Source: Cellvibrionaceae bacterium
GTDB lineage: Bacteria > Pseudomonadota > Gammaproteobacteria > Pseudomonadales > Cellvibrionaceae
Reading direction: 5' to 3'
DNA length: 64,000 nucleotides
Assembly: GCA_034112445.1 (NCBI GenBank)
Contig: JAWUVI010000021.1
Coordinates: 12,815-76,814, forward strand
Shown here: positions 1-64,000 of the stretch, piece by piece
Position numbering within the stretch: position 1 is the stretch's first letter
Layout of the letters: the number at the start of each line of letters is the position of its first letter
Program-made: the position numbers and the translations under genes
Notes under the pieces: generated by a model
What the model saw: only the letters and a program-made list of their open reading frames with translations
Databases searched by the model: none
Told to the model about the DNA's origin: nothing

Positions 1-248
1 GCCAATTGTTGCAATGGAATATTCCAACGCTTATCCGCAAAGCCTTCCTCATCAAAGCTAATGTAAAAAAACACGGCTGATTTGACTAATAATTGCCCCG
101 TCAACTGTACAAAGACAGCCTCAACGTTTTTACTGCTAAGCTCAGGCATAGGAGCAAAGCCATCTAAAATCGCTTCAAATTCAGAATACAGCATTTCCCG
201 TGAGACTTTATTGTCTTCAAAGATTAGAACTGCCGTTAGGTCTTGCAT
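1..248 (-). CDS. Partial CDS (first 82 codons; continues past the left edge), hypothetical protein
   Basis: ATG at 248-246 on the minus strand, with an open frame to position 1 (MQDLTAVLIFEDNKVSREMLYSEFEAILDGFAPMPELSSKNVEAVFVQLTGQLL...). It diverges from the kinase gene at 313. No motif recognised. Confidence 0.4.
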   Translation of the reverse strand, partial: MQDLTAVLIFEDNKVSREMLYSEFEAILDGFAPMPELSSKNVEAVFVQLTGQLLVKSAVFFYISFDEEGFADKRWNIPLQQL

Positions 249-312
249 GTTTGGTTTCCATATTGGGTCTTGGGTATAATAATAACCGTCATTTACACAG
301 CTCAGAATACTT

Positions 313-1773
313 ATGATACATGACCTAATCATCCGCGCCAGTGAAAGCTATGCCATTGATTTCAATCAACTAACATTGGCCATTATTTTTTTATTGATCA
401 TTATCATCATAATTTCTCAAGCAAGTCGTTTAAAGCATAAAAAGAACAGAAATTACCTACAATTAACCCAAAAAGAGTTAGAACAAAGAATTACTGAAAG
501 AACTGAAAAGTTGCGCACATTGAACAGTCAACTATACAGTGAAATAGAAAAGCACAAAGACACTGAAATGCTACTAAGCAACACTCGAAACTACCTCAGT
601 AGCATCATCAACTCCATGCCCTCTATATTAATAGGGGTAACGGCCAATGGCTTTATTACGCACTGGAATACCGCTGCGCAAGATGCCACCCAAATCAGTG
701 AAGAAAATGCTCTTGGAAAGTATTTACTGGATGTTTATCCCACTATTCCGGTAACACTAACCGCCATTAAAGAAACGATAGACACTAGAATGCCTCGTCT
801 TACAGAAAATATTCAAGAAGGCCACGGTAGCCATACCCATAATACCGACTTAACAATTTACCCTTTGGTTAAAGGCGAAATGACAGGTGCCGTTATTCGC
901 TTAGATGATGTAACCATGCGGGTTAGGGTTGAGAATATGATGATTCATAATGAGAAAATGATGTCGCTTGGTGAACTTGCCGCAGGCATGGCGCATGAAA
1001 TAAACAATCCCCTAAGTGCGATGATCAATAGCGTCCAAAACATTCAACGTCGTACATCAGATAGTCTCCCCGCCAACCGAGAAACCGCCGCAAAACACGG
1101 CATGAAAATAGAACAAATCCGCAACTATCTGAGCGACAGGGAAATATTTAAATTTTTAGACTCTATCCGTGAAGCAGGTGACAGAGCAGCACGTATCGTT
1201 ACCAACATGCTCGAGTTCTCGCGTAACAACAATAAAAACCACGAACTCATAGATATTATCAAGTTAACCGAGCACGCACTGGAACTTGCTGGAAACTCTT
1301 TTGAACTGAAAACCCCTGATGGCTGCTATAAAATTAATGTCATAACAGAGTTCGAAACAAACATACCCGCATTCAAGTGTTCAGCACCAGAGCTGCAGCA
1401 AGTTATTCTTAATTTATTGCACAATGCCTGCCAAGCATTTACCGACACCAAATGGCCAGATTACAAGCACAACTCTTATGCTAACGCCGCTACGCCTAAA
1501 GTCCCTACTATCACTCTACGATTGTATCAATGGGATAACAATATTTGCATAGAGGTAGAAGACAACGGCAATGGCATGCCAGAAAGTGTCCGACGCCACG
1601 TATTTGAGCCTTTCTATACAACCAAAGAAGTTGGCAAAGGGACAGGTCTAGGCTTATCAGTAACTTATTTTATTGTTACAGAGCACCATGAAGGAACAAT
1701 TGATGTTGAGTCGACACCCGGTGAAGGTACAAACTTCATCGTCACCTTGCCAATGAATTCAACCAAGCAATAA
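313..1773 (+). CDS. Membrane-anchored PAS sensor histidine kinase
   Basis: 486-aa ORF. N-terminal TM helix (LAIIFLLIIIIIISQA), coiled-coil linker and PAS-like segment. H-box HEINNPLS, plus HATPase N/G boxes (LLHNACQAF, EDNGNGMP, GKGTGLGLS). Confidence 0.9.
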   Translation: MIHDLIIRASESYAIDFNQLTLAIIFLLIIIIIISQASRLKHKKNRNYLQLTQKELEQRITERTEKLRTLNSQLYSEIEKHKDTEMLLSNTRNYLSSIINSMPSILIGVTANGFITHWNTAAQDATQISEENALGKYLLDVYPTIPVTLTAIKETIDTRMPRLTENIQEGHGSHTHNTDLTIYPLVKGEMTGAVIRLDDVTMRVRVENMMIHNEKMMSLGELAAGMAHEINNPLSAMINSVQNIQRRTSDSLPANRETAAKHGMKIEQIRNYLSDREIFKFLDSIREAGDRAARIVTNMLEFSRNNNKNHELIDIIKLTEHALELAGNSFELKTPDGCYKINVITEFETNIPAFKCSAPELQQVILNLLHNACQAFTDTKWPDYKHNSYANAATPKVPTITLRLYQWDNNICIEVEDNGNGMPESVRRHVFEPFYTTKEVGKGTGLGLSVTYFIVTEHHEGTIDVESTPGEGTNFIVTLPMNSTKQ

Positions 1774-1890
1774 ACCGATTCAACCGTCTCCTCTTAACGA
1801 CATTTTCAATTCGATCGTTTTGACCTAGGCTTTGGACTTAATTATAACTAGGTGGAAATAGCCATGATGGACTTCAACTTCTGTGGTCTT

Positions 1891-2394
1891 TTAGAGTGTG
1901 TGATAATTGCCATTCAAATAGACTAGTGGATTAATTTTTTCTATATCACCTTCAGTCTCATTAACCAGTACTCGGTCTATCCGGCCAATAAGGATGCCAT
2001 GAGTGCCATAATCGATCATTTCATCGCGTGTACACATAAAACACGCCAGTGCACTTTCTAAGTAGGGCTCTGTTGCTGACATATTCCAATCGCCCAGTTC
2101 GAAACGGGACAAACCGGAATCACCAAAAGCACATCGATTTGATATTTCTTCGTGTTCGGCAGAGAGTAAATTAATACAAAATTTTGAATTAGGTAACTGT
2201 AAAGCCTCATAAACTCGAGTGTCTTCATTAATACACACCAACAAAGAAGCCGGTGAATCGGAGACGGACGTCACTGAAGTGGCCGTCATCGCGCATGGCT
2301 CACCGTTGGCATCACTAGCGGTTATAACACACACACCAGAAGCTAAACGGCGCATGCCTTCTTTCATTGCCTGTCCTATATCCACTACTTTCAT
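1891..2394 (-). CDS. Flavin reductase-like (FMN-binding split-barrel) family protein
   Basis: 167-aa ORF with typical flavin-reductase-domain segments (RLASGVCVITA, TATSVTSVSDSPASLLVCIN, FCINLL). Confidence 0.75.
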   Translation of the reverse strand: MKVVDIGQAMKEGMRRLASGVCVITASDANGEPCAMTATSVTSVSDSPASLLVCINEDTRVYEALQLPNSKFCINLLSAEHEEISNRCAFGDSGLSRFELGDWNMSATEPYLESALACFMCTRDEMIDYGTHGILIGRIDRVLVNETEGDIEKINPLVYLNGNYHTL

Positions 2395-2531
2395 AAACCT
2401 ACCTAACCACTCATGTTAATAAATACTTAATCTAGACGAACTCAAGATTCATTTTAGCTTGTATAAAGTTATAATGATTCAAAATTAATGACCCATCCGA
2501 ATTTATTTTAAAAGATAACGAATAACATGCC

Positions 2532-3620
2532 ATGTCAGTAGATCAAATACAGCCAAACCAATATCAAACTCAGCTCTATGAGAAATACGACAGAATAAAG
2601 AGTCAATTTTCAGACTTTGATTTACCAGAAATTGAAGTTTATGAATCACCCGATGCATTTTATCGCATGCGCGCTGAGTTTAAAATCTGGCACGAAGGTG
2701 ATGCCTCACATTATGCGATGTACAAACCAGGTGAATACAGAAAGCCTTTTATTGTGGATGAGTTTCCGGTTGCCAACAAACACATTAATAACTTAATGCC
2801 ACTTTTGTTAGACGCTATTAATTCAAACAATATTATTCGAAACCGTTTATTCCAAGCTGAATTTCTAACCAGCCAAACCAACGATACAGTCATTACTTTA
2901 ATTTACCACAAGGCTTTAGACGAAGAATGGCAAGAGGCTGCAACAGATTTATCTGATTTACTTAATGCAAACATTATTGGTCGGAGCAAAAAACAAAAAC
3001 TTGTTATTGGCCGTGATTACGTAGAAGAAACCTTAACAGTTGAAAATAAACCTTATTATTATCAACAGGTTGAGGCTAGCTTTACCCAGCCTAACGCTGC
3101 TGTATGTGAAAAAATGCTGGATTGGGCCGTTAACTCAATAAAAGATAAAAATCGTGATTTTTTAGAACTCTACTGTGGCAACGGTAATTTTACCGTTCCT
3201 CTGTCACTTAATTTCCGTCAAGTTCTTGCCACAGAAATTTCTAAAACATCGGTTAAATCTGCGACTCATAATTTTGAAAAGAATAACATTGAAAATGCCA
3301 AAGTCGTTCGAATGTCGAGTGAAGAGTTTTCTGATGCAATGGATAGTGTTCGAGAGTTCAGACGATTAGAAGGCATTAATTTAACCGAATATGACTTCTC
3401 TACTGTTTTGGTCGATCCACCAAGAGCAGGTTTAGATGAACATACAGAACAAATGGTTTGCCGCTTTGATACCATTCTTTATATTTCATGCAACCCAGAT
3501 ACTCTCTATAAAAATCTAGAGCGCATTTGCGCAAGCCATAAAATCATACGATTTGCTCTATTTGATCAGTTTCCTTACACATCCCATATTGAATGCGGGG
3601 TTGTATTAAGTAAAAGGTAA
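2532..3620 (+). CDS. trmA: tRNA/tmRNA (uracil-C5)-methyltransferase TrmA
   Basis: 362 aa, colinear with E. coli TrmA. SAM-binding motif LELYCGNGNF, VDPPRAGLD motif and catalytic-Cys motif YISCNP near the C-terminus. Confidence 0.9.
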   Translation: MSVDQIQPNQYQTQLYEKYDRIKSQFSDFDLPEIEVYESPDAFYRMRAEFKIWHEGDASHYAMYKPGEYRKPFIVDEFPVANKHINNLMPLLLDAINSNNIIRNRLFQAEFLTSQTNDTVITLIYHKALDEEWQEAATDLSDLLNANIIGRSKKQKLVIGRDYVEETLTVENKPYYYQQVEASFTQPNAAVCEKMLDWAVNSIKDKNRDFLELYCGNGNFTVPLSLNFRQVLATEISKTSVKSATHNFEKNNIENAKVVRMSSEEFSDAMDSVREFRRLEGINLTEYDFSTVLVDPPRAGLDEHTEQMVCRFDTILYISCNPDTLYKNLERICASHKIIRFALFDQFPYTSHIECGVVLSKR

Positions 3621-3621
3621 C

Positions 3622-4077
3622 TTAACTGAATTCTTTCAAAACTCGCAGGCTCGCATCAATAATAAATTCTTGGTGATCTTTTTCGAGTTTCAGTCTTTCA
3701 TTATCGAAGGTTAATTTTTTCTTTATAGGTAATGTTTTCCACGCTTCCAAAACAGGGATATGCGCCGTAGCTTCTGCTAACAAATGAAACGGCTTATAAC
3801 TATCTCGATAATGTTCAGCCCCTTCAAGAGAATCTAGTAAGACACTTATTCGAATCGCACCTTCGGTAAAACTTAATTGCTTATCGAGCAATCCTTGGGC
3901 GAGTATTTGTATGCTTTTAATTCTGCGTTGAGTTTGTTCCTGCGCAGCATCATCAATTATCTGCTGCGCTGCAATATTACGCTTTTTAAGCTGTTCAACT
4001 CGATATAAATAATGGGCAGCAACCACACTAAGAACTAAAATAATAACCACTGCCAGCCAAAATAATACTCCCATCAT
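3622..4077 (-). CDS. Small membrane-anchored protein (DUF2489-like), translationally coupled to rmuC
   Basis: 151-aa ORF with an N-terminal TM helix (VLFWLAVVIILVLSVVAA). Its start overlaps the rmuC stop by 4 nt (4074-4077). The family assignment is from memory of the sequence pattern only. Confidence 0.6.
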   Translation of the reverse strand: MMGVLFWLAVVIILVLSVVAAHYLYRVEQLKKRNIAAQQIIDDAAQEQTQRRIKSIQILAQGLLDKQLSFTEGAIRISVLLDSLEGAEHYRDSYKPFHLLAEATAHIPVLEAWKTLPIKKKLTFDNERLKLEKDHQEFIIDASLRVLKEFS

Positions 4078-5513
4078 ATTTTTACCGTGTCATCTTGGTT
4101 AGTTATTAAATGGGGTGTGCTAGTCGCATTGTCAATTTTATCAGCTGACAACTGGCGTTTTGTTTTCGCACCCAACGTTCGGAGATCTTCAACCCGCTTG
4201 AGCAAATTACCTTTGCCTGTCGATAGGCGCTTTTGCGCAGTATCGTATGCCGTATTGGTTTTACTTATTTGCTTACCAATTTCATCTAAAGAATCGACCA
4301 TGAGAACAAATTGATCGTATAAACCACCAGCCTGCCGCGCAATTTCTTCTGCGTTTTTGTTCTGTTTCTCATAGCGCCAGATATTTTCAACGGTTCGTAA
4401 TGTGGCCAATAAAGTCGTCGGGCTAACCAAAACAATGTGTTTATCATAAGCCTCTTTAAATAAACCAGGCTCTGTCTGTAAAGCCAACATAAAAGCGGCC
4501 TCGACAGGAATAAAAATAAAAACGAAATCAAGGGTTCTAATACCCTCTAAATCTTCATAGGATTTCAGACTAAGTTGTTTTATATGGTTGCGTAATGAAG
4601 CCACGTGTTGCTTTAATAAATCAGCTCGTTCAACGTCATTATCGCTCGAAAAATATCGTTCGTAGTGCACTAAAGATACTTTCGAATCTATTACAATATC
4701 TTTTTGTTCTGGCAACCTGATAATAACATCAGGGTTTCTACGGCCACCGTCTTCATTTTTTAATGATACTTGGAGATCGTATTCACGGCCTTTTTGCAGA
4801 CCAGACTCCTCTAATAAGCGCTCTAAAATCACCTCTCCCCAATTACCTTGAGCTTTATTATCACCCTTAATTGCATTGGCTAAATTTAGAGCGTCAGCGC
4901 CAATCTTACTGGTTTGTTTTTGTAATTCTGTGATTTGGCCGACCAATTGATTGCGTTCAGCGGCCTCTTTACCGTAAACATCCTCCACTTTTTTCCGAAA
5001 TTCTTGTAATTGTTCCTTCAGTGGATTAACCGACGCATCAAGTGTGGTTTTACTCTGTTCCGTAAAGGTTTTTTGTTTGCTATCAAAAATTCTATTGGCG
5101 ACCAACTCAAACTCTTTACTTAATTGATTCTTTGTTTCTGATAAATTATTTAATTGAGCGGTTAAGTTATCTTGCTGAGCCTCACTTTTGGCTTTAAGTT
5201 CAGCAAACGCAACTTTAAGCTGATCATGCTCTTTCTGCTCTACTTGCAGCTCCTGAATTCTTTCAAAACTACCGAGTTGTTTCGTTTGTTCCGTCACCAG
5301 ATTTAACTCTAATTGTTTCTGGTCTTCGAACGCCTTGATCAGTTGTTGCTTCAAATCGGTAATTTCAAGGCTGAGCTCACTCTGTGCGTGATCTAAAATA
5401 CGGCATTGCTGTTTCAACTGTCGATATAAAAACAGTGCTAAGATTAAGAGCATTATTGCCGCAAAAGATAGCAGCATAAAAACCTCATTAGGGATTGATG
5501 TCAAAAGACTCAT
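4074..5513 (-). CDS. rmuC: DNA recombination protein RmuC
   Basis: 479 aa. N-terminal TM helix and a long coiled-coil. RmuC-type C-terminal region (GNWGEVILERLLEESGL, PDVIIRLPEQKDIVIDSK, VLVSPTTLLATLR). Confidence 0.85.
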   Translation of the reverse strand: MSLLTSIPNEVFMLLSFAAIMLLILALFLYRQLKQQCRILDHAQSELSLEITDLKQQLIKAFEDQKQLELNLVTEQTKQLGSFERIQELQVEQKEHDQLKVAFAELKAKSEAQQDNLTAQLNNLSETKNQLSKEFELVANRIFDSKQKTFTEQSKTTLDASVNPLKEQLQEFRKKVEDVYGKEAAERNQLVGQITELQKQTSKIGADALNLANAIKGDNKAQGNWGEVILERLLEESGLQKGREYDLQVSLKNEDGGRRNPDVIIRLPEQKDIVIDSKVSLVHYERYFSSDNDVERADLLKQHVASLRNHIKQLSLKSYEDLEGIRTLDFVFIFIPVEAAFMLALQTEPGLFKEAYDKHIVLVSPTTLLATLRTVENIWRYEKQNKNAEEIARQAGGLYDQFVLMVDSLDEIGKQISKTNTAYDTAQKRLSTGKGNLLKRVEDLRTLGAKTKRQLSADKIDNATSTPHLITNQDDTVKI

Positions 5514-5553
5514 TTTGCATACTCTTACAATCTAAAATATTAAAGCCAGAATA

Positions 5554-5997
5554 ATGACCGATTTAAACAAACACTTATTAGATGAGCAAGCCGTGAAACA
5601 TATTAAAGACTTGTGCTCAAAAGGTTATTCTTTGTATGACGCTGACGATTACAAATCGGCACTGAGAGTATTCTATCAAGCTTGGATGATTCTACCTAAA
5701 CCTCAAATAGATTATGAGCAAGCAGGATGGGTCTTAACATGTATAGGCGATACCTATTTTCGACTGCAGCAATACGATCAAGCTCTGGAAGCTATTAATT
5801 CTGCCATGCACTGCCCTGCAGCCAACCGCAATCCATTCTTAACTTTACGTCAAGGACAGTGCCTACTAAAGCAACAAGACTTACCAGCGGCTAGAAAGGC
5901 TTTGTATAAGGCTTATCAAACTGGAGGAATGGATATTTTCACCAAAGAACCAACGGTATATTTAGATTCAATACGCGATTTAATAAGAGATCAATAG
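5554..5997 (+). CDS. Hypothetical TPR-like helical protein
   Basis: 147-aa ORF with helical-repeat-like segments (ALRVFYQAW, GDTYFRLQQYDQALEAINSA). No catalytic motif. Confidence 0.55.
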   Translation: MTDLNKHLLDEQAVKHIKDLCSKGYSLYDADDYKSALRVFYQAWMILPKPQIDYEQAGWVLTCIGDTYFRLQQYDQALEAINSAMHCPAANRNPFLTLRQGQCLLKQQDLPAARKALYKAYQTGGMDIFTKEPTVYLDSIRDLIRDQ

Positions 5998-5999
5998 CG

Positions 6000-8084
6000 T
6001 TAACCAGAGCAGTTTTGATTAAAAATAGATTTTTGTACACCATTAAAAACGTACACCATAAATTCATCCGGTGGTAAGGGCTTTGAAAATAAGTAGCCTT
6101 GAATTAAATCACAATCCATACCCTGTAAATATTGAAATTGCTCTTTTGTTTCAACCCCTTCGGCCACGACTTCTAATGATAAACGTTGTGCCATGGTGAT
6201 AATTAACTCGGTAATAACGCAGTCTTCCTCATCACCTGGAATATCCATAATAAACGATCGATCTATTTTTAATTGATCAATGGGCAACCGTTTTAAATAG
6301 CTTAACGAAGAAAACCCCGTGCCGAAATCATCAACGGATATCCTTAGCCCAAGCGCTCTTAATGCCGATAAATGCTCAATAGTCTGAGACAAGTTATCCA
6401 TGAACAAACTTTCAGTAATTTCCAGCTCAATTAATGACGGGTCTACGCCAACTTCTTTGATTACATTCTCAACCGAGCTGACAAAGCCAGGCGCCATTAA
6501 TTGCCTAGGCGATACATTAACGCTGATAAGGATACGACGACGCAGGGACTTATAAAGAGTTTTAGCCTGCTGACAGCCGCTACGTATTACCCATAGCCCA
6601 AAAGGTATGATTAAGTCACCGTTTTCAATAATATCAATAAATTCAACTGGCGCTCTAATCTTACCATCAGGGGATTGCCAGCGAACTAAAGCTTCAGCAG
6701 AATCAACCTCTCCTGTGCGGACATTAACTTTAGGCTGGTAATATAAGATAAATTCTTGGTTCTCAAATGCACTCTGTATTTCATGTTCTTTCTGTACACG
6801 GTTAGCAACGTTACGATCCATATCTGGAGTGAAAAAGCGAAAGCTATTTTTACCTTTTTGTTTCGCTTCGTACATAGCCACATCGGCATTTTTCATTAAT
6901 TCAGCAGAACCCATGCCATCTTGTGGCGCTATGGTTATACCTAAACTGGCTTTAATAGACAGGCCTTGTCCATCGATATAGACGGGTTGATTTAGCGCAC
7001 GAATAATTTTATTCGCAACAATAGACGCATAATGGACAGCATCGATTCCCGTTAATATTATGGCGAATTCATCTCCGCCTAAGCGAGCTATGGAATCTTC
7101 TTCACGCAAGCATTTTGTAAGCCTTTCAGCCGCCGTAATTAATAACTGATCACCTGCTTCATGCCCCATTGAGTCATTAATCATCTTGAAATTATCTAAA
7201 TCTAAATAGAGTAACGCGATTAAGCTGTCTTCACGTTTGACAGATAGCAACTCTTTTTCGAGTTGGTTCTTAAAATAGGTTCGGTTTTGTAAGCCGGTTA
7301 AATGATCGTAATAAGCTAGCCATGCCATCTTTTCGTTGTGCTCAGAGCCCTGAAAAGTATTTTGAGCACTGTATATATAGCTAACAAAATCACCTGACTC
7401 ATCGATGTACTTATAAACTGTCTGGAAGAGTTCACAAATCGGAACGACATTGTCAGCCGATTTAACTTCTGACTCCCAGAGTGATTCAGTTGCCAATTTT
7501 TCAGTGATTATTTTAGTAAGAGGCTCGAATTCGTCTGGAAATTTATCTCGGTAACAGTCATCAAAGTTAGAGTCGATGGCATTTTCACCAAAGGTATTGA
7601 GGAAGTTTTTATTGGCGTAAGTGATTTCCCAATCAGGGGATAATACAGCGGTTAAATCTTGGCTATTATCTACGATTGAATTCATCTTAGAGAGCGACTG
7701 ATTTACAGAATCCAATCTCTTAATGTTTTTATCGTGACTAGATAGAACCTCTCTGAGTTTTCGCGACATGCTTTCAATAATATTACCGAGCACACCTATT
7801 TCATCATCACTTGTTACCGGTGAAATAAACTTCCAGTCATTTTCTGAGATGTTTTTCGACTCGTCTGTAAGGCGTCGAACAGGATTAACGAAAAGAAAAC
7901 GTAAAGACACCAAACAGACAATAACGGAAGTCAGTATTATGAATGGTAAAATAATCAGCAGGCTATGAAGGTCTTTTTCATCAAAAAAAATACGCGATAG
8001 AATAAAAACCATGACCGATGAACATAAAACACCGATGAGTATCGTCATAAGAGTGATTTTTTTGCTAAGCAATGACTTACGCAC
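6000..8084 (-). CDS. Membrane HAMP-PAS-GGDEF-EAL cyclic-di-GMP signalling protein
   Basis: 694 aa. Two TM helices, a HAMP-like linker and a PAS-like region. Intact GGDEF (RLGGDEFAI) and EAL signatures (EALVRW, DDFGTGFSSLSYL, KIDRSF). Confidence 0.9.
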   Translation of the reverse strand: MRKSLLSKKITLMTILIGVLCSSVMVFILSRIFFDEKDLHSLLIILPFIILTSVIVCLVSLRFLFVNPVRRLTDESKNISENDWKFISPVTSDDEIGVLGNIIESMSRKLREVLSSHDKNIKRLDSVNQSLSKMNSIVDNSQDLTAVLSPDWEITYANKNFLNTFGENAIDSNFDDCYRDKFPDEFEPLTKIITEKLATESLWESEVKSADNVVPICELFQTVYKYIDESGDFVSYIYSAQNTFQGSEHNEKMAWLAYYDHLTGLQNRTYFKNQLEKELLSVKREDSLIALLYLDLDNFKMINDSMGHEAGDQLLITAAERLTKCLREEDSIARLGGDEFAIILTGIDAVHYASIVANKIIRALNQPVYIDGQGLSIKASLGITIAPQDGMGSAELMKNADVAMYEAKQKGKNSFRFFTPDMDRNVANRVQKEHEIQSAFENQEFILYYQPKVNVRTGEVDSAEALVRWQSPDGKIRAPVEFIDIIENGDLIIPFGLWVIRSGCQQAKTLYKSLRRRILISVNVSPRQLMAPGFVSSVENVIKEVGVDPSLIELEITESLFMDNLSQTIEHLSALRALGLRISVDDFGTGFSSLSYLKRLPIDQLKIDRSFIMDIPGDEEDCVITELIITMAQRLSLEVVAEGVETKEQFQYLQGMDCDLIQGYLFSKPLPPDEFMVYVFNGVQKSIFNQNCSG

Positions 8085-8261
8085 GAATTAAAGGCCTTAT
8101 ACTCTATTGAGTTTATCTGGGATAACACAGTCCATTATGTATTTTGGTGGATTCCAATATCACCAACTTACAGCTTAGACAATAAAGCCATAAACACCCA
8201 AAAATTAATGTAATTCAGCGAGTTATAATCGTTTCTGATACCATATTCTCACCATTAAAAA

Positions 8262-11018
8262 ATGCGTGAATTCGTTCTTATGTCTCTCATCAATCTAGAT
8301 CCACTTTTACATGCTATTGAACAAGATTACTTGATTCTTACTCCCAACAGCCGCCTAAAAAACAAGCTGATTGATGCCTATAATTCTCAACAGCTACGTA
8401 TAGGTAAAACGACTTGGCGCAACATTAGAGTTAAATCTGTACAAGAATGGTTGCATGAGTGCCATCAGCAACTATTAGACCAAGCACTCGTAAGCAGCCC
8501 CAAGGCTTTGATCAGCTCATTACAACGTCAATATCTTTGGCAGCAAATCATTGAAAGCAATAACACGGGCACTGAATTAATAAATTCACTGCGTCTAGCA
8601 ACTGATGCCGACAGCACTTACACCAATATTCAACGATGGAATCTTGACGACCATTCTTATTTATTAAGTATCACCGAAAACACACTGCACAAGCGTTTTG
8701 TTGAATGGTTACAGGTATTTACTGACACATTAAATGAATTGAAGCTGCACACATTCGAGGACATGCAAAAAACTATTATTCAAGCCTATAAGCAAGGCGC
8801 TCTAATCCAAGAACCTGAAGTCGTTACCTTAGGTTTTGGAGAGTTATCCCCTTTAGTTAGAAATACGTTTAGTGCTATAAGCAACAAAATAACCAGCCTT
8901 TCACCCACGGTAAACAAAGTTCAGAGCTGCGCAAAACTTGCTTGTAGGGATCGTGATAACGAAGCGGAAAATGCCTCGACTTGGGCCAAATCAGTGCTCG
9001 AGACCAATCAGGACGCTCGTATAGGCATTATTGTTCCAAACCTTGGACAAGACAGAGAAACTCTCGAGCGCCATCTATTACAAACATTTGAACCGCATTA
9101 TCTATTGCCCGAAACCAACCGCTACACTTTACCCTTTAACTTTTCAACCGGTGTCCCTCTAGGCTCTACCCCCTTTATTAAAGACACGCTAAACCTTCTC
9201 AAACTACTGCAACACGAGTATCAAACAAACACGTTAATTAGTTTATTGAACTCTCCTTTTTGGGGCCCCGAACATAGCACCCTAAAATGTATTGCTTTTG
9301 GACCCGATGAGCTAGACATTAAGTGTCAGTTAATCGATACGATTAAACGCAAAGGTCGAGCCACGCTATCGGCAACTCAATTTCGATATCTTGTGCGTAA
9401 ATGTGCCGAAACTCAGGCTAAAGATTCAGAATTTAATTACGAGGCTTGGTTAAATGATGCACTACAAACCATAGAGACAAATTCACGTTCAACCCCTACA
9501 AAACAATTGCCCAGCCGTTGGATTGTATTTTTTCAGCAGCAGCTAGAAGCCTTAAACTGGCCAGGACAAAGGCGTTTAGACAGTATTGAATATCAACAGG
9601 CGCAGCAATGGTTCACCTTTTTAGAAGATGTTTGTCGTTTAGATCAACTGCAAGCTCCAATAAGCTGCTATGACATGTTAGAGCGCCTCAGTAGCAGCGC
9701 CAACAACAGCCCTTTTCAGGCTCAGACCCAAGAATCCCCAATTCAAGTACTTGGAGCCCTTGAAGGCGCGGGACTCTTATTTACCGATTGCTGGGTTATG
9801 GGCATGACTGACAAAGACTGGCCCCCCACCCCACAGCCCAGCCCACTATTATCAATATCGGTTCAACGCCAGCATGGTATGCCTCATGCTGATGCAGCTC
9901 GTGAATTGATGTTTGCCGAAACACTGACTCACGACTATCAACATTGTGCCGAGCGGGTTATTTTTTCACACGCCACCGCCGACACCGAAAGTAAACTTCA
10001 GCACAGTCCACTTATCGATTCAATCAACGACGTAAATCTCGACGAGGTCATAGCTCAGAGCGACGGCTATCTAACCACCTATATCAATCAATTACAGGCT
10101 TCACCCAAAAGTGAAAGCGTAGACGTATCGTCTGCGCCAATAATGAGCACTGCGGAAAAGCAGTTCGTGCGCGGCGGCAGCCAAATTCTCCGCAACCAAG
10201 CCATTAACCCACTAGCCGCCTTCTTTATTCATCGCCTTGGCGCACAGCAGCCACAACCAATAAATCTTGGGTTTACACCGCAACAGAGAGGTCAAATATT
10301 ACACGATACTTTGGCTACTTTTTGGACGGACATTCAAGGCCAAGAAAACTTATTAGCGCTGGACAATGAACACATAGAAACCACTATTTTATCCTTAATC
10401 AATAGCCAGATGCTTAGCTATCAACAACGTGAACCTAAGGTTTATAACCCCCAATATTTAACCCTTGAGGCTAACCGACAAACACAACTCATCATGCAAT
10501 GGTTAGAACAAGAAAAACAACGACCAGCGTTTACGGTAAAAGGCTGTGAAACACCTATTACTGCAAATATCGCCGGCCTGACGTTGAATCTTCGTCTAGA
10601 TCGGCTTGATCAACTGCAAACCGGCGAATTGATTATTATCGACTATAAAACCGGCACACCCACATTAAAACAATGGGGTTCAGATAAACCAGAAGAACCT
10701 CAATTACCACTCTACGCCTTAACTTATGAACCCCAAATTCAGGCGCTCATGTTTGTGCAAATCAATATGAAGGCCGTTGCCATGAAAGGCATCGGTGACT
10801 TGACGGATCACCATGACGGGGTTATCCCTACAAGCAAAGGCGCCAGCCTAGATTTACCGGAAGACTGGCAGGCTATGCTTGAACATTGGCAACACACTTT
10901 GGAGCAATTATCGTTGGATTTTCAAAATGGCGTTTCTAGCAACGATTTTAAAACACCGGCACTGTCGCGTTATTACGAACACCTTAATGCCTGTCTCAGA
11001 ACACAGGAGCAGCAGTAA
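8262..11018 (+). CDS. PD-(D/E)XK nuclease family protein, AddB-type partner of the downstream helicase-nuclease
   Basis: 918 aa with a C-terminal nuclease motif (ELIIIDYKTGTP). Its stop overlaps the start of the next gene (TAATG at 11016-11020). No obvious helicase Walker motifs. The start could instead be the Met at codon 7. Confidence 0.75.
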   Translation: MREFVLMSLINLDPLLHAIEQDYLILTPNSRLKNKLIDAYNSQQLRIGKTTWRNIRVKSVQEWLHECHQQLLDQALVSSPKALISSLQRQYLWQQIIESNNTGTELINSLRLATDADSTYTNIQRWNLDDHSYLLSITENTLHKRFVEWLQVFTDTLNELKLHTFEDMQKTIIQAYKQGALIQEPEVVTLGFGELSPLVRNTFSAISNKITSLSPTVNKVQSCAKLACRDRDNEAENASTWAKSVLETNQDARIGIIVPNLGQDRETLERHLLQTFEPHYLLPETNRYTLPFNFSTGVPLGSTPFIKDTLNLLKLLQHEYQTNTLISLLNSPFWGPEHSTLKCIAFGPDELDIKCQLIDTIKRKGRATLSATQFRYLVRKCAETQAKDSEFNYEAWLNDALQTIETNSRSTPTKQLPSRWIVFFQQQLEALNWPGQRRLDSIEYQQAQQWFTFLEDVCRLDQLQAPISCYDMLERLSSSANNSPFQAQTQESPIQVLGALEGAGLLFTDCWVMGMTDKDWPPTPQPSPLLSISVQRQHGMPHADAARELMFAETLTHDYQHCAERVIFSHATADTESKLQHSPLIDSINDVNLDEVIAQSDGYLTTYINQLQASPKSESVDVSSAPIMSTAEKQFVRGGSQILRNQAINPLAAFFIHRLGAQQPQPINLGFTPQQRGQILHDTLATFWTDIQGQENLLALDNEHIETTILSLINSQMLSYQQREPKVYNPQYLTLEANRQTQLIMQWLEQEKQRPAFTVKGCETPITANIAGLTLNLRLDRLDQLQTGELIIIDYKTGTPTLKQWGSDKPEEPQLPLYALTYEPQIQALMFVQINMKAVAMKGIGDLTDHHDGVIPTSKGASLDLPEDWQAMLEHWQHTLEQLSLDFQNGVSSNDFKTPALSRYYEHLNACLRTQEQQ

Positions 11019-14000
11019 TGATCAACCATATTGTTACAGGGCATGGGGTTACAGGGCATAGGGTTACAGGGCATGGTGATACAGTTTCAATTGACTCTGC
11101 ACCTATCGATTATTCTGCACCTATCGATTATAAGGCACGGCAACAAGCTTTAGACCCATCACAATCTTTTGCTGTAAGCGCACCTGCAGGGTCAGGTAAA
11201 ACTGGATTATTAACCCAGCGAGTGTTGACCCTGTTAGCGTATGCGCAAACGCCAGAAGAAATTCTAAGCATTACCTTTACCCGAAAAGCCGCCGCTGAGA
11301 TGCGCGAACGAATCACCCTGGCGTTACATAAAGCCAATACTGAGGATCGACCAGCCCTAGCTCACGAACAGTTATCGTGGGATTTAGCGCGTAAAGTTCT
11401 CGACCGAGACCAACAACTCAACTGGCAACTATTGAAGTCACCAGGACGTTTACGAATTCAAACCATTGATGGATTAAGCCGCTCTTTAACGCAATATCAG
11501 CCTCTCAGCAGTGGTCTCGGTGGTGCGACAAACATGTTGGATGAACCCTACTTTGCTTATCAGCAAGCTGTTCGCCAAGCTCTGCAGTTGCTTAATCAAG
11601 ATCATCCGCTTAATCAAGATATCAGCACCCTGTTGACGCACCTGGATAATAATTTAGAAACCATCTCTGAGTTACTTATTGGGCTTTTATCACGCCGTGA
11701 TCAATGGTTATCTTCATTGCTACAAGCACGTGATGCACGTACTTATCTTGAATCAGTATTGCTCGACCTCTGCCATGAAACCCTAGGTGAGCTACATGAC
11801 AAACTGTGTTTACACGGAAGTGAACTGAGTTTATTGGCTGACTACGCAGGGCAAAATTGTCAACAAGACAAACCACAATCGGCCATTTGTTTGTTACAAG
11901 GGATTGTTGGATTACCTGAAATAGATCACACGCAATTAGATGTTTGGCGGGCGCTTACACAACTATTACTTACGGATAATGGTGGCTGGAGAAAAAAACT
12001 AGATAAAAATATGGGGTTCCCTACCAGCGCCAAAAAAGATGAAAAAGAGATTCGTGCGCGTAAAAAACAAGACTTAATGGCCCTTATAGGGGAACTCAAA
12101 GAGGTGCCTAAGCTCCAGAGTTTATTGCACGTAGTACGCTATTTGCCGCCAACTCAATATAACCCGCAACAATGGCAACTGCTGGATTCATTAACTCGAA
12201 TATTGCCCTACCTAGTTGGCCAATTAAAACTGGTTTTTAAACAGCTTAACGCTACAGATTTTAGTGAAATAACCCAAGGCGCTCTTAGGGCGTTAACTGA
12301 CGGTAGCGAACCAACTGAGACCACTTTATTGTTGGACTATCAAATCCAGCATATCTTAGTTGATGAATTCCAAGATACAGCCACCCCTCAATTGCAACTA
12401 CTCGAAAATCTTACCGAAGGTTGGGAAGTTGGCGATGGCCGTACGTTATTTATCGTCGGTGATGGAATGCAATCGTGTTATGGGTTTCGTGATGCAAATG
12501 TCGGCATATTTTTAGACGCTCGCAGTAACGGAATTGGTTCGGTGCCATTAATACCGTTAGATTTACAAGTTAATTTTCGATCACAAGCCAAGCTTGTCGA
12601 GTGGACTAATGCCGTTTTTACCGAGGCGTTTCCAGATAGTGATGACATTGCTCGCGGCGCGGTTAGCTATTCAAAAGCAACCGCGATTAAACCAGCACTC
12701 GATAATAAAGCGGTGAACGTGTATGGCTTTTCTGATGCAGAGCAGCGGTACGAAGAAGCCGATAAAATTGCTGATATTATTTTCGCAATAAAAACACAGC
12801 AAGAGAAAAATTCTTCCGAAACAATTGCCATTCTGGTTCGCAGCCGTCCTCACTTAAAACAAATCATTAGCGCTTTACAGAACAACAAAATCAACTGGCA
12901 AGCCACTGACATTGAACCTTTATCACAGCGTATGGCCGTGGTCGATTTACTCACCTTAACTCGTGCCATCTTAGATCCAAGTGATCGTAATGCATGGCTA
13001 GCTTTGTTGCGCACACCGTGGTTTGGTTTAGATAATAATGATTTACTCGCCGTTGCAGGCATGCATATTATTGATGGAAAAACATCATTTCCTCTCCTTA
13101 TAAAAGAACTCGTAAATCACATAGATTCGGATCATCCACCGTCACAGCACCTCACAAAACTCAGTGAATCAGGCAAAATTATTTTAAAACGCAACATGCC
13201 TGTATTGAATTTCACTTGGAACAATCGTCGTCGAAAAAAATTACGTCATACCATTCAAGGACTTTGGTTGGCATTAGGCGGTCCAGCGACTGTGGCATCC
13301 GATACTGACATTGATAATGCGGATGACTATTTCCGACTACTTGAACGTTTCGATGATGGTGGCAGCATTACCAATTGGCAAGAGTTCGATAAAGCCGTTA
13401 ATAAACTCTACGCTCGACCTGCGGCAACGGACGACAACCCAGTTCAAGTGATGACTATTCATAAATCCAAAGGCTTAGAGTTTGACCACGTTATTATCCC
13501 CGCGCTGGATAAAAGCACTAAAGCTGATGATCACCAACTGTTACTCTGGCAAGAAAGAATTAACCAGAACCATGAAAAACAATTATTGCTGAGTCCTCTA
13601 TTCGCCTCTGGACAAGATCCAGACCCTCTATACAAATACTTACGCGAAGAAGAGAAACTTAAACAATCCCTCGAATCTACTAGGCTGCTTTATGTCGGAT
13701 GTACCCGCGCCATTAAAAGTCTGCATGTTCTAGCCAATGTAAAAACCAATAGCAAAGATGAATCGCTCAAAACACCATCTAGCACCAGCCTCTTAGCGTC
13801 TATCTGGCCGTCGGTAGCCGATGATTTTTCGATCAATACCATTCCTTGCTGTAATTCAAAAGATCCAAGTCAGTCTGGACTCGAAATTGAATCTACGAGT
13901 AAGAATTCAAAACGATTTCATATCCAACGGTTGCCACCTCAGTGGCAAGCGCCCTACCTACCACGCTCATCAATTCTTGAGTCTTATCGTGGGCATGAAT

Positions 14001-14566
14001 ATGAGGATGATGACAACAAGCCTAAAACAGATCTATTTGATCATCGTGTCGCCCTTAATATAGGTACGGTATTGCACCGCAGCTTGGCTCAAATTGTTAT
14101 TGATGGTTCCCATGAGTGGAATCAAGAGCGAATAGATAAGCAACGTAGCAGCTGGTCAACCCAGTTATTTGAGCTTGGTGTAAATCAACAAGAAATTAAA
14201 ACGTCTGTTGCTTTACTAGAACAGGGAATTCAGCAAACCTTAAACGATCAAATTGGTCGTTGGATTTTAGATTCAAATCATCTAGACAGTGAATGTGAAC
14301 TTGAGATTTGGTCAGGGACCAAAACACCACGCTTATCGATCATCGATCGAACCTTTGTTGAAGACAAGGTGCGTTGGATTATAGATTACAAAAGTAGCTC
14401 TCCCTCTAAAGGCCAAGCACTGAAAGATTTTTTAACGGCAGAAACAGAGCTTTATTCAGGTCAACTAGTACGCTACGCAAGTCTGTTTAACCCTGAAGAC
14501 TACCAGGCAATTAAAATGGCTTTATACTTTCCGCTACTGCAACATTTGGAAATAGTGACTGTTTGA
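11018..14566 (+). CDS. UvrD/Rep-superfamily helicase with C-terminal PD-(D/E)XK nuclease (AddA-type)
   Basis: 1182 aa. Motif I APAGSGKTG, motif II VDEFQDT, then TIHKSKGLEFD and LLYVGCTRA. C-terminal nuclease motif RWIIDYKSS. Confidence 0.85.
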   Translation: MINHIVTGHGVTGHRVTGHGDTVSIDSAPIDYSAPIDYKARQQALDPSQSFAVSAPAGSGKTGLLTQRVLTLLAYAQTPEEILSITFTRKAAAEMRERITLALHKANTEDRPALAHEQLSWDLARKVLDRDQQLNWQLLKSPGRLRIQTIDGLSRSLTQYQPLSSGLGGATNMLDEPYFAYQQAVRQALQLLNQDHPLNQDISTLLTHLDNNLETISELLIGLLSRRDQWLSSLLQARDARTYLESVLLDLCHETLGELHDKLCLHGSELSLLADYAGQNCQQDKPQSAICLLQGIVGLPEIDHTQLDVWRALTQLLLTDNGGWRKKLDKNMGFPTSAKKDEKEIRARKKQDLMALIGELKEVPKLQSLLHVVRYLPPTQYNPQQWQLLDSLTRILPYLVGQLKLVFKQLNATDFSEITQGALRALTDGSEPTETTLLLDYQIQHILVDEFQDTATPQLQLLENLTEGWEVGDGRTLFIVGDGMQSCYGFRDANVGIFLDARSNGIGSVPLIPLDLQVNFRSQAKLVEWTNAVFTEAFPDSDDIARGAVSYSKATAIKPALDNKAVNVYGFSDAEQRYEEADKIADIIFAIKTQQEKNSSETIAILVRSRPHLKQIISALQNNKINWQATDIEPLSQRMAVVDLLTLTRAILDPSDRNAWLALLRTPWFGLDNNDLLAVAGMHIIDGKTSFPLLIKELVNHIDSDHPPSQHLTKLSESGKIILKRNMPVLNFTWNNRRRKKLRHTIQGLWLALGGPATVASDTDIDNADDYFRLLERFDDGGSITNWQEFDKAVNKLYARPAATDDNPVQVMTIHKSKGLEFDHVIIPALDKSTKADDHQLLLWQERINQNHEKQLLLSPLFASGQDPDPLYKYLREEEKLKQSLESTRLLYVGCTRAIKSLHVLANVKTNSKDESLKTPSSTSLLASIWPSVADDFSINTIPCCNSKDPSQSGLEIESTSKNSKRFHIQRLPPQWQAPYLPRSSILESYRGHEYEDDDNKPKTDLFDHRVALNIGTVLHRSLAQIVIDGSHEWNQERIDKQRSSWSTQLFELGVNQQEIKTSVALLEQGIQQTLNDQIGRWILDSNHLDSECELEIWSGTKTPRLSIIDRTFVEDKVRWIIDYKSSSPSKGQALKDFLTAETELYSGQLVRYASLFNPEDYQAIKMALYFPLLQHLEIVTV
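11033..11084 (+). repeat. In-frame 15-bp tandem repeat (3.5 copies) in the first codons of the AddA-type gene
   Basis: GTTACAGGGCATGGG / GTTACAGGGCATAGG / GTTACAGGGCATGGT / GATACAG, encoding VTGHG-VTGHR-VTGHG-DT. Confidence 0.9.
11097..11132 (+). repeat. In-frame 18-bp tandem duplication
   Basis: CTGCACCTATCGATTATT followed by CTGCACCTATCGATTATA, encoding SAPIDY twice. It lies upstream of helicase motif I. Confidence 0.9.
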
Positions 14567-14687
14567 GCCATTTATTTGATTATATTCAAAGAAAACATCA
14601 ATTAGAGACTCCTAATTTCATTTTATTTGAGTAGAATGTTCATCTCTAATAAAAACTCATACTTAAAAATTAAGCGCGGAATCAGTA

Positions 14688-15761
14688 ATGACACAGACAG
14701 CAGTAGAAAATCTCAACATTGTTTCCCAAGAAATTTTAATTTCTCCTGAAGCTCTAAAACAAGAACTGCCTATGAGTGATCAAGCTCGTAAAACAGTTAC
14801 CGAAGGGCGTCAGATTATTCGCGATATTCTTGATGGCAAAGATCATCGCTTGATGGTCGTTATTGGCCCCTGCTCTATTCACGATACCGATGCCGCTATA
14901 GATTATGCTAAACGCCTTAAAGCATTATCGGATGAAGTATCCGATAGCTTATTCATTGTTATGCGTGTTTATTTTGAAAAGCCCAGAACCACAGTTGGCT
15001 GGAAAGGCTTGATTAATGATCCTCATCTTAATGACTCTTTTAAGATTCAAGAAGGTCTACATATTGGCCGCCAATTATTATTAGACATTTCTGAACTAGG
15101 ATTACCGACTTCTACAGAAGCACTTGATCCGATCTCGCCCCAATACCTGCAAGATCTTATTGGCTGGTCAGCGATTGGCGCACGTACCACTGAATCACAA
15201 ACTCACCGTGAATTAGCCAGCGGCTTATCTTCTGCAGTGGGCTTTAAGAACGGAACTGATGGTGGTTTGACTGTTGCGATTAATGCCCTTGAGTCAGTTT
15301 CAAGCCCGCATCGATTTTTGGGTATTGACGGCCAAGGTCAAGTAGCCATCACCCACACCAAAGGAAATGCATACGGCCATGTGGTATTACGTGGCGGAAA
15401 CGACAAACCTAATTACGATTCAGTTAGCATTGCTGTTTGCGAACAAGAATTAGCAAAAGCCGGTGTATCGACCAACATAATGGTTGACTGCAGCCACGCC
15501 AATTCAAATAAAAATCACGAACTGCAACCGTTGGTTATGGAAAATATTGCCAATCAAATTATTGAAGGTAATAAATCCATCATCGGCATTATGGTTGAAA
15601 GTAACATTGGTGCTGGCAATCAAAAACTATCTTCTAACCGTGATGAAATGGAATACGGAATTTCGGTAACCGATAAGTGTATTGACTGGGAAACTACAGA
15701 GGCCACATTGAAAAAGATGGCTAAAAATTTAAAGCAGCCTTTGTTAGATCGTCTTAAATAA
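14688..15761 (+). CDS. aroF: Class I 3-deoxy-7-phosphoheptulonate (DAHP) synthase, closest by eye to the Tyr-sensitive AroF isozyme
   Basis: 357 aa, colinear with E. coli AroF/AroG (VIGPCSIHD, VMRVYFEKPRTTVGWKGLINDP, IGARTTESQTHRELASGLS, GFKNGTDG, MVDCSHANSNK). Several segments match AroF better than AroG (EVSDSLFIVMRVYF, TEALDPISPQYL, PHRFLGIDGQGQVA). The isozyme assignment is tentative. Confidence 0.9.
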   Translation: MTQTAVENLNIVSQEILISPEALKQELPMSDQARKTVTEGRQIIRDILDGKDHRLMVVIGPCSIHDTDAAIDYAKRLKALSDEVSDSLFIVMRVYFEKPRTTVGWKGLINDPHLNDSFKIQEGLHIGRQLLLDISELGLPTSTEALDPISPQYLQDLIGWSAIGARTTESQTHRELASGLSSAVGFKNGTDGGLTVAINALESVSSPHRFLGIDGQGQVAITHTKGNAYGHVVLRGGNDKPNYDSVSIAVCEQELAKAGVSTNIMVDCSHANSNKNHELQPLVMENIANQIIEGNKSIIGIMVESNIGAGNQKLSSNRDEMEYGISVTDKCIDWETTEATLKKMAKNLKQPLLDRLK

Positions 15762-15809
15762 AGAGCATCCAACACTGGCACACTGCATAAGTCCGTCATC
15801 CTGTATAAG

Positions 15810-15843
15810 CACCGTCATCCTGAACTTGTTTCAGGATGACGGT
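15810..15843. terminator. 15-bp perfect stem-loop between convergent genes (possible bidirectional terminator)
   Basis: CACCGTCATCCTGAA-cttg-TTCAGGATGACGGTG. It lies between the aroF stop (15761) and the stop of the minus-strand cluster (15942). There is no clear U-tract on either strand. Confidence 0.45.
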
Positions 15844-15941
15844 GGAACCAGATAACGGTGAAGCCAGACGGTAGAGCCAGAATAACGGTGAAGCCAAAGG
15901 TTGTGAAGTTGAAGGCATGGAGTAAGAATAAGAATGTGTTT

Positions 15942-16754
15942 TTACAAACTGGCTAGACACTTAATTCCCGCTGGTAATTCTCCTTTAGGGTTCGCCAACT
16001 CTGCTCTGATTCGATAAGTCCCACTGGCTGCATCAATAATAGGGTCAACCATGGTGATTTTCGCTTGGTATTGACCATTAATCGGTGCCTCTGGATAAAT
16101 AGTCAAACTCCCCTTGGCAGAAATACTACCAAAGCTTTCATAAGGCATAACCAATTCAACTTTTAACGGATCTAAACGCGCAAGCGTTAATACTGGGTCA
16201 GTGCCGACAAACTCTCCAGACTCGTTAAACAAATCAATGACCACCCCATTGATTGGGCTTTTAATTTTTCTTAAATCCAAAACCTCACGGGAGTGGCGCA
16301 ACTCTTTTTGTGACACCTGATATTCAGTAGCAAATTCATCCCGCTCATGTATTGATATGAGGTCTTCATTATAAAGACTGTCATTTCGTTCAACTTGGCG
16401 CTGGGCAAATTCAGACCGAACTTTTGCTAGCTCAACCGACGCTGCTTCGACACCAGACTTGAGTGAAAATATAGGCTGCCCCTTACGAACTTTATCACCC
16501 AATTTAACTGAAACTGAATCTATTACGCCAGGTACTGGACTACTAATATCCACACGCATACTTGGCTCAATCATGCAGCCCATGGCCGGCAAATACTGTA
16601 TCACCACTGGTTGAGTAAGCTTGTTTTCTAGCGTGCTGGTTTCTATAGCACTTATCTCTAATGTATTTACCCCTGAAGTACTTGGCTCTTGAGCCAAGCT
16701 GGAAACACACACACACGATAAAATAAAGCTCGCTAGGCATTGCTTCAATGCCAT
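15942..16754 (-). CDS. Exported HlyD/membrane-fusion-protein-like periplasmic adaptor (short form)
   Basis: 270 aa. Signal peptide MALKQCLASFILSCVCVSSLAQE. Lipoyl/barrel-sandwich halves (GVIDSVSVKLGDKVRKGQPIFSL and IKSPINGVVIDL) separated by a short helical hairpin. AGGAGG Shine-Dalgarno 6 nt upstream. The start overlaps the SecA-like stop by 10 nt. Confidence 0.75.
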   Translation of the reverse strand: MALKQCLASFILSCVCVSSLAQEPSTSGVNTLEISAIETSTLENKLTQPVVIQYLPAMGCMIEPSMRVDISSPVPGVIDSVSVKLGDKVRKGQPIFSLKSGVEAASVELAKVRSEFAQRQVERNDSLYNEDLISIHERDEFATEYQVSQKELRHSREVLDLRKIKSPINGVVIDLFNESGEFVGTDPVLTLARLDPLKVELVMPYESFGSISAKGSLTIYPEAPINGQYQAKITMVDPIIDAASGTYRIRAELANPKGELPAGIKCLASL

Positions 16755-18832
16755 TTACTACCTCCTAAAAATGCTAAGGATGAACGTTCTTTCTCATCCA
16801 TCTTTAATGTCATTTTACGTTCACCAGCATGTTTCAACTCAAGCCGCCACTGACAATAACGTTGCAACCAACGAGCTAAGAAATTAAACGCAAATGGGAT
16901 TTTCCCGCTGACTAGAATGACTAATTTAGATAAATTTTTACCGTACATTCGAACCACAGAATCATCTAATGCCAAGATATATTCTACGCTGCCAGGATCA
17001 CCTTGTCTGGCTGATCTTCCAGCCAATTGCCTATCAACTCTCGCTGAATCATTCAGTTCGCAAATAATAACGTGTAAACCACCTGCCTCTCTGCATTCTT
17101 TATCGAGTTTTATATCGGTACCACGTCCTGCCATTGATGTGGCAATAGTAATGGCACCACTCACGCCAGCATCAGAAATAATTTCAGCCTCGGCACCATC
17201 TTGTTTTGCTGTTAGCAAAAAGTACGGTTGCTGCATTTCATCCATAATAGCCGCTAGACTTTCAGATTGATGTACCGAAGCTGTACCTATGAGAACTGAA
17301 CGTCCATCTAAAGCTTGTTTAACCGCTGCATCAACAATCACTTTTTCTTTACTGGGCTGATCGCGCAGCACTGTGTAAGCCGTGATTTTACGCAGTGATT
17401 TTTTTAACAGTGGCACTTTTTTTACAGGTAAATTATAAACCTTTAATAACTCAGACCGAACCTCTTTGGCCGTACCTGTCATACCAGCCACATTAAAATA
17501 TTTCTTAAAGAAATTTTGATAACTGATTTTGGCCAGTGTTTTACGTGGTTTGGTTAAAGGACAGCCCTCTTTAATTTCTATCAGTTGATGTAAGCCCCCT
17601 TCCCACGATCTATCTCCAGCCGGACGACCGGTGTACTCATCGACAATAACAATTTTGTCATCATCGACTATGTAGTGTTTATCTAAATCAAACAAATACA
17701 AAGCGGTTAAAGCTTGAGTCAACATTTGTTGGCGTCGAATGAGGTTGTACCACGGAGTATTTAAATCCAAACATATTTCTTCTGCAGCCTTACCACCTTC
17801 TTTAAGCATAACAATTTTACGGTTCGGCCAATCTATTTCATAGTGTTTACCATCGACCAAGTTACGAGCAACATCCAACACGGTTCGTAAAAAATCTTCT
17901 TCATCGTCCATATCGACTTCGCCACCAGAAATCACTAATGGGGTGCGTGACTCATCTATAAATACACTGTCAGCCTCATCGACTAAGGCAAAATTCAAAC
18001 CTTGATGCATAAGATTATTTAAAAAACCGGTATCGTCTTCGAGTACTTGGCGATGAATATCCAATGAATCTTGGCGTTCATCTAAAACTAACGAGTCTTT
18101 TAAGTAATCAAATACCAATTCATTATTTGAACAATAAACAATGTCACCGGCATAGATCGCCTTGCGGTCTTCAATGGTGTGCTCATTAATGATCGCCTGA
18201 GCACGCAAACCTAAATAACTGTAGAGCGGCAGCATTTCTTCACAGTCGCGCTCAGCCAAATAATCGTTGGTGGTAATTACGTGAACTTTAACACCGGCCA
18301 TTGCAGCGGTAGCGGTAGCCAATGTTCCGGCTAATGTTTTCCCTTCTCCGGTAGCCATTTCAGCCACCATGCCTTGCAATAAAATGAGCGACGCCCGAAT
18401 TTGGGTGTGATGATGACGCATACCTACAGAGCGCCCTGCAGCCTCACGGATAAGCGCAAATGATTCAATCACAGTCTTATTGTTTAGCCCACAACTAAGT
18501 AATGTAAGTTTGACCCGAGCAACTTCAGCTAAAAAATCTTCTTCCGATAATGCCGTATAAATATCTGATTGTTTAATGATTTTTTTAACGAGATGGCCGT
18601 CATTGATGAACAACTTTAAAATTGGAAACAGAACGGTTCGATAGGTTCCTCGTAAAAAACTATCAAGCCATGTGAGTTTAGGAATCGTTTTCTCAGGTCG
18701 ATTCTTGATTGAACTCATTTGCCGCATCGGGTATCGGAACAGAAGGTTTCTCAATGAAATAGACGGTAAAGATGTTGACCTTACAGATGTTGACCTTAAA
18801 GACTTCAATTTAAAAAACAGTTTATTAAACAT
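16745..18832 (-). CDS. Truncated SecA-like motor ATPase (NBD1, preprotein cross-linking domain and NBD2 only)
   Basis: 695 aa. Colinear with E. coli SecA from about residue 60 to the start of the scaffold helix. Matching segments: GMRHHHTQI, EMATGEGKTLAG (Walker A), VHVITTNDYLAERD, YCSNNELVFDYLKD, ALVDEADSVFIDESRTPLVISG (Walker B), YIVDDDKIVIVDEYTGR, WEGGLHQLIEIKEG, ISYQNFFKKY, GMTGTA, ATSMAGRGTDIKL, GGLHVI and RVDRQLAGRSARQGDPGS. It ends about 75 aa after NBD2. It therefore lacks most of the helical scaffold, the wing domain, the two-helix finger and the C-terminal SecB/zinc-binding tail. It carries a basic N-terminal extension of about 55 aa. Confidence 0.85.
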   Translation of the reverse strand: MFNKLFFKLKSLRSTSVRSTSLPSISLRNLLFRYPMRQMSSIKNRPEKTIPKLTWLDSFLRGTYRTVLFPILKLFINDGHLVKKIIKQSDIYTALSEEDFLAEVARVKLTLLSCGLNNKTVIESFALIREAAGRSVGMRHHHTQIRASLILLQGMVAEMATGEGKTLAGTLATATAAMAGVKVHVITTNDYLAERDCEEMLPLYSYLGLRAQAIINEHTIEDRKAIYAGDIVYCSNNELVFDYLKDSLVLDERQDSLDIHRQVLEDDTGFLNNLMHQGLNFALVDEADSVFIDESRTPLVISGGEVDMDDEEDFLRTVLDVARNLVDGKHYEIDWPNRKIVMLKEGGKAAEEICLDLNTPWYNLIRRQQMLTQALTALYLFDLDKHYIVDDDKIVIVDEYTGRPAGDRSWEGGLHQLIEIKEGCPLTKPRKTLAKISYQNFFKKYFNVAGMTGTAKEVRSELLKVYNLPVKKVPLLKKSLRKITAYTVLRDQPSKEKVIVDAAVKQALDGRSVLIGTASVHQSESLAAIMDEMQQPYFLLTAKQDGAEAEIISDAGVSGAITIATSMAGRGTDIKLDKECREAGGLHVIICELNDSARVDRQLAGRSARQGDPGSVEYILALDDSVVRMYGKNLSKLVILVSGKIPFAFNFLARWLQRYCQWRLELKHAGERKMTLKMDEKERSSLAFLGGSKWH

Positions 18833-20969
18833 TAAACTGCTCCAAAAAGCTGCGTCTGACGCTGCGATAAACGCGCCAAAAAATAGGTTCTTCGATCAAG
18901 TTAAATTTAACAAAAAATCTCTCTTCAACACGCTCAAGTAAAGATTCATCCGTCACCACACGAACCAAAACAAAATTCTCAACCGCCGTAGGGGCATCTG
19001 ATTTACTCGGATCAATGACTAAATCACCGCCAGCTTCAGTCGATAAAATAACACTGGGCAACTCCTTGGTTACCTGTGGAGTAACATTGAGCATCTGCGC
19101 ATTAAATTCAACTTGGCGATCAGAAGCAGGCCGAACATCTATAGAGTTTGTATCTGCTAGAACTTGCTCTGCCAAGCCCTCAGGAATAAGAACTTTAAGG
19201 GTTAGCTTATCGTCAGCTGACAACACGTAACCAACCAATTCACCACGTTTAAGAAAGCCACCTTGAAAGGAATCGATTTTAGACAAAACTACCTTACCAG
19301 GAGATAAACTGGTTACTTTGGTTTGTTCAAGGTGGGTTTGAATTTCGTAGTGTTCGCGCTCTAATCGTTTTTTCTCTTCTTTGATCAATAAAAATTTAGC
19401 TCGATCGGCATAAGAGGCTTGAAGTCTTGCCTCTGTAGCTTGTAGTTGAGCGTTCAACACCGCTAACTTGTCTTCAAGCTCATAGTTCTTCAAGTTGATA
19501 AGAGTTTCACCTATAGCAACCTGCTCACCACTTTTTTTCACTATGCTATCAATAAAACCAGACTCACCCGCATACAAACGTTGTTTTTCATTCACCCACG
19601 AAACTCCTGAAACAGTAACACTATAGGGCAAGGGAATTTCAAACAACAATATCCAGAAGCTCGCCGTCACGATAACCATAACCATGATTGGATTTCGCTT
19701 GGATGTTTTAAATTCATTATCGGTAAAAGGTTTGCTCACCGTTTTTGAAAACGGCATTAACCAGCCAGAGGTAAAAGCCCATATAGCCAAAAGAATACCG
19801 AGGATAAAGTATTTCTGACCAACAAATATAATAATGGATATCGAAATAAATAAACGATAAGCAAAGGCGAACATATTGTAGAAGAAGAGCCAATAAGCTT
19901 CGCGTATATCCACCGCTGGACTCATGACAGATTTAATATTGAACATATAGCGTTTACATAAATACCCCCAATAAGACGTCGCCTTTTTGGCCAAATTGGG
20001 GATTTCTAAATAATCTGACAAAGCAAAATAGGCATCAAACTTTAGCAGCGGATTACCATTAAATAGCAGCGTTGAGATACCCGCCATAAAAACAATATTG
20101 AACAGTAAGGCTTTTAAAAATCCAGCCTCTGAAATATTCCAAATAATCAATGCTACCGCGGCAATGAACAGCTCAACGATCACGCCTGAAGCCGACACCA
20201 TAATCCGCTGATATTTACTGGCAAAACTGGCCGACTCTGACGCGTTCACATAAGGCATGGGGAAAAATACCAAAAACATAACGCCCACTTCCGAGACTTG
20301 ACCGCCATAGTAGCGTACACAAAACGCATGCCCCAGTTCGTGCAAAATCTTGATCAATGGATATAAAAACCACAACAGTAGTAAATTTTCTGCGGCTAAA
20401 ACACGATCCGATAAATTGGACGTCAACGCCTCATAATTTTGTGCCGCAATAACCAACGCGTAAGTAATGAATAATCCATAAACTAACCATAAGCGCCAAT
20501 TAATAAAACGCTCTAATACGGGACACAATTTATCCAGTAATTTAGTAGGATCAAATAGAGGGAGTTGAAGAGACATGGGAGACTGCACTTTTTGCAGCCG
20601 CTTTTTATCGCTTTTACTTTGTTTACGATGGAATAAATCCTTAGCATTAGCCGGAATATTCAGATGAATCATATCGGCTTGATGCAACGATGTTATTAAA
20701 GTCACCACCTCATCTTGAGTCGGCATATCTTTTTCAAGCTGATTGCCAGACTCTTCCCACATTTCATTAAGGGTGTGCTGACCATCCATCATGCCAATCA
20801 ATAAATAGGCGTGAGATGAAAAGAGTTGAACCGTACCAGAAATGGTATCGCGTAAAACGTACCAACGTTCATTGCGGTGAATCTGTGATGAGATATCGAT
20901 TTGGACTTTGAGTTTAGGTTTCAGGTTTTCAACCCGGTACCAATTTTTACTGAAGACAGATACTGACAT
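18825..20969 (-). CDS. Polytopic M50 (site-2-protease-like) zinc metalloprotease fused to a C-terminal HlyD-like adaptor domain
   Basis: HExxH in a TM helix (ILHELGHAFCVRYYGG) and a downstream N-x-x-P-x-x-x-x-D motif (FNGNPLLKFDAYF). There are several TM helices. The C-terminal part has barrel-sandwich and coiled-coil character (SGFIDSIVKKSGEQVAIGETLINL ... SLSPGKVVL). The N-terminal ~90 aa (NWYRVENLKP...WYVLRD...LIGMMDGQHTLNEMW) resembles a PqqD-like peptide-binding domain. The ORF track extends to a TTG at 21005. The ATG at 20969 (MSVSVFSKNWYRV) lies 4 nt after the upstream stop and looks the more likely start. Confidence 0.75.
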   Translation of the reverse strand: MSVSVFSKNWYRVENLKPKLKVQIDISSQIHRNERWYVLRDTISGTVQLFSSHAYLLIGMMDGQHTLNEMWEESGNQLEKDMPTQDEVVTLITSLHQADMIHLNIPANAKDLFHRKQSKSDKKRLQKVQSPMSLQLPLFDPTKLLDKLCPVLERFINWRLWLVYGLFITYALVIAAQNYEALTSNLSDRVLAAENLLLLWFLYPLIKILHELGHAFCVRYYGGQVSEVGVMFLVFFPMPYVNASESASFASKYQRIMVSASGVIVELFIAAVALIIWNISEAGFLKALLFNIVFMAGISTLLFNGNPLLKFDAYFALSDYLEIPNLAKKATSYWGYLCKRYMFNIKSVMSPAVDIREAYWLFFYNMFAFAYRLFISISIIIFVGQKYFILGILLAIWAFTSGWLMPFSKTVSKPFTDNEFKTSKRNPIMVMVIVTASFWILLFEIPLPYSVTVSGVSWVNEKQRLYAGESGFIDSIVKKSGEQVAIGETLINLKNYELEDKLAVLNAQLQATEARLQASYADRAKFLLIKEEKKRLEREHYEIQTHLEQTKVTSLSPGKVVLSKIDSFQGGFLKRGELVGYVLSADDKLTLKVLIPEGLAEQVLADTNSIDVRPASDRQVEFNAQMLNVTPQVTKELPSVILSTEAGGDLVIDPSKSDAPTAVENFVLVRVVTDESLLERVEERFFVKFNLIEEPIFWRVYRSVRRSFLEQFNV

Positions 20970-20973
20970 AAAC

Positions 20974-22839
20974 CTAGCCCCAGAAAGACCACAGTTTAAG
21001 AGCAAGCCACTTTCTTAAATCGTGAGTCCAAATATCTATCAGCAGGCGCCGGTCTACAAACACCTTACCTACCCCCACCATGCCCGGTCTAAAGGCAACC
21101 TCATTGGAGTCAAAACCGGCCTCTACACGGTAAAAGGTACTTTTGTCCTTCACTTCAGTTATGGGCGTGATTTTTTCAATGGTGAACTTGAACTCCTGAC
21201 TCGACAGAGATGAAAACAACACATGACCTTGCTGTTCAAGCTCAACGTCTAAGATTTTATATTCACTGACAAATAAGATAAGTCGATAATCATTTAGCGG
21301 CGAGATTTGATACAGCTCTTCACCTTGATTCACCGAACCACCAACTCTCTTACTTAAATCCCCGGCCACGACCAAAGAATCAAACGGAGCCTTAAGAATG
21401 GAGCGTTCCAGTTGACTCGTGGTAACCGCTAATTGTGCTCTCGACTGTGCCATTTTGGCGTACAGTATTTGCGCTTTTGAACGATCATAAGCCGCCATCG
21501 ACTCATTGTATTCTTTATTATCTTGCTCTATTTGGCTTAACCATTTGATTCTTTCGAGGCGTAAATCACGATCCTCCATGGCTAACAATTCGCTACCTTG
21601 TTGAACTTGATCACCGGCACTGACTTCAACCGATTTAATAAAGCCATTATAAGGAGCAGAAACGATTCTTATTTGTCTGGGTTCTAAAGTGACATCGGCA
21701 TTGACCGTATAACCCCCTTCAACCACAGAGAAAAAGACTAAAGCAAAGACAGAAACAATTAAGAATATTTTTCTTTTAAGGTAGCCCGGCGCTAACATCC
21801 GCTCTAGTTGTTTACGCGACTGTTTAGCTATATGAGTAAATAGGGAAACTTGAGCTTGTTTCTTTTCATTAAGAGCCAACCCAACCAAAGAGGTTGTAGC
21901 TTCTATAAAATTAATATCGTGCTCTATAAAAGGTTGTTCCGCTGTTCTTTCAAACAACGCCATCGCGTATATATCATCATCTTTAACCAGTGGAATAATG
22001 AGTATCTGAGAGTTGTGATGACTGAATGATAATTTTTCAGTGTTGTGACAGATAATGTTTTTATCATCGATTAAAGGCCACCGAATTATAGAGCGCTGAT
22101 CAAATGATTCCTGCATCGCTGCGCGCATTTTCTTAGCCGATACCGAACGTAAATCATTATCGGTACTGCCTGATATTACGGCCAGTTTTATCTGTTGGTG
22201 TTTAACAAAACCGAAACTAACGCGTTCACAAGAGAAAACCTTGGCTAAATTATCAGCCCACTGGAGTGCAGACTCGTGCCATTCATCAGCTTTAGTGACC
22301 GACAGATAGCCATCGAGTGTAATATTTTGACGTTTTACTAATGCGGCCTGTTGCTGCCCTGCAGACGATTGATAAAAAAGCTCAACCCACAAACACAGCC
22401 ACTCTAGGCGTGACATGAAGGTTTCTATTTCTTCGGCTTTCGTTAATATCACTCGACATGAAAAAACCGCTTTAATCTCAACGCCTAACTTAATTGGATA
22501 GGCAACGCCATAGACACCGTGTTCATCCTGTGGGATAACAATCGGGGACTGACTATGTGCGGCTTCATCAATAAGATCACCCAATAAATTGGTTAGCTCA
22601 GGATCTTGAATCGAAGCGGCAACAGGCTTAAGTCGACTGGAACTGTCGTCAGCGGTTAATAGTGCATCCGTTATACCACTGGTTTCTTGTAGGCAGTATT
22701 CCAGCCAAACCTCGTACCAATCCGCATCTTTTGCCGATTGATTTAATTGATCAAGGGTGATGTGAGACCTGCCAGAAAACGACTCAACGGAAATGACTGA
22801 ATCGTCGTTATTCTGAGTTAATGAAGTATCTATATTCAC
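20974..22839 (-). CDS. Cytoplasmic GAF-like sensor region, single TM helix and periplasmic HlyD-family adaptor
   Basis: 621 aa with a GTG start. The N-terminal ~340 aa has GAF-like patterns (VSFGFVKHQQIKLAVISGS ... LIIPLVKDDDIYAMALFER). TM helix IFLIVSVFALVFFSVVEGG. It then has HlyD features (APYNGFIKSVEVSAGDQVQQGSELLAM, a long coiled-coil, ILKAPFDSLV, GEELYQISP). Confidence 0.7.
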   Translation of the reverse strand: MNIDTSLTQNNDDSVISVESFSGRSHITLDQLNQSAKDADWYEVWLEYCLQETSGITDALLTADDSSSRLKPVAASIQDPELTNLLGDLIDEAAHSQSPIVIPQDEHGVYGVAYPIKLGVEIKAVFSCRVILTKAEEIETFMSRLEWLCLWVELFYQSSAGQQQAALVKRQNITLDGYLSVTKADEWHESALQWADNLAKVFSCERVSFGFVKHQQIKLAVISGSTDNDLRSVSAKKMRAAMQESFDQRSIIRWPLIDDKNIICHNTEKLSFSHHNSQILIIPLVKDDDIYAMALFERTAEQPFIEHDINFIEATTSLVGLALNEKKQAQVSLFTHIAKQSRKQLERMLAPGYLKRKIFLIVSVFALVFFSVVEGGYTVNADVTLEPRQIRIVSAPYNGFIKSVEVSAGDQVQQGSELLAMEDRDLRLERIKWLSQIEQDNKEYNESMAAYDRSKAQILYAKMAQSRAQLAVTTSQLERSILKAPFDSLVVAGDLSKRVGGSVNQGEELYQISPLNDYRLILFVSEYKILDVELEQQGHVLFSSLSSQEFKFTIEKITPITEVKDKSTFYRVEAGFDSNEVAFRPGMVGVGKVFVDRRLLIDIWTHDLRKWLALKLWSFWG

Positions 22840-22911
22840 GCAGGCTCATTACTTATTATTGGGTTGATGTATATTTATGTCGACGTAAAAGCACCTCTAC
22901 TAGAAAGTGTT

Positions 22912-23199
22912 TTATTCGGCGTTATCACCAATAGCACCAAAGCGGTTCTCATACTCATCGACTACTTTACCCAACAACAAACTCAAACGTTTGGCCGCAT
23001 ACGGGTTTAAAATAATACGATCAGAAAGGTTAATCGCCACTTCTTTCTGGCCCGTATGCCATGTCTGATTGGTTCCAAACAATAATGTGACTTCCTCACG
23101 AGTACTCGACACATTACACACATTCGCATACGAACTGCGCATTTGTGAATCATTCCACGTTAATTTTGGTGTGTTTTGCGCCTGCTTTTTATCGGTCAT
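22912..23199 (-). CDS. Small cytoplasmic protein, DUF3467-like
   Basis: 95 aa with an AAGGA Shine-Dalgarno upstream. Pattern SSYANVCNVSSTREEVTLLFG...RIILNPYAAKRLSLLLGKVVDEYENRFGAI matches my recollection of the DUF3467 family. No signal peptide. It lies immediately downstream of the giant gene (42-nt gap). Confidence 0.6.
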   Translation of the reverse strand: MTDKKQAQNTPKLTWNDSQMRSSYANVCNVSSTREEVTLLFGTNQTWHTGQKEVAINLSDRIILNPYAAKRLSLLLGKVVDEYENRFGAIGDNAE

Positions 23200-23241
23200 T
23201 GTTCATCCTTAATTTATAGTGTGTTAATTGTTTTGTTTGGT

Positions 23242-26200
23242 TTATTTACTCGTCTTACGACGAACTAGCTCACCATCACTCCAAGTAAACAGATTCTGCT
23301 CTTTGGCTTTTTGTGTCATTAATTCTTCTGAATTCTCAACACTGTAGCTCTGTTTGTTTTGGGTTTTCTGGCGAACTTGCCAGCCACGTCGCATGGCAGC
23401 CAAAGATATTACACCCAAGATAGCTTCAGCTCCACGACTAACACCTGAATTGTCATCGGAGTCAACGTTCGATACCTTCATCGTCGCATCATCCTCAGCT
23501 TTCTCTTGTGGAATTGGGTTGCCATCTTCATCAAGAAGCACACAGCCTTCCGGTATAATTGGATCGCCGTTTTCATCAAGTTCAACTTCAATGGGCTCGC
23601 CGTTTTCATCGACAACTTGAACGTCACATGAGACCTCAGACTCACCAGTATCTTCAGTTTCTTCACCAGCCGCCGTAGCCGGTAAGCTCTGTAAAAAGTC
23701 TTGCAGAGAATCATTAGCCGATGCGCCTTCACTTCCCGTACCCACTCGTACCAGCAATAAATTACTGCTGTGGATATTGGTGGTGAATTCGCCCGCTACT
23801 TGATAAACGTCTGACCAATCCAAGTCCAACTCAATGGCGAAGGCGCTGTAGTATTGCCCCTGAGTCGCACCGATTAATTCAAGCGATGCTGGATCCGTAG
23901 AAATCAGTACACCACCAACGGTTTGAGTAAAGCGACCATAACCACCCAAGGCGATATCTTCTATGAAGTTGGCCTCAAACAAATCACTCTCGTGTCCGCC
24001 AAGTAACCAATCAAATCCTTCACCACCATCAATGGTATCGGCGCCACCTTTTAACGGATCGATCGTATCAGCAAAGAACTGGCCGACTTGATCGTAACCG
24101 ATGATGCCGAAATCACCGAAGATGATGTCATTACCAGCGTCACCATAAAGTTCATCTTCGGCGCCGCCACCCATAATCCAGTCGTTGTCATCGCCACCAT
24201 GAACCACATCCTGACCGCCTTGGTCAGGCAAGGTGGTTACCATTTCAACAAAGACATCATTCTGGAAGGTCATTTCACCGCTGTCAGCCAAGACCATATC
24301 GTCCCCGGCACCTGCATCAACGGTATCGTCATCAAGGCCAGCAATAATACGATCCTTACCGGCACCTGAGTCGATTGAATCATCACCCGTAGTACTTGGG
24401 TCTGAATCAGTTGAGGCTAAGCGAGACGCTATGCCATTGGTGTATTCAATGATGCCGTTATCACCAAAGATGTCATCGTCACCACCGGTGGTAGTAATCG
24501 TGTCATCGCCCTGACCTGCCAGGATGGTGTTGTCTCCGCCAGTGCTGCGAATTATGTCCTTACCGCCATTGATGAGATCAGTGTTCTCGATGGTTTCAAT
24601 AACACCGGCTGAATCGTAATTAATCTCGCCGTTGTCACCAATGACGCGATCATTGCCTGTGCCCGTATCCACGGTATCACTACCTTGGCCTGCAATAACG
24701 GTGTTATCACCTTCGCCTGCATCAATAACGTCATCACCACCTAGGTCGGTTACCGTACTGGTGGCGCGAGTTAAAATTGCGTCAACATAGATAAGTTCAC
24801 CGCTGTCAGCTAACACAACATCGTTACCAGAGCTCGTGGTGATTTGGTCGTTATCTAGACCGGCAATAATACGATTATTACCAATACCCGCATTAATAAT
24901 GTCGTCGCCTGTAGTGGACTCATCAACATCAATGGAAACCAAGCGAGAAGCAACACCAGTGGTGTATTCAATTAAGCCGTTATCACCAAATATGTCATCA
25001 TCGCCATCGAGTGTAGTAACCGTGTCGTTACCTTGACCAGCAATAATAACGTTACCGCCATGGCCAGCGGTAATAACGTCATTGGCGCCATTAACAATAG
25101 ATGTACTGCTCAGACGATCAATAACTCCCGCTGTTGTCCAAATCATTTCGCCGCTATCGCCAATGATATGATTAGAACCCGCACCGGCTGTTACTGTATC
25201 TTCACCATTACCGGCGATGATCCAACCAGTAACGTCCGTTAATGTAATTTGATCATTACCGCCTTCAGTCTCAACTGTAGAGACCATGCGGGTAACAACA
25301 TCATTAACCACTTCTATTTGACCATTATCAGCTAAGACATGAGCCGTTCCAGCATCAACGGTAACAACATCATCACCGAGTCCAGCTAATACGCGATTAT
25401 TACCATCCGTTACCGTAATCGTATCTATTGATGCTGTAGCAGGCGTTATATCCGAAGTTTGTAGTAGAACAGCCAAGCCATTTGCATCGAAGTCAATAGA
25501 GCCATTGTCACCTATAAGATTATTGGTGCCGCTAGCATTAATCGTGTCCTCACCAAAGCCAGCAATAACACTGTTAACGCCAGTGCCGCCGACGGTAATA
25601 TCATCCGCGCCACCATTACCGGAGACATCGGATTCAATTCGCGAAATAACGCTACCGTTGTAAGTAATTGTACCTAGATCACCAATAACGACATTGCTGC
25701 CAAGGCTATCGATAACCGTGTCATTGCCTAATCCAGCAATGATTCGATCATCGCCTTCATTGCCCATTATGTAGTCATTACCCATAACACTGGTGCTATG
25801 CGATTGAATCGTAATAGCCATGGTGCTGGTGATTTCATCGGCAAACAATGGCGTCGCAGTACCATCGCTATTATCAGTAACTACGCCCTCATCGCCAAGG
25901 ATGATGTCAACACCTTCACCGCCGTATAAGTAGTCATCACTCGCACTACCAATAATCAAGTCATTACCAATTTGGCCATGGATACGTGTCGCCAAAGTTG
26001 AGCCACTGGCATTAACTGTATCGTCTCCATCTTGGCCAAAAATATCTAAGCGACGCGCTCCGGTATCGCCGCCAGTATTAAGAACGTCATGAGAGATGAC
26101 GTCAGTGACTGTGCTGGTAATACGATCGCTGCCTTCATTGCCATAAAGCGTGGTAACGCTAACATCCGAGCCTGTCACATCTTCAAAATAAACACCGGTG

Positions 26201-29200
26201 ACAGCAATAACATCAGCGCCTTGGCTAGCCCAAATAACCAGGTCGTTATTGTAATTTCCAGCGGTTGCGGTGTAAGTAATATCAGCTACGGCCATGCCAA
26301 CCATACGACCATTACTCAAAGTGGCGGTATCGGCTACTAGGCTGTCGAAATCACTGACGTACAGTGAGTTAGCATCAGCGCCGGCATCGATATTTAATAA
26401 GCCATTTATGCCATCTAAAGTACCGTGTGCCACGCCTATATTAGATAAATCACCATTAGCATCACTGGTGATATCTATTCGATCTTCACCGGCGTGCGTA
26501 TTGATATTAGTAACTGTGTTGCTGTTAGTTGATTGAACATTAATAACGTCAGCCGCAGAACCCGTATCAATATTGAGTGTGTCGACACCGTAATAGTTAA
26601 TACCGTTAGTGCGAGTTTCAAGCGAAGCATCACCAGCAGCAACGGTTAATGAAGCTGTTTCATGCTCACCTTGGAAGCTAATCAACCAACCCTCAGCGAT
26701 TTTAATCAAACCGAAGTTATTGGTATGCGGTAAAGCATCATTACTGTTATTTGGGTTCAGAATAAGAGTCAACGCATCTCTAAGAGCTTTTTCATCATCA
26801 ACTTCATTTCCAAGCCAATATTCAGCCCAATCGATATTGGTTGTGCCTAGCTCTTTGGGGCCCAGACCTTCAGGGTCAATTCCAATCACGGTTAATTGAT
26901 AATTACTGGTGCCATCAACTGTTAGAATCTGAGTGTTTCCTGCAACGCTAATAGGTGAACCATCACGTAGCGTGGTGATACGTGCATCGACAGAAATATC
27001 ATCCGCTGCGAACAGACCTGTTGTCGTAGGATCAATATCGACAGTCATTTGTGGAATATTAACACCCGACATTTCACCACCAAAGGTGATGCTGTATAGG
27101 TTGCCACTGGCTGATACTTCTCTTTCAACCGTAATGCCTTGCATATTGGTCATTTCTAGAAGAGTACCAAAGTGATTATTGAGTGCCATTGCCATGTCGT
27201 CAGAACTGATACCGTAGGCCATTGTGGCTATACCGTAATCAACCCCAAAGTTCATCCCGAAAGTTCCACCAGCGGCACGAATGGCTAACTGCTGTTTCTC
27301 CGCTAACGAAGGCATATCCAAACCAATCAAACTGGTGCGTCGAACTTGCAACTCATTGCTGACCTCATCACCAGAGTCATCAACATTAAGGATGTCTCCA
27401 ATATTATCGCCATCCGTTAGATCCGCTTCACCCATATCAATGGTCAGTAAGGCGGCAATTTCATCGGCCAACTGCTCATTACTGCGAACGGTAATAACAT
27501 CATCGCCCGCTTCAGTATTGATACTCGTCACACCTGAAACGGTTTTGACTAGAACATCGTCATCACCTTTACCGGTGGTGATGTTGGTTGCTCCCTCGTG
27601 AGTCGATTCAATGATGACCTGATCGATACCATGACCAAGGTCAAGACTCAGTATTTCAAGGCCTTCATAATGAATACCACCAGTAATATCAGTACCCGCA
27701 ATGGTCACATCATCGCCCATACCTAAGCCGTAAACGCGGCTTTCCGTTATGGTGACGCTTTCATCGGCCGGGCTATTACCGTTGTATATATTCAATACAT
27801 CCACTTGGACAGCTTCATCCACTCGGGTATTGAGGTTTACCGGACGAATAAAGTATGAGTCGGTAGGCAGTATGGTCATGTCCTCCGGTAGATCTAAGGT
27901 CAAGGTCGTTAAGTCTTCAGAAATACCCAATATATCGACAACGGTGAGTAGTTCGCCATTGCGCATGATGGATATTTCATAAGGATTATTCTCAATACGA
28001 GGATCAAAACCATCGGCAAATTCGTTGGATTCAGGATCCCAATGTTCAGCATTTGAATCACTAAATTCATTGCCTGAGACAAAGGTAATTAAACCGTCTT
28101 CTGGGAATAAATTAGTTTCCAGAGGAAGCATGACAGGATTATTGAGTTTGTAATCCGCTCCAATTTGTTCTCCGCCGTTTATAAATACTGGGCCACGTAT
28201 TTGATTAACTCGCTCTGAGCCAGGCGCAAATACTTTGACATCACCTCCATCAATGACCAAATCGTTAAAGGCTTGGACATCTATGGTGCGAATGTCACTC
28301 CAATCTCCGGCAGCTCCAGACGTAAATACTTCACTAGAAACAATTCCAGAATTTAAAATCACCTGAACCTCAGGGTCGAGTTCAGCGGCGTCGGTGAAGA
28401 CTAAATCACCGTTATAGGTTCTGGTTTCAACACCGGCAAAATCAACGGTCACGTCGGCATCTGGAGCACCCGAAAGAACCATGAAGTAATTGTCATCTTG
28501 CCAGTTTGGTGAGGTGTTATAGTCCAGATATTTATCCGCTACATCATAAGTGATTTCATAACGATCACCTTTGTTAATAACGATATCGGTACGATCTAGA
28601 GTAAACGTATCCGACTCTACGTCATAGAATGCAATGGTCGAAGATTCACCCGCATCTACACCCGACAACATAGTCAACGTCATACCTTTCAAATCAACAA
28701 AGTCTTCATCAAGACCATGCCCATCAAGAGAGATATTCAGTTGATAACTGTCAGTCATCCCCTGCTCCCATGTACTCGAATAAAGTACGTTATAGTCAGA
28801 GGTCGTGGTGGAGCTATAGGCCGCTAAATGGATGGCCTCAGGATCAAAGATGTCACCATTCAATTCATAATCGTATACATAGCTGGTTGTTATCACGTTA
28901 GCCGAACGGGAATAGTTAACTTCATAACCTACTTCAACACTGTAAAATCCAGCCGTATCAAACAATAACAACAGCATTGGATCATTGATGTCGGTACTAC
29001 CAACATCCAACTCGTCACTTAAATCCATTATTTCACTATTAGGAATGAGCACTCGGCTCTCGCCAGTTCCCTGATAGATTTTCAAATAAGGAACATAACT
29101 CGCTGTATAGGTAGTAGTGGTGTTTATCTGTTGAATGGTAAGTTCATCAAGATAATCAACAACTTGAGATCCCCAAAAGGTGTCTACCGTTTTAGTGTTA

Positions 29201-32200
29201 AATACAGGTGTCGATATAACTTCGTCATTCGTATAACTACTGGTGTCAGTAAACGATTTACCAAAATCAAGATCAAACAAGCCTTGCGCCGAGGCAATAC
29301 GTTGTTGACTGATAACGGCATCATCTATCTGATTGCCATCCCCAATGACAATAGTTGCACCATTAGCGGTTGCATTATTGGTTAAACCCGCGGCCTCTAA
29401 TTGCAACATCAACCAATCAGCAACAATATTATTAATTGGTTCTGCCACCGTAACAGCGGCTATGTCTGCTTGGGTCACTTCATGAGTAAACGCAACACCA
29501 TTCACCGTCACCATCCAAACATCCCCAATAGCCGGAGAGCTGTCAGCGTTCAGATCAAGAGTGAACTTATCCCAGCGATCGTGTGTATTATCCCATGTTG
29601 GAGCTGGTAAGATTTCTGCATTTTTAATGATTAAGTTGGCGTCTATTTGCCCTTCATCTGCAGCCACAATAACCAATTCATCTCCAGAAGCGGTTACATC
29701 ATAACCGCTACCAAAGTGAGTACTGATCGCCAAGGCCATAGCGTCTAGGTCAGTTGTTGCGGTGCCAATATAAGGTTGCACACCAGACCCGGCGATAGTA
29801 ACAGTCCATTGATCACCAGCTGAAATTAATCCGCTGACATCGATGCTTTGCTCATAAACCGTAACAGTACTTGTTGTAGGCGAGGCTGACGTAATGACAT
29901 CGGCATGCAACGTCAGATTGGGAGCCGCGCCATTTGTGCGTTTAATCAACAAAGTATTGCTATTGGAATCATAAGTAGCCGTATAAGAACCACCAAAATC
30001 ACCCGCTAAATTGTCACCGATGGTACCCAATGCCAGGGATCCATCTGATTCACTAGAGACAACCGTTGAACCTGACAAAACACTCCAATTAGCTGCTGTG
30101 ACGGTATTATCCAACACTAATTTTTGTTGATACTGGCTATTGGAGGAAGCAAACGTGCCATTACCTGAAGCGGACGAGGTTGCTGTCGAAATGCCGCTGC
30201 CACTTGCGGCGGCGATAGCCGTTAATCCAACGCTAAACGATGTTGAATCTATCGAAGTAACAACATAATCAGAACTGAGAGTATTACTTAGGTAAGAACG
30301 TAAATCAGCCGTAACATCCGCCAACGAAGGCCGATCTGCTACATCCGTGAAACTGGCCGTGTAGGTTTTAGTCACCCCATCAATATTGATGGTCCAAGAC
30401 TGGCCACTGCTAACTTGTCCGGCATCGCCTACGGTAAAGGTACGCTGAATTAATTCTGATGAAGCTCCTTGTATCTGCTCATCCTCAGTAACCGTAAGAG
30501 AAACGCTTTTAGAACCAGCATCGACAATTGAAAGCTCATTACCATTAGAAAATCCAGAGTACTCAATTCGGTAATCAGAACCTAGACCTGGTGCTGTGTC
30601 GGTTTTGACTTTAGCGATTAAGCCATTGGCTATTTCGGTGAACGTTGGGTTGCTATCGGTTGGGTAAGTAAAGGTATCACTGCCAATGGTTAGCGCCCAT
30701 ACCTGACCGGTACCATATGCAGATACAGAAGATAAAACAAAATCATTCTCTTGCAGTTCAGTCGACGACTGAGATGAAACTACAGTCGTCTCATGATCTA
30801 CGTCTAGTCGGAATCCAACTTCAGTATTGCTAATCTGTACACTCTTATTATCAGCACTACGAGTCACATTAAAGAAGGTGTTTACAGAGCCATAAAACTG
30901 AGTATTAAGACCAGTGCTAGCATGATTCAACTGGTTGAATAAATCTGTCGTTAGAGAAATATCTGTACTGCTAGGACCTGCAGTAACGGTGTACTCTTCA
31001 CCACTCACATTGACAGTCCAAACATCTCCATCAGTGACAGAAGCAGGAAAATCTATCGTAGAGCTAAGACGCCAGCCACCAGCTGCACCAGTATCACCAA
31101 CATCAGCAGGACTATTGTTGGGAGCTCCAGCTGGACCGGACAACATGTCGGTTGTTACTTCTATAACATAATTATCTTTGTAGTAAGAACCACCGCCTTC
31201 AATGGTGAGGTGATGCATTGAGTCATCAATAGAGCCATCAAGGGTACCAATATTATCATTGGGTTGATCGTACCAGCCGGTGTTCTTACCTGTGATGCTA
31301 TCCGTACTGACCTGTTGACCTGTGGTTAATTTAGATTCTGCTTCATTCTCCAACAGCGGTGCAGGTATAAATTTAAATTCGGCAACCTCTTGGTTTTCAA
31401 GACCGAGGTGTAACTTATAATCTACGCCTTCAGGAACACCGGTTCCGTAAGTCGCTGATTTGTTGGTTCTACCATCGACTTCAAGAACGTAGATGCCAGC
31501 CGTATTAATTGTTGCTGATAAGCGAGCATCATTGATGCTTGTGCTACCAGAGTCGGTTGTCGAACTACCAAAACCAGTAATACTCACTGGTACGTATTCA
31601 CCATCAATTAATTGCAAAAGGCGTAAACTACTCTGCCACCAAATACCATCTCCTGACTCATACCCCGAATCAATATCAGCGCTAAAACTTACAGGACCTT
31701 CTTTGACAACAAACTCGTAATAGTCACGGCTATCATCGCCGGTGCCATTAACGGTTATATGAGGTCTGTCTTCAGACAGTTCGATGTCATCGCTAACAGC
31801 CTCACTCCAACGTGCAAGACTGAGGTCTTGAGCCGTAGCCATGGAATCATTGCCCACTAACTCTTCTACTTCAGCAAGACCAACACTGCCTGTAAATAAA
31901 TTGCCAGCGGCATCAGTAATCGCTTCACCTTGAGCCAGTACACCTGTTGTAGCACGCTCTGCCACTTGGGTAGTGGAGTCACTTTGTAAGCGATAAGAGG
32001 TGATAATGTCATCGACAGTTGAGTCAATACCATCCATATCGGTAATGACTCTCTCAAGTAACAACAGAGTTGGTTCGTCACCATCGGCGATGGTGACGTC
32101 GACTACGCCCATATTAAAGCCGTCGTAGTTAGTGTCTTCACTGGTCACTGTATGAGTAATTCGCCCGTAGTGTGTTCCTTCAACCACATCATCCGCATTC

Positions 32201-35200
32201 GCTTTAAAGGTAACGGTTTGCACATCGCGCCAGTTGTCTTTAGTGAACTTGAGGGTCACCGAATTGGCAAAAGTTACACCATCATCATCACTGAGCGACA
32301 ACTGGCCATCAGTATCAGCCGTTCCGTCAGCCGCTATGGTAACGAATACATCTTCTGCAGGCTCTTGACTCAACACAACTCGATAGCTGTCTTTATTCAA
32401 CTCAGTAATATCTTCAGCAACTAATGGCGAACCATTGTTTTGACTGATAACAACAGACGCTGAATCTTCATCGATTACTTGTACCACCATACGGCTTAAA
32501 GAAAGCCTATCGTAGTCATCACCATCCTGATCGGTAAGACCTTCCATCACACTGTGACGAATTTCTACTGATTGATTGCCTTCGGCGTAATTATCTTCAA
32601 GCGCTGTCACAGTAATGGTTTGAGCAATAAACCAGTTACTTCTGTCAAATAATAACGTCGTGGCTGTTTCATTACCGTTAAGAGCAACGCCTTTAGCGCC
32701 AGCTTCTTGTTCATCTTCAGTTGGAACAACGGCTGTTGCAGAGATACGTACAACATCTTCTGGCGGTCTAGTTAAGACCACTTCGTAAGTTGTAACACTA
32801 TTTGGATCAACCAATGCAGTGCCGTCTTCATCTTCATAAGCGCGGAGTGACCCCGCGATTGGACGAATCAAGACACCGGCTTCATCGGCATCCATTACAT
32901 TAGCTGAAATCATTGCCTTGATGGCATCTAAACGCTCATCGGTGCTGGTTACAATATTTTCAATCAGGCCGCTATGACCAAGCAAATCATCGGCAACCAC
33001 CGATACAGCATCGCCATCATTACCACCAGCCATTTCAAAGGTGTCACTGCCTAAACCGCCAACTAAATTGAGCTGTACGTTTTCATTCGTGCTGTAAACA
33101 AAGAAAGTATCGTTACCTTCCATGCCATCGATGACCAGTTTTTCGATACCTTCAAAGTTGGTGAAGCGCCCTGCTCCATAAACGCCTGTATCAGTAATAA
33201 CAAAATCATCACCAAATTCAGTACCTAAAATAGTGACTGTATCTAAGCCATCACCACCAGAAATATTAACCGGAGCATTTAAAGCGTAACTGATAAAGTC
33301 AGCGCCCTGACCACCATTAATATTAGTAAACGGTGCTTGAGGATCATCAGGATTAACCAACACGAAACTACGAATTAAGAAGGTATCGTTATCTTCATCA
33401 CCATAGAGTGAAATTTCTTTAGTGTTTCGATAAATAGTGAAACTGTCTTCACCTGTGCCACCGCGCAATGTCGCGGGGAAGCTAATGCCGTTACTGATAA
33501 AACCTTTTGTAACCAACGTTGTATCAAAGATATCTTTTGGTTCAATAGGAGACAAACCAGACAATGCATCACGTGGCGAGTTGAATACCTGACCCACTTG
33601 GAAGTTATCGTTACCAGCATCGCCAAATACGGTTAATGCCGCGCTGGTATCATCGAAAGTAAAGTTGTCATCGCCGTCACGACCATAAACGTTAATGCCA
33701 CCATTGAGATCGCTACCATAGTTGACTCGCTCGATGTCACTTCCAGCAACACGATTACCATTGCTGTCTAATTCCATTTGCATCGCATTAATAGAGTTTG
33801 GACGGAACAGGAAGTCATCGACATCATCGGTGCCAAATACGTTCAAGGTATTTATGGCATCTAAATCACCAGCTGATTGATCATCAATATTAATAATTGA
33901 TGACCCAGAACCCGCCAGGGCAATATTGTAAAAATCTGAGCCCTCTTGACCATATAGGTTCAACACACCACCAATACCATTGAGGAATGTTTGTTGATTA
34001 AACTTGTCAAAGTTCACATTAATAGTGTCATCGTCACCATCACCAGCAAAAACAGAGGCCTGAAGACCTGTTCCTGAGAGATTAAGAGTGTCACCACCAG
34101 AGCCTAACTTAATCGTTGTATTTTCGGCTTTCTGTACAGAAACATGAACTTGATCGGCACCTGATCCTGTATCCAAAACCACTCGATTAAAGGTGTTATT
34201 AGCGATGATATTGACTTCATCGGCACCAAAACCTGAATCGACCGTTAAGTTATCCATAACGGTATCGCTGATGATATTAATTACATCTGCACCGCCACCA
34301 GTGTTAAGCGTAATGTCTAGCCAATCAACACCCTCGGTAATATTAACGGTATCGTCAATGTCATGAATTTGAGTCACCACATCATCAAGCGGATCATCAT
34401 TACCTTGATCGTCTATGTCGTCAGCATTAACATTGAACGTGGCATTCTCAAAACCGCGTAACCACAAGCCACTCCAATCGCTATTTTCAAGCTCAATGGT
34501 ATCGTAGCTAACGTCATAGGCCGTATAGTCAAGGCCATCTGTATCAAGTTTGCGACCTTCTACATAATCATTAGTAACTTTTACATCTACTGTGGTGGTT
34601 TTATTAACCGTGATGGTTTCTGGCAAGTAGAAACCAGCGGTATCTTGGAAGGTCGTAATATCAACACTGTACTCATCGCTCGTGCTATCACCGTTTTTAT
34701 CTAAAATGAGGCCGTCACTCAAGGTTGCCTTAACCGCAACGGAGTTTTGTAATTGCGTCACCCGAATCAATTTGTCGACATTAACTTGAGTGAATTGTGT
34801 TCCGATTCCTGAAGTATCAACACCACTCGGTGCCGCACTGATTAGTGCCGCACGATAAGCCGACCAGTTATCAGCCGTTAGATAGAGCTCTTCAGTTTCA
34901 CCGTATTTAACCCCAAAAGCATCTTTTAGATCCGCGGTATATTCCAGCAAATCTTCAAGCGCCACAGGCGCATTAAAGCGATTAATAGCAACGCCTTCTA
35001 GAGCTGGATCGCCATTGGCTGCCACACCATAGTACGAATAGGTGTAATAACTTGTATTCAATGCCGCCAAGGCATCGGCATAAGCCATTTCCATCGCGAT
35101 GGTATTGCCCTTTGGCGCTTCAATAGAGCTAGACACTGAGGTAGTAGGATCAGCAGTCATTTCGCCTACGGTATAAATAATACTGAGCAGACGCAGTGTG

Positions 35201-38200
35201 TCGCCGGTTAAGTCGTTTTCAGCCAGTTTGCTCGTGACATTCTTATCACCAGCAACCAAGCCAGAATACTTACTTATTTCTTCCGCTGTATGTGTTTTTT
35301 GGAACCACTCATTGGCATCGTCTAATAAGCCTTGATCCCACAGTTCCTGACTGTACTCATAGGTCGCTATGCGTTTAGACAAATCTATATCGCTGCGAGT
35401 GTAAACCGTAAGGTTTGTATCACCGCTCCACGTATAATCATCCTTCAGCTCATTTTTGGCAGAAGCTAAAGTGACGTAATCATAAACACTTTGCATCGCG
35501 TCTTTAACGCTTTGAACGCTAGGTGTACTTTCTATCCAATCACGCAAATCAGTATCGATCATTAAGGCGTTCAAACGATCAATAGAAAAGGCGCCAGACC
35601 CCGTTATTTTTTCACCGCTTGAATCTAGCTGACCAATTAACTCTTGGCCTTTCTTAGCAAAATTCTCAAGATAGATAACAAGAGACTGCTGTGCGTCAGA
35701 TACAGGCGCTAATGCGGTGATTTCTGCACGCAATATGGCAAGAACATCCGATAGTACAAACTCTTCTTCCTGCGTATCTATCTGTAGCGTGATCGTTGCA
35801 TCGCTTAAGCTCGCATCCGATAAGCCATCAAGCATACCGAATTGAGTTTGTTTGTTAGCACGCTCAAGCGCGGCTTGTACGTCAGCGTGATCCACATCAC
35901 TTAATAAGCCAGTGAATTCCAATACAGCATTGCCTTGAGCGTCCAAGACAGGTTGGCCGCTGCTATTAAGTACAGGGGTTCCGGCAGACACAAAATTTCC
36001 TGCGTCATCAAGATACGAAATCAGGCTGATGTCTTGGTTGTATTGATATTCAGCCAAATTGAGATCTATTCGGCCAACGTTTAAATCAGCACCTGCGGCT
36101 TCTTTTATATTAAGGGTTATAGAATCGCTATTACCGGGTCCGCCAGCAAGCCGAACAGTTCCGGCTATACGAGCCAAGTCGTAATTTGCAGGTAATATTT
36201 TGCTAACAGTACGTTGAGTTAAGTCGTCAAAGCGATAAGACGCTTCACCATCCACCTCTAATGAAATGTAGTCTTGCGATACGTTGACCTTGCTATCGTT
36301 CGGTAAAATCGCTTCAGGCTCATAGAACATTGAGATTAAATCACGGAATAAATTACCGCCCTGACCTTCGCTGTGTCTATCTTTTGAAATCCAGTGCTGC
36401 TCTGAAGCTCCACCACCATCAATAGCGCCTAAAGGCACGTTCACCGTGTAAGTACGAGACTCCCAACTGGCATCAAACAACCAGTTCCAGTCCCAGTAAT
36501 ATTCTGTAACAGTCTGAGGATAAGTAATTTGGCCAGTGTTGAGATCATCTACATACAAATCTGGATCATAACCCCATTGATCCTGGCGAGTAGCGTCATA
36601 AATTCCCGTATGAGCGCCACCATTGCCGTTATCAACAGAGTTATAAACTTGATCCGCGTGTATATAACCGCCCCATATACTGTAGGCAACCGCGTAACGC
36701 AGGTACTCATTAAAGAAGGTCTCATCCAAGCTACGAGAACTTCCCGCTTGTAAATCACGGTCTTCATTAATAACCGAACCGGTTAACAATTCATCCCAAT
36801 CACTGCCATTACCGTCGCCAAGATTTTCTAAAGCAACAAGTTGTTCAGCGGTTAATACCGCGCGATCGGGCGCTAGGTTCAACAAGGTTTGATAGGAGAT
36901 ATCATCCGGTAAAGTTGGAGCTGTAGAACCGAGCCCAAAGCCAATTTCGAAATCTTCGCCATTAGCGCCGCTCAAACCGGTCATTAGATTACCCAACATC
37001 GCCTGCTCAAAGGCGTCAACATCATCGCCGTACTGATTCGAGCCATAAAATGCTTCGTTAAGCTCTCTGTATACGTTGGTCGTAGGATCACTAAAATCAA
37101 CTTGATCCCATACCGTAGTGCCTGCAACAGGTGCATCCATTGCCCGTTCAACTGCCTGCGAATAGAGTTTTAATACAACCGACAAGTTGGCTTCGAGCAA
37201 TTTCCAATGGACGGAATCCATTTTCACTGCATCAATATCTTCTTGCTTAGAACTGATCCACTTGGCGAAAAACAAACGGAACAAGTCTTCTTTCTCTTGC
37301 TCCGTTTCTAACGCTCTTTTCTTAAAGATAATCTCGTTGAAATCAAGATCGGCATCACCATCGGTTTGAGTCTCTAAAACTTTCTTTTCAACGGTATAGA
37401 TCGCACTGCTTTCAGGATAGGTGACATCAAAATCAACCTGTTCGCCACCCATGATGACTTCATCATCGCCAGAACCGGTGTTAATCAACAATTCTAGCTC
37501 GGCATTCAAACCGTATAGATAAACTTCATCATCATCACCGCCCGTTAAAATAGCTAAGCGTTCGATATTACTGACACCTTCGATTTTAAGGCCAGCACCG
37601 TAGATAAATTGCTTACCTTCGTTATCGGTAAAGACATAAAACACATCGGCCAATGCCGTACCTGCCAGCACAACCGTATCAAAACCTGAGCCACCATTTA
37701 TCAGTACGCGGTTGTTTTGCACGTAATTCAATAAGACGTCTTTATCAGACTCTTCAATATTATTTTCTGCGTCGCCTGCACCTGCTGTAATGGTACTGCC
37801 GTCGAGCTCCGTGCCATCAGCTTGTAAGTGAGCGCGTAAGAAAAAGGTATCGTCGCCTGACTGACCAAACAATTTGAGTTCACCAATGTTGTGATTGACC
37901 TCAAAGTAGTCATCGCCAGAACCACCAAAGAATTCACCGTTATAGCTGACACCGGCGGTAATACCTTCGGTGCCGTCGACGGCGTCAATAACTCGACCGT
38001 CATCTAGAGTCACTTCGGTGGTTTCAATAACACGACCAATAAGGAAGTTATCAGCGCCTTCGTCACCATAAACAAAGGTAGCGGCCATGCTGTCGTCAGA
38101 AATGATGGTGTCATTACCAGCACCACCATGTATTTCTACGTTTTCAGCGCCACGGTTGTAATACACACGCTGGAATTCATCAGGGCTCGACAATGATATA

Positions 38201-41200
38201 GACGGAGCTGTAGTGGCTGCCGCATCGGCAATATCCATTGGATCACTGATAAATGAATTATCAGCGACAGTAAAGTTCGAGAAATTACCTTTGCTGTCTT
38301 TAGCACCATCAATAATTTCGATACGCCATGGATCACGGTGAGTACCAGCACCAGCTACAGAAACCTCATTGATACCTGGAAGCTTTTCTAGCTCGGTAGT
38401 TAAATAATCGATTCGCGCTTGCTTGCGTAGAATATTTTCAGCTTTAGTAAAGTTAACATCATCGTTCGGGTTTGTAGGCAACGTGAAGACGTGTGAATCG
38501 GTTGTAGCCGAATCATTATCGTCATAACTCAGAGTAAATACTGTGCTTGGATCTGTATGGGTTGAGCGCACATAAAACTGCTGTAAAGCAAACTGTGGCT
38601 TATCAAACATGGCATCCACATCGGGTTTGCCTGCTAGTAACGCATCGGTTAAATCGGCATTTAAGCGCTGTACGTAAGCTCGCGCCACCTTGGCATCAGC
38701 AATAGACTTATCACTACTAAATAATTTGTAGTATTTACCTTCAGAATTAGCGTCAGCATCAATAATATCGATAAGCCAAGCATCATCTTCTGCACCAGTT
38801 CCTGTAACCGTAACGTTACGAATTCCGGCCAGTTTTTCTAATGCTGCTTTAATCGCTGCGGCTGAACTCGAACCGTCCAAAATGTCGGTTGTGGATTCTC
38901 CATGATACTCCAACGTAAATGCATCACTCGCAACATCGCTTGTATAAGTCACTTGCTGACTGGCCGTATCAACATCCATATGCAGGGTATCGGCTTGAAC
39001 CAATCCATTGCCCCCACCCCAGATTTCAACGCTGTCAGTTTCTTCCGTATTCGTGCCGCTATCGCGAACCTCAACGGACGACTCACCAGCAATCGCTCCA
39101 CTTAATGTAATCACATAGGTATCTGAGCCTTGATTACCATCCAAAATGGCTTGCTTAGTGAAATCGTTAATGGCAAAGCTGTTGTTAGACGCACCGCCAT
39201 ATAAGGCAAATTCTTCAAACAGCGCCATAGTGACTTCAGTTTCATCAACAGCTACTTGTCTAGTCTCTAAGTTAATAACGCCGTCTACCTGAACGGGGAA
39301 GATTCGATCTTCTATACCCGTAATGTGCAACGTAGAGTTTGACAGTGAGTAATTGAGATCGCGAATTTCAAGCAAGGTGTCTATATCACCAGAACCTTCT
39401 AACGAGCCATCAATGAAGGTATCGACCCCGGCGCCACCGGTAACCAAATCACTACCGGTACCTGAATCGATAGTGTCACCTAGGTGATTGTCACCTACTG
39501 ACAATTGAGTGCCTACAATTCGGTCATCACCAGCACCGCCGACAAGGGTTAGGTTATCGACAACATGGGCGGTAATTATTTCATGAGATTCAATTGCGGT
39601 GATGTCTTCAGGCAGGAAGCCAGCAATAATAATATCATTACCACCTATAACTGGATCACCATTTGAATCTACCGCATTGGTATTGGCATCACCTTTGATA
39701 GTGACATTATCGCGATTACCTGTAATGGGTGCATTCTCGGACATATCATCGGCATTACCATCAAGGTCAATGCCACGAACAATAATGCTTAGATTACGAT
39801 TTTCAGCGATACCGTTTTCATCGATACGATGATGATCTACTTGTAGAACGTCAGTATAAATTGTCTGCGCATCAGTACCGGCACCAGTGACTAAATGGCC
39901 GACAGTGAACGAATCATCTTCAGCGTTTGAACCGGCAATGGTTATGCTATCAACCGCATCATCATTGACATAGGTTGGGTCTAAGAACCAATCGGTTTCT
40001 CCGGTTTTTTGTAACACAGCACCATCAACTGGCTCATTACCTTCTACCCGAACACCATCTTTGTAGTAGGCCCAAACGTCTTTTTCTTTCATCCGTGGGC
40101 CAAGTTCTTCAACGGTCTGATAGGCTGAAATATAGACATCGGCCGACGCATCTGACTGTGCTGTGGTCAATACAGCGAGCTGCGGATTGCTGTCAGAAAT
40201 TGTTTGTAATACCCAACTGCCACTTTCATTGAGTTTCTCAATGGTGTGGAAGGTAGTAACGGTATTTTGTTTCACAGCTTCAAAATCAGAAAAACTGTAT
40301 TGCGCGGTTAATGTTTTAGCTGAATCAAAACTGCCTATAACAAACGCCCAAGGCTCTAAAACAGTGCCTTTACCTTGGACCTCAATAGTTCCGACAGAAG
40401 GGAAAGCGGTAGATAATTGCGATAACAAAGAGGCTTTAACGGCATCTACTTCTGCTTGTGTTGCTGAACTGGATAACCAAGTAAAGTTAATCGCTGCAAC
40501 AGCTGAACCATCGTATGAGAAACCCGCTGAACTGACGCCAAAAGGAATATTAATCGATGCCGATGTACTGCTGTCTGCAGTCGCTTCGGCCACTTGTGGA
40601 TCAAGATCAAAATTAATCGCTAATAATAAATTGCCCATGATTGCGCTAACAATTTTAAATTGTCCGTTTTCATAGGTCACTGCAGCGTCACTTAAAGGTG
40701 ATGAAGAACTCAACAAGCTCTGTAAAGCCACCGCTTTAGCTTCATTTGTGGTCACATCCGTAGTCGCTGAACCAAAGCTGACGCCTAAATCAACTGGGTG
40801 TGACGGATCAATGTTTAGGGTTGTGCCATCAATTATAAATTCAGGTGGTAAAAATTGAGTGGTTATTTCGGTAACGGTATTAAGACTGACTGTTTCACGC
40901 ATTTCTTGAACAGCAACAACATTCGCAAAACTGTGTAATGCGCCTGCACCTGTGCGATCTGCTTCAACAAACGCGACAGACCAAGCAACAGACCAAGGGT
41001 CTTCAGCAGTCACTTGTCTGGCTACTTGTACATTCGTAATACCGTTAAGAGCCTCTAACGCCGCCTCTACTTCTGCGGCGGTCATGTCGGCTTTAATTAA
41101 CGCTTTTTCACCGTTGTAAGAGAAGTATGCACTCGATTGCCACGCTTCCAAACCAATGATTCGCTCAGCCACATCGGCCGTTCGAGTTTCATGTTTTTTA

Positions 41201-44200
41201 CCATGAGTTAACACCGCCGCTGATGAAGCCGCATTTAACTGCAGATATTCACCATTAACATTATCAGCCGAGACCAACGTAACTAACCAGTTACCGGCAA
41301 CTCCGGTAACTTTAACCTGATCAATACCGGTTAAGGATTCCAATGCTTCGGTAATAGAAATCGAGGAACCACTAAAGTTGATATCGACACCTTGGCCGCC
41401 ATACCAAACGGTTTGCGTATCACTGATACTTAATGTTTGAAGGCTATTGTCAATAACATTTCTATTGACAGATACAGTGCGATCGACTGCCTCTAACTCA
41501 GCAAAGAAAAACTTACTAAAGGTATCTTCGGGGTTAGCAATTGGAGTTAACGTAATTGCCCAGTCTGTTTTAAGCGGGTTATCGCCGTTTTCTGATTTCA
41601 CCACCGCAACGTTAGCGTTACTTAACGATTCAAATGCTTCTAGAGCCGCGACTAGTTCAGCGGCTGTCATAGAATCCGTTAGGGTGAGCGAATCATCGCC
41701 ATACCAAAGTTGAGTTTCGTCTGCGGTTAATACGGTAATGGTTTGCGCTGGATCACCATCAACTGGATCACCATCAACTACATCAGCCTGCAACCTAGAT
41801 TTCTGAGCCTTAAGGACAGAGACAGACAATGTAGAAGGCGTGGCTTCATGGAAGGTTATTTCCCAAGGATCAGCCGCTAAGGTAGGTATAACAACACTGA
41901 CATTGCCTAACAAGCTTGCAATGGCACTGGCACGTTGCTCCTTAGACAAACCGACAGCATTAACTGAACCAACGGCAACTCCACCATAACTAAACGCTAA
42001 TTCAGCCGCATCAGCAGGCCAAACGAAGCCTTGTCTCATTAAATTACTTTGGCTTTCAATACTGGCTAGAGTGTCAGTAAGGGTATAGATGACAGTCGTA
42101 TCTACAGATGTTCCACCGTTAACAAATTCAATCACCTCGGCCGCATTCGTAAACACAAATTCCCAAGGTGACTCTTCCGTACCATCACCCGTTACGGTAA
42201 CTGAATTGCCTGAAGCGGCGAGGATAATATTGAGTTGTGCTTGGATATTGATTGGGGATTTTGAACCGCCCAATTCATCGATCGCAAAGCCCTGATCGCC
42301 ATACCAAATAATGCCATTGGTTTCAAAACTCGCTAACGCCAGCAGTTGAATTTTGTTATCAACGAATTCATCCGCATTGACTGTATTTTCAACCAATAAA
42401 GGCTCACCAGAAGCGTCATACAAATACTCAGCGGTCTGGCTGTCTAATCGATAAAACACGTTATTTGAGCGAGTGTCATTATTTTGCAACAAGCTACCCG
42501 TATGGGCTTGCACACTGTATTCATAACCCAATAACTTAGTGACGGCTGATGTGAAAGTAATTACCCAAGGATTGGTTTCTGAGCCTGTGGTACCGGCTGC
42601 AACAGAGACTTGGCTCGCATCAATACTGGCCATAGTTGCCAGTGCAACTTCAATTTCAGTTGCCGACATGCCTTTACTGATTGTTACGCTGTCAGCCGTT
42701 GAATTAGAACCCAAATATAAAGTGACTTGATCTAAGCCATCATCAATCCACAGTGTTTGCTCTGTTTTATCATTAGCAAGACTGGTGTCTTCGGCTGTTT
42801 TAGCTTTGGTAATTAATTCAGGTGAACCATCATCATTAAACTTATAGGTGCCGCCTTCTTCTAGATCGTAACGGTAGAAATAACTACTGCGTTGATAACC
42901 ATCTATTAAGGTTTCTGGCTCAGTTGGAACCAAGATGGGGAAGCCGTTGGAGTCAGTGACAACAATGGTTTCACCATTGACGTCTAACACTAAAGTTCCC
43001 GCGTCATCGCGCAACAGTTTTGGTTCTTTTTGTAATAGTGAAGCGTAATTCGCAGGGTACACTTGGTGGTTACCCTCAGAGTCACGCTCTATTTGATACA
43101 TGGTAGCCTGCTCGTTACCAAGCTGAACATCCACTGACAGTAAGCTGGTATCAAGCAGATCATCAACGGTGATTGTGTCTTCACCGCCTTTCGCGTCGAG
43201 CATAATGTTTTCAACATTAAGGTCTAAGCTGTCGCCATTAATTGTTAGTGTCGCGAAGTTTGGCAAACCAGAACCGATGGCCCTGCCGCTGTCGGTTATA
43301 TTAATCGTACTGTCAGAATCATCGGTGGTGGCTTTTAAGGTGTCTACACCTGCCCCGCCATCAACTTCTAGTAACGCGTTAGGATCAGTTATATCCGCGT
43401 ATTCCCAAACGATAAGATCATCACCCGCATCACCATAGGCACGAACAGCCCCAGTACCAGCGTAAATTGAGTCATTACCTGTACCGCCGTAAATTACATT
43501 ACCACCATCAGAGGTTATAGAGCTGTCACGTGGATCACCGCCATACAGTTGATCCCAACCACCATCGCCATAAATAACGTCACTGCCAGCACCGCCATAA
43601 ATAACGTCGCCATGGAAAGATCGAATAATGACGGCCACGCCACCAATATCATACGGTGTCGCTGAGTAATCACCCGATTCGTTAACGATGAATGAGGAAC
43701 TGGCCACATCGTAATAATGAGTACCGTTACCTTCGTCGGTTATGTATTCACCGGTATCCGTATCAAGTTTAAAATCGCCTACTTTGGCAATGCGGAAAAT
43801 ACCTAAGTCATTATCAAACAAGAAAGGTCCATTCGCTTGATTTGCAAAGACAGAAGGAAAACCAAACTCGTTATAGCCCAGTAAACTGTTGGCTGTACCG
43901 TCACCAAAGCGCTCACCATCTGGCTGGTATATTTCTGCATTGCGCAACACACCATTCACATCAACGTAAACGGCTGCCACTTCGTCTCCACCGCGAATGA
44001 CATCATCGCCTGCGTAGGTTGCTATAACATCAAAACCTGTGCCGCCCTGAACAATGTCATCGCCAAAACCACCAAAGATAGTATCGTCGCCTGAACCACC
44101 GTCAAGAGTCATGGAGCCTGGGCTTGGAACAGAGGAGTTACCGCCATAAGCTGCATTCTGGCCGGTTACTTTCAAGGTGTCCTTACCGGCATCACCAGTC

Positions 44201-47200
44201 AGTAAATAAACGCCTGATTGAGACAACAACATGCTATCTACGTTGATTCGATCGTCTCCAGCGCCACCGATAATGGTGATTTTATCTAACGTGCCATCAT
44301 TTTCAGTATCGGCAAATATATCGACAATATCGGAACCAGCACCGGCATTAATCGTAATGGTATCGACTCGTCCATTGAGTTTACTTAACTTGTAGCGATC
44401 AAAAGCTGCTGCATCAGGATCGCTACCATCATGGTCTGTGCCGTTTATAACAACATGGTTAATTTGTGAGGCCAAGAAGAATTCTGCACGTAGGCCGGTA
44501 CTGACAACAATCACCTCATCATCAAGACTGCGCCAATTAGCCAGCATGTCACGTAGGGCTACTTCTTCATCTCGGGTATAAAATTCAGTATTGATATAAC
44601 CGTTTTCTGACATTTTCTGCAGGGTTAAATCACCATCGATAGGCAAGACTTCTACTGTATAGTTTTGTGCGCCATCGGAATCATCTCCGTAATAATCAAG
44701 TACTAGAGTGTCACCATTGGTGTGCTGTCTTTTACCGTCGGTTATAACAGGGGCAACTGGGTTACCACTAGAGTCTAGGCTTGTGACGTAGGCAATATCT
44801 CGCGCCGCATCGTGAATACACTCCCATGAGAACTCAGCAATAATTTCTTCAACAAAACGGTCTTTGGCTTCAAACAAGGTAATGGTGCTGAAGCCCATGT
44901 CGATTCCGATCCATAAGAAGGCTTCTACAAAAACGGCTAACTGACCTTCCACATCAAACAAACACTGTGGTCCGTGAGTGATGCGCTCTACCAACTCAGA
45001 TCCGTAGAGCTTGCCATCACCAATAGGCAAGTCATTTTGGAAAGCGGTTTCCATATCGTTCAAATCAAAACCGATAACCGCTTCAATACCACCTTTAACA
45101 CCGGCTTCAACAATACCGCCTATACCTAATGAAGCTTTGGCGTAAATTTCTGCTTTAATGGTGGCTTCAAAGGCATCGACATCGGTATTTTCTATACCGT
45201 GATCATCCAAATAGAAACCATTAAATACGCGCCAGCTTTCGGCCATATCAAAACCGGTATCCATCCATTCGCTGATACCACGAGTATCAAAGCCGAAATC
45301 GAAGTTGGTGTAAGCACCAATGGCTCCACCTAAACCAAGGTTTAAACCTGGGTAGACCATAAAGGTTTTTTCATAACCAAACTCTAATTCTAGGTCTGGC
45401 AAGTCGTACCAGAACAGATCCACTTCGCCTTTACCCAAGACGAAATTGAGTACGCTCATTGGGTCTTCAAGTACCGGAATACGGAACTTTTTGGGCCCAG
45501 CCGTAGCGTTTAATCCACCGCCAGCAATGGCATCTGAAGTGCTTGAATCTGCTGAAGATTGAGGATTACTGGTTGCCGTCTCTTGCGCACTGCTTTCATC
45601 CACTTGTTGGTTTGATCCACTTAACGCACCGCCAGTTAAGTTAAAGCTACCAAAGTTGATGCCGCCACTCATGTCTTCGACACTGTCTAAAAAGTCGATG
45701 GTATCGGCTATGGCATTCAATACCTTTTTGGCTGTATCAACGACTGAGGCTGGCAATTTCAAATAAGCAATGTCGATAAATTGCAGCTTGGTGATGCCTA
45801 GATCAATTTCCATGGTTAAAAGATCAACCAGTGGTTTCAATGGCGTTACAATATCGGAGATAACACCGAAGGTGTCTCCAAGGAAGCTGTCAAAAACAGA
45901 ACCAATATCAAGAGTTAAGTCATGCAGGATTACTTCAGGGCTGCCAAGCTCAAAGCTGGCGCCTTCGCCAAGTACAAAACTCGCGGTAAGTTCTTGTGAA
46001 TATTCAAGAATGGTGTGTATTGAAGGCAATATATCACCAACCGAAGTGGCAACTTGTGCGTATAAGTTAGCTTTAGCTTCAGCATTGGCATTTAAAGAAA
46101 CACCAATATCAGAAAGAATATCCCCTGCAGCTAAACGCCCGCCATCACCACCGGTTATGTCTACGCCAAGATGACCCCAAAGACCGGTTTCACCGTCATT
46201 GGTAATATTGGTTGCTTCGCCATTCAACATTTCACCGTTGGTTATATCCATGGCTAAGAAGCCAAGAGTACCGGTAGCTTTGCTGTTCTGTGCCAACTCA
46301 GCTTTAACATCGAGAGCAATCTCTTCACCGGCGGTATTAATACCACTGGTGTCTAAGAAAACACCCATTTCGATGCCATTGTCACTGACGTTACCAATGC
46401 CTAAGCCAAAGCCCATTAGGTAGTCCATCAGCACTTCAATTTCAGAGTCAACTTCTAAGTTGATGCCCGGAATACCAACACTGAAATCAATGGGTATACC
46501 AACTTCTTCTATTATTGTGTCACGGCTGTAGTAGGTTTCATTCACATCATGGGTATAGCTGATGGCATAAGCGCCTTCCGGTGAAAGGGTGTAATAGGTC
46601 TGCCCCCTCTCTTCAAGACTTACTGCAACATCATTTATTTCGGTATAGGTATAATCACCAACCAATAAGCCACCGAATTTCAAGTTAAACGTTATTAAAC
46701 CGGTATCGCTGAAGATCAGTTCAATATCATCGGGACTGGTGGGTACACGGGTAATTAATTTACCAAATTCGTCAAATTGTTCCGCGCCATATTCATCATA
46801 AATAGGCACAACAAACGAGAAGAGCTTGCTGTTAATACCATTTAAGCCTTCAAATAAAGCTTCGCGAATTTCGTCTAGAATCCCTTCAATAACACCTTCG
46901 TTAGCGGCATCTTGGGCTTGTAACCAACCGCCAAGGCTATCGGTAACATAATCACCCGAAGCATCAAGTTCGCCTAACACACCGGCTTTTATGCTTCTTA
47001 ATGTATCGGCTAAATCATCAAACGCATCGCCGCCAATTAATGGCAGCTCTATTTCACCGATACCATCAGCAACGTAATCAATACCACTGAAGAAACCCTC
47101 GATTCCACCCAGTAATAATGCAGGATCATCAAGAAATCCGATTAAAGCAGCCAAAACCGTGGCGTTATCAAAGGCAAACTCTGGGATAGAGTAATCGTAA

Positions 47201-50200
47201 CCAGCCGTAAACTCGCCCGTTAAAGGATTAACGGTAAAACCGGCGCTGGCTCCTAACACATTATCGGCATAGCCATTGCCATCAAGGTCTTCAATTGAAC
47301 CACCGAGAGGCATAGATTCGATGGGGAAATACAATGGTAATTCTAATTCTGCCGTACCGTAGGCTTCTGCTTCAAAGCTATCCACGATTTCATGCAGTTC
47401 TAAATAGCCAACGTGACCATCTGCGTCAGGGGCTGATGCATCAAAGGCACCGAATCCAGCACTAAAGCCTAACTCAAGACCGGCATGGCCGTCCTTACCA
47501 ATCATCCCTAGAACCAAATCTAAGGAATCCGGAATCCCAACGATTCCCAAAGCACCGGCTGTGCCACCAAGATCAATGCCAACCGTTAAATCAATATCTT
47601 CGGCCGTGGCACTTAATAACACCTCAAAACCGGAATTTTCATCGATGTAAAAAATCGGGTCTAATACATTACTGAGATCAAAACCAAAACCTAAGTTCAA
47701 GCCCATTTCGGCCAGAAGATCTATGGTCGCGTCAGAAGTAATTGACAGGACTTCAGTTAAATCATCAATAGGTAGATCCCACTGATCGAGACCTAAGTCG
47801 TCGATACTGAAATCCAGGTCAAAGCTGTGTTCATAGATGGTGTTGATATTAAAATCGACATCAAGAACCGAATTAGCGTACTCGGCTGTGATTAACTCAA
47901 TATCACTGGCCAGGTCAAATAAGGTACGTAACTCTTCATTTAAAAAGTCGACCATTTCATAGAGGTTGTCGGAAGCTCCACGAGCCGCATCCAAAATAGT
48001 CTGGATACCTTCGCCAACACCTGTGGCACCTTCACCAAGCAAGTCTTCAACACTTTTACCTACAAGCGGAATGTCTTGATAAAGAAGTCCAGTTTGTACG
48101 TACCATTCACCGGTAACCGCTTGATAAGCACCTTCTAGTTCTGATGCTGACAAGGCGATAAGTTCAGACTCGAAAATTTCTAAGCTTAAATCGATGCCTC
48201 CATCTGGACGAGAAGCTTTAAGCTCTTGCGCCCAATACTCAGTGCCGTCAAGCATTGTCCATAACTTGAGAGTAATACTTCCTTCTGCTGTACGTACAGA
48301 TTTAACAACCTGCTTACCAAGAGCGTCAATTGTTGGGGTATAATTCGCAGGGGTTATTACAACACCTTCAGAGTCAAGAACTTCGGCTACGAAATCAATG
48401 GCGGGAATCGCGCTTACGGACCAAATCTCTTTTTGGAGGTTGGCTAGCTCAGTGCCTATAGCAAGGTACTCTTCGCCCATAACTTCATTAAGAAGGTTAT
48501 CGAGCATATCGAGAATATTGTCGAGAGACAGTAATCCCATGTTTTTAAGATCGAAAATATCTTGCGGGAAAATGATGTCATAATCGGTTTCAAAGGTACC
48601 CGACTCATAGGCAAAACCAGCACCTAGGTGCATTAGATTATCAGCGTAACCATCCGCATTTAAGTCTTCAGAAGAACCACCCGCTGGGTTAGTTTCAGTT
48701 GGGAAGAACAAGGGCATATCAAAACTGGCGTCGCCAGCCAGAGTTATATCTAAGGCATCGGTCCCTAATTCGCTCAGTTCTACAAGAGAATAACGACCAG
48801 CATCGGTATCAACCAAGTTAGCGCCGGCTTGAAGACCAATAGAGCCTTCACCGTCAACGCCCCACAAGCCAATTTCTTGACCGAATATGCCTATAGTCGC
48901 TTGTGCACCAAGATCTACACCGGCGGCTGTAGCGGTAAAATCAATACCTGAATCATCACCCAAATAGGCGTAGTTTAATGGGTTAACCGGACCTCGGGCT
49001 GCGAATCCAGCTTGGCCAAACTCTTTAACATCGAAATCAAGATTGAAATTAAAATCCAGTGCGGCATCTAACAATAGAGTACCGGAGGTACCGAACACCA
49101 CATCGATCATATCGAGAGGTAATCCTAGTAATTCCCCTATTTCCACTTCGGTTAGAGCAACATCGAAATCTAACTCGTAGAGAAAATCCCAATCGAAATC
49201 CCAGTCAAACCCAAGATTCCAACCGTCAAAGACTAAATCAATATCAATCACAGGCGGAGTGATGCCGAGACTGCCGAACAACGTATTCAACTCTAGCTCT
49301 AGCCAGTCAGCCAATTCAGGCAAAGAGGAGAAACTGGTACGAATGTCGCCAATGAGGCTAGAGAAAAAGTCACTGATGCCATCAAATTCAGGCACCATTA
49401 ATCCACCCACCTCTATTTTGGGCATTAAAGAACTAAAGATTCCGTCTAAGCTGACATTGAAGCCTGGTATCTCAAACCCTAAAACATCGATATCACCTAA
49501 AACATCAAACGCGCCTTGCAACATGGCCAATAAATCATCGAGTGATAGATTAGACAGATCAAACAGCTTCGAGAGATCCGGCATATCAAATTGCAGATCG
49601 CTAAAGAAATCGCCTATATCACCAACAGAAACACTCGGGAAACTAGGTGTACCAAAACTAGGGACATCTGGGAAACCAGGTGCACTAAGACTCGGGAGAC
49701 CAGGAAAATTAGGGGTGCTGATGGATATAGTTGGCAATGGCGGCAAGCCGCCTAAATCTGGAATACCGCCCAAATCTTCAACGGTTGGCAATGAAAGATC
49801 CATACCGCCAACTTGAATGGCTAGCGGCAAGTCAGCTTTAAAACCACTGCCTTTGCTCATGGATATAGCTAATTGATTATCCAGCAGTGCTGTACCTGCG
49901 GCCTCATCATAATCGGCGTGAACCGAATCGAAGGCATTTACAACACCATCAAGATCAGAAAGAGTCAGATCACCACTATTGCCAAGACGCAGCTGCGCCA
50001 ACATTTCTAACGAACCATCAACCACTTCGCCTTTAATAAGGCCGAAGTCTACGGTTACATCAATATCATCTTCACTGATTCGAGATTCGAAATTAATGCC
50101 TGCATCGCGAACGTAAAACTCACCCGCTTCATCGTTAGGACCAACGCCAAAGGCAAAATCAAAGCTGAGGTTATTTGTCAGCCTAGGCTGAAAATCAACA

Positions 50201-53200
50201 CTGACACCGGGAATATTACTGAGAGCACTACCCAGATCAAGACCAACAGCGTCTAGTTCTTCAAACAAATTGACGTTAACGCCAAATTCTAACAAGCGGT
50301 TATTAAGGGTGATATTTAAGATATTACGGTCGGTAACGCTGGCAGTTTCATTTAGAACTAAGTTGCCATCAGCGTCGGCCACAATAGTGTTTCCGTTCAC
50401 CAAAAAGTCGCCAGTGCTCTCATCCTTAGAGATATTAATAATTACTGTTTCAAGTCCGCTTTGTGTTCCCGATAAATAAGCAGCGACATAACGGAAAGAA
50501 ACTTCTTGGCTTTCACCGTTCGCTAAATCTGGAAAATCAGTCGCTGGGTCAATTGAATAGCTGTATGTGCCATCGTCATTGAATACCAATGTGCCCGTAT
50601 TCGGCCCTTCTAGACCATCAAATAAGCTGTAAGAGTTGGGAGCTATCGTATCTAAGAGAGCGAATAATTCATCACTGGTAACTACTTGATCAGCTGGAAG
50701 CACTTCTAAAGCTTTTGCGTCAAAGAACGCCTGTAGCGGGGTGATAATTTGATCTTGAATGGCCGCGCTAATAATACTGGAAAAATCAACCGTACCGCTT
50801 TGCTCGATTGCATCACCATTGGCATCAAAACCAGTGGTTATTTTTTCGTAAAGTTCGCCGAAAGTGGCGTCCATGATTGGCACAGGCGTATCTAATAGTT
50901 CGTCCCAATCGGTGTAATTATCGGCAATTAAATCCACCCATTCTTTGAGTTTTTCAAGGCCGTCAATTAATGAGGTTTGAGCCACTGTATCAATAGTGAT
51001 ATTGGCTTGCTCTTGGGTATTTGCAGATTGGCCTTCAACGAATTTTTCTACATTGAAATCAGTGGTGACCGTATTAGCGCCACTAGTAACCGTTATATCA
51101 CGGGTTATCGCTGTCGCTAGATCTATTGCTGTGCCATCGCCACGGCCCATGTTGTAGGCTAAATCTGTGGTTACTTGTGAAAAGTCTAGGGTGTCAGTAT
51201 CCGCATCACCGGCGGTAATTGTGTCACCACCCCAGTCGTCAGCAAAAATAAAGGTATCATCACCTGCACCACCCGATAATGTGTCGTCACCGGCACCGCC
51301 TGCGATGATATTTGCCGCGCTATCGCCCGTTAATGTGTCATTTCCAGCACTGCCTATCAGGTTTTCAATGCCGGTTAATGTAGCAATACCATTAGCGGGA
51401 ACATCGTTATCAACTGCTGTACCAGTACCAACAGCACCTTGTGACAAGTCAGCATTGACATTAACATTTTCGATGTTGGCAAAGCTGACTGTATCAATAC
51501 CATCACCACCAACGATTACATCGCGCAAATCAGCGCCCGCAGTCCAGGAACCTAGTTTAAATAGGTTGTCTTCATCGCTTCCTGTAATAGTATCTACAGC
51601 TGAAGTAGAGACTGAACCAAAGACATTTTGAATATGGGCAACACTGGTGAAGCCAGTGGCGGTTTGAGTTTCTTTATTACTTAAATCGACGGTTATATTC
51701 GAGGTATAACCTGCAGAGAAATAATCCAGGGTATTGGTGCCCTCACCTGCATCAGCCGTTCCACTAAAGTCTCCACCATCTTCAACAGTAAAAGTATCGT
51801 CACCTGAACCACTGGTTAAAACCCAAGTACCCGAATTGGTACCAGACACAGTTATTGTGTTGTTCACAGACGCTGGTGCCGTTGAAGCTAAGGCGCTCGG
51901 GGTAACATCCGCATTAACAGTTAAACTGTTAGAGGAAAAAGTAAACGACAAATCAGAGCTTGCCGCTGACAAATCAAGCGTGTTTGTACCAGCCGTATCG
52001 GTGATAGTGTCAGCTTGTCCTGTTGGAGAAGCTGCCAACTCAATAGGAGACAAACGATCTGACCAAGTGTCGTCGACTATATAAGTATCGTTATCTCCTT
52101 CTCCTTTGAGCGTGTCATTACCTTTACCACCATCAAGAATATCGTTACCTGCACCACCGCTAATCGTATCGTTGCCTTCACCACCCAGCAGTTTATCAAT
52201 GCCAGCACCGCCTACTATGGTGTCATTAGCACCGCTGCCATCTATAACGTTCGCATTATCATCACCCGTTAAGGTATCTTCGAACTGCGTACCGATCAGA
52301 TTATCAACATTAGTTACTGTTCCTGTAACACTGGTAGTTGTTCCAACAACAAGACTGGATAAATCGACGATTACACCAGAGTCGTCACCTTTATCGTACT
52401 GACTGTAATCCAGTGTGGCTGAACCCGTCCCGCCATCAATATCACCAGCAAACTCAACATCACCAACAAAAACAAATTGATTTTCGCCGCTGCCGCCGAT
52501 TAGTTTTTCTACATTGGTCGCAATAACCGACTGTGTGACTATTTCAGTAAGCGTAAGTGTTTCGGTTCTGTAGACAGGCGTTGTTGTATCGTCTTCCGGT
52601 ATATAAAATTCCGCACCAATTGTGCCGTTGGTCAAGCCAATGCGGACCAATTCTGTAATCGTAACTTCTTGCGTGGTGGAAACGGTAACCTGAATATTGT
52701 TAGTTGGGTCGCCATTCTCGTCCAACTCTTTTTCAATGCTAAACACCAAATCAGATGTGACAGCGCTAAAGTCTAAAGTACCTTTTTTACCGGTAGCCGT
52801 AGCAGAATCATCAAGCAGAAGTTCTGTCTCAGAATCCCCCCCCCACTGGTTTTTAAAGACGTAACTATTGTTACCTTCACCGCCTTTAATCAATTCAATA
52901 TTTTCTAATGAACCGGAACCGACATAAACGCTGCTAGCCGAATCGGCAGCAACCAAAGAGCCTGAGTCGAAAGTCATGGTTAAATCGGTGGTTACCGCAT
53001 CAACCTGTGCAATGCCTAGGGTTCCATCAGAAGCCGTAACGGCCTCTATACCCGCAAAACTGATGGTATCTTCACCACCTTCAATACCTTCAATAACCCC
53101 ACGCACAGTCAAATGAGCGCCATTGGTTAAACCTTTGGCCGCTGTTACGATGAGATCCGCACCACCACTGACGGTGTTTTCTCCTTCTGTAACAACCAAA

Positions 53201-56200
53201 CCACTGGCTGCTTGAGCCGTGAAAGTTAAATTAATGGTTTGCTGAGTACCATCGGATAAGTTGAGAACGATGCTATGAGAAATATTTTCAGCAACTGTAT
53301 CAAGCTGCGCTTCATCGCCAACCACAAAATGGTAACTTCCGTCTGCATTGACAACAATATAATCTTGGCCGCCCCAACTGTAGCTCTCCCCTAAAGGAAA
53401 TGAGCCACTATTGCCAATTGCAGAAACTTTAACGCCTTCATTTAATGTAAATTGACCATTCAACACTAAGCCCGCCGCTTTAGTGTCAACACTCACAGTA
53501 CCGGAATTAACCGTAATTTCACCGTTAACCAGTGTTACTGTTTTGGTCAGTGTTTCTTCTGTACCCAGCTCGTTTTGAACGGTTACTGTGAACTCATCAG
53601 TAAAGGTTTTACCTATAGCTTGTGTGGCAGCACCAACAGCTGGCTTGTATGCATAACCGCCATCTGTATTGACAGTTAACGTGGCACCACTGGTTAATGT
53701 AATCGGTGACCCACTGGTAATGGCGGCATCGTTAATTTTAGCAACGCTAAAGGTATCTATATCTTGGCCCCAATCACCCGAAAATAGATAAAGATCATCA
53801 CCATGGCTGCCAACAAGACCATCAGCTCCTGCACCGCCGAGTAAAATGTCATCTCCCGTACCGCCAAAGATCAAATCGTTATCAGCACCGCCGTCTATGT
53901 AGTCGTTATCGTCTCCGCCATAAATAGAGTCCGCACCTGCCCCACCACTGATGTGATCAGCTCCGGCTTGGCCTTCGATAATATCGCCTTGGGTAACATC
54001 AGATTCATCACCACCAACAATGGTGTCCATACCGGCACCAGCAATAATAAGGTCTGCTGATGAACCTCCAGTTAGAGTGTCATCATCAATATCACCAAAT
54101 AATTGAGTCTCAATACCGTCAGCAGCAGTGAACGTATCATCTTTATATGTGCCAACTAAGAGGTTAATGCCGGTAACGTTTCCACCAAATCCTAAAACAC
54201 CAGCCGCTGTTGCACCGGTTTTCAAATCAACGGTTAAGCCTGTTCCTGCAATTACAGTGTGTGCTGAACTAGGGCTGGAAGCACCTTCAGTAGCCGTTGA
54301 GTCAACAGTTAGAACACCTTCCGCTGAACGACTAATAACAAAATCTAGGCTATGAACTGTTGGTGTAATGTCATCGCCTGCAGCATTGGCAACTGAATAT
54401 GACACAGATAAATTTGTAGACGCGCCATTGGCTAGGTTTTTAAAGTCTTTATCTAGGTTAACGAGATACTCATAACTACCATTAGCTGCCAGCTCAACTT
54501 CACCGAACCCAGTAACAGGGTTTGATGTGAGAACGTAATTAACCGCATTAGTTACGGATAATTGACCCGATACGACAGCTGGGATTGTGACCGCTGCTTC
54601 GTAAGCCAAAGTTTGAACATTACCGGTGAGCTCGCCGGCTGTGGAATTTAGATATCCGCTTATGCTTCCATCTTTTTCCACAAAATATGAATTATTACCT
54701 GCACCACCAATAATGTTGTCCACTTTCTCGAAAGAAGCGCGGCGAACTTTATCATCCGTGCCAATAGTGGAGACAATTACGGTTCCGTCTTCTTTAATAG
54801 TGAATTTTAGATCGGTTGTAACTTGACTGAAATCGAGGGTTACGGTCGAAGACTCGCCATTCTCAATCAGTAACGTATTGAGCCAATTATTTTGAAAGGC
54901 ATAAGTGTTAACCGCACTACCACCAACCAGTTTCTCTATATTAGTGATGCCACTGATACTATCAGTACCAACTGTTGCACCAACTCCTGTAGAACCAATG
55001 GTAAACAAAACATCCGAGCTGGTGTAGGTGAAATCTATAGAATCTAAAGAGCCGTCGGCTGAGCCTTCATTAATAACGGTGCCATTCCAACCCGTGCCGC
55101 TGAAAACATAAGCATCGTCGCCTTTGCCGCCGGTTAAGTTATCACTACCGGTTGAGCTGTAAAGAACGTCTGAGCCGTCGCCACCTAAAACAGTATCATG
55201 GCCTTCACCACCAAAGAGCAAATCGTCTCCACTACCGCCTTCTAGAGTATCTGCGCCGCCTTGGCCCCATATTTCATCATCGCCTGCACCGCCTATCAAG
55301 GTATCAGCCACCGAACCATCAGCTCCGATTAATGTATCGTTACCCTGACCACCATCAACCGTTAACTGGGATGTTGTGGTATTGGAGATATAATCATCAC
55401 TAGAGCTGCCTTGTACGAGGTTGTCACTGAATATTAAGCCTTCACCTTCGGCAGCGCCTAGATCAATATAATTAAATGTGAAACCTTCAAAGTTAACCCA
55501 ACTGTCATCTGAATTCTGCGCTGAAAGAGCATCGTATAATTCATCAGCTTGAGCTGTAGAGGTGTTATTAACGACTACAGCACCTTCAAAGTTAGCGGCG
55601 TAACTGAGATTAAAGCTGGTGGTATTACTGTTGGTACCCGCTGCCGCTTTAAGCGAACCAGATAAACTACCCGCGCCACTGAAGATCACATTATTATCAG
55701 ATCCTTTACCCAAAATAACGTCGGAAACACCTTCCGCAAAAATAACGTACTCGCCGCTGGATAGATGAATCGTTACCTTAACTTCGCCGTCACCATGTAT
55801 ATCAACATCGACAACACCGGTAACACTGGATAGATCAAGTAAATTACTGCTTTGCGAACCGTCAAACTGAAGACTTATAGAGCCCGCTTCTGTAATGGTA
55901 CCGATAACATAGGTACTCGAGGAAAGGCCCGACGAAGGTACTTTAATGCTCTCAATATTAGAGCCACTGATATTAAAGGTAAGGTCTTTTTGTACAAAAC
56001 TGGTGATTTTATTAGTGACCGTTAAGGTCTGCTCTGGCGCATCAACAAACAAAATGCCTTCATCGTTAATGTCTATTTCAACTTGATTTAGGTCTACTCC
56101 ACCTTTTATACCATTTGCTTGAATTTTGGTTTCTACTTTTTCTTTCCAAAGCTGCATAATGACTTCAGTTAGCTTTTCATTACTGACGACTTTGGCAATA

Positions 56201-59097: not shown

Positions 59098-59178
59098 CTT
59101 TGGTTTTAACGTTTGTTTTACTTAATTTTTAAGCTTTAAATTTTCTAGCAACTTGGTTCTAATCAATCAACGGCCAAC

Positions 59179-60507
59179 TCATTGCAGCCAGCCATTAATA
59201 AATTCTATGTCCGTATCGATCAGTACGCCGGCGGCGCGCTTTAAACGGATGTAGTTAATGGCGTAATCATTGCGGGCAGCAATGTAATTTTGCTGAGCGC
59301 TGGCAAGATCTTGCTGAGCATCTAACACCGCAATAATGCTGTACAAGCCCGTTTGAAAACCGCGCTCTTTGTTGTCTAACACCGCGTTCTGCGCCACAAC
59401 CGTCTGCTTAAGTGCTTTGATTTGAGCGATATTAGCTACGATACCCTGAAACGAGGATTGCGCTTGGTTCTGCACAGTACGCTGAGCCAACACGATGTCT
59501 TCTTGAGCTTTATACATCCGCTGATAGGCTTCACGACGACGCGAAGAAACGGCGCCACCTTGGTAAAGAGGCAGATCAAATTTAAGCGTCAGATCTTCTT
59601 GTTCGATATCATTCAAACCACCGTACAAAGACCCCTCTTTGACTTGCGTAAAATTCTGCATCGTCAATGACAAGGTTGGGTAATGCCCTGCCGTTTGCGC
59701 TTTGATTTCATAGCGAGCTTCTTCTTGCTTTTTCTGTGCGATTTTTACGTCAGGGTTATTGGCTAAACCTTGGGTAATCCAAGCTTCTGGATCGGCTGGT
59801 TCAGGTAATACCAAGGGTATTTGATCGCGCATAGCCGCTAGCGGCTCAGGCAAACGCCCAATAATTTCAAACAACGCATAACGTGCGTCGTTGTAAGCCT
59901 TGTTAAATTCACTTTGTTTGGCCACAGAGGACAAATAGCGAGCTTCCGCATCGTTCACTTCAGCCGAACGGCCTATGCCCGCCGAGTGACTTTTTTGTGC
60001 GTACTGCAAGTGTCTTTTCAGTGCCGCTTTTTCAGCGCCTATGGAGGCCAATTGCTCACGAGCCTTAATTGATTCAAAATAGGCTTCCGCTACCCGCAGC
60101 AACAAATCTTGGCTGGCCTTTTCAAACTCTGAATCAGCGCGCGTATTAGCCGCTTTCGACTGACCGTAACGCATCCAGTATTCATAGTTAAAAATAGATT
60201 GAGACAGCGTTAATGAATTGGTTTCAGAGGTGAAATTCTGAGCACCCGTTGAACCGAACACCGTATCACTGGTTTCGTTAATTGTTTGATCTGATTCAGT
60301 ATTTTCTATCGAATAAGACAGGCTAGGTAACAATCTAGCTCGGGCTTGCTTTATCCCTTCAGCGGTTGCTGCGCGCTCAAAGCCAGCTCCACGAAACATA
60401 GGGTCTGATTGTTTGGCCAGCGTCATTATGTCGACCAGATCTTCTGACCAACTGGTGGCGGCAACTGTCATGGCTACTGCAAATGCACATCCGTGAACCA
60501 ACTTCAT
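59179..60507 (-). CDS. TolC-family outer-membrane efflux/type I secretion duct protein
   Basis: 442 aa. Signal peptide (MKLVHGCAFAVAMTVAATSWSED). Two-fold internal repeat of the helix-rich TolC pattern (LPSLSYSIENTES..., YPTLSLTMQN..., LDAQQDLASAQQNYIAARNDYAINYIRLKRAAG). GAGGG Shine-Dalgarno. It lies 82 nt upstream of the giant ORF. Confidence 0.85.
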   Translation of the reverse strand: MKLVHGCAFAVAMTVAATSWSEDLVDIMTLAKQSDPMFRGAGFERAATAEGIKQARARLLPSLSYSIENTESDQTINETSDTVFGSTGAQNFTSETNSLTLSQSIFNYEYWMRYGQSKAANTRADSEFEKASQDLLLRVAEAYFESIKAREQLASIGAEKAALKRHLQYAQKSHSAGIGRSAEVNDAEARYLSSVAKQSEFNKAYNDARYALFEIIGRLPEPLAAMRDQIPLVLPEPADPEAWITQGLANNPDVKIAQKKQEEARYEIKAQTAGHYPTLSLTMQNFTQVKEGSLYGGLNDIEQEDLTLKFDLPLYQGGAVSSRRREAYQRMYKAQEDIVLAQRTVQNQAQSSFQGIVANIAQIKALKQTVVAQNAVLDNKERGFQTGLYSIIAVLDAQQDLASAQQNYIAARNDYAINYIRLKRAAGVLIDTDIEFINGWLQ

Positions 60508-60543
60508 CCCAAAACCCTCATTATTTTTTAATAATTATTATGA

Positions 60544-61053
60544 TTAAACTGCACTCAAACGAATGCCATACACCTGATAACTGTCACTGCGAATGGCCAG
60601 AGTGATTTTTAACTCACCCTCATCACCAAATTCACTTTGTGGAGAAAACTCAATTTCGTAATGGAGCACAAACACTCGAGCGTTACCTTTGGTGGCCGCC
60701 AAGGTCGAATAATTGTATGAACCCGATTCAATCGAGTGGAATGCTTTGCGTAACTTTTGGAACTCGGAGGTTATGTCTTCTCGAGTTAATTTGGCCTTAG
60801 TCGCCGAACCGAATAAATCGTATAATTTTTGGTCGTCGTTTTTGTTAAACGCATAGGTAAATTGCGACAACAAATGCCTGCGAATATCGGGAGTGATTAT
60901 GTCGGGAAGTTGATTATCTGAAGTCGATTGCGAGGCGTTTTGCGACGATATTTGGAGAGAGTTTTTAGCACTTATGTTTTGCTGGCCGAACCATACCGTG
61001 GCTGACAGATTCGTCAACAGAAGCACCACGACTAAAGCCCTAAAAAAGGTCAC
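60544..61053 (-). CDS. Hypothetical exported or membrane-anchored protein (first gene of the cluster)
   Basis: 169-aa ORF with a GTG start preceded by GGGAAG. N-terminal hydrophobic helix ALVVVLLLTNLSATVWF, a Ser/Gln-rich linker and then a ~110-aa globular part. It is 36 nt from the tolC-like gene. No family recognised. Confidence 0.55.
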   Translation of the reverse strand: MTFFRALVVVLLLTNLSATVWFGQQNISAKNSLQISSQNASQSTSDNQLPDIITPDIRRHLLSQFTYAFNKNDDQKLYDLFGSATKAKLTREDITSEFQKLRKAFHSIESGSYNYSTLAATKGNARVFVLHYEIEFSPQSEFGDEGELKITLAIRSDSYQVYGIRLSAV

Positions 61054-61288
61054 AAATAAACTTCCCGCTGATCAAAAAAACTCGTTTAAAAGCTCAACCT
61101 ACCGACAATAATTGAGGCTTCCATTCAGCAAATAGCTTCAACAAAATTAAAAACAAACGTAGCAAAAATAAAATACACAATAAAAACAATAAGTTAGAGC
61201 GCAATCTTAATGTAAAAAACATACCCACAAATCGGTAGGAATGATGTATCTTGCGCCACTAAATGATCAAAGGCAAGGCGCAAAATAC

Positions 61289-61876
61289 CTATGAAAAATA
61301 GGCATTAGTCCGGTCAGTATGATCCGTCATATCGCGCACACCTTTTACATCTGGAACCTTCTCCATAAGGGTCTTTTCAACACCTTCTTTCAAGGTCAAA
61401 TCAACTGAACTACACCCCTGACAACCACCGCCAAATTGCAACACAGCAAAGCCATCTTCAGTAAAGGTTTCTAGACTGACATTACCGCCGTGCGAGGCCA
61501 AACCTGGGTTGATATCGTTATACAAAACGTAATTAATTCGATCTTCTATTGGGCTGTCGTCATTCACTTGCGGCATTTTTGAATTAGGTGCGCGAATCGT
61601 CAGCTGACCACCCATGCGATCGGGTGAATAATCAACTTTGGCGTCCACTAAAAAGGCCAAGCTACGCTCTTCAAAATAAGCGGGAAAGCGTGTGTACTCG
61701 ACTTTAATATCGCCTTCTTGCACTTCATCTGGGCGACTATAAGCAATACACGTTTCGGCTTGCGGGGTTCCTGGATTTGCGACAAACATGCGAATACCAA
61801 TCCCTTCACAATCCTGCTTCTCAAGTAATTCACCTAAATAATCTTGCGCAGAATCTGTAATTGTTACATTGACCAT
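61289..61876 (-). CDS. nfuA: Fe/S cluster biogenesis protein NfuA
   Basis: 195 aa, colinear with E. coli NfuA ([79 protein letters not shown]). Confidence 0.9.
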
Positions 61877-61927
61877 GTTAATGCTTATCCAAAGTAGAGT
61901 TAGGCTGTAGAAAATTGAAACCTAATT

Positions 61928-61988
61928 ATTGAAATCGAGTTAAAGTTGAAACCGAGTTAAAAGTTGAAACCGAGTTAAAAGTTGAAAC
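61928..61988. repeat. About 3.5 tandem copies of an 18-bp unit in the nfuA-metH divergent intergenic region
   Basis: ATTGAAATCGAGTTAAA / GTTGAAACCGAGTTAAAA / GTTGAAACCGAGTTAAAA / GTTGAAAC. A related ATTGAAACC lies just upstream at about 61913. Confidence 0.85.
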
Positions 61989-62062
61989 TTATATCACCTA
62001 TTCTACAGTGAAATACTCAGGTATAAAAACACACTTATTGTAGGGTTTTGCCACACCAACCT

Positions 62063-62090
62063 ATCTATATCAAAATATATTGATATAGAT
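62063..62090. promoter_or_regulatory. Operator-like palindrome (11-bp arms, 6-bp spacer) 43 bp upstream of metH
   Basis: ATCTATATCAA-aatata-TTGATATAGAT. Perfect inverted repeat in the AT-rich promoter region. The binding factor is unknown. Confidence 0.4.
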
Positions 62091-62132
62091 TATCATACCG
62101 ACTTAACCGACTGATATTTAGAGCCTTTTACT

Positions 62133-64000
62133 ATGTCCAACCTTGTGATTGAACGCACCCAACGTATTGCTAACCTGCATGAAATCCTTAAGCAACGCAT
62201 CATGATTCTTGATGGCGGCATGGGAACCATGATTCAGGGACACAAACTACAAGAAAGTGATTATCGCGGTGCGCGTTTTGCCGACTATCACATGGATATA
62301 GCCGGCAATAATGACTTGCTGTCTATCACTCAGCCGGATCTTATTAGACAGATCCATATTGACTATATGGAAGCTGGCGCTGACATCATTGAAACCAATA
62401 CCTTTAACGCCACCCAGATATCCATGTCTGATTATGAGATGGAAAGCCTTGCTCATGAATTAAATGTGGCCTCCACCAAGCTTGCCCGTGAAGCGGCTGA
62501 TGAAATGACGGCCCGCGATCCTTCACGTCCGCGCTATGTCGCCGGTGTTGTTGGCCCTACCAGTCGTACCTGCTCTATCTCACCGGACGTTAATGACCCC
62601 AGCGCCCGTAACATTACTTTTGATGAGCTGGTCGAGAACTACATAGAAGCCACTGACGGACTAGTAAAAGGCGGAGCCGACATAATATTAATTGAGACCG
62701 TATTTGATACGCTCAACGCCAAAGCCGCGGTATTTGCCGTTAAAGAATACTTTGAACGCGAAGGTATTGAGCTGCCCATTATGATCTCAGGTACGATTAC
62801 CGATGCATCAGGCCGTACCCTATCAGGTCAAACCACCGAAGCTTTTTATAATGCATTGGCACACGCAAAACCTCTTTCTATCGGTCTGAACTGCGCTCTA
62901 GGAGCCAAGCAATTGCGTCAGTACGTACAAGAGCTGTCTCGTATTGCCGAGTGTCATGTTTCTGCTCATCCTAATGCTGGCCTGCCTAATGAGTTTGGCG
63001 AGTACGATGAGACACCAGAAGAAATGGCCGACGTAGTAGAAGAATTCGCGTCCAGCGGCTTTGTTAACATCATTGGCGGCTGCTGCGGCACTGCTCCTGC
63101 CCACATTAAAGCCATTGCCGATAAGGTGGCACAACATCCACCACGAGCACTTCCTGACATAGAGCCCGCTTGTCGCTTGTCTGGTCTTGAGCCATTCAAC
63201 ATCACTAACGACTCTTTATTCGTCAATGTGGGTGAACGCTGCAATGTCACTGGTTCAGCGCGGTTTAAGCGTCTCATTGTTGAAGGCGATTACGATACCG
63301 CATTAGAAGTTGCCCTAGAGCAAGTAGAGAACGGCGCGCAAATAATTGACATCAATATGGACGAAGGCATGCTTGATGGCGAAGCGGCTATGGTTAAGTT
63401 TTTAAACTTAATTGCCGGTGAACCCGACATTTCTCGCGTTCCTATTATGGTTGATTCATCTAAGTGGGAAGTCATCGAGGCTGGTCTGAAATGTATTCAA
63501 GGCAAACCTATCGTTAACTCCATCAGCATGAAAGAAGGCGAAGCTGAATTTATTGCCAAAGCCCAACTGTGCCAGAAATACGGTGCGGCGATCATCGTCA
63601 TGGCTTTTGATGAAGACGGTCAGGCTGACACCAAACAACGTAAAATTGAAATCTGTGAGCGCTCTTATCGAATTTTGGTAGATAAAGTGGGCTTTAACCC
63701 CGCCGACATTATTTTCGATCCAAACATATTTGCTGTAGCTACCGGCATTGATGAGCACAACAATTACGCCGTTGATTTTATTGAAGCGACCCAGTGGATT
63801 CGTCAAAACCTACCCCACGCTGGCGTATCGGGCGGCGTATCGAATGTGTCATTTTCATTTCGTGGCAACAATCCCGTTCGCGAAGCTATTCACTCTGTCT
63901 TTTTATACCACGCCATCAAAGCCGGCATGAACATGGGCATTGTGAACGCCAGCCAATTGGCCGTATACGATGACCTGCCCGCTGAATTACGTAACACAGT
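62133..64000 (+). CDS. metH: Cobalamin-dependent methionine synthase MetH (5' part; continues past the right edge)
   Basis: ATG at 62133 with an open frame to the window end. It is absent from the ORF track because no stop lies in the window. The translation [35 protein letters not shown]...[10 protein letters not shown]...[11 protein letters not shown]...[17 protein letters not shown]...[22 protein letters not shown] is colinear with E. coli MetH through the Hcy-binding and pterin-binding domains. Confidence 0.9.

Follow-up and report, generated by a model that had tools for sequence, protein, structure and literature searches.

T1SS adhesin loci normally carry ABC transporter and adaptor genes beside the cargo gene. 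In the colicin V CvaAB-TolC type, a peptidase-containing ABC exporter is combined with an adaptor and TolC, and TriABC-OpmH is an RND drug pump with two different adaptors. A four-gene core without such a transporter was described by Kamneva, Poudel & Ward (2015, PLoS One 10:e0129066; PMC4452313), consisting of a GAF-HlyD protein, a Peptidase_M50-HlyD protein, a 'secondary SecA_DEAD' protein lacking wing and scaffold and an HlyD/biotin-lipoyl adaptor, with an OEP gene occasionally and an ABC transporter in none of the loci. SecA_DEAD was proposed there as the ATPase and M50 as a possible membrane component. According to the same study, the secondary SecA_DEAD proteins are unrelated to the canonical SecA encoded in these genomes, their clade is placed near actinobacterial SecA2 in the tree, the distribution of the module is wide, patchy and HGT-like, and the GAF gene alone was detectably expressed in Methylobacterium extorquens in exponential phase. 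The study names no cargo, and RTX, DUF4347, DUF3467 and terminal motifs are unmentioned in it. No experimental follow-up to the 2015 prediction was found in the literature.

The locus under study lies in a 64-kb stretch of DNA from a marine bacterium, referred to as the window. An earlier note on this DNA had described eight co-directional, tightly packed minus-strand genes, and all eight ORFs were found at the claimed coordinates from 15942 to 61053 (Table 1). The intergenic gaps in gene order were 36, 81, 42, 72 and 4 nt, and at the last two junctions the genes overlap by 8 and 10 nt; the second gap had previously been given as 82 nt. The 4-nt gap presumes that the M50 gene starts with the ATG at 20969, and the 8-nt overlap is valid for the full SecA-like ORF extending to 18832. 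Met36 (18727, 660 aa), with which the JGI call agrees, is the more likely start of that gene, and a 97-nt gap then replaces the overlap. Almost all of the proposed domains, including SecA_DEAD, DUF3467, DUF4347 and TolC, were recovered by profile-HMM searches. None of the other ORFs of the window was an ABC transporter, in agreement with the previous reading. Judged by its genes, the locus contains the whole 'secondary SecA_DEAD / M50 / HlyD' module of Kamneva et al. The earlier note knew of no characterised system with this composition, which is right as far as experiments are concerned, but both the composition and the hypothesis have been in print since 2015 (PMC4452313).

Table 1. Features of the export locus, with coordinates in the window.
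Feature	Coordinates	Strand	Evidence
p169, 169-aa exported or anchored accessory protein	60544..61053	-	N-terminal hydrophobic segment
TolC-family outer-membrane duct	59179..60507	-	TIGR01844, OEP
11,951-aa giant acidic RTX/DUF4347 protein, presumed cargo	23242..59097	-	DUF4347, RTX repeats, composition
N-terminal basic leader of giant, LEPR-XLL-like motif MEARNLLSA	58939..59097	-	Sub-threshold NF012209, PF07595
DUF4347 domain of giant, aa 150-339	58081..58650	-	PF14252 7.5e-49
C-terminal tail of giant	23245..23469	-	Likeness to cargo-tail element by eye
DUF3467 small cytoplasmic protein, 95 aa	22912..23199	-	PF11950 1.4e-22
GAF-TM-HlyD adaptor, 621 aa	20974..22839	-	GAF, TM segment, HlyD_D23
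RRE-like N-domain/M50-type intramembrane metalloprotease/HlyD adaptor fusion, 714 aa	18825..20969	-	daptide_HExxH, catalytic motifs, AF2
Truncated SecA-like ATPase, 660 aa from Met36 (ORF to 18832)	16745..18727	-	SecA_DEAD, SecA_PP_bind, P-loop_SecA
Small signal-peptide (possibly lipoprotein) HlyD/RND-type adaptor, 270 aa	15942..16754	-	RND_mfp, HlyD_D23

Gene neighbourhoods were compared across 82 loci from Gamma-, Alpha- and Betaproteobacteria and Desulfobacterota, 58 of which had enough flank for gene order to be read. The GAF-HlyD, M50-HlyD, SecA-like and small HlyD genes were all present in the same order in 56 of these 58. In 40 of 51 loci, the position immediately upstream of the module was taken by a co-directional ORF that measured at least 1,000 aa and ran off the end of the locus, and in 28 of 51 the DUF3467 gene stood between giant ORF and module. 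When any position in the locus was allowed, 44 of 51 had an ORF of this minimum length that was acidic and Gly-rich; among the other seven, the upstream ORF of L035 (2,489 aa) barely missed the acidic/Gly-rich filter. Only 2 of 51 loci had an ABC nucleotide-binding domain within 10 kb, and in neither was it adjacent. The conserved order, the giant neighbour and the rarity of ABC domains support the view that the module genes function together and did not cluster by chance; this part of the earlier interpretation was upheld, and its claim to novelty was not.

From these gene contents, a SecA-type motor and an M50 protease would probably, if by no means certainly, replace the ABC transporter in a TolC-dependent one-step export of the giant protein. 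It is unlikely that the giant instead leaves by a conventional T1SS with an ABC transporter gene at another place in the genome, and that the module is an accessory which processes the leader, controls quality, tethers or releases the protein, or regulates through GAF. Such an arrangement would suit the RTX repeats near the C-terminus of the cargo, which resemble those of T1SS substrates, and the nature of M50 proteases, which are processing enzymes and not channels and whose relatives in the daptide and YydH/LiaK models are RiPP leader peptidases beside separate exporters; moreover, the ABC search was confined to the window and the 10-kb surroundings of the loci. However, it leaves three TolC-docking adaptors without a partner transporter, 49 of 51 loci lacked an ABC nucleotide-binding domain within 10 kb but had three adaptors and, in many cases, TolC, and the loci of Kamneva et al. 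had no ABC transporter either (PMC4452313).

The motor of the favoured one-step route would be the truncated SecA-like ATPase, which was recognised as such in the earlier reading: SecA_DEAD (3e-89), SecA_PP_bind (1e-23, the PPXD) and P-loop_SecA (1e-39) were found, SecA_SW was not detected by the HMM search, and every SecA and SecA2 NCBIfam score was under its cutoff. The protein aligned with residues 37-603 of 841 of B. subtilis SecA and residues 54-646 of 871 of T. maritima SecA. All ATPase motifs and the preprotein-binding domain are retained, and Walker A, DEAD, RGTDI, GRxxRQGD and a C-terminal LLSFSG are conserved in 68 family members. What the protein lacks are the parts by which SecA is coupled to SecY and SecB, namely the two-helix finger, the wing, most of the scaffold helix and the C-terminal tail. 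By eye, the SecA-like genes of L038 and L054 seem to have lost Walker A, and the gene is missing from L028 and L072; ATP hydrolysis by the SecA-like protein may therefore not be universally required.

A two-step route, in which the SecA-like ATPase would deliver the chain to SecYEG, M50 would remove the leader in the manner of a signal peptidase and the adaptors and TolC would export a periplasmic intermediate, is quite improbable. The SecA origin of the protein is clear and its preprotein cross-linking domain is retained, MacAB-TolC takes periplasmic substrates, and the route would supply the missing inner-membrane channel. Nevertheless, precisely the SecY-coupling parts are lost, as also noted for the 2015 proteins (PMC4452313), the cargo leader has no hydrophobic core, an unfolded acidic chain of 11,951 aa in the periplasm seems implausible, and the protease-adaptor fusion argues for one coupled machine.

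That fusion, called M50-HlyD in the earlier note, was substantiated by a match to the daptide_HExxH intramembrane metalloprotease (1e-40), by the HExxH and NGNPLxxxD motifs invariant in 35 homologs (H210, E211, H214 and N304-G-N-P-L...D312) and by an adaptor fold, with Peptidase_M50 itself (26.2 bits) slightly under the cutoff of 27.2. About seven hydrophobic segments were located within residues 158-445. In the AF2 model (pLDDT 80.2), residues 447-711 matched MacA, MexA and AcrA (Foldseek E 1e-10), and the C-terminal third is a genuine membrane-fusion-protein fold with a short alpha-hairpin. The N-domain had been named PqqD-like; no such domain was found by Pfam in the window's protein, and the assignment draws indirect support from a three-strand, three-helix AF2 topology and from PF05402 matches in three homologs. 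Relatives of the fusion were present in at least 589 genome stretches of a one-genome-per-species collection. The GAF-TM-HlyD adaptor (GAF 23.3 bits, cutoff 22.4; TM segment 358-376; HlyD_D23 5.5e-17) was found in essentially every locus, and the small adaptor (HlyD_D23 5e-19; RND_mfp 115.2 bits, cutoff 94.9), with a predicted N-terminal signal, came last among the module genes in nearly all loci.

The TolC-family protein scored 281.6 bits with TIGR01844 type_I_sec_TolC (cutoff 225.15) and 2.7e-49 with OEP, and a TolC homolog adjoined the module or the cargo also in L029, L043 and L051. p169 matched no family of Pfam or NCBIfam and has a hydrophobic signal at its N-terminus; in L008, L009, L011 and L014, the small adaptor gene is immediately followed by a weak homolog of p169 (31-40 bits), so that p169 recurs with the module at another position. 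The DUF3467 protein was 48-80% identical to its counterparts across 16 loci of different classes, identity among 24 database homologs was 64-89%, and conservation was even along the whole length, without a variable core. Its AF2 model (four strands and a C-terminal helix, pLDDT 67.6) had no fold match in the PDB.

The giant protein contains 10.5% Gly, 10.4% Asp and 5 Cys. Being acidic, nearly Cys-free and rich in RTX repeats, which are scattered along it, it resembles proteins exported unfolded, and we infer that it is the dedicated cargo of the adjoining SecA_DEAD/M50/HlyD module. Its leader of about 44 aa has a net charge of +8 and ends in the LEPR-XLL-like motif given in Table 1, with sub-threshold scores against NF012209 LEPR-8K (12 bits, cutoff 17) and PF07595 Planc_extracel (12.8 bits). 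A basic leader followed by LEPRxL(L/F/Y)SA was seen in 6 of 6 module-adjacent giants with a visible N-terminus (L029, L043, L071, L075, L082 and L083), the six being cases in which the giant gene is rearranged (divergent or downstream) but stays with the module; the motif was also present in P0365, P0369, P0497 and P0426 and in none of 733 background ORFs. At the other end, an Ala/Gly-rich hydrophobic stretch ending in RRGW is followed after about 45 aa by LFTW, and the relative P0369 (7,100 aa) has ...ARRRGW...RRYSRW. An HMM of this C-terminal element, trained on 17 cargo tails, matched 28 cargo tails versus 0 of about 740 unrelated ORF tails; the tail of the window's giant resembles the element by eye only and fails E<=0.01. 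When the first 345 aa (leader and DUF4347) were searched, 13,558 representative clusters were retrieved, nearly all through the DUF4347 region. Since LEPR-XLL/DUF4347 proteins thus far outnumber the module as sampled, many of them must use other routes.

It is highly improbable that the module handles another product, for instance a small peptide or DUF3467 itself in a RiPP/bacteriocin-like pathway, and that the giant gene just happens to lie nearby in many loci. In favour of this, the protease was matched best by HMMs of RiPP maturation metalloproteases, RRE-like domains typically occur in RiPP pathways, and the seven loci without a filtered giant ORF (L035 by a narrow miss) would fit. Conversely, the giant ORF follows the module across four classes and through rearrangements, the conserved terminal motifs of the cargo were found nowhere else in the loci, DUF3467 is evenly conserved, unlike a RiPP precursor, and no RiPP-modifying enzymes were found in the window.

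For one-step export of the giant, the following order of events is proposed. The unfolded cargo would be kept in the cytoplasm, possibly with the DUF3467 protein, and its basic leader ending in LE(P)RxLLSA would be bound by the RRE/PqqD-like domain on the cytoplasmic side of the M50 fusion. The leader would then enter the M50 active site N-in/C-out and be cleaved, and the SecA-like ATPase, with its nucleotide-binding domains and preprotein clamp kept but the SecY-engaging finger, the wing and the C-terminal tail gone, would drive the chain from the N- to the C-terminus. The chain would cross an inner-membrane assembly, composed of the M50 protein together with the adaptors' membrane anchors, and enter a periplasmic tube of three different adaptors docked on TolC; outside the cell, the RTX repeats would fold in a calcium-dependent manner, and the conserved C-terminal tail may serve as a stop, a tether or a second recognition element. 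S2P/M50 proteases are not known as protein-conducting channels, which counts against the inner-membrane path in this scheme.

Compared with the T1SS of giant RTX adhesins (LapA/LapBCE, SiiE, MpIBP) and with HlyA/HlyBD-TolC, the locus shares a TolC-family duct, HlyD-type adaptors, a giant acidic, Cys-poor RTX substrate that probably leaves the cell unfolded and acquires its fold through calcium outside, and the clustering of cargo and machinery genes. It differs in having no ABC transporter and three different adaptors instead of one, two of them fused, to an M50 protease and to GAF, respectively; a SecA-type motor also implies N-to-C polarity, opposite to that of T1SS, and the LEPR-XLL leader takes the place of the LapG-cleaved N-terminal retention module. 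As in CvaAB-TolC, recognition and cleavage of an N-terminal leader would fall to an exporter-borne protease coupled to adaptor and TolC, whereas there a C39 cysteine peptidase is carried on the ABC transporter and small peptides are exported, and here an M50 metalloprotease-adaptor fusion, a separate SecA-like ATPase and a cargo of about 12,000 aa are present. TriABC-OpmH likewise would use more than one adaptor species for a periplasmic tube on a TolC-type duct, but the present locus has three and no RND, ABC or MFS transporter.

The RiPP M50 metalloproteases (daptide HExxH NF041824; YydH/LiaK NF058609) gave the best HMM matches to residues 68-408 of the fusion (1e-40 and 1e-11, respectively) and share the HExxH intramembrane metalloprotease core and the N-terminal RRE-like domain; the scores are far under the cutoffs (140 versus 300; 45 versus 225), and those proteases have no HlyD fusion, SecA-like genes or giant cargo. 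The accessory SecA2 systems of Gram-positive bacteria and of mycobacteria likewise have a second, specialised SecA paralog for particular substrates, but the SecA-like protein scores below the SecA2 NCBIfam cutoffs, is much more truncated in its C-terminal domains, belongs to a Gram-negative host and has adaptors and TolC as partners in place of SecY2/Asp. The system of Kamneva et al. is a prediction only; it and the present locus share the same four proteins in the same order, an occasional OEP/TolC, the lack of an ABC transporter and the same functional proposal. The window adds TolC, the 169-aa protein, DUF3467 and the 11,951-aa giant in one co-directional cluster, and what is new relative to 2015 is the likely link to a cargo, through the giant RTX/DUF4347 neighbour, its leader motif and the C-terminal element.

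Eight co-directional genes on the minus strand occupy positions 15942-61053 of the window according to the ORF listing. The eight-gene cluster and the domain calls made for it in the earlier note were borne out by the ORF listing and by the profile searches. The intergenic gaps of 36, 42, 72 and 4 nt and the overlaps of 8 and 10 nt were reproduced, and the gap put at 82 nt was corrected to 81 nt. No ABC transporter was found among the ORFs of the 64-kb window.

Genes of the giant-protein export locus, with their positions in the window and the principal profile matches
Product	Position	Strand	Evidence
Small signal-peptide adaptor, 270 aa	15942-16754	minus	RND_mfp 115 bits (cutoff 94.9)
SecA-like protein	16745-18832	minus	SecA_DEAD 3e-89, PPXD 1e-23, P-loop_SecA 1e-39; no SecA_SW match
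M50-type protease-adaptor fusion, 714 aa	18825-20969	minus	daptide_HExxH 1e-40; Peptidase_M50 26.2 bits
GAF-TM-HlyD protein	20974-22839	minus	GAF 23.3 bits; HlyD_D23 5.5e-17
DUF3467 protein, 95 aa	22912-23199	minus	1.4e-22; 80 bits (Pfam gathering cutoff 25)
Giant protein, 11,951 aa	23242-59097	minus	DUF4347 at aa 150-339, 7.5e-49; dispersed RTX repeats
TolC	59179-60507	minus	TIGR01844 281.6 bits (cutoff 225)
169-aa protein	60544-61053	minus	N-terminal hydrophobic signal; no family

Relatives of the M50-HlyD fusion were found in at least 589 genome stretches of a one-genome-per-species collection. The comparison set comprised 82 distinct loci (designated by L-numbers) from Gammaproteobacteria, Desulfobacterota, Alphaproteobacteria (including Mesorhizobium, Ensifer, Thioclava and Methylorubrum) and Betaproteobacteria, and the window proteins were searched against the six-frame ORFs of these related loci. 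The order GAF-HlyD protein, M50-HlyD fusion, SecA-like ATPase and small HlyD adaptor, referred to here as the module, was kept in 56 of the 58 loci that extend far enough to hold all four genes. Neighbouring genes were counted in the 51 loci whose M50 gene has 7 kb or more of sequence upstream. In 40 of these, a co-directional ORF of 1,000 aa or longer, usually running off the locus end at 2,000-2,850 aa, stopped just before the module; 44 had an acidic, Gly-rich ORF of that minimum length somewhere in the locus, 28 a DUF3467 gene between the giant ORF and the module, and three a TolC homolog. Where the giant neighbour is full-length, it measures 7,971 aa (Neptuniibacter), 8,205 aa (Vibrio sp. 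DW001) and 12,586 aa (Amphritea). The module genes are linked with one another and with the giant ORF, and the gene neighbourhood on whose conservation the earlier note had staked its reading is indeed conserved. That the module serves a substrate other than the giant protein is less likely in the light of these statistics. An ABC nucleotide-binding domain, probed with that of HlyB (a probe adequate for ABC ATPases in general), was detected within 10 kb in 2/51 related loci and never adjoined the module, which likewise weakens the alternative that the giant cargo is exported via an ABC transporter encoded elsewhere and leaves it the less likely explanation. The module was found in the cultivable Neptuniibacter caesariensis MED92, Vibrio sp. 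DW001, Amphritea and Desulfoluna limicola, and also in cultivable Mesorhizobium, Ensifer and Methylobacterium extorquens AM1.

Alphaproteobacterial modules carry an extra gene between the M50-HlyD and the SecA-like genes, which at L045:12328-13194 codes for a SapC-family protein (PF07277, 3e-72), and gaps of about 0.7-1.1 kb were observed at the same position in L052, L056, L065, L069, L082 and L083. SapC is otherwise tied to T1SS/S-layer export loci and adjoins TolC and giant genes in Chlorochromatium (bioRxiv 10.64898/2026.03.19.712371).

The remaining ORFs of the window code for a histidine kinase, a flavin reductase, TrmA, a DUF2489 protein, RmuC, a TPR protein, a HAMP-GGDEF-EAL protein, a PD-(D/E)XK nuclease and a UvrD-type helicase, DAHP synthase and NfuA. 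The stretch is part of contig Ga0455760_021854 of JGI metagenome 3300041953, and its closest named relatives are Cellvibrionales, e.g. Candidatus Pelagadaptatus, Aestuariicella and Simiduia. The nuclease (918 aa) and the helicase (1,182 aa), encoded on the plus strand at 8262-14566 with a one-base overlap, look like an AddAB/RecBCD-type pair unrelated to the export locus. Antisense ORFs of 80-185 aa, one at 16917-17270 (plus strand) over the SecA-like gene and many on the plus strand inside 23242-59097, almost certainly reflect only the composition of the long genes on the minus strand. Downstream of the module, at a distance of a few kb, a HAMP- or PAS-GGDEF-EAL protein is encoded in the window (6000-8084, minus strand), at L001:14084-16219 and at L005:14320-16455, and such a neighbour is common to the window, Neptuniibacter and Amphritea; ORFs of 713-735 aa were also observed downstream of the module in L010-L013 (minus strand) and L008 (plus strand). 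The GGDEF-EAL neighbours hint at c-di-GMP control as for Lap-type adhesins. A LapD-like periplasmic architecture is absent from the GGDEF-EAL protein of the window, and an Rfam scan of the whole window gave 0 matches and thus no c-di-GMP or other riboswitch upstream.

The SecA-like protein aligns to solved SecA structures only up to residue 603 of 841 in Bacillus subtilis and 646 of 871 in Thermotoga maritima, a span which takes in the two nucleotide-binding domains, the preprotein cross-linking domain and the beginning of the scaffold helix. The last ~240 residues of SecA are missing, and with them the wing domain, the finger of two helices and the C-terminal tail. The protein falls below the canonical SecA models TIGR00963 and PRK12904 (507-517 bits against cutoffs of 800-862) and below all SecA2 models (453 against 1085, 424 against 930, 384 against 725 and 361 against 1100). 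Walker A (TGEGKT), DEAD, RGTDI and GRxxRQGD are kept across 68 members of the SecA-like family, which have a C-terminal motif of their own, LLSFSG. Homologs number in the thousands, with a length of ~664 aa, and the alignment suggests that translation of the window protein probably starts at Met36, giving 660 aa. Cooperation of the SecA-like protein with SecYEG is less likely, as the SecY-coupling domains are missing and the neighbourhood statistics point the same way. Many truncated SecA-like homologs are named 'prepilin peptidase' by NCBI (Amphritea, Aestuariicella, Vibrio sp. UCD-FRSSP16), which looks like a propagated mis-annotation because no domain evidence obtained here supports the name. 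In L038:2558-4168 and L054:12164-14098 a divergent SecA_DEAD protein (Pfam 1e-29) takes the SecA-like position, with a Walker-A region not alignable by eye and the C-terminal LSF(A/S)G kept; in L028 and L072 the M50-HlyD gene is followed directly by the small adaptor, and the SecA-like gene is absent. The SecA-like motor may therefore be dispensable or replaceable in some lineages.

The catalytic residues of the M50 fusion (H210, E211, H214 and N304-G-N-P-L...D312) show no variation among 35 sequences, and the catalytic motifs sit inside hydrophobic segments, of which there are about seven between residues 158 and 445. The match to Pfam PF02163 narrowly misses the gathering cutoff of 27.2 bits, and many homologs have a precomputed PF02163 match. 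In the AF2 model (pLDDT 80.2), three strands and three helices make up an N-terminal domain; a membrane core of helices follows, and then a C-terminal region which resembles MacA, MexA and AcrA (Foldseek E about 1e-10) and has a short alpha-hairpin. A single TM segment is present in the GAF protein, and a signal peptide in the small adaptor. The cluster holds three adaptors together with TolC. Pfam searches at E<=10 gave no usable match for the N-terminal domain of the M50 fusion, in which PqqD was not detected, the N-region of the GAF protein, the cargo tail or the 169-aa protein. From their motifs, we infer that the ATPase and the protease are probably biochemically competent.

The giant protein contains 10.5% Gly, 10.4% Asp, 53 GGxGxD-like motifs and five cysteines in 11,951 residues, and its DUF4347 domain scores 166 bits against a Pfam gathering cutoff of 24.6. 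In six loci (L029, L043, L071, L075, L082 and L083) the giant gene is divergent from or downstream of the module and its N-terminus is visible. Each of the six N-termini opens with a basic leader, 24-63 aa long and of net charge +1 to +12, which ends in LEPRxL(L/F/Y)SA (the LEPR leader) and is followed by a linker and then DUF4347; the motif was found in 0/733 background ORFs. The window giant has a divergent version, ...AEQ-MEARNLLSA-D, where the cargos of related loci show the canonical LEPRxLLSA, and lies below the cutoffs of NF012209 (LEPR-XLL; 12 bits against 17) and PF07595 (Planc_extracel; 12.8 against 25.5). The giant of Vibrio DW001 is a LEPR-XLL protein according to the literature (PMC10868602).

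Many cargo C-termini show an Ala/Gly-rich hydrophobic stretch ending in GW, followed ~30-45 residues later by basic-aromatic-x-x-W. An HMM seeded on 17 such tails matched 28, all in the ORF just upstream of the module, and none of ~740 other ORF tails; a strict regular expression for the element matched 17/49 tails. The tail of the window giant (…ISLAAMRRGW…LFTW…) resembles the element by eye only and was not reached by the HMM, and jackhmmer with its last 90 aa gave no match. The cargos of Alpha- and Betaproteobacteria end in tails specific to their own clades. RTX repeats lie near the C-terminus of the giant, and the tail element is not established as a T1SS signal.

When the first 345 aa (leader and DUF4347) were searched against the database, 13,558 representative clusters were matched, almost all through DUF4347. 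A second class of DUF4347 giants among these relatives (P0378, P0435, P0391, P0405, P0382, P0478 and P0416) carries LEPRxxFDGA, not LEPRxLLSA; in two of them the motif follows an autotransporter-like ESPR start (MNxIYRxxWNE...), and several have a second, internal DUF4347 copy. The module is unlikely to be the sole route for LEPR/DUF4347 proteins, since these are very numerous and some have another N-terminal flavour.

The DUF3467 protein was modelled by AF2 (pLDDT 67.6) as four strands with a helix. Its identity as a SecB-like chaperone is not supported: Foldseek against PDB gave nothing below E=2 and no SecB, and a PDB sequence search was empty. A 'KLTW.DS' motif common to DUF3467, the SecA-like N-terminus and the cargo tail was rejected: on alignment the SecA-like motif is really 'RPE...(W/F)L(D/E)', and its likeness is therefore coincidental. 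The invariant N-terminal DUF3467 strand (I/V)RWDDSxM resembles by eye the last conserved element of the cargo tail, RR(F/Y)xRWD, which could reflect mimicry of one binding site or chance. Near some deltaproteobacterial modules there are larger ORFs that contain a DUF3467-like region, at L047:3365-4498 (378 aa; 25.9 bits on PF11950) and L028:4033-5301 (about 420 aa; matched to the DUF3467 of the window only weakly, with 45 bits in phmmer), so that DUF3467 can form a domain of a bigger protein.

A SecA-type motor and an M50 membrane component are a plausible interpretation of the locus; the rest of the export mechanism is speculative. The cargo would be kept unfolded, perhaps by DUF3467, and its LEPR leader would be bound by the RRE-like domain of the M50 fusion. 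The leader would then enter the M50 site in the N-in/C-out orientation, which S2P enzymes prefer, and be cleaved. The SecA-like clamp and motor would push the chain from the N- to the C-terminus into a tube of the three adaptors docked on TolC, calcium-driven RTX folding outside the cell would prevent back-sliding, and the C-terminal tail would end or tether the chain. M50 proteases are not known as channels, and the inner-membrane conduit is for this reason the weakest point of the model. Should the model hold, bacteria would have a TolC-dependent route of protein secretion without an ABC transporter, in which a SecA-derived motor is re-used outside the Sec translocon and an intramembrane protease is part of an export machine. 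Three widespread orphans (the motif LEPR-XLL/Planc_extracel, DUF3467 and 'secondary SecA_DEAD' proteins) would then be given a function, and the path to the cell surface of some of the largest bacterial proteins known (8,000-12,600 aa here) would be explained.

It is a tentative and rather doubtful proposal that the LEPR-XLL/'Planctomycete extracellular' motif is the targeting and cleavage signal of an ABC- and SecYEG-independent pathway, in which a truncated SecA-type ATPase, the M50 protein with the three adaptors and TolC would export the chain N-to-C, with leader removal by M50 and tethering or termination by the tail. If true, this would be a new numbered secretion system with a polarity opposite to T1SS, and it would explain the occurrence of the module and the LEPR motif in both Proteobacteria and Planctomycetes/Verrucomicrobia.

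Kamneva, Poudel and Ward (PLoS One 2015, PMC4452313) described 'secondary SecA_DEAD domain proteins' without the wing/scaffold domain, which had been lost. In a conserved locus, the genes for these proteins accompany those for GAF-HlyD, Peptidase_M50 and HlyD/biotin-lipoyl proteins, at times joined by an OEP gene, and no ABC transporter is present; it was proposed there that SecA_DEAD provides the ATPase activity and the M50 protein a possible membrane component. The SecA-motor/M50 hypothesis of the earlier note thus gains support from comparative genomics for its functional linkage and loses its originality, the same proposal having been published. The 2015 paper makes no mention of a cargo, RTX, DUF4347 or DUF3467, and a literature search for later work on the module found none. 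Apparently new relative to published work are the tie to a giant LEPR-XLL/DUF4347 RTX cargo, the partner protein DUF3467 and the terminal motifs. The 2015 hypothesis is directly testable, with a candidate cargo in hand, precise motifs to mutate and cultivable hosts.

Compared with known systems, the locus shares the membrane-fusion protein and TolC with type I secretion, whereas an HlyB/LapB-type ABC transporter is absent from the window. Canonical SecA has NBD1, PPXD, NBD2, scaffold, wing, two-helix finger and C-terminal tail, and the window protein lacks the full set; it is likewise set apart from accessory SecA2 by its scores below every SecA2 cutoff. The M50 fusion has the HExxH and NxxPxxxxD(G) motifs of site-2 proteases and scores just under the PF02163 cutoff. 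With a truncated SecA_DEAD protein, co-encoded adaptors and M50, no ABC transporter in the 64-kb window and TolC at 59179-60507, the locus is an unusually complete example of the module predicted in 2015.

Follow-up and report, generated by a model that had tools for sequence, protein, structure and literature searches.

Secondary SecA_DEAD domain proteins and a conserved locus that encodes them were described by Kamneva, Poudel & Ward (PLoS One 2015, PMC4452313), who proposed a type-I-like system in which the SecA-like protein takes the place of the ABC ATPase. Their analysis covered Proteobacteria, with Gammaproteobacteria in the supplementary tables, and placed the clade next to actinobacterial SecA2. 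The M. extorquens operon, for which they gave the only expression data for the family, was barely expressed. As in the present locus, those proteins carry SecA_DEAD without a wing/scaffold domain or with a fragment only, and are encoded beside GAF+HlyD, Peptidase_M50+HlyD, and HlyD/Biotin_lipoyl proteins and sometimes OEP/TolC. The order of the present four-gene module is the same as that of the M. extorquens AM1 operon. However, no substrate was named in that study, and giant genes, LEPR-XLL, DUF4347, and DUF3467 were not mentioned. Furthermore, M50 was regarded as a possible pore, whereas we propose that it actively cleaves a leader and is combined with a PqqD-like domain for recognition. 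The family was already known and first described computationally in 2015, and the earlier note on this DNA overstated the novelty of a truncated SecA in a TolC/HlyD cluster.

West-Roberts et al. (2023 preprint) reported SecA_DEAD domains embedded in giant proteins of Omnitrophota and Actinobacteria and proposed an export role. These resemble the present case in having SecA DEAD and preprotein-binding domains without scaffold/wing and in their association with giant proteins. However, the SecA-like domain is inside the giant in those phyla, whereas here a HlyD/M50/TolC operon encodes it as a protein of its own (695 aa). In Chlorobium chlorochromatii, LEPRxLL giants were found to be without any known transport signal (Chlorochromatium study), and a horizontally acquired ‘secA’, Cag_1676, is inside their co-expression cluster.

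Type I systems for giant RTX adhesins (LapA/LapBCE, SiiE/SiiCDF, and MpIBP) share with this locus HlyD-type adaptors, TolC, an acidic, Cys-poor giant RTX protein, and one-step export across both membranes, which is a proposal for the present locus. In contrast to these systems, the present locus lacks an ABC transporter, encodes three distinct adaptors where they have one, and has a conserved putative N-terminal signal that would replace or add to a C-terminal signal. PCATs and RiPP systems with a PqqD-like RRE are similar in that leader recognition and cleavage (predicted here) take place within the export machine, and in the fusion of a PqqD-like domain to a protease. PCATs use a C39 cysteine protease, an ABC motor, and a peptide cargo, whereas the present locus encodes an intramembrane M50 metalloprotease and a SecA-like motor, and its proposed cargo has more than 10,000 residues, as against a peptide in PCAT/RiPP systems.

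The window analysed in the present study is a 64,000-nt stretch of DNA from a Cellvibrionaceae bacterium; its features are listed in Table 1. Based on sequence and predicted structure, the SecA-like motor probably powers an ABC-less, type-I-like exporter for the adjacent 11,951-aa RTX protein, which would be guided by an N-terminal leader.

Table 1. Features of the SecA-like locus and their positions in the window
Feature	Position	Strand	Basis or remark
Small periplasmic HlyD/RND-type adaptor, 270 aa, signal peptide	15942..16754	minus	NCBIfam RND_mfp, Pfam HlyD_D23
SecA-like motor ATPase, 695 aa	16745..18832	minus	Pfam and NCBIfam scans, AF2, Foldseek
Retained long scaffold helix, residues 646-688 of SecA-like protein	16769..16897	minus	AF2, alignment
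Preprotein cross-linking domain (PPXD), residues 312-419 of SecA-like protein	17576..17899	minus	Pfam SecA_PP_bind
15-bp tandem duplication AGGTCAACATCTGTA / AGGTCAACATCTTTA, coding STSVRSTSL	18767..18796	minus	Direct sequence reading
RRE-M50-HlyD fusion, 714 aa from ATG	18825..20969	minus	Pfam Peptidase_M50, NCBIfam, hydropathy
HExxH zinc-binding motif of M50, H222/E223/H226 (726-aa numbering)	20328..20342	minus	Ortholog comparison
PqqD-like leader-recognition (RRE) core, residues ~37-101 (714-aa numbering) of M50-HlyD	20667..20861	minus	PqqD tests
GAF-HlyD protein, 621 aa	20974..22839	minus	Pfam HlyD_D23, HlyD_3, GAF; hydropathy
DUF3467 protein, 95 aa, same operon	22912..23199	minus	Pfam DUF3467, E 1.4e-22
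Giant protein, 11,951 aa, proposed cargo	23242..59097	minus	ORF list; Pfam HemolysinCabind, DUF4347
DUF4347 domain, residues 150-339 of giant	58081..58650	minus	Pfam, E 7.8e-49
Divergent LEPR-XLL motif AEQMEARNLLSADLAP, giant residues 43-63, proposed export leader	58909..58971	minus	NCBIfam NF012209
TolC-family outer-membrane channel, 442 aa	59179..60507	minus	NCBIfam type_I_sec_TolC, Pfam OEP
Signal-anchored 169-aa protein	60544..61053	minus	37 nt upstream of TolC; hydrophobic N-terminal segment

The SecA-like ORF was confirmed on the minus strand, and its translation contains the motifs MATGEGKT, VDEADSVFIDESRTPLVISG, GMTGTA, MAGRGTDIKL, RQLAGRSARQGDPGS, YIVDDDKIVIVDEYTGR, WEGGLHQLIEIKEG, and STSVRSTSL. 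Its architecture is NBD1-PPXD-NBD2 followed by a single long scaffold helix, and the protein ends 7 residues past this helix. Pfam assigned SecA_DEAD to residues 81-462 (E 3e-89) and P-loop_SecA to residues 484-578, while the SecA_PP_bind match spanned profile positions 3-110 of 110 (E 1.2e-23); the same scan gave no match to SecA_SW or SEC-C. The protein aligned with B. subtilis SecA 37-603 and with T. maritima SecA up to 646. The AF2 model (pLDDT 85.9) retrieved SecA structures from the PDB with Foldseek, with a TM of 0.74-0.75 to SecY-engaged SecA. The motor has retained its ATPase core together with the polypeptide clamp (PPXD) and a single scaffold helix, and has lost all parts for canonical SecY/SecB coupling. 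Pfam, AF2, and the alignment bear out the reduction to NBD1-PPXD-NBD2 claimed in the earlier note. The wing domain, two-helix finger, return helices, and C-terminal tail are really absent rather than divergent; however, the scaffold helix, most of which the note had counted among the losses, is kept. The missing domains support the view, also taken in the note, that canonical contacts of this protein with SecY or SecB would not be possible.

Canonical SecA and the engineered E. coli SecA-N68 (PDB 5k9t) share the NBD1-PPXD-NBD2 fold and all ATPase motifs with the SecA-like protein, and N68 is the laboratory counterpart of this natural truncation. Compared with canonical SecA, the SecA-like protein lacks the wing domain, the two-helix finger/IRA1, and the zinc/SecB-binding tail, and the segment P.R.P.S..LRPE.....WLD, which is specific to the short-SecA family, stands in place of the lipid-binding N-terminus. 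In 1999, Karamanou et al. reportedly found that the N68 ATPase is de-repressed by IRA1 loss; therefore, regulation of the SecA-like protein must come from partner proteins.

The protein had been called an orphan, which was incorrect: by its sequence, it is a member of a large monophyletic clade of fixed length (~660-700 aa), apart from canonical SecA. Short forms (n=37) and canonical SecAs (n=27) were split in 100/100 NJ bootstraps. None of the best 120 homologs has SecA_SW or SEC-C, and, with the exception of two fragments, their lengths are 608-707 aa. At 50% clustering, 142 of the 150 best representatives have 640-700 aa, as do 138 of the 147 new ones among them. Identity to the closest named relatives is 56-59%. 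A set of 57 homologs shows no variation at Walker A K165, Walker B D285/E286, or R606/R609, and the same truncation recurs in hundreds of orthologs. The NCBIfam SecA and SecA2 models match only to approximately position 555 of 789, with scores far under their cut-offs (361-453 bits for SecA2 against 725-1100), which agrees with the earlier view that the protein differs from the Gram-positive type of SecA2.

The Ser/Arg-rich residues 1-26 are predicted to be disordered (AF2, pLDDT below 50). The length of the N-terminus differs between homologs, and the STSVRSTSL repeat was not found in homologs and is confined to the copy in this window. Conservation does not back the weight that had been placed on the basic N-terminal extension. 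The start also differs between annotations: JGI gives 660 aa from Met36, whereas NCBI and Logan give 695 aa. The overlaps described at both ends of the gene were confirmed by the junction sequences. At its 5' end, the ATG of the gene overlaps the M50-HlyD stop codon (ATGTTTAA), M50-HlyD being the upstream neighbour, and a Shine-Dalgarno GGAG lies 7 nt 5' of this ATG. At its 3' end, the gene shares 10 nt with the beginning of the adaptor gene downstream (ATGGCATTGA), and AGGAGG lies 7 nt 5' of the adaptor start. The 8-nt M50/SecA overlap is kept in Aestuariicella, Vibrio, and Amphritea. These junctions support translational coupling of the SecA-like gene to the neighbouring HlyD-type genes, in a locus that also contains a TolC gene and the giant gene.

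The M50-HlyD ORF opens at TTG 21005 and consists of a cytoplasmic PqqD-like domain, ~7 transmembrane segments that carry the active site of a site-2 protease, and a HlyD domain in the periplasm. HExxH and its partner motif NxNPLLxxD (N316-D324, 726-aa numbering) show no variation among 9 orthologs, which come from gammaproteobacteria, betaproteobacteria, and Planctomycetes. The nearest NCBIfam model describes a protease of RiPP leaders, and the daptide intramembrane metalloprotease model matched with E 1e-40. The PqqD segments of 3 orthologs scored over the Pfam gathering score (26.3, 23.7, and 27.2 against 23.4), and those of 2 further orthologs were near the threshold; orthologs bear the NCBI name ‘PqqD family’. 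A profile of 9 orthologs had PqqD on top in the PDB, with weak hits (5sxy, E 0.019; 3g2b, E 0.075), while the N-terminal domain in this window gave no PqqD detection as a single sequence.

GAF-HlyD has a cytoplasmic GAF region, a single transmembrane segment (358-376), and a periplasmic HlyD domain. Except at one locus (L045), its gene neighbours the short SecA gene in all loci with sufficient sequence. A reference-genome scan found M50-HlyD and GAF-HlyD upstream of short forms wherever the sequence allows, with the same exception, and at 0 of 70 canonical secA loci. The small adaptor, which likewise accompanies the short-SecA clade, has a hydrophobic N-terminal segment (hydropathy) and scored 115 bits with RND_mfp (cut-off 94.9). 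The DUF3467 gene, which was missing from the earlier list of components, has an identical position in Aestuariicella, Amphritea, Pontibrevibacter, Methylosinus, and Mesorhizobium and also occurs in one Phycisphaerales locus. Its homologs show 65-91% identity, and this recurrence marks DUF3467 as an accessory component of the module. The TolC product scored 281.6 bits with type_I_sec_TolC (cut-off 225). The 169-aa protein had no family match in the Pfam and NCBIfam scans, and it is uncertain whether its gene belongs to the operon; upstream of this gene, at 61224-61239, is a terminator-like site of nfuA. Pfam and NCBIfam detected no ABC transporter in the operon. GGDEF/EAL genes recur close to the module. 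At one further locus (L086), a DUF4347 protein is encoded with OEP, HlyD, and M50-HlyD genes, and a SecA gene was not called.

The 11,951-aa giant is acidic and almost Cys-free, has RTX repeats with 39 GGxGxD motifs distributed along its entire length, and has no hydrophobic Sec signal peptide. Its LEPR-XLL motif, which follows a basic N-terminus, scored 13.1 bits with NF012209, under the cut-off of 17. The position of this motif is the same in DUF4347 homologs and in module-adjacent giants elsewhere, and in 8/8 readable N-termini of the latter, LEPR-XLL or a near variant comes after a basic stretch. A giant gene adjoins the module in 12 of 15 loci with sufficient flank (alpha-, beta-, and gammaproteobacteria). 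It is directly upstream in 10 loci, with eight known lengths (11,951, 8,289, 8,205, 12,586, ~12,918, ~10,603, ~8,847, and ~10,518 aa) and two giants cut by the locus end (at least 1,922 and at least 2,519 aa); the other two loci have DUF4347 N-termini or fragments downstream. Adjacency is not universal, as no giant gene was present within 10 kb of the module in three Planctomycete loci. The C-termini of five giants share a pattern in which a final RTX-like block is followed by a hydrophobic segment, (R)RGW, and a tail of basic residues; this pattern could be the real export signal.

We propose that the SecA-like protein is the energy source of a trans-envelope exporter without an ABC transporter, in which the other parts would be the three HlyD-type adaptors (GAF-HlyD, RRE-M50-HlyD, and the small soluble adaptor), the TolC channel, and the small DUF3467 protein. 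The PqqD-like domain of M50-HlyD may capture the basic N-terminus and LEPR-XLL of the cargo in the cytoplasm. The motor would then dock on this inner-membrane platform and feed the unfolded chain N-terminus first, possibly co-translationally, into a conduit of M50 transmembrane domains and adaptors and then TolC. The leader would be removed by the intramembrane M50 protease, and calcium-driven folding of RTX repeats outside the cell may prevent back-sliding.

Several observations were counted against this model: a polypeptide-pushing motor without a two-helix finger; Planctomycete loci without a giant and L086 without a called SecA; the PqqD domain undetected singly in this window, the weak PDB hits, and the LEPR motif under its cut-off; and the very low expression of the M. 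extorquens operon. Known type I substrates exit C-terminus first, and this was also counted against the model together with the conserved C-terminal pattern of the giants.

The same machine and cargo may instead operate C-terminus first, with the SecA-like protein working at the entrance as an unfoldase or holdase-motor and the leader as a tether, although we regard this as rather unlikely. LEPR-XLL bound to the PqqD-like domain would tether the finished adhesin to the cell until M50 cleavage released it, perhaps under GAF domain or c-di-GMP control by analogy with the action of LapG/LapD on LapA. The RTX repeats and C-terminal pattern, the HlyD and TolC parts typical of type I systems, the fusion of one adaptor to a GAF sensor domain, and the recurrent GGDEF/EAL genes are consistent with this direction, which the authors of the Chlorochromatium study likewise assume. 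However, the GGxGxD repeats are not concentrated C-terminally, a C-terminal signal would have no ABC transporter to read it, and the positionally fixed, conserved element is N-terminal. Moreover, to our knowledge, every characterised SecA motor moves chains N to C, and this established direction argues against C-first transport.

It is improbable that the module matures and exports a small, RiPP-like leader peptide and that the giant gene is merely a frequent neighbour. RiPP pathways typically have PqqD-like domains and such M50 proteases, the best NCBIfam matches are daptide and epipeptide maturation proteases, and the Planctomycete loci have no giant gene nearby. However, the giant gene adjoins the module across three proteobacterial classes, modifying enzymes such as radical SAM or cyclodehydratase are absent from the operon, and a small precursor ORF was not seen. 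DUF3467 is too conserved and too widespread for a precursor, and a SecA clamp, three adaptors, and TolC would be excessive for a small peptide.

We strongly doubt that the protein is an accessory SecA2-type ATPase delivering selected substrates to the housekeeping SecYEG. Like Gram-positive and mycobacterial SecA2, it would be a second SecA-type ATPase for a subset of substrates; mycobacterial SecA2 also lacks the wing domain. However, SecA2 has a two-helix finger and acts together with SecYEG or SecY2, whereas the SecA-like protein lacks the finger, the wing domain, and the C-terminal tail. The overall SecA fold, with PPXD placed as in SecY-engaged SecA structures, and the position of the clade beside actinobacterial SecA2 (PMC4452313) favour a SecA2-type role. 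The low SecA2 model scores, the lack of a nearby SecY2 or Asp gene, a neighbouring cargo without a hydrophobic signal peptide, and strict linkage to HlyD/M50 rather than Sec genes argue against it. The reading as a decaying secA fragment, for which the only point is that the protein is shorter than canonical SecA, is already refuted by its constant length across hundreds of clusters, invariant catalytic residues, old and monophyletic clade, conserved translational coupling, and confident AF2 model.

The link of the short-SecA module to a putative giant cargo appears not to have been described before. To the published module, the present results add a giant neighbour with LEPR-XLL, a PqqD-like domain with an invariant protease site, and DUF3467.

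The SecA-like protein of the window is encoded in a module with genes for a GAF-HlyD protein, an M50-HlyD protein with a putative PqqD-like N-terminus, and a small HlyD adaptor, together with TolC and DUF3467 genes. Kamneva, Poudel & Ward (PLoS One 2015, PMC4452313) described 'secondary SecA_DEAD domain proteins', which lack the wing/scaffold domain or retain only a fragment of it, in Planctomycetes, Verrucomicrobia, Proteobacteria (Gammaproteobacteria in the supplementary tables), Nitrospirae, and Chlorobi. Their neighbors always included GAF+HlyD, Peptidase_M50+HlyD, and HlyD/Biotin_lipoyl proteins and sometimes an OEP gene, and the SecA-like protein was proposed to be the ATPase of an ABC-less type-I-like system. 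The neighbors in the window carry the same domain combinations (Pfam, NCBIfam), and the gene order on the minus strand equals that of M. extorquens AM1 (GAF, M50, SecA_DEAD, HlyD; META1p2402-2399). We concluded that the locus adds a new gammaproteobacterial member to a family that was defined computationally in 2015. The interpretation in the earlier note, a truncated SecA serving a TolC/HlyD cluster, was sound in substance; however, it was not novel because the same module had already been reported. In giant Omnitrophota proteins, West-Roberts et al. (2023 preprint) later found fused SecA_DEAD domains that lack scaffold/wing. No experimental follow-up of secondary SecA_DEAD proteins was found in the literature searched. 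NCBI mislabels homologs of the SecA-like protein as 'prepilin peptidase' or 'DEAD/DEAH box helicase' (homologs P0013, P0027, P0033, P0040, P0044, and others; loci L088-L091), and the M50-HlyD partner is named variously as 'site-2 protease family protein', 'PqqD family protein', or 'hypothetical protein'.

The linkage between short SecA genes and the module was examined in a reference-genome scan with generic SecA patterns (MAGRGTDI, NDYLxxRD), which mostly returned canonical secA as a negative control. Eleven loci had a short SecA ORF, defined as approximately 740 aa or less from stop to stop. M50-HlyD and GAF-HlyD genes were located directly upstream of it wherever the sequence reached, except at one locus (L045), in which no module partner was detectable in 9.5 kb upstream. 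In contrast, module partners were present beside 0 of 70 canonical secA genes (797 aa or more). The context of three fragments of giant N-termini was also inspected. The metagenomic locus L084 carries the module, and L085 has no module part within 10 kb of the fragment. In L086, genes for OEP, HlyD, and M50-HlyD come after that of a DUF4347 protein whose N-terminus is of the ESPR type, and no SecA_DEAD gene was called; the system may be a variant lacking the SecA-like motor, or the absence may be due to assembly or gene calling.

The features discussed are listed in the table. The AddAB-like pair downstream of the locus (a PD-(D/E)XK nuclease of 918 aa and a UvrD-type helicase of 1,182 aa), together with trmA, rmuC, DAHP synthase, and nfuA, indicates a chromosomal housekeeping setting with no obvious mobile island. 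Promoter and terminator scans of the window performed no better than on shuffled sequence, except for a terminator-like site after nfuA. Just downstream of this site, and 37 nt upstream of TolC, a gene that may begin the operon encodes a 169-aa protein that has a membrane anchor at its N-terminus and matched no family. A HAMP-GGDEF-EAL protein is encoded approximately 8 kb from the module, and GGDEF/EAL or PAS-GGDEF genes adjoin the module in Amphritea (L083) and the metagenomic locus L084. By analogy with LapA, these recurrent genes may reflect c-di-GMP control of the giant.

Positions of the features discussed, in the window and at related loci
Feature	Sequence	Positions	Strand
HAMP-GGDEF-EAL protein	Window	6000-8084	-
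AddAB-like pair	Window	8262-14566	+
Small HlyD adaptor	Window	15942-16754	-
SecA-like protein (SecA_DEAD)	Window	16745-18832	-
15-bp tandem duplication, 5' end of SecA-like gene	Window	18767-18796	-
First ATG of SecA-like gene	Window	18832	-
M50-HlyD protein	Window	18825-21005	-
GAF-HlyD protein	Window	20974-22839	-
DUF3467 protein	Window	22912-23199	-
Giant RTX protein	Window	23242-59097	-
Shared C-terminus of giant	Window	23242-23640	-
169-aa anchored protein	Window	60544-61053	-
Terminator-like site for nfuA	Window	61224-61239	
GGDEF/EAL or PAS-GGDEF gene	L083 (Amphritea)	14320-16455	
GGDEF/EAL or PAS-GGDEF gene	L084 (metagenomic)	8103-9296	
DUF4347, OEP, HlyD, and M50-HlyD genes	L086	10001-19573	
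SapC-family gene	L088 (Pseudosulfitobacter plasmid)	19100-19921	

The candidate cargo is encoded upstream of the module. The window giant (11,951 aa) contains 16% D+E vs 4% K+R, is nearly Cys-free, carries 39 GGxGxD motifs, and lacks a hydrophobic signal peptide. Giant genes were also located beside the module in Aestuariicella (8,289 aa), Vibrio sp. DW001 (8,205 aa), Amphritea (12,586 aa), and Achromobacter piechaudii (at least 1,922 aa, at which point the end of the locus was reached). Plasmid-borne examples were found in Pseudosulfitobacter (approximately 12,918 aa) and Pontibrevibacter (approximately 10,603 aa), both named 'LEPR-XLL domain-containing protein' by NCBI, Methylosinus sp. C49 (approximately 8,847 aa), Mesorhizobium ciceri (approximately 10,518 aa), and Rhodobacteraceae M382 (an ORF of at least 2,519 aa that is missing from the gene table). 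At two more loci, what lies downstream of the module is a DUF4347 N-terminus or fragments. Overall, a giant gene adjoined the module in 12 of the 15 loci with enough flank. The three exceptions (L007, L013, and L022) were all Planctomycete loci, in which no giant ORF was present within 10 kb of the module, although the PqqD domain was clearly detectable; either the cargo gene is located elsewhere or this phylum has a different cargo. The giants of the window and of loci L001, L002, L082, and L083 share a C-terminal pattern (the last approximately 130 residues in the window giant). A last RTX-like block leads to F[LV]xxLP and then to an acidic stretch of low complexity; a short hydrophobic segment that closes with (R)RGW follows, and the tail is basic. 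This pattern may serve as an anchor, as a plug, or as a second signal.

In the window giant, DUF4347 occupies residues 150-339 (E 8e-49), and residues 43-63 ahead of it read AEQMEARNLLSADLAP. This segment scored 13.1 bits on the NCBIfam model NF012209 (LEPR-XLL), under the cut-off of 17. When the N-terminal 329 aa served as a query, all homologs returned were short N-terminal fragments (at most 574 aa), which were used for the motif and not for the giant counts. Most of the homologs start with a short basic stretch followed by LEELEPR[IL]LLSADL, and the two closest read MEQMENRYLLSADA. Therefore, the window giant carries a divergent copy of a real LEPR-XLL motif. The motifs of the Methylosinus and Mesorhizobium giants, read directly, are FDTLEPRVLLNADV and FEALEPRLLLSADF, respectively, and LEPR-XLL or a variant was present in all eight readable N-termini of module-adjacent giants. 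A LEPR-XLL motif has been published for a giant of approximately 8,000 aa common to Vibrio VB16 and DW001. According to a preprint on Chlorochromatium (2026), Cag_663 (36,806 aa) and Cag_665 (20,647 aa) begin with LEPRxLL, are flanked by SapC and TolC genes with the SapC gene preceding them, and belong to the same co-expression cluster as a horizontally acquired 'secA' (Cag_1676). The preprint draws no connection to the 2015 module. Cag_1676 may be a short form, and Chl. chlorochromatii may be the Chlorobi species of the 2015 paper. On the Pseudosulfitobacter plasmid, the module itself contains a SapC-family gene, which separates the SecA-like gene from the M50-HlyD gene; no SapC gene is present in the window.

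The M50-HlyD protein has approximately seven hydrophobic segments (residues 170-457) followed by an HlyD domain. H222, E223, and H226 (HExxH) and N316, N318, P319, L320, L321, and D324 (NxNPLLxxD) showed no variation among nine orthologs (gamma- and betaproteobacteria and Planctomycetes). Since this site-2-protease zinc site is invariant, the M50 domain is probably an active protease and not merely a pore. The best NCBIfam match was the daptide-biosynthesis intramembrane metalloprotease (E 1e-40). The N-terminal domain is cytoplasmic and looked PqqD-like. The corresponding segments of three Planctomycete orthologs passed the PqqD gathering score of 23.4 over the full profile (26.3, 23.7, and 27.2), and two gammaproteobacterial N-termini were just under it (20.2 and 15.6). 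PqqD was not detected by Pfam in the M50-HlyD proteins of the window and L001 taken singly; both were alignable throughout with the orthologs. A profile of the nine orthologs had PqqD as its two best PDB matches (5sxy, E 0.019; 3g2b, E 0.075), and NCBI independently calls the Pontibrevibacter and Methylosinus orthologs 'PqqD family'. PqqD-like domains are leader-peptide recognition elements in RiPP pathways. By analogy with leader-dependent export (RiPP/PCAT logic), this domain and the M50 zinc site suggest that the LEPR-XLL leader is bound by the PqqD-like domain and cut at the M50 site.

A 95-aa DUF3467 ORF (E 1.4e-22), absent from the list in the earlier note, lies between the giant and GAF-HlyD genes. 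DUF3467 occurs at the same position in Aestuariicella, Amphritea, Pontibrevibacter, Methylosinus, and Mesorhizobium and is also found in a Phycisphaerales locus; the Vibrio and Pseudosulfitobacter loci have no DUF3467 gene, and Pseudosulfitobacter has the SapC gene instead. The protein is 65-91% identical and far more conserved than the SecA-like protein in comparable relatives. A relationship to SecB-like chaperones was not supported (hhalign against E. coli SecB, probability 0.3%). Neither phmmer nor a profile search matched DUF3467 to the PDB, and Foldseek returned nothing significant. Its AlphaFold2 model was poor (pLDDT of only 64), with a beta-beta-beta-beta-alpha topology. A role as a chaperone or adaptor is a guess.

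We consider, with moderate confidence, that the SecA-like protein is the motor of an exporter for the neighboring giant; the individual steps are proposed less firmly. The leader of the giant would be captured by the PqqD-like domain. The motor would then thread the chain N-terminus first via an inner-membrane platform of M50-HlyD and GAF-HlyD, followed by the adaptors and TolC. The leader would be removed by the M50 protease, and calcium-driven folding outside the cell would block back-sliding. More tentatively, we speculate that the motor, PqqD-M50-HlyD, GAF-HlyD, small adaptor, DUF3467, and TolC may form a distinct class of double-membrane secretion and the general route for LEPR-XLL giants, which are 8,000-37,000 aa in length and occur in Proteobacteria, Chlorobi, and probably Planctomycetes. 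In such a class, a RiPP-type domain would recognize the leader, an intramembrane protease would cut it, and a SecA-derived ATPase, not an ABC protein, would thread the chain, possibly during translation.

The main rival explanation is export with the C-terminus first, as in type I secretion, in which case the N-terminal leader and M50 site would act as a tether-and-release device. Type I substrates have RTX repeats and an uncleaved C-terminal signal, and the window giant has RTX repeats and the conserved C-terminal pattern, which may or may not act as a signal; this pattern and the recurrent GAF and GGDEF/EAL genes speak for the C-first route. The window also encodes type I parts, namely, three HlyD-type proteins and TolC (281.6 bits vs a cut-off of 225). 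However, the ABC transporter of type I systems has no counterpart here: no ABC domain was detected with Pfam or NCBIfam in the genes from 15942 to 61053 or in the flanks. We consider C-first export to be unlikely. An exporter of RiPP-like peptides is quite improbable.

The motor itself was examined at the levels of sequence and predicted structure. The ORF exists, and its 695-aa product contains all of the motifs cited in the earlier note. Pfam detected SecA_DEAD (81-462, E 3e-89), full-length SecA_PP_bind (312-419, E 1.2e-23), and P-loop_SecA (484-578). SecA_SW and SEC-C had no Pfam match, and the sequence ends at residue 695. In canonical SecA, the SEC-C zinc/SecB-binding motif is found with the C-terminal linker and is itself not universal among SecAs; the SecA-like protein has none. 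The NCBIfam SecA/SecA2 models aligned only up to approximately position 555 of approximately 789, with overall scores of 360-517 bits vs cut-offs of 725-1493. The AlphaFold2 model, with 57 homologs as input, was confident (pLDDT 85.9, pTM 0.85). The PPXD is inserted in NBD1, as seen by Pfam and in the model, and the last NBD2 strand (614-621) is followed by two short helices, a 43-residue helix (646-688), and the remaining seven residues. The top Foldseek matches were all SecA structures. The best fit was to SecY-engaged SecA (5eul and 3dl8, TM 0.75; 6itc, TM 0.74), and the engineered E. coli truncation N68 (5k9t) was among the matches. Alignments to solved SecAs reached B. subtilis residue 603 and T. 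maritima residue 646 and no further. Therefore, the SecA-like protein comprises NBD1-PPXD-NBD2 and a long scaffold helix, without the wing domain, the two-helix finger and return helices, and the C-terminal tail. The scaffold helix had previously been described as mostly gone; however, one long helix (646-688) is kept in the model and in the alignments to solved SecAs. A SecA2 that feeds SecYEG is very unlikely. The protein missed the curated NCBIfam cut-offs for SecA2 (453 vs 1085, 424 vs 930, 384 vs 725, and 361 vs 1100 bits) as well as those for SecA (517 vs 862, 508 vs 814, and 507 vs 800 bits). SecA2 is associated with SecY2/Asp genes and a Gram-positive or mycobacterial host, whereas the neighbors here are HlyD, M50, TolC, and proteobacterial housekeeping genes.

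The first ATG of the SecA-like gene has GGAG 7 nt upstream and overlaps the M50-HlyD stop (ATGTTTAA); Aestuariicella, Vibrio sp. DW001, and Amphritea share this 8-nt overlap. Its closest homolog, at 68% identity, likewise begins with MF. Start calls differ, with 695 aa in NCBI and Logan and 660 aa from Met36 in JGI. Residues 1-26 are predicted to be disordered, and their length differs between homologs. STSVRSTSL is the product of the 15-bp tandem duplication (14 of 15 bases identical), which was found in no homolog examined. The variable N-terminus is followed by a conserved stretch, P.R.P.S..LRPE.....WLD. At the other end, 10 nt are shared between the SecA-like stop and the start of the 270-aa adaptor (ATGGCATTGA), and AGGAGG precedes the adaptor start.

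The protein is not the orphan described in the earlier note. Its 120 best homologs have an identical domain set and lengths of 608-707 aa, except for two fragments. An exhaustive search covered 1.84 billion cluster representatives; lengths of 640-700 aa were found for 142 of the best 150 and for 138 of the 147 previously unseen ones. In all 100 bootstraps of a neighbor-joining tree, 37 diverse short forms were separated from 27 canonical SecAs, with the Planctomycete short forms that have the module (L007, L013, and L022) on the short-form side. The mean distance in this set was 1.02 among short forms vs 0.60 among canonical SecAs. The Walker A K165, Walker B D285/E286, and arginine-finger R606/R609 residues were invariant in the 57 homologs. 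Based on the fixed length, invariant catalytic residues, bootstrap split, and wide divergence, we concluded that the short SecA is an old clade of fixed length and not a decay product. The possibility of a decaying secA pseudogene, which the earlier note had raised, was not borne out because homologs share the truncation, and its probability is negligible. No second secA is present within the 64-kb window. Relatives of the SecA-like gene are located on plasmids or the smaller Vibrio replicon, which suggests a chromosomal secA elsewhere in those genomes.

The present study adds a candidate cargo to this family. The proposed link of the SecA-like module to LEPR-XLL giants was drawn from gene neighborhoods. 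Neither this link nor those to DUF3467 and to a PqqD-like domain beside an intact protease site were found in the searchable literature.

To our knowledge, nobody has shown the mechanism by which proteins of at least 10,000 residues are exported without a recognizable Sec, Tat, or type I signal. Such giants include the proteins that hold the Chlorochromatium consortium together. The present results correct a systematic database error, the 'prepilin peptidase' and 'DEAD/DEAH box helicase' labels on SecA-like proteins. The links to the LEPR-XLL cargo, the PqqD-like domain and protease site, and DUF3467 make the system directly testable, and culturable carriers include Vibrio sp. DW001/VB16, Methylosinus sp. 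C49, Mesorhizobium ciceri R30, and Methylobacterium extorquens AM1. If the proposal is true, the full parts list of the machine would be a SecA-derived motor without SecY, a leader-reading intramembrane protease, three adaptors, and TolC. The peptide-recognition domain of the protease would have been borrowed from natural-product pathways, and the SecA motor would have been recruited at least once into a non-Sec envelope-spanning system.

Follow-up and report, generated by a model that had tools for sequence, protein, structure and literature searches.

What is the function of a membrane protein that appears to unite a peptide-recognition domain, an intramembrane metalloprotease, and a periplasmic adaptor in one polypeptide, and is the giant protein encoded beside it its substrate? 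This question is raised by a gene cluster in the 64-kb window (the whole stretch of DNA that was analyzed). The original prediction, made from sequence alone, had proposed the three-part fusion and suggested that cleavage is coupled to export, in parallel to the C39 peptidase domains of bacteriocin exporters.

Start site and architecture of the fusion protein

The longest open reading frame of the target gene, 18825..21005 (-), begins with a TTG and overlaps the upstream gene by 32 nt, and it had been left undecided whether this codon or the ATG at 20969 is the start. The methionine that corresponds to the ATG is the first residue in 119/119 aligned homologues (MSxSLFSxxWYR), none of which (0/119) matches the TTG-initiated extension. 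The ATG, which follows the stop codon of the upstream gene after 4 nt, is therefore the correct start, and the gene (18825..20969 (-)) encodes a protein of 714 aa.

Homology and predicted structure show, at the level of architecture, that this protein consists of an N-terminal RRE/PqqD-like winged helix, a 7-TM M50 (site-2 protease) domain, and a C-terminal MacA/MexA-like adaptor, and the predicted three-part fusion thus held. The RRE/PqqD-like domain (aa ~15-100, 20670..20927 (-)) is predicted to be cytoplasmic and has the order beta-beta-beta-alpha-alpha-alpha in the AF2 model (aa 24-97). When the model of aa 1-425 was compared with known structures using Foldseek, rank 1 went to the site-2 protease MjS2P (3b4r) and ranks 2-4 to the lasso-peptide RRE protein TbiB1 (prob 1.0, TM 0.74 normalised to target). 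The E-values for both folds were weak (0.06-0.4), and the pLDDT of the model was 68. Pfam PqqD did not match the target itself and was found only in homologues (10/30 family members); PQQ_PqqD scored 1e-5 in the Methylosinus orthologue.

The M50/S2P-like membrane domain (TM1-TM6, aa 158-416, 19722..20498 (-)) is supported by hydropathy, the AF2 helices, the Foldseek match to 3b4r, and the NCBIfam model daptide_HExxH (1e-40). Pfam Peptidase_M50 was detected in 30/30 family members, with the target just below the cut-off (26.0 bits versus a gathering score of 27.2). TM7 (aa 427-444, 19638..19691 (-)), which aligns with the TM of HlyD (8dck), is the membrane anchor that runs into the periplasmic adaptor (MFP/HlyD-type, 18828..19631 (-)). 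The adaptor fold is clear: lipoyl halves, an alpha-hairpin (aa 496-548), and a beta-barrel could be recognized, and Foldseek aligned the domain with MacA, MexA, AcrA, and EmrA over 260-300 columns (E 3e-11 to 1e-8). A profile search against PDB sequences likewise gave MacA (8e-8) and HlyD 8dck (9e-6). The C-terminal end is a conserved basic helix (aa 696-712). MacA, MexA, AcrA, and EmrA share the fold of aa 447-695, but they stand alone and are held in the membrane by one TM or a lipid, whereas in the target a 7-TM protease that carries a cytoplasmic RRE serves as anchor. The seven TM helices have 17 K+R residues inside versus 5 outside, which predicts a cytoplasmic N-domain and a periplasmic adaptor, as originally proposed.

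Protease motifs and relationship to leader peptidases

The HELGH motif (aa 210-214, 20328..20342 (-)) lies in TM2 close to its cytoplasmic end, within a hydrophobic helix (aa 193-220). The second motif, NGNPLLKFD (NxxPxxxxD, aa 304-312, 20034..20060 (-)), contains D312 as the putative third zinc ligand and is invariant in the family. Both motifs are kept in 262/262 full-length members at 31-63% identity, four apparent exceptions having been left out as N-terminally truncated entries, and the acidic residues D319 and E322 are likewise invariant in all 262 down to an identity of ~31%. The expectation of intact zinc-ligand motifs within the membrane was thus met. This conservation far exceeds chance and speaks for genuine protease activity, an inference for which there is no experiment on any family member.

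The daptide_HExxH match to the target spans aa 56-396, and with the Methylosinus orthologue it covers model positions 1-375 of 379 (1.9e-44). Profile homology (1e-40 to 1e-50) thus shows that RRE and M50 domain together are homologous, as one unit, to the daptide MpaP-type leader peptidase (NCBIfam NF041824). According to the daptide paper, MpaP is an RRE fused N-terminally to a site-2 protease and is proposed to remove a leader with the motif ELExMEAP. MpaP differs from the target in that it has no adaptor domain and in that its substrates are peptides of about 25 residues from Gram-positive bacteria, not giant proteins; the target in turn scores below the equivalog cut-off and is not accompanied by daptide tailoring genes.

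Gene neighborhood and family spread

The cluster begins with a gene for a TolC-family outer-membrane factor (59179..60507 (-), Pfam OEP 2.7e-49), and the TolC docking that had been suggested for the adaptor thus has a partner gene in the same operon. Upstream of the target lie the genes for a small DUF3467 protein of 95 aa (22912..23199 (-), Pfam 1.4e-22), whose position is conserved in relatives, and for a GAF-domain protein (20974..22839 (-)) that crosses the membrane once (aa 357-375) and also has a periplasmic adaptor domain. Downstream lies the gene for a truncated SecA-like ATPase (16745..18832 (-)) with DEAD motor, PPXD, and NBD2, the motifs of which are intact (Walker A MATGEGKT); a Pfam match to the scaffold/wing domain and a TM were not found in this protein. 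The last gene (15942..16754 (-)) codes for a short periplasmic adaptor of 270 aa, the N-terminus of which looks like a signal peptide or lipobox. The ATPase gene shares its first 8 nt with the end of the target gene and its last 10 nt with the short adaptor gene. Together with the 4-nt gap in front of the target, these overlaps may reflect translational coupling, a possibility inferred from sequence alone. A GGDEF-EAL gene is located nearby. No ABC transporter is encoded in the 64-kb window; the SecA-like ATPase in its place and the two additional adaptor proteins go beyond what the original prediction had known.

The fusion is not rare, as 3,496 clusters at 50% identity, from at least 593 species genomes, were found at E<=1e-30. 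The order (TolC) - giant protein - DUF3467 - GAF-adaptor - target - truncated SecA-like ATPase - short adaptor is kept across Gamma-, Alpha-, and Betaproteobacteria, Desulfobacterota, and Nitrospira. As several variants have no neighboring SecA-like gene (an E. coli IncF cassette, Thalassospira, and the loci L096 and L099), the SecA-like motor is missing from part of the family, and both the channel through the inner membrane and the energy source of the apparatus are unsettled. The target can be regarded as a hallmark part of a widespread export machine without an ABC transporter and often with a SecA-like motor, encoded next to a giant, presumed surface protein with a leader-like N-terminal motif; export is inferred from gene order and homology.

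Such a module has already been described computationally, as a secondary SecA_DEAD / T1SS-related module (Kamneva, Poudel & Ward 2015, PLoS One, PMC4452313), and in the literature searched we found no experimental work on it. That module combines GAF+HlyD, Peptidase_M50+HlyD, secondary SecA_DEAD, and HlyD/biotin-lipoyl genes in one locus, sometimes with an OEP gene and without an ABC transporter, and the locus in the window is a member of it. The 2015 study assigned no cargo to the module, and PqqD/RRE, DUF3467, giant neighbors, and LEPR-XLL do not appear in it. What we add is the homology of RRE+M50 to RiPP leader peptidases, the association with giant genes, and the LEPR-XLL motif in the giants.

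To Kamneva et al., the M50 protein was a candidate pore and not a leader peptidase. In this reading, the 7-TM domain would mainly be an inner-membrane pore or scaffold replacing the ABC membrane domain; its protease activity would not matter or would be vestigial, and the N-domain would serve merely to dock the cargo or the SecA-like ATPase. In favor of this view, the target is the sole polytopic membrane protein of the module, and it was also the only one that we identified in minimal cassettes (E. coli IncF plasmids, Thalassospira, L096), which lack genes for an ABC transporter and for a SecA-like protein. However, invariance of HExxH, NxxPxxxxD, D319, and E322 is unexpected for a vestigial site, and S2P folds are, to our knowledge, not known to serve as protein-conducting channels. 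We therefore regard this reading as unlikely as a replacement for proteolysis; pore and protease roles are not mutually exclusive and can coexist.

It also seems improbable that the target is a regulatory or quality-control protease that clears jammed cargo, cleaves the DUF3467 protein or the GAF-adaptor, or signals by regulated intramembrane proteolysis. Many M50 proteases, such as RseP and SpoIVFB, act in signaling, the partner adaptor bears a GAF sensor domain, and the GGDEF-EAL gene is close. Against this, sigma/anti-sigma pairs were absent from the cluster of the window and from those annotated clusters that we inspected. The fusion to an RRE domain suggests that a specific peptide is recognized, and the homology is to leader peptidases and not to the RseP type, with PDZ and CBS domains being absent.

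The giant protein as presumed cargo

The presumed cargo (23242..59097 (-)) is an acidic protein of 11,951 aa with RTX repeats and an N-terminal DUF4347 domain (aa 150-339, 58081..58650 (-), Pfam 7.5e-49), and it has no hydrophobic signal peptide. A basic stretch precedes a leader-like LEPR-XLL-type motif (aa 41-54, LAEQMEARNLLSAD, 58936..58977 (-)), which resembles the family consensus h-E-x-[LM]-E-P-R-x-L-L-S-A-D and scores below the cut-off of NF012209 (13.1 bits versus 17). A basic N-terminus with the motif is present in 8/8 complete module-linked giant genes, three of whose products PGAP named 'LEPR-XLL domain-containing protein'. The daptide leader motif resembles h-E-x-[LM]-E-[PA]-R of the giants, a short-pattern similarity with no statistical test behind it. 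We propose the motif region as the site of RRE recognition and cleavage, an inference for which there are no binding or cleavage data.

The association with giants is seen in most loci: where 6 kb or more of upstream sequence was available, the upstream ORF runs off the locus, and hence exceeds 2,100 aa, in 42/53 cases. In the reverse direction, which started from the LEPR/DUF4347 N-terminus alone, module genes lay within 10 kb for four of the five proteins retrieved. Both results make it very unlikely that the target matures and exports a small unannotated RiPP or bacteriocin peptide and neighbors the giant gene by coincidence. This alternative can cite the RiPP proteases daptide_HExxH and YydH/LiaK as best curated HMM matches, but both matches fall well short of the equivalog cut-offs (140 vs 300 bits and 45 vs 225 bits), and RiPP tailoring genes were not found in any locus.

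The C-terminus of the giant is another candidate signal or cleavage site. In its tail (23245..23439 (-)), a short hydrophobic stretch rich in Ala and Gly runs up to GW and is followed by a basic cluster and a W[DE] motif (AEAILGVISLAAMRRGW...FTWSDGEL), and giants of the closest clade share this bipartite form, ...[small/hydrophobic]nGW-[KR]n ... [RK]x[FYW]xxW[DE]. The stretch and the basic tail could serve for stop-transfer or for sorting: the RRE would hold the tail in the cytoplasm, and an intramembrane cut would free the exported protein or control its retention. Hydrophobic segments with a destabilised helix are typical cleavage sites of site-2 proteases, and the signals of T1SS lie at the C-terminus. 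However, the stretch of only 11-14 residues is short of a canonical TM, and the tails are clade-specific (alphaproteobacterial versions end ...W..R.GLL.RL..LF), unlike the protease N-domain and the N-terminal LEPR-XLL motif, which are both highly conserved across clades. N-terminal leaders are, moreover, what the closest characterized relatives remove. A real signal or substrate in the conserved tails remains possible, but we consider a C-terminal site of action unlikely.

We therefore favor, with some reservation, the reading that the target binds and cleaves a leader at the N-terminus of the giant RTX protein in a manner coupled to TolC-dependent export; cleavage, its site, and export are inferred from gene order and homology. 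The target would be the polytopic inner-membrane subunit of an ABC-free, TolC-dependent apparatus dedicated to the adjacent RTX/DUF4347 protein. The cargo would be made without a Sec signal peptide, and its basic leader, ending in the LEPR-XLL-type motif (LAEQMEAR|NLLSAD), is evident as a sequence feature, whereas its leader role is inferred. By analogy to the binding of RiPP leaders by RRE domains, the cytoplasmic RRE/PqqD-like domain would bind this leader, and the M50 active site near the cytoplasmic membrane face would cut it off, probably at the motif or directly behind it. The fused adaptor, the GAF-adaptor, and the short adaptor, whose folds and genes are established, may assemble into a periplasmic conduit that docks to the TolC of the operon. 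The SecA-like ATPase, without the SecYEG-engaging parts of SecA, would drive the unfolded chain from N to C.

A truncated SecA motor tied to a giant protein and suspected of exporting it is also seen in Omnitrophota and actinobacterial giants, which embed SecA_DEAD+PPXD without scaffold/wing (West-Roberts et al. 2023, preprint). In these giants, the polypeptide itself contains the SecA-like domains, and a text search of the preprint did not find the terms M50, HlyD, or TolC. ABC exporters of bacteriocins or RTX proteins that start with a C39 peptidase or C39-like domain (such as CvaB, PCAT1, and HlyB) also have a cytoplasm-facing module for leader recognition or cleavage in an inner-membrane component, use a HlyD-type adaptor and TolC, and have cargo rich in RTX repeats. 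The target differs by its zinc M50 instead of a cysteine C39 peptidase and by its fusion to an adaptor instead of an ABC transporter, and its system has no ABC transporter, three different adaptors, and an ATPase that, when present, is SecA-like. The predicted coupling and C39 parallel are thus supported comparatively, by the daptide homology and the leader-like motif of the giants, and not proven. As leader peptidase and adaptor are covalently joined, we propose that leader removal is physically coupled to export. If this is true, the family would be a functional counterpart of the bacteriocin C39 peptidase domains, built from an RRE-S2P leader peptidase and an adaptor.

Start codon and architecture of the fusion

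The original prediction had placed a minus-strand ORF at 18825-21005, and this ORF is real. It had also raised the question of whether translation starts at a TTG at 21005 or at an ATG at 20969, which the homologue alignment decided in favor of the ATG: 119 of 119 aligned homologues start at the equivalent methionine, with the N-terminus MSxSLFSxxWYR, and a start at the TTG is ruled out because none of them reaches further upstream. Since the end of the upstream gene also lies only 4 nt away from this ATG, the additional codons from the TTG are spurious and the product (18825-20969, minus strand) comprises 714 aa. The claim that this product joins a PqqD-like domain, an M50 intramembrane protease, and a periplasmic adaptor was confirmed by HMM searches, AlphaFold2 and Foldseek analyses, and conservation.

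In the full-length AlphaFold2 model (pLDDT 84, pTM 0.70), lipoyl and barrel domains rich in beta-structure surround an alpha-hairpin (aa 496-548, with helices 496-518 and 523-548), and a transmembrane anchor at aa 427-444 precedes them. A lipoyl, alpha-hairpin, and beta-barrel fold behind a membrane anchor is what characterizes the MFP/HlyD family, and the protein meets this criterion. Foldseek matched the adaptor to MacA, MexA, AcrA, and EmrA (E 3e-11 to 1e-8, 260-300 columns), and the PDB sequences found with the family profile included MacA and HlyD.

As a separate observation, a conserved basic amphipathic helix closes the adaptor (aa 696-712, window 18828-18878, minus strand). Its family consensus is RWYRxxRRxFLxxFxV, with nearly invariant R699, R702, and R705, and it occupies the place at which stand-alone adaptors carry a membrane-proximal domain.

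In the protease domain, a long hydrophobic helix (aa 193-220) contains HELGH (aa 210-214), and NGNPLLKFD (aa 304-312), which comes after the fourth transmembrane helix, provides the NxxPxxxxD motif with D312 at the position of the third zinc ligand; the residue that follows this position in the fusion family is Ala or Gly. Both HExxH and N..P....D were present in 262 of 262 full-length relatives, at identities down to about 31%. Four seeming exceptions were N-terminally truncated entries and were left out of this count. The family-wide invariance rules out a chance occurrence of HExxH. Pfam PF02163 (Peptidase_M50) scored 26.0 bits on the target, just under the gathering score of 27.2, and 34.7 bits on the E. 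coli relative, and it was detected in all 30 homologues scanned (E<0.05, best E 8.8e-8). The NCBIfam model of the daptide intramembrane metalloprotease matched the target at 1e-40 across aa 56-396, and the YydH/LiaK model matched at 9e-12.

As the search of PDB sequences with the family profile returned adaptors only, without any S2P or PqqD match, we modeled aa 1-425 separately. The top PDB match of this model in Foldseek was the site-2 protease MjS2P of M. jannaschii (3b4r). This match was weak (probability 0.99, E 0.058, TM 0.45, 219 columns; model pLDDT 68), and with such an E-value the evidence for an S2P core fold is only moderate. With both zinc motifs present, the domain is assigned to the M50/site-2 proteases, and its proteolytic activity is inferred from sequence. 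A check of the topology had been proposed together with the original prediction, and the outcome agreed with it: seven transmembrane helices and a positive-inside K+R count of 17 versus 5 predict that the N-domain is cytoplasmic and the adaptor periplasmic. HExxH and D312 are thereby predicted to be near the cytoplasmic face of the membrane, which is likewise the location of the active site in RseP-type S2Ps.

At aa 24-97 of the target model, the N-terminal domain shows the winged-helix order, in which the three strands of a sheet precede three helices (strands 24-31, 34-41, and 47-51, helices 52-59, 67-81, and 85-97; pLDDT about 80-88). Foldseek ranks 2 to 4 were taken by TbiB1 (5v1v/5v1u; TM 0.74, rmsd 3.1 Å), a lasso-peptide RRE protein whose structure has been solved with leader peptide. 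No PqqD-family HMM matched the target itself; Pfam PF05402 (PqqD) was found in 10 of 30 homologues (best 5.8e-6), the Methylosinus orthologue matched TIGR03859 at 1e-5, which is under the cut-off, and PGAP labels several orthologues 'PqqD family protein' or 'PqqD family peptide modification chaperone'.

A conserved gene cluster without an ABC transporter

The search for orthologous fusions and their neighbors, which had also been suggested with the original prediction, revealed a large family and a conserved gene cluster. With a threshold of E<=1e-3, 10,774 related representatives of 50%-identity clusters were found, and 3,496 with E<=1e-30; relatives are present in 593 or more species-level genomes. 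Among the 150 best relatives, almost all have about 715 aa and align end to end, whereas about ten are shorter and N-terminally truncated.

In the window, seven co-directional genes on the minus strand run from TolC to a short adaptor. The OEP/TolC gene (59179-60507), which encodes the partner outer-membrane factor and adjoins module genes in several relatives, is followed by the gene of the giant protein (23242-59097, 11,951 aa), a DUF3467 gene (22912-23199, 95 aa), a GAF-adaptor gene (20974-22839), the fusion, a SecA-like ATPase gene without Pfam-detectable scaffold and wing (16745-18832), and the short adaptor gene (15942-16754). The junctions of the last four genes are a 4-nt gap, an 8-nt overlap, and a 10-nt overlap. 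Among 86 related loci, which stem from Gamma-, Alpha-, and Betaproteobacteria, Desulfobacterota, and Nitrospira, nearly all keep the order of these four genes. The motifs of the SecA-like ATPase are intact (Walker A MATGEGKT, VDEADS, GRSARQGDPG).

Among the ORFs of 100 aa or more in the 64-kb window, none had an ABC_tran domain, and in the related loci inspected the conserved cluster was likewise free of ABC transporters. A canonical T1SS was therefore rejected, as the ABC transporter that would be its inner-membrane energizing component is missing. A RiPP-cluster reading was likewise rejected, as there are no precursor or tailoring genes. That the fusion has a regulatory role, or serves RiPP production only, is unlikely, since the gene content speaks against it.

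Several features of these loci are recorded here as side aspects. DUF3467 was detected by phmmer between the giant gene and the GAF-adaptor gene in about half of the related loci, and it had no homologue among PDB sequences; a SecB-like chaperone role is possible, but this is a guess only. PGAP calls the SecA-like ATPase 'prepilin peptidase' in the Methylosinus (L087, 3173-5089) and Pseudosulfitobacter (L090, 2014-4038) loci and 'DEAD/DEAH box helicase' in other loci. As the Methylosinus copy clearly matches Pfam SecA_DEAD (1e-103), the former name looks mis-annotated. In Pseudosulfitobacter (Roseobacteraceae), a SapC-family gene (L090, 4031-4852) separates the fusion from the SecA-like gene, and a gap of similar size (about 0.8-1.3 kb) is found at the same position in other alphaproteobacterial loci (L041, L046, L051, L054, L058, L064, and L086). 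Directly upstream of TolC and on the same strand, the window has a 169-aa ORF (60544-61053, minus strand) with an N-terminal hydrophobic segment, which matched no family in Pfam and NCBIfam. The flanks encode a HAMP-GGDEF-EAL protein (6000-8084, minus strand) and a PAS histidine kinase (313-1773, plus strand), neither of which is unusual; c-di-GMP control of large adhesins is common, and a regulatory link of these flank genes to the cluster is conceivable. The genes for a PD-(D/E)XK nuclease and a UvrD-like helicase (8262-14566, plus strand), which form an AddAB/RecBCD-like pair, and the DAHP synthase gene that borders the cluster (14688-15761) are ordinary housekeeping genes.

The module has been described computationally by Kamneva, Poudel and Ward in 2015 (PMC4452313) as a set of GAF-HlyD, Peptidase_M50+HlyD, a secondary SecA_DEAD protein, a HlyD/biotin-lipoyl protein, and sometimes OEP. 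These authors proposed a T1SS-like machine with SecA_DEAD as the ATPase and the M50 protein possibly as the pore; PqqD, DUF3467, giant neighbors, LEPR, or a specific cargo are not mentioned in that study. The window matches this module, with GAF-HlyD, M50-HlyD, SecA_DEAD without scaffold and wing, and a short HlyD protein co-located. In the literature searched, we found no experimental follow-up or functional study of the module, which does not prove that none exists, and neither a Chem Rev review on T1SS nor a preprint on Chlorochromatium giant proteins contained anything on the fusion. As the family is large and the operon was already flagged in 2015, the target is not categorically new. The system is uncharacterized, and the present analysis linked it to a RiPP-type leader peptidase, to presumed giant LEPR-XLL cargo, and to minimal cassettes without SecA, one of which is found in E. 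coli.

Giant proteins and the LEPR-XLL motif

The giant protein of the window, the presumed cargo, is acidic and nearly Cys-free. It carries RTX repeats, lacks a hydrophobic signal peptide, and has a DUF4347 domain in its N-terminal part. Upstream sequence of at least 6 kb was available for 53 related loci; in 42 of these, the upstream ORF runs off the locus end and thus exceeds 2,100-2,850 aa. A homologue search with the giant N-terminus yielded short fragments only, since giant genes are broken into pieces in the database, and complete genes were instead taken from annotated plasmids. Complete neighboring giant genes (4,033 to 12,918 aa) were readable in eight cases, namely the window, Methylosinus, the E. 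coli IncF plasmid, Pseudosulfitobacter, Thalassospira, Pontibrevibacter, Mesorhizobium, and Ensifer. In all eight proteins, 6-11 K/R form a basic stretch at the beginning, and LEPR-XLL comes after it, at 18-70 residues from the start. The motif has the consensus h-E-x-[LM]-E-P-R-x-L-L-S-A-D across the giants and reads LAEQMEARNLLSAD in the window. PGAP gives three of the eight the name 'LEPR-XLL domain-containing protein', and the Methylosinus protein reaches the cut-off of the NCBIfam model NF012209.

The gene association also held in the reverse direction. For five proteins that had been retrieved only via the LEPR/DUF4347 N-terminus, the surrounding contigs were inspected. Four had genes for the fusion, GAF-adaptor, SecA-like ATPase, or TolC within 10 kb; the fifth remained undetermined because the giant gene fills the flank.

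Along its entire length, the RRE and M50 unit of the target shows homology with the daptide protease family. With 140 bits against a cut-off of 300 for the NF041824 equivalog, and without tailoring genes, it is a homologue and not a member. The daptide authors propose that their protease removes the leader after the conserved motif ELExMEAP. The daptide L-E-x-M-E-A-P can be aligned with the h-E-x-[LM]-E-[PA]-R found in the giants, as can AEQMEAR of the window with LExMEAP. The LEPR-XLL region of the giant protein is thus the candidate ligand of the RRE domain, an inference for which there are no binding data.

It is possible that a C-terminal tail of the giants serves as an alternative signal or substrate. 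In the closest clade (window, L001, L003, L005, and L007-L029), the giants share such a tail (window 23245-23439, minus strand), in which a short Ala/Gly-rich hydrophobic stretch with GW at its end is followed by a basic cluster, a spacer of about 25-35 aa, and [RK]x[FYW]xxW[DE]. Alphaproteobacterial giants end differently (...W..R.GLL.RL..LF). As the tail varies by clade, whereas the RRE domain and LEPR-XLL do not, we mildly favor the N-terminal leader.

Minimal cassettes and a putative export route

Several variants have no neighboring SecA-like gene, namely the E. coli IncF cassette, Thalassospira, and two further related loci (L096 and L099); the fusion is therefore the invariant core. The E. 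coli cassette is IS-flanked, located on IncF plasmids (L088/L089, NZ_CP081687.1 44829-64580; L093, NZ_CP030920.1 109718-129511), and present in 24 of 5,426 complete E. coli genomes, where it is mostly plasmid-borne. It encodes a giant Ig-like/DUF4347 protein of 4,459-4,473 aa with the N-terminal motif 'ALESRQLFDG', a long TolC, two adaptors, and a 710-aa M50-adaptor fusion; no SecA-like, GAF, DUF3467, or ABC genes were found in it. At L096, a shorter LEPR/DUF4347 protein (P0290, 10001-19573) begins with an ESPR-like motif (Pfam PF13018) without the hydrophobic core of a signal peptide, and the TolC, adaptors, and 710-aa M50 fusion of an E. coli-type cassette follow.

The SecA-less cassettes leave the inner-membrane conduit and the energy source unresolved, and for this reason the M50 domain may still act as a pore or scaffold, possibly alongside proteolysis. 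The reading that we prefer, a leader peptidase coupled to export, rests on the homology of the RRE and M50 unit with the daptide protease and on the resemblance of LEPR-XLL to the daptide leader motif. According to this proposal, the RRE domain would bind the LEPR-XLL leader in the cytoplasm, and the M50 site would cut at or just after it; binding, cleavage, and the cleavage site are all inferred. The chain would then be passed to a periplasmic tube of three adaptor species that docks TolC, an assembly that is inferred as well, and the SecA-like ATPase would push it from N to C, a putative direction of transport. The view that cleavage is coupled to export, as originally predicted, is thus supported as the best current hypothesis: architecture, topology, conservation, gene association, and homology are shown, with both cleavage and export of the giant protein remaining inferences.

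A bolder reading, to which we lean slightly less than to its opposite, is that the fusion defines a distinct, unnamed diderm secretion class for giant LEPR-XLL proteins. A RiPP-type leader peptidase fused to a TolC adaptor would replace the C39-ABC transporter, LEPR-XLL would be a cleaved secretion leader, and the truncated SecA, where present, would be a SecYEG-independent motor.

Marine and soil Proteobacteria and Desulfobacterota commonly have giant adhesin- or RTX-like proteins (4,000-13,000 aa), whose export has largely been assumed to follow the classical T1SS. This locus type points to a TolC-dependent route without an ABC transporter that is built around a protease-adaptor fusion, with the export itself being inferred. 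NCBI names thousands of giant proteins by their LEPR-XLL N-terminal signature, and if leader cleavage is true, this enigmatic signature would be explained, the RRE and leader-peptide logic of RiPPs would extend to protein secretion, the SecA-type motor would have a second, SecYEG-independent job, and the compact five-gene E. coli plasmid cassette would be a tractable model. The links found here make a long-ignored secretion route directly testable.

Follow-up and report, generated by a model that had tools for sequence, protein, structure and literature searches.

In the accessory Sec system, SecA2/SecY2 and the small cytoplasmic proteins Asp1–3 escort one very large serine-rich adhesin. SecB acts as a tetramer whose partners are unfolded pre-proteins and, on SecA, the zinc-binding tail at the C-terminus; its fold consists of a four-stranded sheet and two helices in a core of ~140 residues. 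A gene set closer to the one analyzed here has been described computationally as a secondary SecA_DEAD, type I secretion-related locus (Kamneva, Poudel and Ward 2015, PLoS One; PMC4452313). It is composed of GAF-HlyD, Peptidase_M50-HlyD, a short SecA_DEAD protein, a small HlyD protein and sometimes an OEP/TolC protein, and its authors proposed that it is a secretion-related module spread by lateral transfer. The operon analyzed below has the same gene set; it differs in that no DUF3467 or other small fifth protein, and no link to a giant substrate, was described for the published locus. In the present analysis, DUF3467 marks one clade of these systems. We found no functional study of DUF3467 or of LEPR-XLL in the literature searched, and the preprints on giant genes found there do not include this protein.

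The window, that is, the whole stretch of 64,000 nucleotides of a Cellvibrionaceae contig that was analyzed, encodes a run of genes from 60507 down to 15942 that all lie on the minus strand, in the order TolC, giant protein, DUF3467, GAF-HlyD, PqqD/M50-HlyD, SecA-like ATPase, and small HlyD (Table 1). In the giant protein, the N-terminal part comprises a basic extension, the LEPR-XLL-like motif MEARNLLSADL and a DUF4347 domain (Pfam E value 6e-50), and the last 400 residues contain RTX-like calcium-binding repeats matched by NCBIfam models. The GAF-HlyD adaptor includes a cytoplasmic GAF-like region of ~340 residues. The fusion of a PqqD-like domain, an M50 protease and an HlyD region is the hallmark protein of the exporter; its PqqD part is assigned from PqqD matches in orthologs. 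The ATPase is composed of NBD1, PPXD and NBD2 and scores under every SecA and SecA2 equivalog cut-off, and Pfam detects no wing/scaffold, SEC-C or SecB-binding tail. The initial annotation was therefore right to call the neighboring ATPase SecA-like and to note that it lacks the SecB-binding tail, given that Pfam finds three SecA domains and no others. A dedicated SecA paralog, a small cytoplasmic accessory protein and a very large surface protein together recall the accessory Sec system with its Asp1–3 proteins; however, we saw no homology, the window system has no SecY2, its ATPase falls below all SecA2 models, and it relies on HlyD adaptors and TolC, in a cell with two membranes.

Table 1. 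Features of the putative exporter operon in the window. Median identities are from 53 complete loci, with the window proteins as reference.
Feature	Position	Strand	Length (aa)	Median identity	Basis
TolC-family outer-membrane channel	59179..60507	minus	442		Pfam OEP E 2.7e-49; TIGR01844 281.6 bits vs cut-off 225
Giant gene, presumed substrate	23242..59097	minus	11,951	33% (C-terminus)	ORF list, N-terminal translation, Pfam, NCBIfam
Shine-Dalgarno-like AAGGAT	23205..23210 (plus-strand coordinates)	minus			5 nt upstream of DUF3467 ATG; read from sequence
DUF3467 gene, exporter-type subfamily	22912..23199	minus	95	69%	ORF, translation, Pfam PF11950, AF2 model
GAF-HlyD periplasmic adaptor	20974..22839	minus	621	33%	Pfam HlyD_D23, HlyD_3, GAF
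PqqD-like/M50 intramembrane metalloprotease/HlyD fusion	18825..21005	minus	726	38%	Pfam Peptidase_M50; NCBIfam daptide_HExxH E 1.1e-40
SecA-like ATPase	16745..18832	minus	695	45%	Pfam SecA_DEAD E 3e-89, SecA_PP_bind, P-loop_SecA
Small HlyD/RND-type periplasmic adaptor, last gene of the operon	15942..16754	minus	270	48%	Pfam HlyD_D23, HlyD_3; TIGR01730 115 bits vs cut-off 94.9

Two further observations concern the genes of this operon. The N-terminal stretch of the giant protein (58930-59097, minus strand) carries a basic segment of ~40 residues (MKYMFARMLQSKFARLRELRKY...) ahead of MEARNLLSADL. In a comparison of giants (L216-L222, L043-L051), this pre-LEPR segment spans ~40-55 mostly basic residues at loci with DUF3467 and ~13-20 residues at those exporter loci where SecA and DUF3467 are both missing; the numbers are small, the start codons are uncertain, and one exception, G018, which has a SecA-like gene and no DUF3467, also has a long segment. 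Separately, the genome to which the window belongs encodes, outside the window, a second, distant M50-HlyD paralog (G000:C35:35352-36722, locus L055) with ~23-25% identity, which has an HlyD-like neighbor and no SecA-like or DUF3467 gene and falls in a separate deep clade of the tree described below.

The small open reading frame between the giant gene and the adaptor genes, as reported in the initial annotation, is real; its strand, which had been left unstated, is minus, and it has an ATG start codon and a ribosome-binding site. Its 95-residue product (MTDKKQAQNT...IGDNAE) starts 42 bp past the stop codon of the giant gene, with the AAGGAT element inside this 42-bp spacer, and the GAF-HlyD gene begins 72 bp beyond its end. 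A terminator scan found no minus-strand terminator from the giant gene through DUF3467 to GAF-HlyD, and promoter and terminator scans together with RNA folding of the spacer between DUF3467 and GAF-HlyD gave nothing above chance. The assignment to DUF3467, previously suggested by the sequence pattern, is confirmed by Pfam (PF11950; E value 1.4e-22, 80 bits vs a cut-off of 25, profile positions 2-90 of 92), a match far above chance level; no NCBIfam model matches the protein. The family is large, with more than 2,594 homologs in one protein collection, while a second collection yields 1,412 clusters at 50% identity, and the window copy is the single DUF3467 match in a genome-wide Pfam scan, so that the genome contains no paralog. 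Inspection of the protein reveals a hydrophilic N-terminus and neither a signal peptide nor a membrane segment, in agreement with its earlier description as soluble and signal-less. The two motifs quoted in that description, YANVCNVSSTREEVTLLFG and ILNPYAAKRL, are present, and both fall in columns that do not vary across the family alignment. We also considered whether the protein might itself be a small leader-bearing substrate of the M50 protease and rejected this candidate, given the absence of a LEPR-like motif and a degree of core conservation much too high for such a substrate.

Within DUF3467 we define an exporter-type subfamily, whose genes usually lie directly after a giant gene and whose sequences share the signatures YANVCNV[SA]S and [IM][LM][NS]P[YFH]AAKR[LM], a W-D-D N-terminal motif, and an 8-residue NQTWxxGQ insert. 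The window protein carries these signatures and is encoded immediately upstream of GAF-HlyD and PqqD/M50-HlyD; it is an ordinary member of this large subfamily.

The gene neighborhoods of DUF3467 are highly conserved. A scan of one genome per GTDB species identified 486 loci that encode a DUF3467 relative, and the best 80 of these were annotated; they belong to Gammaproteobacteria, Thermodesulfobacteriota, Acidobacteriota, Latescibacterota, Bacteroidota and others, at least six phyla. Among these best 80 of 486 loci, with loci whose contig extends far enough as denominators, the GAF-HlyD start lies <400 bp from the DUF3467 stop in 70/76, an M50-HlyD gene is found downstream in 68/72 and a SecA-like gene downstream in 61/68; on the other side, an ORF of at least 500 residues ends just upstream in 63/72, and the upstream ORF has at least 3,000 residues in 35/47. 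Simiduia and the scaly-snail endosymbiont have the identical order giant, DUF3467, GAF-HlyD, M50, SecA-like, HlyD. Cultured, non-pathogenic carriers include Simiduia aestuariiviva CECT 8571, Amphritea atlantica DSM 18887, Psychromonas marina NBRC 103166 and Pseudomaricurvus species. The placement between the giant gene and the secretion genes that had been noted for the window thus extends across phyla, with adjacency in ~90% of the 80 loci. The initial annotation had also suggested measuring how often DUF3467 co-occurs with secretion genes, and besides the neighborhood counts we can give genome counts from two 61-genome samples, one of relatives of the window organism and one of Bacteroidota, which were drawn irrespective of DUF3467: exporter-type DUF3467 is present in 11/15 genomes with an M50-HlyD protein of the matching clade vs 0/107 others (Fisher p ~1e-12). 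This context supports the DUF3467 protein being a dedicated part of a secretion-like gene set.

Several exporter copies look damaged. L005 and L006, which come from the scaly-snail endosymbiont and related metagenome contigs, have split or fused M50 and SecA-like genes, and IS elements lie upstream in L004 and L005. The M50-HlyD gene of G028 (G028:C4:63644-65785) contains an in-frame TAA.

The same neighborhoods raise the possibility that DUF3467 serves the exporter itself as a structural or regulatory subunit. On the cytoplasmic face it would then bind the GAF region of the adaptor, the M50 protein or the ATPase, and it would gate the exporter or help to assemble it with no contact to the substrate. 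The tightest neighbor of DUF3467 is the GAF-HlyD gene and not the giant gene, and at five loci (L075, L083, L092, L108, L131) the exporter lies downstream with no giant gene just upstream. The rate at which the operon proteins evolve can be read in both directions. DUF3467 has the highest median identity of the proteins compared (Table 1), and its mean corrected distance is 0.32 vs 0.70-1.64 for every other domain, the ATPase core included; it is thus the most constrained and best-conserved protein of the operon. Such slow evolution would suit a core subunit with several interfaces, but the GAF region evolves faster than any other domain of the operon (1.64 vs 0.32), unlike what is expected of a tight co-evolving pair. 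Orphan copies distant from any exporter (L081, L087, L098), and enzyme-fused copies that lie beside giants and are followed by 10 kb free of exporter genes, also count against a subunit of this kind, and we regard it as rather unlikely. A mirror-tree style correlation of DUF3467 distances with those of nine operon domains revealed no preferred partner (all r 0.64-0.80), the best partial correlation being with a periplasmic adaptor. In general terms, the strong constraint on DUF3467 speaks against its having co-evolved with the hypervariable substrate body and for an invariant partner, several simultaneous interfaces, or both.

Our phylogenetic analysis of 114 M50-HlyD proteins (FastTree) places all DUF3467-linked systems in one clade of 79 rows with a local support of 98, and none of the 35 rows outside this clade has DUF3467 (0/35). 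Four members of the clade, from G025, G043, G018 and G092, have no DUF3467 at the locus and no copy elsewhere in those genomes. The SecA-like gene is not confined to the clade, being present in L044, L190, L204 and L205 outside it. The distribution implies one putative gain of DUF3467 and about four losses, as read from a tree with FastTree support values and a sampling based on DUF3467-positive loci; the counts of 11/15 vs 0/107 are independent of its deep branches. The simplest history would be that an exporter lineage already equipped with the SecA-like motor acquired DUF3467 once, after which DUF3467 spread with this lineage across phyla and was lost a few times. Given these losses, DUF3467 is not indispensable.

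The initial annotation tied the protein specifically to the SecA-like motor. This pairing is not borne out, as each occurs without the other. SecA-like exporters without DUF3467 are found at L040-L042, L044, L184, L190, L204 and L205. Conversely, exporters with DUF3467 and no recognizable SecA-like gene are found in Moraxellaceae and at L070. In the Moraxellaceae loci (L104:14083-15987, L106:5975-7780, L093:9138-10835) an ORF of about 565-634 residues, which has no Pfam match and no BLASTP similarity to the SecA-like ATPase, replaces the SecA-like gene, and DUF3467, GAF-HlyD, M50-HlyD and the small adaptor are kept; at L070 there is no ATPase gene at the SecA-like position. Taken together, these loci indicate that the link of DUF3467 to the SecA-like motor is looser than had been proposed.

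An AF2 model built from a 92-sequence alignment (pLDDT 88, pTM 0.65) predicts three strands (residues 27-32, 37-44 and 56-64) followed by a long helix (66-87); it replaces an earlier model from a shallow alignment (pLDDT 72), with which Foldseek was uninformative. The initial annotation had noted by eye a resemblance of the C-terminal part to SecB. Both proteins are small, cytoplasmic and signal-less, DUF3467 is proposed, like SecB, to keep an export substrate or deliver it, and in both a sheet precedes a long helix whose start is marked by a short xILxPYAxx motif (ILNPYAAKRL vs ILFPYARE). One could imagine a holdase with the fold or ancestry of SecB that would prevent the giant chain from folding and would engage the SecA-like motor by a new mode of docking. 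The profile comparison fails to support this relationship: with a 92-sequence DUF3467 profile and 16 SecB sequences, all gammaproteobacterial, so that sensitivity is limited, hhalign aligns 13 columns, which are the segment spotted by eye (ILNPYAAKRLSLL vs ILFPYAREAIDNA), with a probability of 0.15% and an E value of 0.4. Pfam yields DUF3467 and no SecB match (PF02556), Foldseek with the pLDDT-88 model returns no PDB match with E <0.5 and no SecB among the 50 matches listed, and PDB sequence searches with the single protein and two family profiles gave nothing useful (one chance match, E value 1). The DUF3467 core is ~75 residues, about half the size of that of SecB, and a canonical SecB is encoded elsewhere in the same genome. 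Furthermore, the neighboring ATPase has no SecB-binding tail, DUF3467 accompanies exporters that have no SecA-like gene and is missing from others that have one, and the family occurs in non-secretion contexts and in Methanosarcina; to our knowledge, archaea have neither SecA nor SecB. On the basis of the hhalign, Foldseek and PDB profile searches and the occurrence in Methanosarcina we reject SecB homology, and we consider a SecB-like holdase very improbable.

The remaining fold matches are sub-threshold. The top PDB matches in Foldseek are PUR-alpha, MRP1/MRP2 and Sub1/PC4 (E values above 0.5, TM 0.2-0.44), a COMMD-like protein surfaced in the first Foldseek search, and a viral library gave a phage COMM-domain protein (E value 0.19) and otherwise uncharacterized phage proteins. 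COMM domains consist of three strands and a helix and PC4/Whirly/PUR modules of four strands and a helix, and both dimerize via sheet and helix (PMC13392464). No other structural class is represented among the weak Foldseek matches. The small antiparallel sheet and long C-terminal helix predicted for DUF3467 resemble these dimer modules only weakly, and since all matches are below significance we take the likeness as a description of architecture and nothing further. Tandem two-domain DUF3467 proteins (P0223, P0255) add a likeness to PUR-alpha; however, DUF3467 has neither the helical HN domain nor a basic nucleic-acid-binding surface. The best match in the viral library, which we note separately, is BFVD H6WBQ2 of Rhodobacter phage RcapNL (E value 1.8e-3, 23% identity over 79 columns), an uncharacterized protein of 76 residues that may be a phage-borne DUF3467 relative. 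Likewise, the two tandem domains of P0223 and P0255 are divergent and lie behind a hydrophobic, signal-like N-terminal segment (with an RRRF motif in P0223), which suggests that some family members may be membrane-anchored or exported.

Given that the top PDB folds are single-strand binders, DUF3467 might be a nucleic-acid-binding or expression factor, with the 36-kb mRNA as a possible target or with a role in linking translation of the giant gene to its export. A universal partner such as RNA or the ribosome would suit a protein that stays conserved across phyla even though it is transferred, and a distant subfamily, discussed below, adjoins mazG. The fold matches on which this reading draws do not reach significance, though, and the 11 acidic and 11 basic residues of the window protein do not make it a basic protein, unlike the strongly basic PC4/PUR surfaces (PMC13392464). 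Fusions to enzyme-like domains are also more easily explained by recruitment of proteins, and we judge a nucleic-acid-related function improbable.

These fusions occur at two loci, where DUF3467 forms the N-terminus of a protein with an additional domain of ~300 residues (L212:10001-11236 and L214:10001-11188) that has no Pfam, NCBIfam or PDB sequence match. Both fusion genes lie directly after giants, of 10,913 and 10,477 residues, and are followed by a radical-SAM gene, a gene of ~290 residues of unknown function, and an O-methyltransferase gene; no exporter genes are present in the 10 kb following them. The common denominator of the exporter and fusion settings is the giant protein.

DUF3467 also occurs in other settings. 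In Bacteroidota, 9/17 DUF3467 loci (within L170-L179: genomes G070, G078, G082, G090, G094, G106, G114, G118 and G122) encode a distant subfamily with 26-34% identity that has neither the NQTWxxGQ insert nor the W-D-D motif and is found in the order mazG, DUF3467, pgsA-like (CDP-alcohol phosphatidyltransferase), with no secretion genes nearby. A protein of this distant type is listed as chlorhexidine-induced in Porphyromonas gingivalis (PMC11986949). The family is also present in Thermus and Methanosarcina, and together with the mazG-pgsA subfamily this suggests that the ancestral role of DUF3467 was not secretion; DUF3467 as a whole is, by virtue of the distant subfamily, not a secretion family, and the exporter-type subfamily is a recruited branch of it. 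The orphan copies L081, L087 and L098 lie far from an exporter, and the neighbors of the odd or orphan copies L080, L081, L098, L181 and L168 are unrelated genes. As a side observation, the acidobacterial genome G065 has three copies (L080:1154-2018 and L181:8965-11430), two of them adjacent and one forming the C-terminus of an 821-residue ORF otherwise free of Pfam matches; none adjoins exporter genes on those short contigs.

A subfamily so plainly unconnected to secretion could be taken to mean that DUF3467 is just carried along in the operon as a passenger, a small protein of housekeeping type with no part in export, and the four systems within the clade that manage without it point the same way. 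A passenger is difficult to reconcile with an operon position kept across at least six phyla, with invariant features that are the subfamily's own (the W-D-D motif and the NQTWxxGQ insert), with the strongest constraint of any protein of the operon, and with the co-occurrence with the exporter in 11/15 vs 0/107 genomes. We give this explanation very little credence.

A chaperone or targeting factor, as first suggested, would be the most plausible general role of DUF3467. More specifically, we hypothesize, with a probability of roughly 40%, that the protein is a cytoplasmic, dedicated oligomeric adaptor of the giant pre-protein and a clade-specific accessory subunit of the exporter; what we infer in this proposal is how the protein oligomerizes, what it binds, and that it works as an adaptor or chaperone. 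Contacts through the sheet of three strands and the long helix at the C-terminus would join DUF3467 into dimers or larger oligomers. In the cytoplasm these would bind some conserved element of the giant pre-protein, probably its leader region at the N-terminus or the chain as it emerges, and would hold the chain or pass it on to the exporter at its cytoplasmic face. Elsewhere, fused DUF3467 may bring enzyme-like proteins to the same giant substrate. In a variant of this mechanism, DUF3467 domains would bind one another and thereby tether enzymes and exporter together. One point against the adaptor is that a PqqD-like domain for leader binding is already part of the exporter, which leaves no evident need for another leader reader. 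We favor an oligomeric adaptor given that DUF3467 is found either free-standing or fused to enzyme-like proteins, the usage known from the leader-recognition domains of RiPP biosynthesis. Like the PqqD-like RiPP recognition elements, it is a small module that occurs alone or fused N-terminally to enzymes, in clusters with leader-bearing precursors. The comparison does not extend to homology: hhalign finds no profile similarity between DUF3467 and the PqqD-like domain of the operon (N-terminal region of 24 M50-HlyD proteins; probability 1%, 14 columns), and RiPP recognition elements are winged helix–turn–helix modules in contrast to the three strands and one long helix predicted for DUF3467.

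A stronger version of the adaptor proposal, which we hold to be possible and still doubtful, posits that DUF3467 is a "giant-protein recognition element": a COMM/PC4-like oligomer that would read the LEPR-type leader, with free copies loading the exporter and fused copies recruiting the tailoring enzymes of the radical-SAM cluster. If true, this would be a counterpart of RiPP recognition elements that has an unrelated fold and acts on substrates of megadalton size, and the exporter that it loads would be an ABC-less machine composed of SecA-like, M50, HlyD and TolC components.

For annotation, these results remove the tempting SecB-like label from DUF3467 and show that the Pfam family mixes at least two functionally distinct subfamilies. 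For the biology of giant proteins, the SecA-like/M50/HlyD gene set beside giants is a widespread putative exporter of giant surface proteins, and DUF3467 bears on how proteins of 5,000-15,000 residues are exported without a classical type I ABC transporter. As the smallest, most conserved and most tractable protein of this exporter, soluble, 95 residues long, without a paralog in this genome and present in cultured strains, DUF3467 would, by deletion or pull-down, probably provide the cheapest handle on giant export and on the recognition target of the machine.

What the first reader, a model, noticed from the sequence alone, without database searches (positions are those of the whole stretch)
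23242..59097. A single 35.9-kb ORF (11,951 aa) with at least seven distinct module classes
The uninterrupted reading frame makes this one of the largest bacterial genes. From N- to C-terminus it contains the following regions.
- A basic leader and a DUF4347-like domain.
- About 2,200 aa of RTX-block/cap super-modules with VCBS-like inserts.
- An ~1,830-aa D/F/L/G-rich central region.
- More RTX beta-rolls.
- Ten (D/E)PW modules.
- A ~1,000-aa unique aromatic-rich region.
- Beta-roll-like GxDxF units.
- Two beta-sandwich modules and a PPC-like domain.
- Six G(D/Q)xW modules, then further beta-rolls.
- A 10-11-unit C-terminal Gly/Asp array and an atypical tail.
There is no LapG-type dialanine retention module that I can recognise at the N-terminus. 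No lapG or lapD genes lie nearby, so surface retention, if any, must work differently from the LapA paradigm.
Basis: partly seen in the sequence, partly recalled or inferred. Interest (0 to 1): 0.75.

Follow-up and report, generated by a model that had tools for sequence, protein, structure and literature searches.

The report
Giant RTX protein with SecA-like exporter
This is a real 11,950-residue calcium-binding surface or secreted protein whose own operon has no ABC transporter. It encodes instead a little-known TolC-linked machine built around a truncated SecA ATPase and a membrane metalloprotease, which is probably its dedicated exporter.

Summary
The 35.9-kb ORF is real. It lies on the minus strand at 23242..59097, and the likely start is the ATG at 59088 (11,948 aa). 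It has no DNA-level repeats, uniform GC3, and a collinear 11,336-aa ortholog in an independently assembled Cellvibrionaceae genome.

It is a giant RTX protein with an N-terminal LEPR-XLL-like motif and a DUF4347 domain. The VCBS call does not hold.

No ABC transporter, lapG or lapD lies in the 64 kb.

The four-gene cassette was described by computation in 2015 (Kamneva et al.) with no substrate or role. Here it sits next to giant genes (7,962 to 18,499 aa) across gamma-, delta- and betaproteobacteria, in two gene orders. The giants share a bipartite C-terminal tail (38/65 loci against 1/467 control ORFs).

Best reading: the giant is the cargo of an ABC-less, SecA-motor, type-1-like secretion system. 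Transport direction, the protease's role and the DUF3467 function are inferred, not shown.

The parts
60544..61053 (-). 169-aa ORF with an N-terminal hydrophobic anchor, directly upstream of the TolC gene. Possible accessory component; membership is uncertain.
   Evidence: No Pfam or NCBIfam hit. Hydrophobic N-terminus. A 24%-identical homolog (E 5e-10 in a small database) lies directly after the short adaptor gene in the Oceanospirillales locus L005.
59179..60507 (-). TolC-family outer-membrane channel (442 aa), 81 nt upstream of the giant ORF.
   Evidence: Pfam OEP E 2.7e-49. NCBIfam TIGR01844 type_I_sec_TolC scores 281.6 bits against a cutoff of 225. The same OEP-then-DUF4347-gene order occurs in Pseudomaricurvus albidus, L024.
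23242..59097 (-). Giant ORF. 11,951 aa from the GTG; the probable start is the ATG at 59088, giving 11,948 aa. It is an RTX-type, LEPR-XLL/DUF4347 giant exoprotein and the proposed cargo.
58909..58971 (-). N-terminal LEPR-XLL-like motif (YLAEQMEARNLLSADLAPFAG), preceded by about 40 basic residues. No hydrophobic signal peptide.
   Evidence: NCBIfam NF012209 LEPR-8K scores 15.8 bits against a cutoff of 17 (E 0.008), while relatives score 24.8-32.4 bits. Pfam Planc_extracel hits below threshold. The motif is nearly invariant in alignment A1.
58081..58650 (-). DUF4347 domain (aa 150-339).
   Evidence: Pfam PF14252 E 2.5e-49, 167.6 bits, model positions 1-163 of 164. No relative with a solved structure by sequence.
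50938..57750 (-). First RTX region (about aa 450-2720): blocks of calcium-binding nonapeptide repeats separated by non-RTX inserts.
   Evidence: HemolysinCabind hits in tiles 1-3. NCBIfam RTX-type hits. GGxGxD positions. Self-similarity map. HMM iteration.
46933..49260 (-). Internal duplication of about 325 aa (aa 3280-3601 and 3729-4055) inside the central region (about aa 2900-4750) that has no family hits.
   Evidence: both copies E about 1e-169 to the joint model. No Pfam or NCBIfam hit.
38266..42834 (-). Array of about 100-aa '(D/E)PW' modules. Seven are detected at aa 5422-6059 and 6707-6944, interleaved with an RTX block at about aa 6450-6690.
   Evidence: Iterative HMM, 7 copies at E 1e-28 to 1e-32. 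Motif contexts.
32056..32745 (-).
   Evidence: Only weak CBM_21 and Ig-like Pfam hits.
31471..31728 (-). PPC-like domain (aa 9124-9209).
   Evidence: Pfam PPC E 0.055, 14.8 bits (cutoff 25.9), model positions 2-70 of 70. Below threshold.
23872..26115 (-). C-terminal Gly/Asp (RTX-like) array of 12 units of about 60 aa (aa 10995-11742).
   Evidence: HemolysinCabind E 5.5e-46 with 7 stretches in tile 12. Twelve units by HMM iteration.
23245..23445 (-). Conserved bipartite C-terminal tail: a short hydrophobic stretch plus RRGW (AEAILGVISLAAMRRGW), about 30 polar or basic residues, then NLFTWSDGEL. Candidate targeting or processing signal.
   Evidence: Conserved in all giant-gene tails upstream of the cassette in genome loci. 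The pattern occurs in 38/65 metagenomic upstream-ORF tails, against 1/467 other ORFs and 5/3250 shuffles. The hydrophobic stretch is only 13 aa, too short for a membrane helix.
22912..23199 (-). DUF3467 protein, 95 aa, no signal peptide. It is the most conserved gene of the locus.
   Evidence: Pfam PF11950 scores 80 bits against a cutoff of 25. 65-87% identity in the same position in 7 genome loci. 2,594 homologs. At least 587 metagenome loci. AF2 pLDDT 69, four strands and one long helix, with no fold match.
20974..22839 (-). GAF-HlyD: a cytoplasmic N-terminal region of about 350 aa with a GAF domain, one membrane helix (aa 358-376), and a periplasmic adaptor (membrane-fusion) domain.
   Evidence: Pfam HlyD_D23 5.5e-17, HlyD_3 1.4e-13, GAF 1.5e-5. 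NCBIfam RND_mfp 3.6e-23. Membrane helix.
18825..21005 (-). Fusion protein: a PqqD-like (peptide-recognition) N-terminal domain, an M50-type intramembrane metalloprotease domain (HELGH plus NGNPLLKFD), one further membrane helix, and a periplasmic adaptor domain. The probable start is 12 codons downstream of the TTG (714 aa).
   Evidence: NCBIfam daptide_HExxH 1.1e-40 and YydH/LiaK 9.7e-12, both below their cutoffs. HExxH and NGNPLxxFD are invariant in 33 homologs. PqqD is the only PDB hit (E 0.15) and 11/18 members hit Pfam PqqD. AF2 pLDDT 79.8. Foldseek matches MacA and MexA at E 1e-12.
16745..18832 (-). Truncated SecA paralog (695 aa): an N-terminal extension of about 80 aa, then NBD1, the preprotein cross-linking domain, NBD2 and the start of the scaffold helix. 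It lacks the wing domain, the two-helix finger and the C-terminal tail.
   Evidence: Pfam SecA_DEAD 3.1e-89, SecA_PP_bind 1.2e-23, P-loop_SecA 1.4e-39. All NCBIfam SecA and SecA2 models score below their cutoffs. The alignment to SecA structures ends at residue 646 of 822 (T. maritima) and 603 of about 800 (B. subtilis). Walker A (MATGEGKT) and LVDEAD are intact.
15942..16754 (-). Short periplasmic adaptor (270 aa) with an N-terminal signal or anchor sequence. Its start overlaps the SecA-like stop by 10 nt.
   Evidence: Pfam HlyD_D23 5.4e-19. NCBIfam RND_mfp 115 bits against a cutoff of 94.9. Hydrophobic N-terminus.

Best explanation
**What it is**
The ORF encodes a genuine giant, calcium-binding (RTX-type) extracellular or surface protein of the LEPR-XLL/DUF4347 class. 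It is the cargo of the secretion apparatus encoded around it in one minus-strand operon.

**The proposed apparatus**
- A TolC-type outer-membrane channel.
- Three HlyD-type periplasmic adaptors. One carries a cytoplasmic GAF sensor. One is fused to an M50-type intramembrane metalloprotease with a PqqD-like peptide-recognition domain.
- A truncated SecA ATPase, which replaces the ABC transporter of a classical type 1 system.
- A small cytoplasmic DUF3467 protein.

**Proposed sequence of events (all steps inferred)**
1. The protein is made in the cytoplasm with no Sec signal peptide. Low cytoplasmic calcium keeps it unfolded, possibly helped by DUF3467.
2. A conserved terminal signal docks on the cytoplasmic face of the machine. 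The signal is either the bipartite C-terminal tail or the N-terminal LEPR-XLL motif. The docking site is the PqqD-like domain, the SecA clamp, or both.
3. The SecA-like DEAD motor, which keeps its preprotein-binding clamp, feeds the chain into the adaptor tunnel and TolC channel. The motor is tethered to the membrane platform formed by the M50 and adaptor membrane helices.
4. Calcium-driven folding of the RTX beta-rolls outside the cell makes transport irreversible.
5. The M50 protease removes the signal or releases the protein, possibly under control of the GAF domain. That would make the pair a functional counterpart of LapG/LapD.

**Shown versus inferred**
- Shown: the gene, its domains, the operon, its conservation, and the conserved tail.
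- Inferred: that the giant is the cargo, the direction of transport, the cleavage, and the chaperone role.
For: **Operon**
- Seven tightly packed co-oriented genes with overlapping or short gaps.
- No ABC transporter among any ORF of 150 aa or more in the 64 kb.

**Component identities**
- TolC family above the curated cutoff.
- Adaptor fold confirmed by AF2 and Foldseek, MacA and MexA at E 1e-12.
- SecA motor motifs and the cross-linking domain are intact, while the wing and two-helix finger are missing.
- The M50 active-site motifs are invariant in 33 homologs.
- The N-terminal domain is PqqD-like.

**Linkage to giants, starting from the cassette**
- The cassette lies directly downstream of giant ORFs in Cellvibrionaceae, Oceanospirillales and Amphritea.
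- Vibrio comitans, 7,962 aa.
- Desulforhopalus, 8,040 aa.
- A 6.5-Mb genome, 18,499 aa.
- Ca. Pelagadaptatus, 11,336 aa.
- Pelomonas/Roseateles, a large ORF followed by TolC and the cassette.

**Linkage, starting from DUF3467 in metagenomes**
- In 14 of 21 loci with at least 3 kb upstream, one ORF fills all the available upstream sequence.
- 10 of 12 loci with at least 8 kb downstream carry the cassette.

**Linkage, starting only from the giant's N-terminal homology**
- Two distant DUF4347 genes have the cassette immediately upstream of their start, a different gene order.

**Substrate-like features**
- RTX array next to the C-terminus.
- No signal peptide.
- A bipartite C-terminal tail specific to these giants, 38/65 against 1/467.

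**Literature**
- Kamneva et al. 2015 (PMC4452313) found the same cassette. They proposed the SecA_DEAD protein as the ATPase and M50 as the membrane component, with no substrate known.
- Omnitrophota giant proteins carry fused SecA_DEAD domains that also lack the wing and scaffold (bioRxiv 10.1101/2023.11.21.568195).
Against: - There is no experimental evidence for this system anywhere in the searchable literature.
- Only 64 kb of the genome is visible. A classical type-1 ABC transporter could be encoded elsewhere.
- M50 proteases are not known to form protein-conducting channels. Without a two-helix finger the SecA mechanism cannot be the canonical one.
- The linkage has exceptions:
  - DUF3467 without the cassette within 10 kb (L039, L059, L094).
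  - A cassette with no giant gene next to it, flanked by IS elements (L022).
  - A DUF4347 locus with an M50-HlyD protein but no SecA or DUF3467 (L025).
- The SecB-like chaperone idea for DUF3467 failed both tests.
- The window's own LEPR-XLL hit is just below the curated cutoff.
- The direction of transport is undetermined because both termini carry conserved motifs.
Confidence: 0.6

Rival explanations
1. The giant is an ordinary type-1 (ABC transporter, HlyD, TolC) substrate. Its ABC transporter lies outside the window. The SecA-like/M50/GAF cassette does not translocate it and only processes, retains or releases it, as a LapG/LapD-like accessory module.
For: The C-terminal RTX array followed by a C-terminal extension is the classical type-1 substrate layout. 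M50 proteases and PqqD-like domains are processing and recognition modules, not channels. GAF suggests regulation. The L025 variant cassette works without a SecA-like gene. Only 64 kb is visible.
Against: The cassette contains three adaptor-fold proteins and sits with its own TolC gene, which is a complete trans-envelope scaffold with no evident need for another. It contains an ATPase with an intact preprotein-binding domain. No ABC transporter appears in any of the roughly 30 inspected homologous loci.
Confidence: 0.22
2. The cassette exports something else, such as a small peptide, in the manner of RiPP systems that use PqqD-like recognition and HExxH membrane proteases, or DUF3467 itself. 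The giant gene would be only a frequent neighbour.
For: The best NCBIfam matches of the M50 part are RiPP maturation proteases (daptide, YydH/LiaK). The N-domain is PqqD-like. DUF3467 is far more conserved than the giant. Some DUF3467 or cassette loci lack an adjacent giant.
Against: Linkage to giant genes holds across three proteobacterial classes and in two different gene orders. The giants share a specific C-terminal tail and N-terminal motif. DUF3467 has no signal-like or leader-like features and no precursor-peptide gene was seen. The RiPP protease hits are far below the family cutoffs.
Confidence: 0.08
3. The ORF is an assembly artefact or a decaying pseudogene that is not expressed as one protein.
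For: The source is a metagenome-assembled contig. The only second copy found is the identical JGI contig. Giant genes are often fragmented in other assemblies (L023, L025, L108).
Against: There is no stop in 11,951 codons. There are no DNA repeats that could collapse. GC3 is uniform. An independently assembled relative has a collinear 11,336-aa ortholog at 46% identity, which shows purifying selection on the reading frame.
Confidence: 0.03

Closest known systems
Secondary SecA_DEAD / type-1-related locus of Kamneva, Poudel & Ward 2015 (PLoS One, PMC4452313)
   Same: The same four-gene cassette: a GAF+HlyD protein, a Peptidase_M50(+HlyD) protein, a SecA_DEAD protein without the C-terminal SecA domains, and a HlyD/Biotin_lipoyl protein, sometimes with an OEP gene. 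The same proposal that the SecA_DEAD protein supplies ATPase activity in place of an ABC transporter.
   Different: That paper names no substrate and calls the biological role 'completely unknown'. It does not mention RTX proteins, giant genes, DUF3467, DUF4347 or LEPR-XLL. Here the cassette is tied to giant LEPR-XLL/DUF4347 proteins, to a conserved C-terminal tail, to DUF3467, and to a PqqD-like domain on the M50 protein.
Classical type 1 secretion of giant RTX adhesins (LapA with LapBCE and LapG/LapD; MpIBP, SiiE, FrhA)
   Same: A very large repetitive protein with calcium-binding RTX repeats near the C-terminus and no Sec signal peptide. A TolC-type channel and HlyD-type adaptors are encoded alongside. 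A folded N-terminal domain could act as a plug.
   Different: There is no ABC transporter in the operon and no LapG or LapD. No di-alanine retention module was recognised. The N-terminus is LEPR-XLL plus DUF4347. There are three adaptors instead of one. A SecA-like ATPase, an M50 protease, GAF and DUF3467 are present. The C-terminal tail is conserved in sequence, unlike classical type-1 signals (the last point is from established knowledge).
NCBIfam NF012209 'LEPR-8K' (LEPR-XLL domain-containing proteins) and Pfam DUF4347 giants
   Same: An N-terminal LEPR-x-LL motif followed by DUF4347, on proteins of many thousands of residues with RTX or cadherin-type repeats. A Vibrio genome paper notes an ~8,000-aa LEPR-XLL plus RTX protein (PMC10868602).
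   Different: The window's motif is divergent (MEARNLLSADL), scores 15.8 bits against a cutoff of 17, and is preceded by an extra basic extension of about 40 aa shared only with the closest relatives. No function or secretion route is attached to this family in the sources searched.
Omnitrophota and Actinobacteria giant proteins with fused SecA_DEAD domains (West-Roberts et al. 2023, bioRxiv 10.1101/2023.11.21.568195)
   Same: Giant proteins are associated with a SecA_DEAD plus preprotein-binding module that lacks the scaffold and wing. The authors propose a role in export of the giant protein itself.
   Different: There the SecA module is part of the giant polypeptide, the proteins have many membrane helices, and the neighbouring machinery is type II/IV-like. 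Here the SecA-like protein is a separate gene in a TolC/HlyD/M50 cassette, and the giant is a soluble RTX protein.
RiPP maturation and export modules (PqqD-like recognition elements; daptide and YydH/LiaK HExxH intramembrane proteases; peptidase-containing ABC exporters with HlyD partners)
   Same: A peptide-recognition domain, a membrane-embedded protease and a HlyD-type adaptor are combined in one export-coupled machine.
   Different: The similarity is below the family cutoffs (140 bits against 300; 45 against 225). The presumed substrate is a 12,000-residue protein, not a short peptide. The energiser is SecA-like, not an ABC transporter.

Membership tests
RTX protein / classical type 1 secretion substrate | Tandem calcium-binding nonapeptide repeats (GGxGxD), typically in the C-terminal part | tested here: met
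   Pfam HemolysinCabind in 5 of 12 tiles, best E 5.5e-46 in the last tile. 39 GGxGxD matches.
RTX protein / classical type 1 secretion substrate | No N-terminal Sec signal peptide; an uncleaved C-terminal secretion signal | tested here: inconclusive
   There is no hydrophobic N-terminal segment. A C-terminal tail exists, but it is a conserved bipartite motif. Whether it is a signal, and whether it is cleaved, cannot be tested here.
RTX protein / classical type 1 secretion substrate | Dedicated ABC transporter, HlyD-type adaptor and TolC-type channel | tested here: not met
   Adaptors and a TolC-type gene are present. No ABC transporter occurs in the 64-kb window or in the inspected homologous loci. 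The rest of the genome was not visible.
LapA-type adhesin with LapG/LapD-controlled retention | lapG (periplasmic cysteine protease) and lapD (HAMP-GGDEF-EAL receptor with a periplasmic LapD_MoxY_N domain) near the adhesin or type-1 genes | tested here: not met
   No such Pfam hits among the window's ORFs. The HAMP-GGDEF-EAL protein at 6000..8084 has its HAMP domain at aa 65-112, which leaves no periplasmic domain.
LapA-type adhesin with LapG/LapD-controlled retention | N-terminal retention module with a (T/A/P)AA(G/V) cleavage site | tested here: inconclusive
   The N-terminal 1,000 aa hit only DUF4347, RTX and the LEPR-XLL motif. No canonical site was seen by eye. No profile for the retention module was available.
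Secondary SecA_DEAD / type-1-related locus (Kamneva 2015) | SecA_DEAD protein lacking the C-terminal SecA domains, co-encoded with a GAF+HlyD protein, a Peptidase_M50-like membrane protein and a further HlyD/Biotin_lipoyl protein, with or without OEP | tested here: met
   All five are present, adjacent and co-oriented. The order matches the M. extorquens operon described in PMC4452313.
LEPR-XLL (NF012209) / DUF4347 giant proteins | N-terminal LEPR-x-LL motif | tested here: inconclusive
   15.8 bits against the curated cutoff of 17 (E 0.008). The aligned relatives score 24.8-32.4 bits. The motif column is nearly invariant in A1.
LEPR-XLL (NF012209) / DUF4347 giant proteins | DUF4347 domain following the motif | tested here: met
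   PF14252 scores 167.6 bits against a cutoff of 24.6, over the full model length.
Canonical SecA / accessory SecA2 | Full SecA architecture (NBD1, PPXD, NBD2, scaffold, wing, two-helix finger) scoring above the family cutoffs | tested here: not met
   All NCBIfam SecA and SecA2 models score below their cutoffs, for example 517 against 862. The alignments to SecA structures stop after NBD2 and the start of the scaffold.
Site-2 protease (M50) family | HExxH and a downstream NxxPxxxxD(G) zinc-ligand motif within membrane helices | tested here: met
   HELGH and NGNPLLKFD are invariant across 33 homologs. The Pfam M50 score is just below the gathering threshold (26.2 against 27.2). Catalysis is not testable here.
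SecB-type chaperone (as an identity for DUF3467) | Sequence or fold similarity to SecB | tested here: not met
No Foldseek PDB match below E = 1. The AF2 model has only moderate confidence, pLDDT 69.

The most novel reading that the evidence does not exclude
The locus may represent a distinct, still uncharacterised Gram-negative secretion pathway dedicated to giant LEPR-XLL/DUF4347 proteins.
- A truncated SecA motor and an M50-protease/adaptor fusion would replace the ABC transporter of type 1 secretion.
- Cargo would be selected by a conserved bipartite C-terminal tail, by the LEPR-XLL motif, or by both.
- The highly conserved DUF3467 protein would act as a dedicated cytoplasmic partner.
- A GAF-controlled intramembrane protease would take the place of LapG/LapD for release.
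Probability: 0.45. Interest if true: 0.85.

Novelty: new variant of a known kind. Interest (0 to 1): 0.68.

Why it matters
**Giant adhesins and their export**
Giant RTX adhesins and toxins shape biofilm formation, host and particle attachment, and ice or diatom binding in marine bacteria. Their export is assumed to need an ABC transporter.

**An orphan cassette gets a candidate cargo**
The cassette described in 2015 has had no substrate and no function. Here it gains a candidate cargo class: giant LEPR-XLL/DUF4347 proteins up to 18,499 aa. It also gains a candidate signal (the bipartite tail) and two components not noted in that paper (DUF3467 and the PqqD-like domain).

**Directly testable**
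Several carriers are cultivable: Simiduia, Pseudomaricurvus, Amphritea and Vibrio comitans.

**If confirmed**
It would add a new energising principle, a SecA-type motor without SecY, to TolC-dependent secretion. It could also explain the SecA_DEAD modules fused to giant proteins in Omnitrophota.

Tried and rejected
1. **DUF3467 as a SecB-like chaperone.** AF2 gives four strands and a helix at pLDDT 69. Foldseek finds nothing in the PDB below E = 1. hhalign against SecB gives 0.3% probability. Rejected as a homology claim; a chaperone role remains pure inference.
2. **The C-terminal hydrophobic stretch as a membrane anchor or sorting-signal helix.** It is only about 10-13 residues long and shorter in distant homologs. 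Rejected.
3. **Representative-library search with the last 200 aa.** It returned 7 hits, all to the acidic DENGxPI stretch and none to the tail. Uninformative; giant proteins seem poorly represented there.
4. **Promoter and terminator scans.** Counts were at chance level. Not used.
5. **The HAMP-GGDEF-EAL gene at 6000..8084 as a LapD.** It has no periplasmic domain. Rejected.
6. **The SecA-HlyD 'fusion' in L022 as proof of physical coupling.** The linker contains the adaptor's own Met and signal-like segment, so it may be read-through or a gene-calling artefact. Kept only as a weak hint.
7. **The shared 'PKLTW-DS' motif** between the DUF3467 N-terminus, the SecA-like N-terminal extension and the giant's tail. 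In SecA-like proteins it is conserved only among close relatives. Left unexplained.
8. **VCBS or T1SS_rpt_143 labels for the RTX inserts.** No family hit.
9. **Solved-structure relatives** of DUF4347 and of the GAF-HlyD N-terminal region. None found.
10. **Independent confirmation of the contig.** The JGI contig is 100% identical, so it is the same assembly.
11. **tblastn of the 169-aa ORF.** It returned nothing on the second attempt, although blastp had found the L005 homolog. Not resolved.

Full report
**1. Observation**

The window holds one ORF at 23242..59097 on the minus strand, 11,951 codons from a GTG to a single terminal stop.

The more likely start is the ATG three codons in, at 59088:
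- An AAAGGTG sequence lies just upstream.
- The JGI gene call on the identical contig is 11,948 aa.
- The closest homologs begin at the equivalent methionine.

The composition is Gly 10.5%, Asp 10.4% and Thr 9%, with only 5 Cys.

Several results argue against an artefact:
- There are no tandem DNA repeats.
- The best internal DNA repeat is 70% identical over 250 nt, so repeat collapse or expansion is not a realistic worry.
- GC3 is flat along the gene (0.35-0.41) and matches the neighbours.
- The only second copy of the contig I found is 100% identical, so it is the same assembly and not independent.
- Ca. Pelagadaptatus aseana (Cellvibrionaceae) carries an 11,336-aa ortholog in the same synteny. 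The DAHP synthase, UvrD-like and PD-(D/E)XK genes follow in both.
- Its last 2,539 residues align collinearly with the window's at 46% identity and contain no stop.

A frame kept open and collinear at that divergence is a functional gene.

**2. Anatomy of the giant**

Family models recognise only part of it.

| Region (aa) | Finding |
|---|---|
| 150-339 | DUF4347, E 2.5e-49 |
| kb-tiles 1, 2, 3, 6, 12 | RTX nonapeptide repeats |
| 7 of 12 tiles | No Pfam family above threshold and no NCBIfam hit |
| 10995-11742 | C-terminal Gly/Asp array, 12 units of about 60 aa |
| 5422-6059 and 6707-6944 | Seven '(D/E)PW' modules of about 100 aa (reader counted ten) |
| 3280-3601 and 3729-4055 | 325-aa duplication in the central region |
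| 8785-8885 and 8930-9014 | Two related modules of about 95 aa |
| 9124-9209 | Full-length but sub-threshold PPC hit, E 0.055 |
| 9357-9858 | Five strict G(D/Q)xW matches at 97-196-aa intervals |

'VCBS-like inserts' got no support.

The N-terminus has no hydrophobic signal peptide. After about 40 basic residues comes YLAEQMEARNLLSADL:
- This is a divergent copy of the NCBIfam 'LEPR-XLL' motif (NF012209). It scores 15.8 bits against a cutoff of 17, while aligned relatives score 24.8-32.4.
- It also hits Pfam Planc_extracel below threshold.
- It is nearly invariant among DUF4347 proteins.

**3.

All of these genes are on the minus strand, with short gaps or overlaps:

| Order | Coordinates | Product | Key evidence |
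|---|---|---|---|
| 1 | 59179..60507 | TolC-family channel | TIGR01844, 281.6 bits, above cutoff |
| 2 | 23242..59097 | The giant | Section 1 |
| 3 | 22912..23199 | DUF3467, 95 aa | 80 bits against cutoff 25 |
| 4 | 20974..22839 | GAF-HlyD | About 350 cytoplasmic aa with GAF, one membrane helix, a periplasmic adaptor domain |
| 5 | 18825..21005 | PqqD-like / M50 / HlyD fusion | See below |
| 6 | 16745..18832 | 695-aa SecA paralog | See below |
| 7 | 15942..16754 | 270-aa periplasmic adaptor | |

The fusion protein has three parts:
- **PqqD-like N-terminal domain.** PqqD is the only PDB hit, and 11 of 18 family members hit Pfam PqqD.
- **M50-type intramembrane metalloprotease.** HELGH and NGNPLLKFD are invariant in 33 homologs.
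- **Periplasmic adaptor domain.** The AF2 model has pLDDT 79.8, and Foldseek matches MacA and MexA at E 1e-12.

The SecA paralog has intact Walker A and DEAD motifs and the preprotein cross-linking domain. It ends soon after NBD2, so it has no wing domain, no two-helix finger and no C-terminal tail.

No ORF in the 64 kb is an ABC transporter, a LapG or a LapD.

**4. Is the giant linked to this cassette beyond this genome?**

Three independent routes say yes.

*Route a, starting from the SecA-like and M50-HlyD proteins.* The same four genes lie directly downstream of a very large ORF in:
- Cellvibrionaceae, Pseudomaricurvus, Simiduia, an Oceanospirillales MAG and Amphritea.
- Vibrio comitans, 7,962 aa.
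- A Desulforhopalus MAG, 8,040 aa.
- A 6.5-Mb genome, 18,499 aa.
- Another MAG, where the gene is split into at least 2,207 plus 1,314 aa.

In Pelomonas and Roseateles a large ORF is followed by a PEP-CTERM protein, TolC and the cassette.

*Route b, starting from DUF3467 in metagenomes.* There were at least 587 loci, of which 80 were fetched.
- In 14 of 21 loci with at least 3 kb upstream, a single ORF fills all the available upstream sequence (1,178 to 3,322 aa, cut by the locus edge).
- 10 of 12 loci with at least 8 kb downstream carry the cassette.

*Route c, starting only from homology to the giant's N-terminus.* Two distant DUF4347 genes have GAF-HlyD, M50, SecA_DEAD and HlyD genes immediately upstream of their start. 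One of them has ELEPRVLFSAD and cadherin-type repeats. This is a different gene order.

The exceptions are:
- DUF3467 without the cassette within 10 kb (L039, L059, L094).
- Tandem DUF3467 paralogs.
- A cassette flanked by IS elements with no giant.
- A DUF4347 locus with OEP, HlyD and M50-HlyD genes but no SecA-like gene or DUF3467.

**5. A conserved C-terminal tail**

The giants upstream of the cassette end in the same layout:
- an acidic linker;
- a short hydrophobic stretch ending in (R/K)(R/K)GW or xGW;
- about 25-35 polar or basic residues;
- a (R/K)xΦxxW(xxGxΦ) motif.

In the window this reads AEAILGVISLAAMRRGW ... NLFTWSDGEL.

A regular expression for this pattern matches 38 of 65 upstream-ORF tails. 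It matches 1 of 467 other ORFs from the same loci and 5 of 3,250 shuffled tails.

The hydrophobic part is too short to span a membrane. A second tail class (DGxFxFDEL...) appears in four loci.

**6. What is known**

- Kamneva, Poudel and Ward (2015, PMC4452313) described exactly this cassette by comparative genomics.
  - They suggested that the SecA_DEAD protein supplies ATPase activity and that M50 may form the membrane component.
  - They stated that the biological role is completely unknown.
  - They mention no substrate, RTX protein, giant gene, DUF3467 or DUF4347.
- I found no follow-up work.
- West-Roberts et al. (bioRxiv 2023) found SecA_DEAD plus preprotein-binding modules, also without scaffold or wing, fused into Omnitrophota and actinobacterial giant proteins. 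They proposed self-export.
- The LEPR-XLL motif is a curated NCBI family. Its only literature mention is a passing note on an ~8,000-aa LEPR-XLL/RTX protein in Vibrio.
- DUF4347 and DUF3467 have no functional literature.
- None of the cassette proteins reaches the cutoff of any specific NCBIfam model.

**7. Mechanism**

*Shown:*
- A complete set of envelope-spanning parts: an outer-membrane channel and three adaptor-fold proteins, two of them anchored in the inner membrane with cytoplasmic domains.
- A cytoplasmic ATPase that keeps SecA's polypeptide clamp.
- A membrane protease with a conserved active site.
- A peptide-recognition-like domain.
- A sensor domain.
- All of this is genetically tied to giant, signal-peptide-less, RTX-rich proteins with conserved motifs at both termini.

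*Inferred:* the giant is the cargo. The SecA-like motor, docked on the M50/adaptor membrane platform, drives the unfolded chain through the adaptor tunnel and TolC. Extracellular calcium folds the RTX beta-rolls and ratchets transport.

The PqqD-like domain or the SecA clamp would recognise the tail or the LEPR-XLL motif. The M50 protease would remove the signal or release the protein, perhaps gated by GAF. That pair would stand in for LapG/LapD.

*Direction of transport:*
- C-terminus-first, as in type 1 secretion, fits the C-terminal RTX array and tail. The N-terminal DUF4347 domain could then serve as a plug.
- N-terminus-first, as with SecA, cannot be excluded, because the LEPR-XLL motif is equally conserved.

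The single SecA-less locus has LEPR-XLL and M50-HlyD but lacks the tail, DUF3467 and SecA. This hints that the tail goes with SecA-like/DUF3467 and the LEPR-XLL motif with M50-HlyD, but it is one case.

DUF3467 is the most conserved gene of the system (65-91% identity). Its role is unknown, and the SecB analogy failed on sequence and fold.

**8. Rivals**

- **An ABC transporter elsewhere does the export and the cassette only processes or regulates (about 0.2).** I cannot exclude this from 64 kb. It is hard to reconcile with three adaptors, an adjacent TolC gene and an ATPase in one operon, or with the absence of ABC genes in every inspected locus.
- **The cassette exports a peptide and the giant is only a neighbour (about 0.08).** This does not explain the two gene orders or the cargo-specific motifs.
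- **Artefact or pseudogene (about 0.03).** The ortholog contradicts this.

**9. Verdict**

The giant is a new member of the LEPR-XLL/DUF4347 RTX giants. The locus as a whole is a variant of type 1 secretion whose machinery was noted once by computation and never given a cargo or tested.

The cargo link, the bipartite tail, DUF3467 and the PqqD-like domain appear to be new with respect to the literature I could search. Nothing here is experimental, and the confidence values reflect that.

Noticed in passing
window 22912..23199 (-): A 95-aa DUF3467 gene sits in the 400-nt gap after the giant's stop codon. It is the most conserved gene of the locus (65-91% identity across orders), has at least 587 metagenomic loci, and has no known function or fold match.
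   Followed up: yes
window 60544..61053 (-); L005 12653..13159: A 169-aa membrane-anchored ORF with no family hit lies upstream of the TolC gene. Its only detected homolog lies directly after the short adaptor gene in an Oceanospirillales locus, so it may be an eighth component.
   Followed up: partly
window 6000..8084 (-); L027 14998..15687; L108 8526..9191: Cyclic-di-GMP genes recur near these loci. The window has a HAMP-GGDEF-EAL gene, Ca. Pelagadaptatus has a PilZ gene right after the cassette, and L108 has a GGDEF gene between the cassette and the DUF4347 gene. This suggests c-di-GMP control. Omnitrophota giant genes are also followed by pilZ genes (bioRxiv 10.1101/2023.11.21.568195).
   Followed up: no
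window 23157..23198 (DUF3467 aa 11-24), 18641..18682 (SecA-like aa 51-64), 23263..23295 (giant tail): A short motif is shared by three proteins: PKLTWNDSQMRSSY (DUF3467), PKLTWLDSFLRGTY (SecA-like N-terminal extension) and NLFTWSDGELV (giant C-terminus). In SecA-like proteins it is conserved only among close relatives, so it may be chance or a common docking strand.
   Followed up: partly
L025 10001..19573: A variant locus. A DUF4347 protein has an autotransporter-type ESPR-like start (MNKFFKSLWN) and LEPRIVFDGA. It is followed by OEP, a HlyD-like gene, a split GAF?-HlyD gene and an M50-HlyD protein 26% identical to the window's. The locus has no SecA-like gene, no DUF3467 and no GW tail.
   Followed up: partly
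L061, L078, L095, L103 (ORF ends upstream of DUF3467): A second conserved C-terminal tail class (DG.F.FDEL...L.P.Y ... I.W) replaces the hydrophobic-GW tail in four metagenomic loci.
   Followed up: no
L035 5938..7034; L039 12..1075: Two tandem DUF3467 paralogs (about 70% and 34% identical to the window's). In L035 they lie directly after a TolC-type gene instead of a giant ORF.
   Followed up: no
L022 14362..17052: In a contig carrying the DUF3467 protein also found in the scaly-snail endosymbiont genome, the SecA-like gene and the short adaptor are called as one 896-aa protein. The region upstream of DUF3467 is filled with IS elements and has no giant gene. This could be a real fusion, read-through, or decay of the system.
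   Followed up: partly
L021 1..7464: The homologous locus in a 6.5-Mb genome has an 18,499-aa gene upstream of DUF3467 and the cassette, about 1.5 times the size of the window's giant.
   Followed up: no
L007-L009, L014 (about 3700..4400): In Pelomonas and Roseateles a small PEP-CTERM protein gene lies between the large upstream ORF and the TolC/cassette genes. The large ORFs end in a different but analogous tail (ALLA..RGxLG ... AWLKELEERAK.QWQQLVGGK).
   Followed up: partly
window 8262..14566 (+): An adjacent pair of a PD-(D/E)XK nuclease (918 aa) and a UvrD-like helicase (1,182 aa), AddAB-like. It is conserved next to the locus in Ca. Pelagadaptatus. Ordinary housekeeping context.
   Followed up: no
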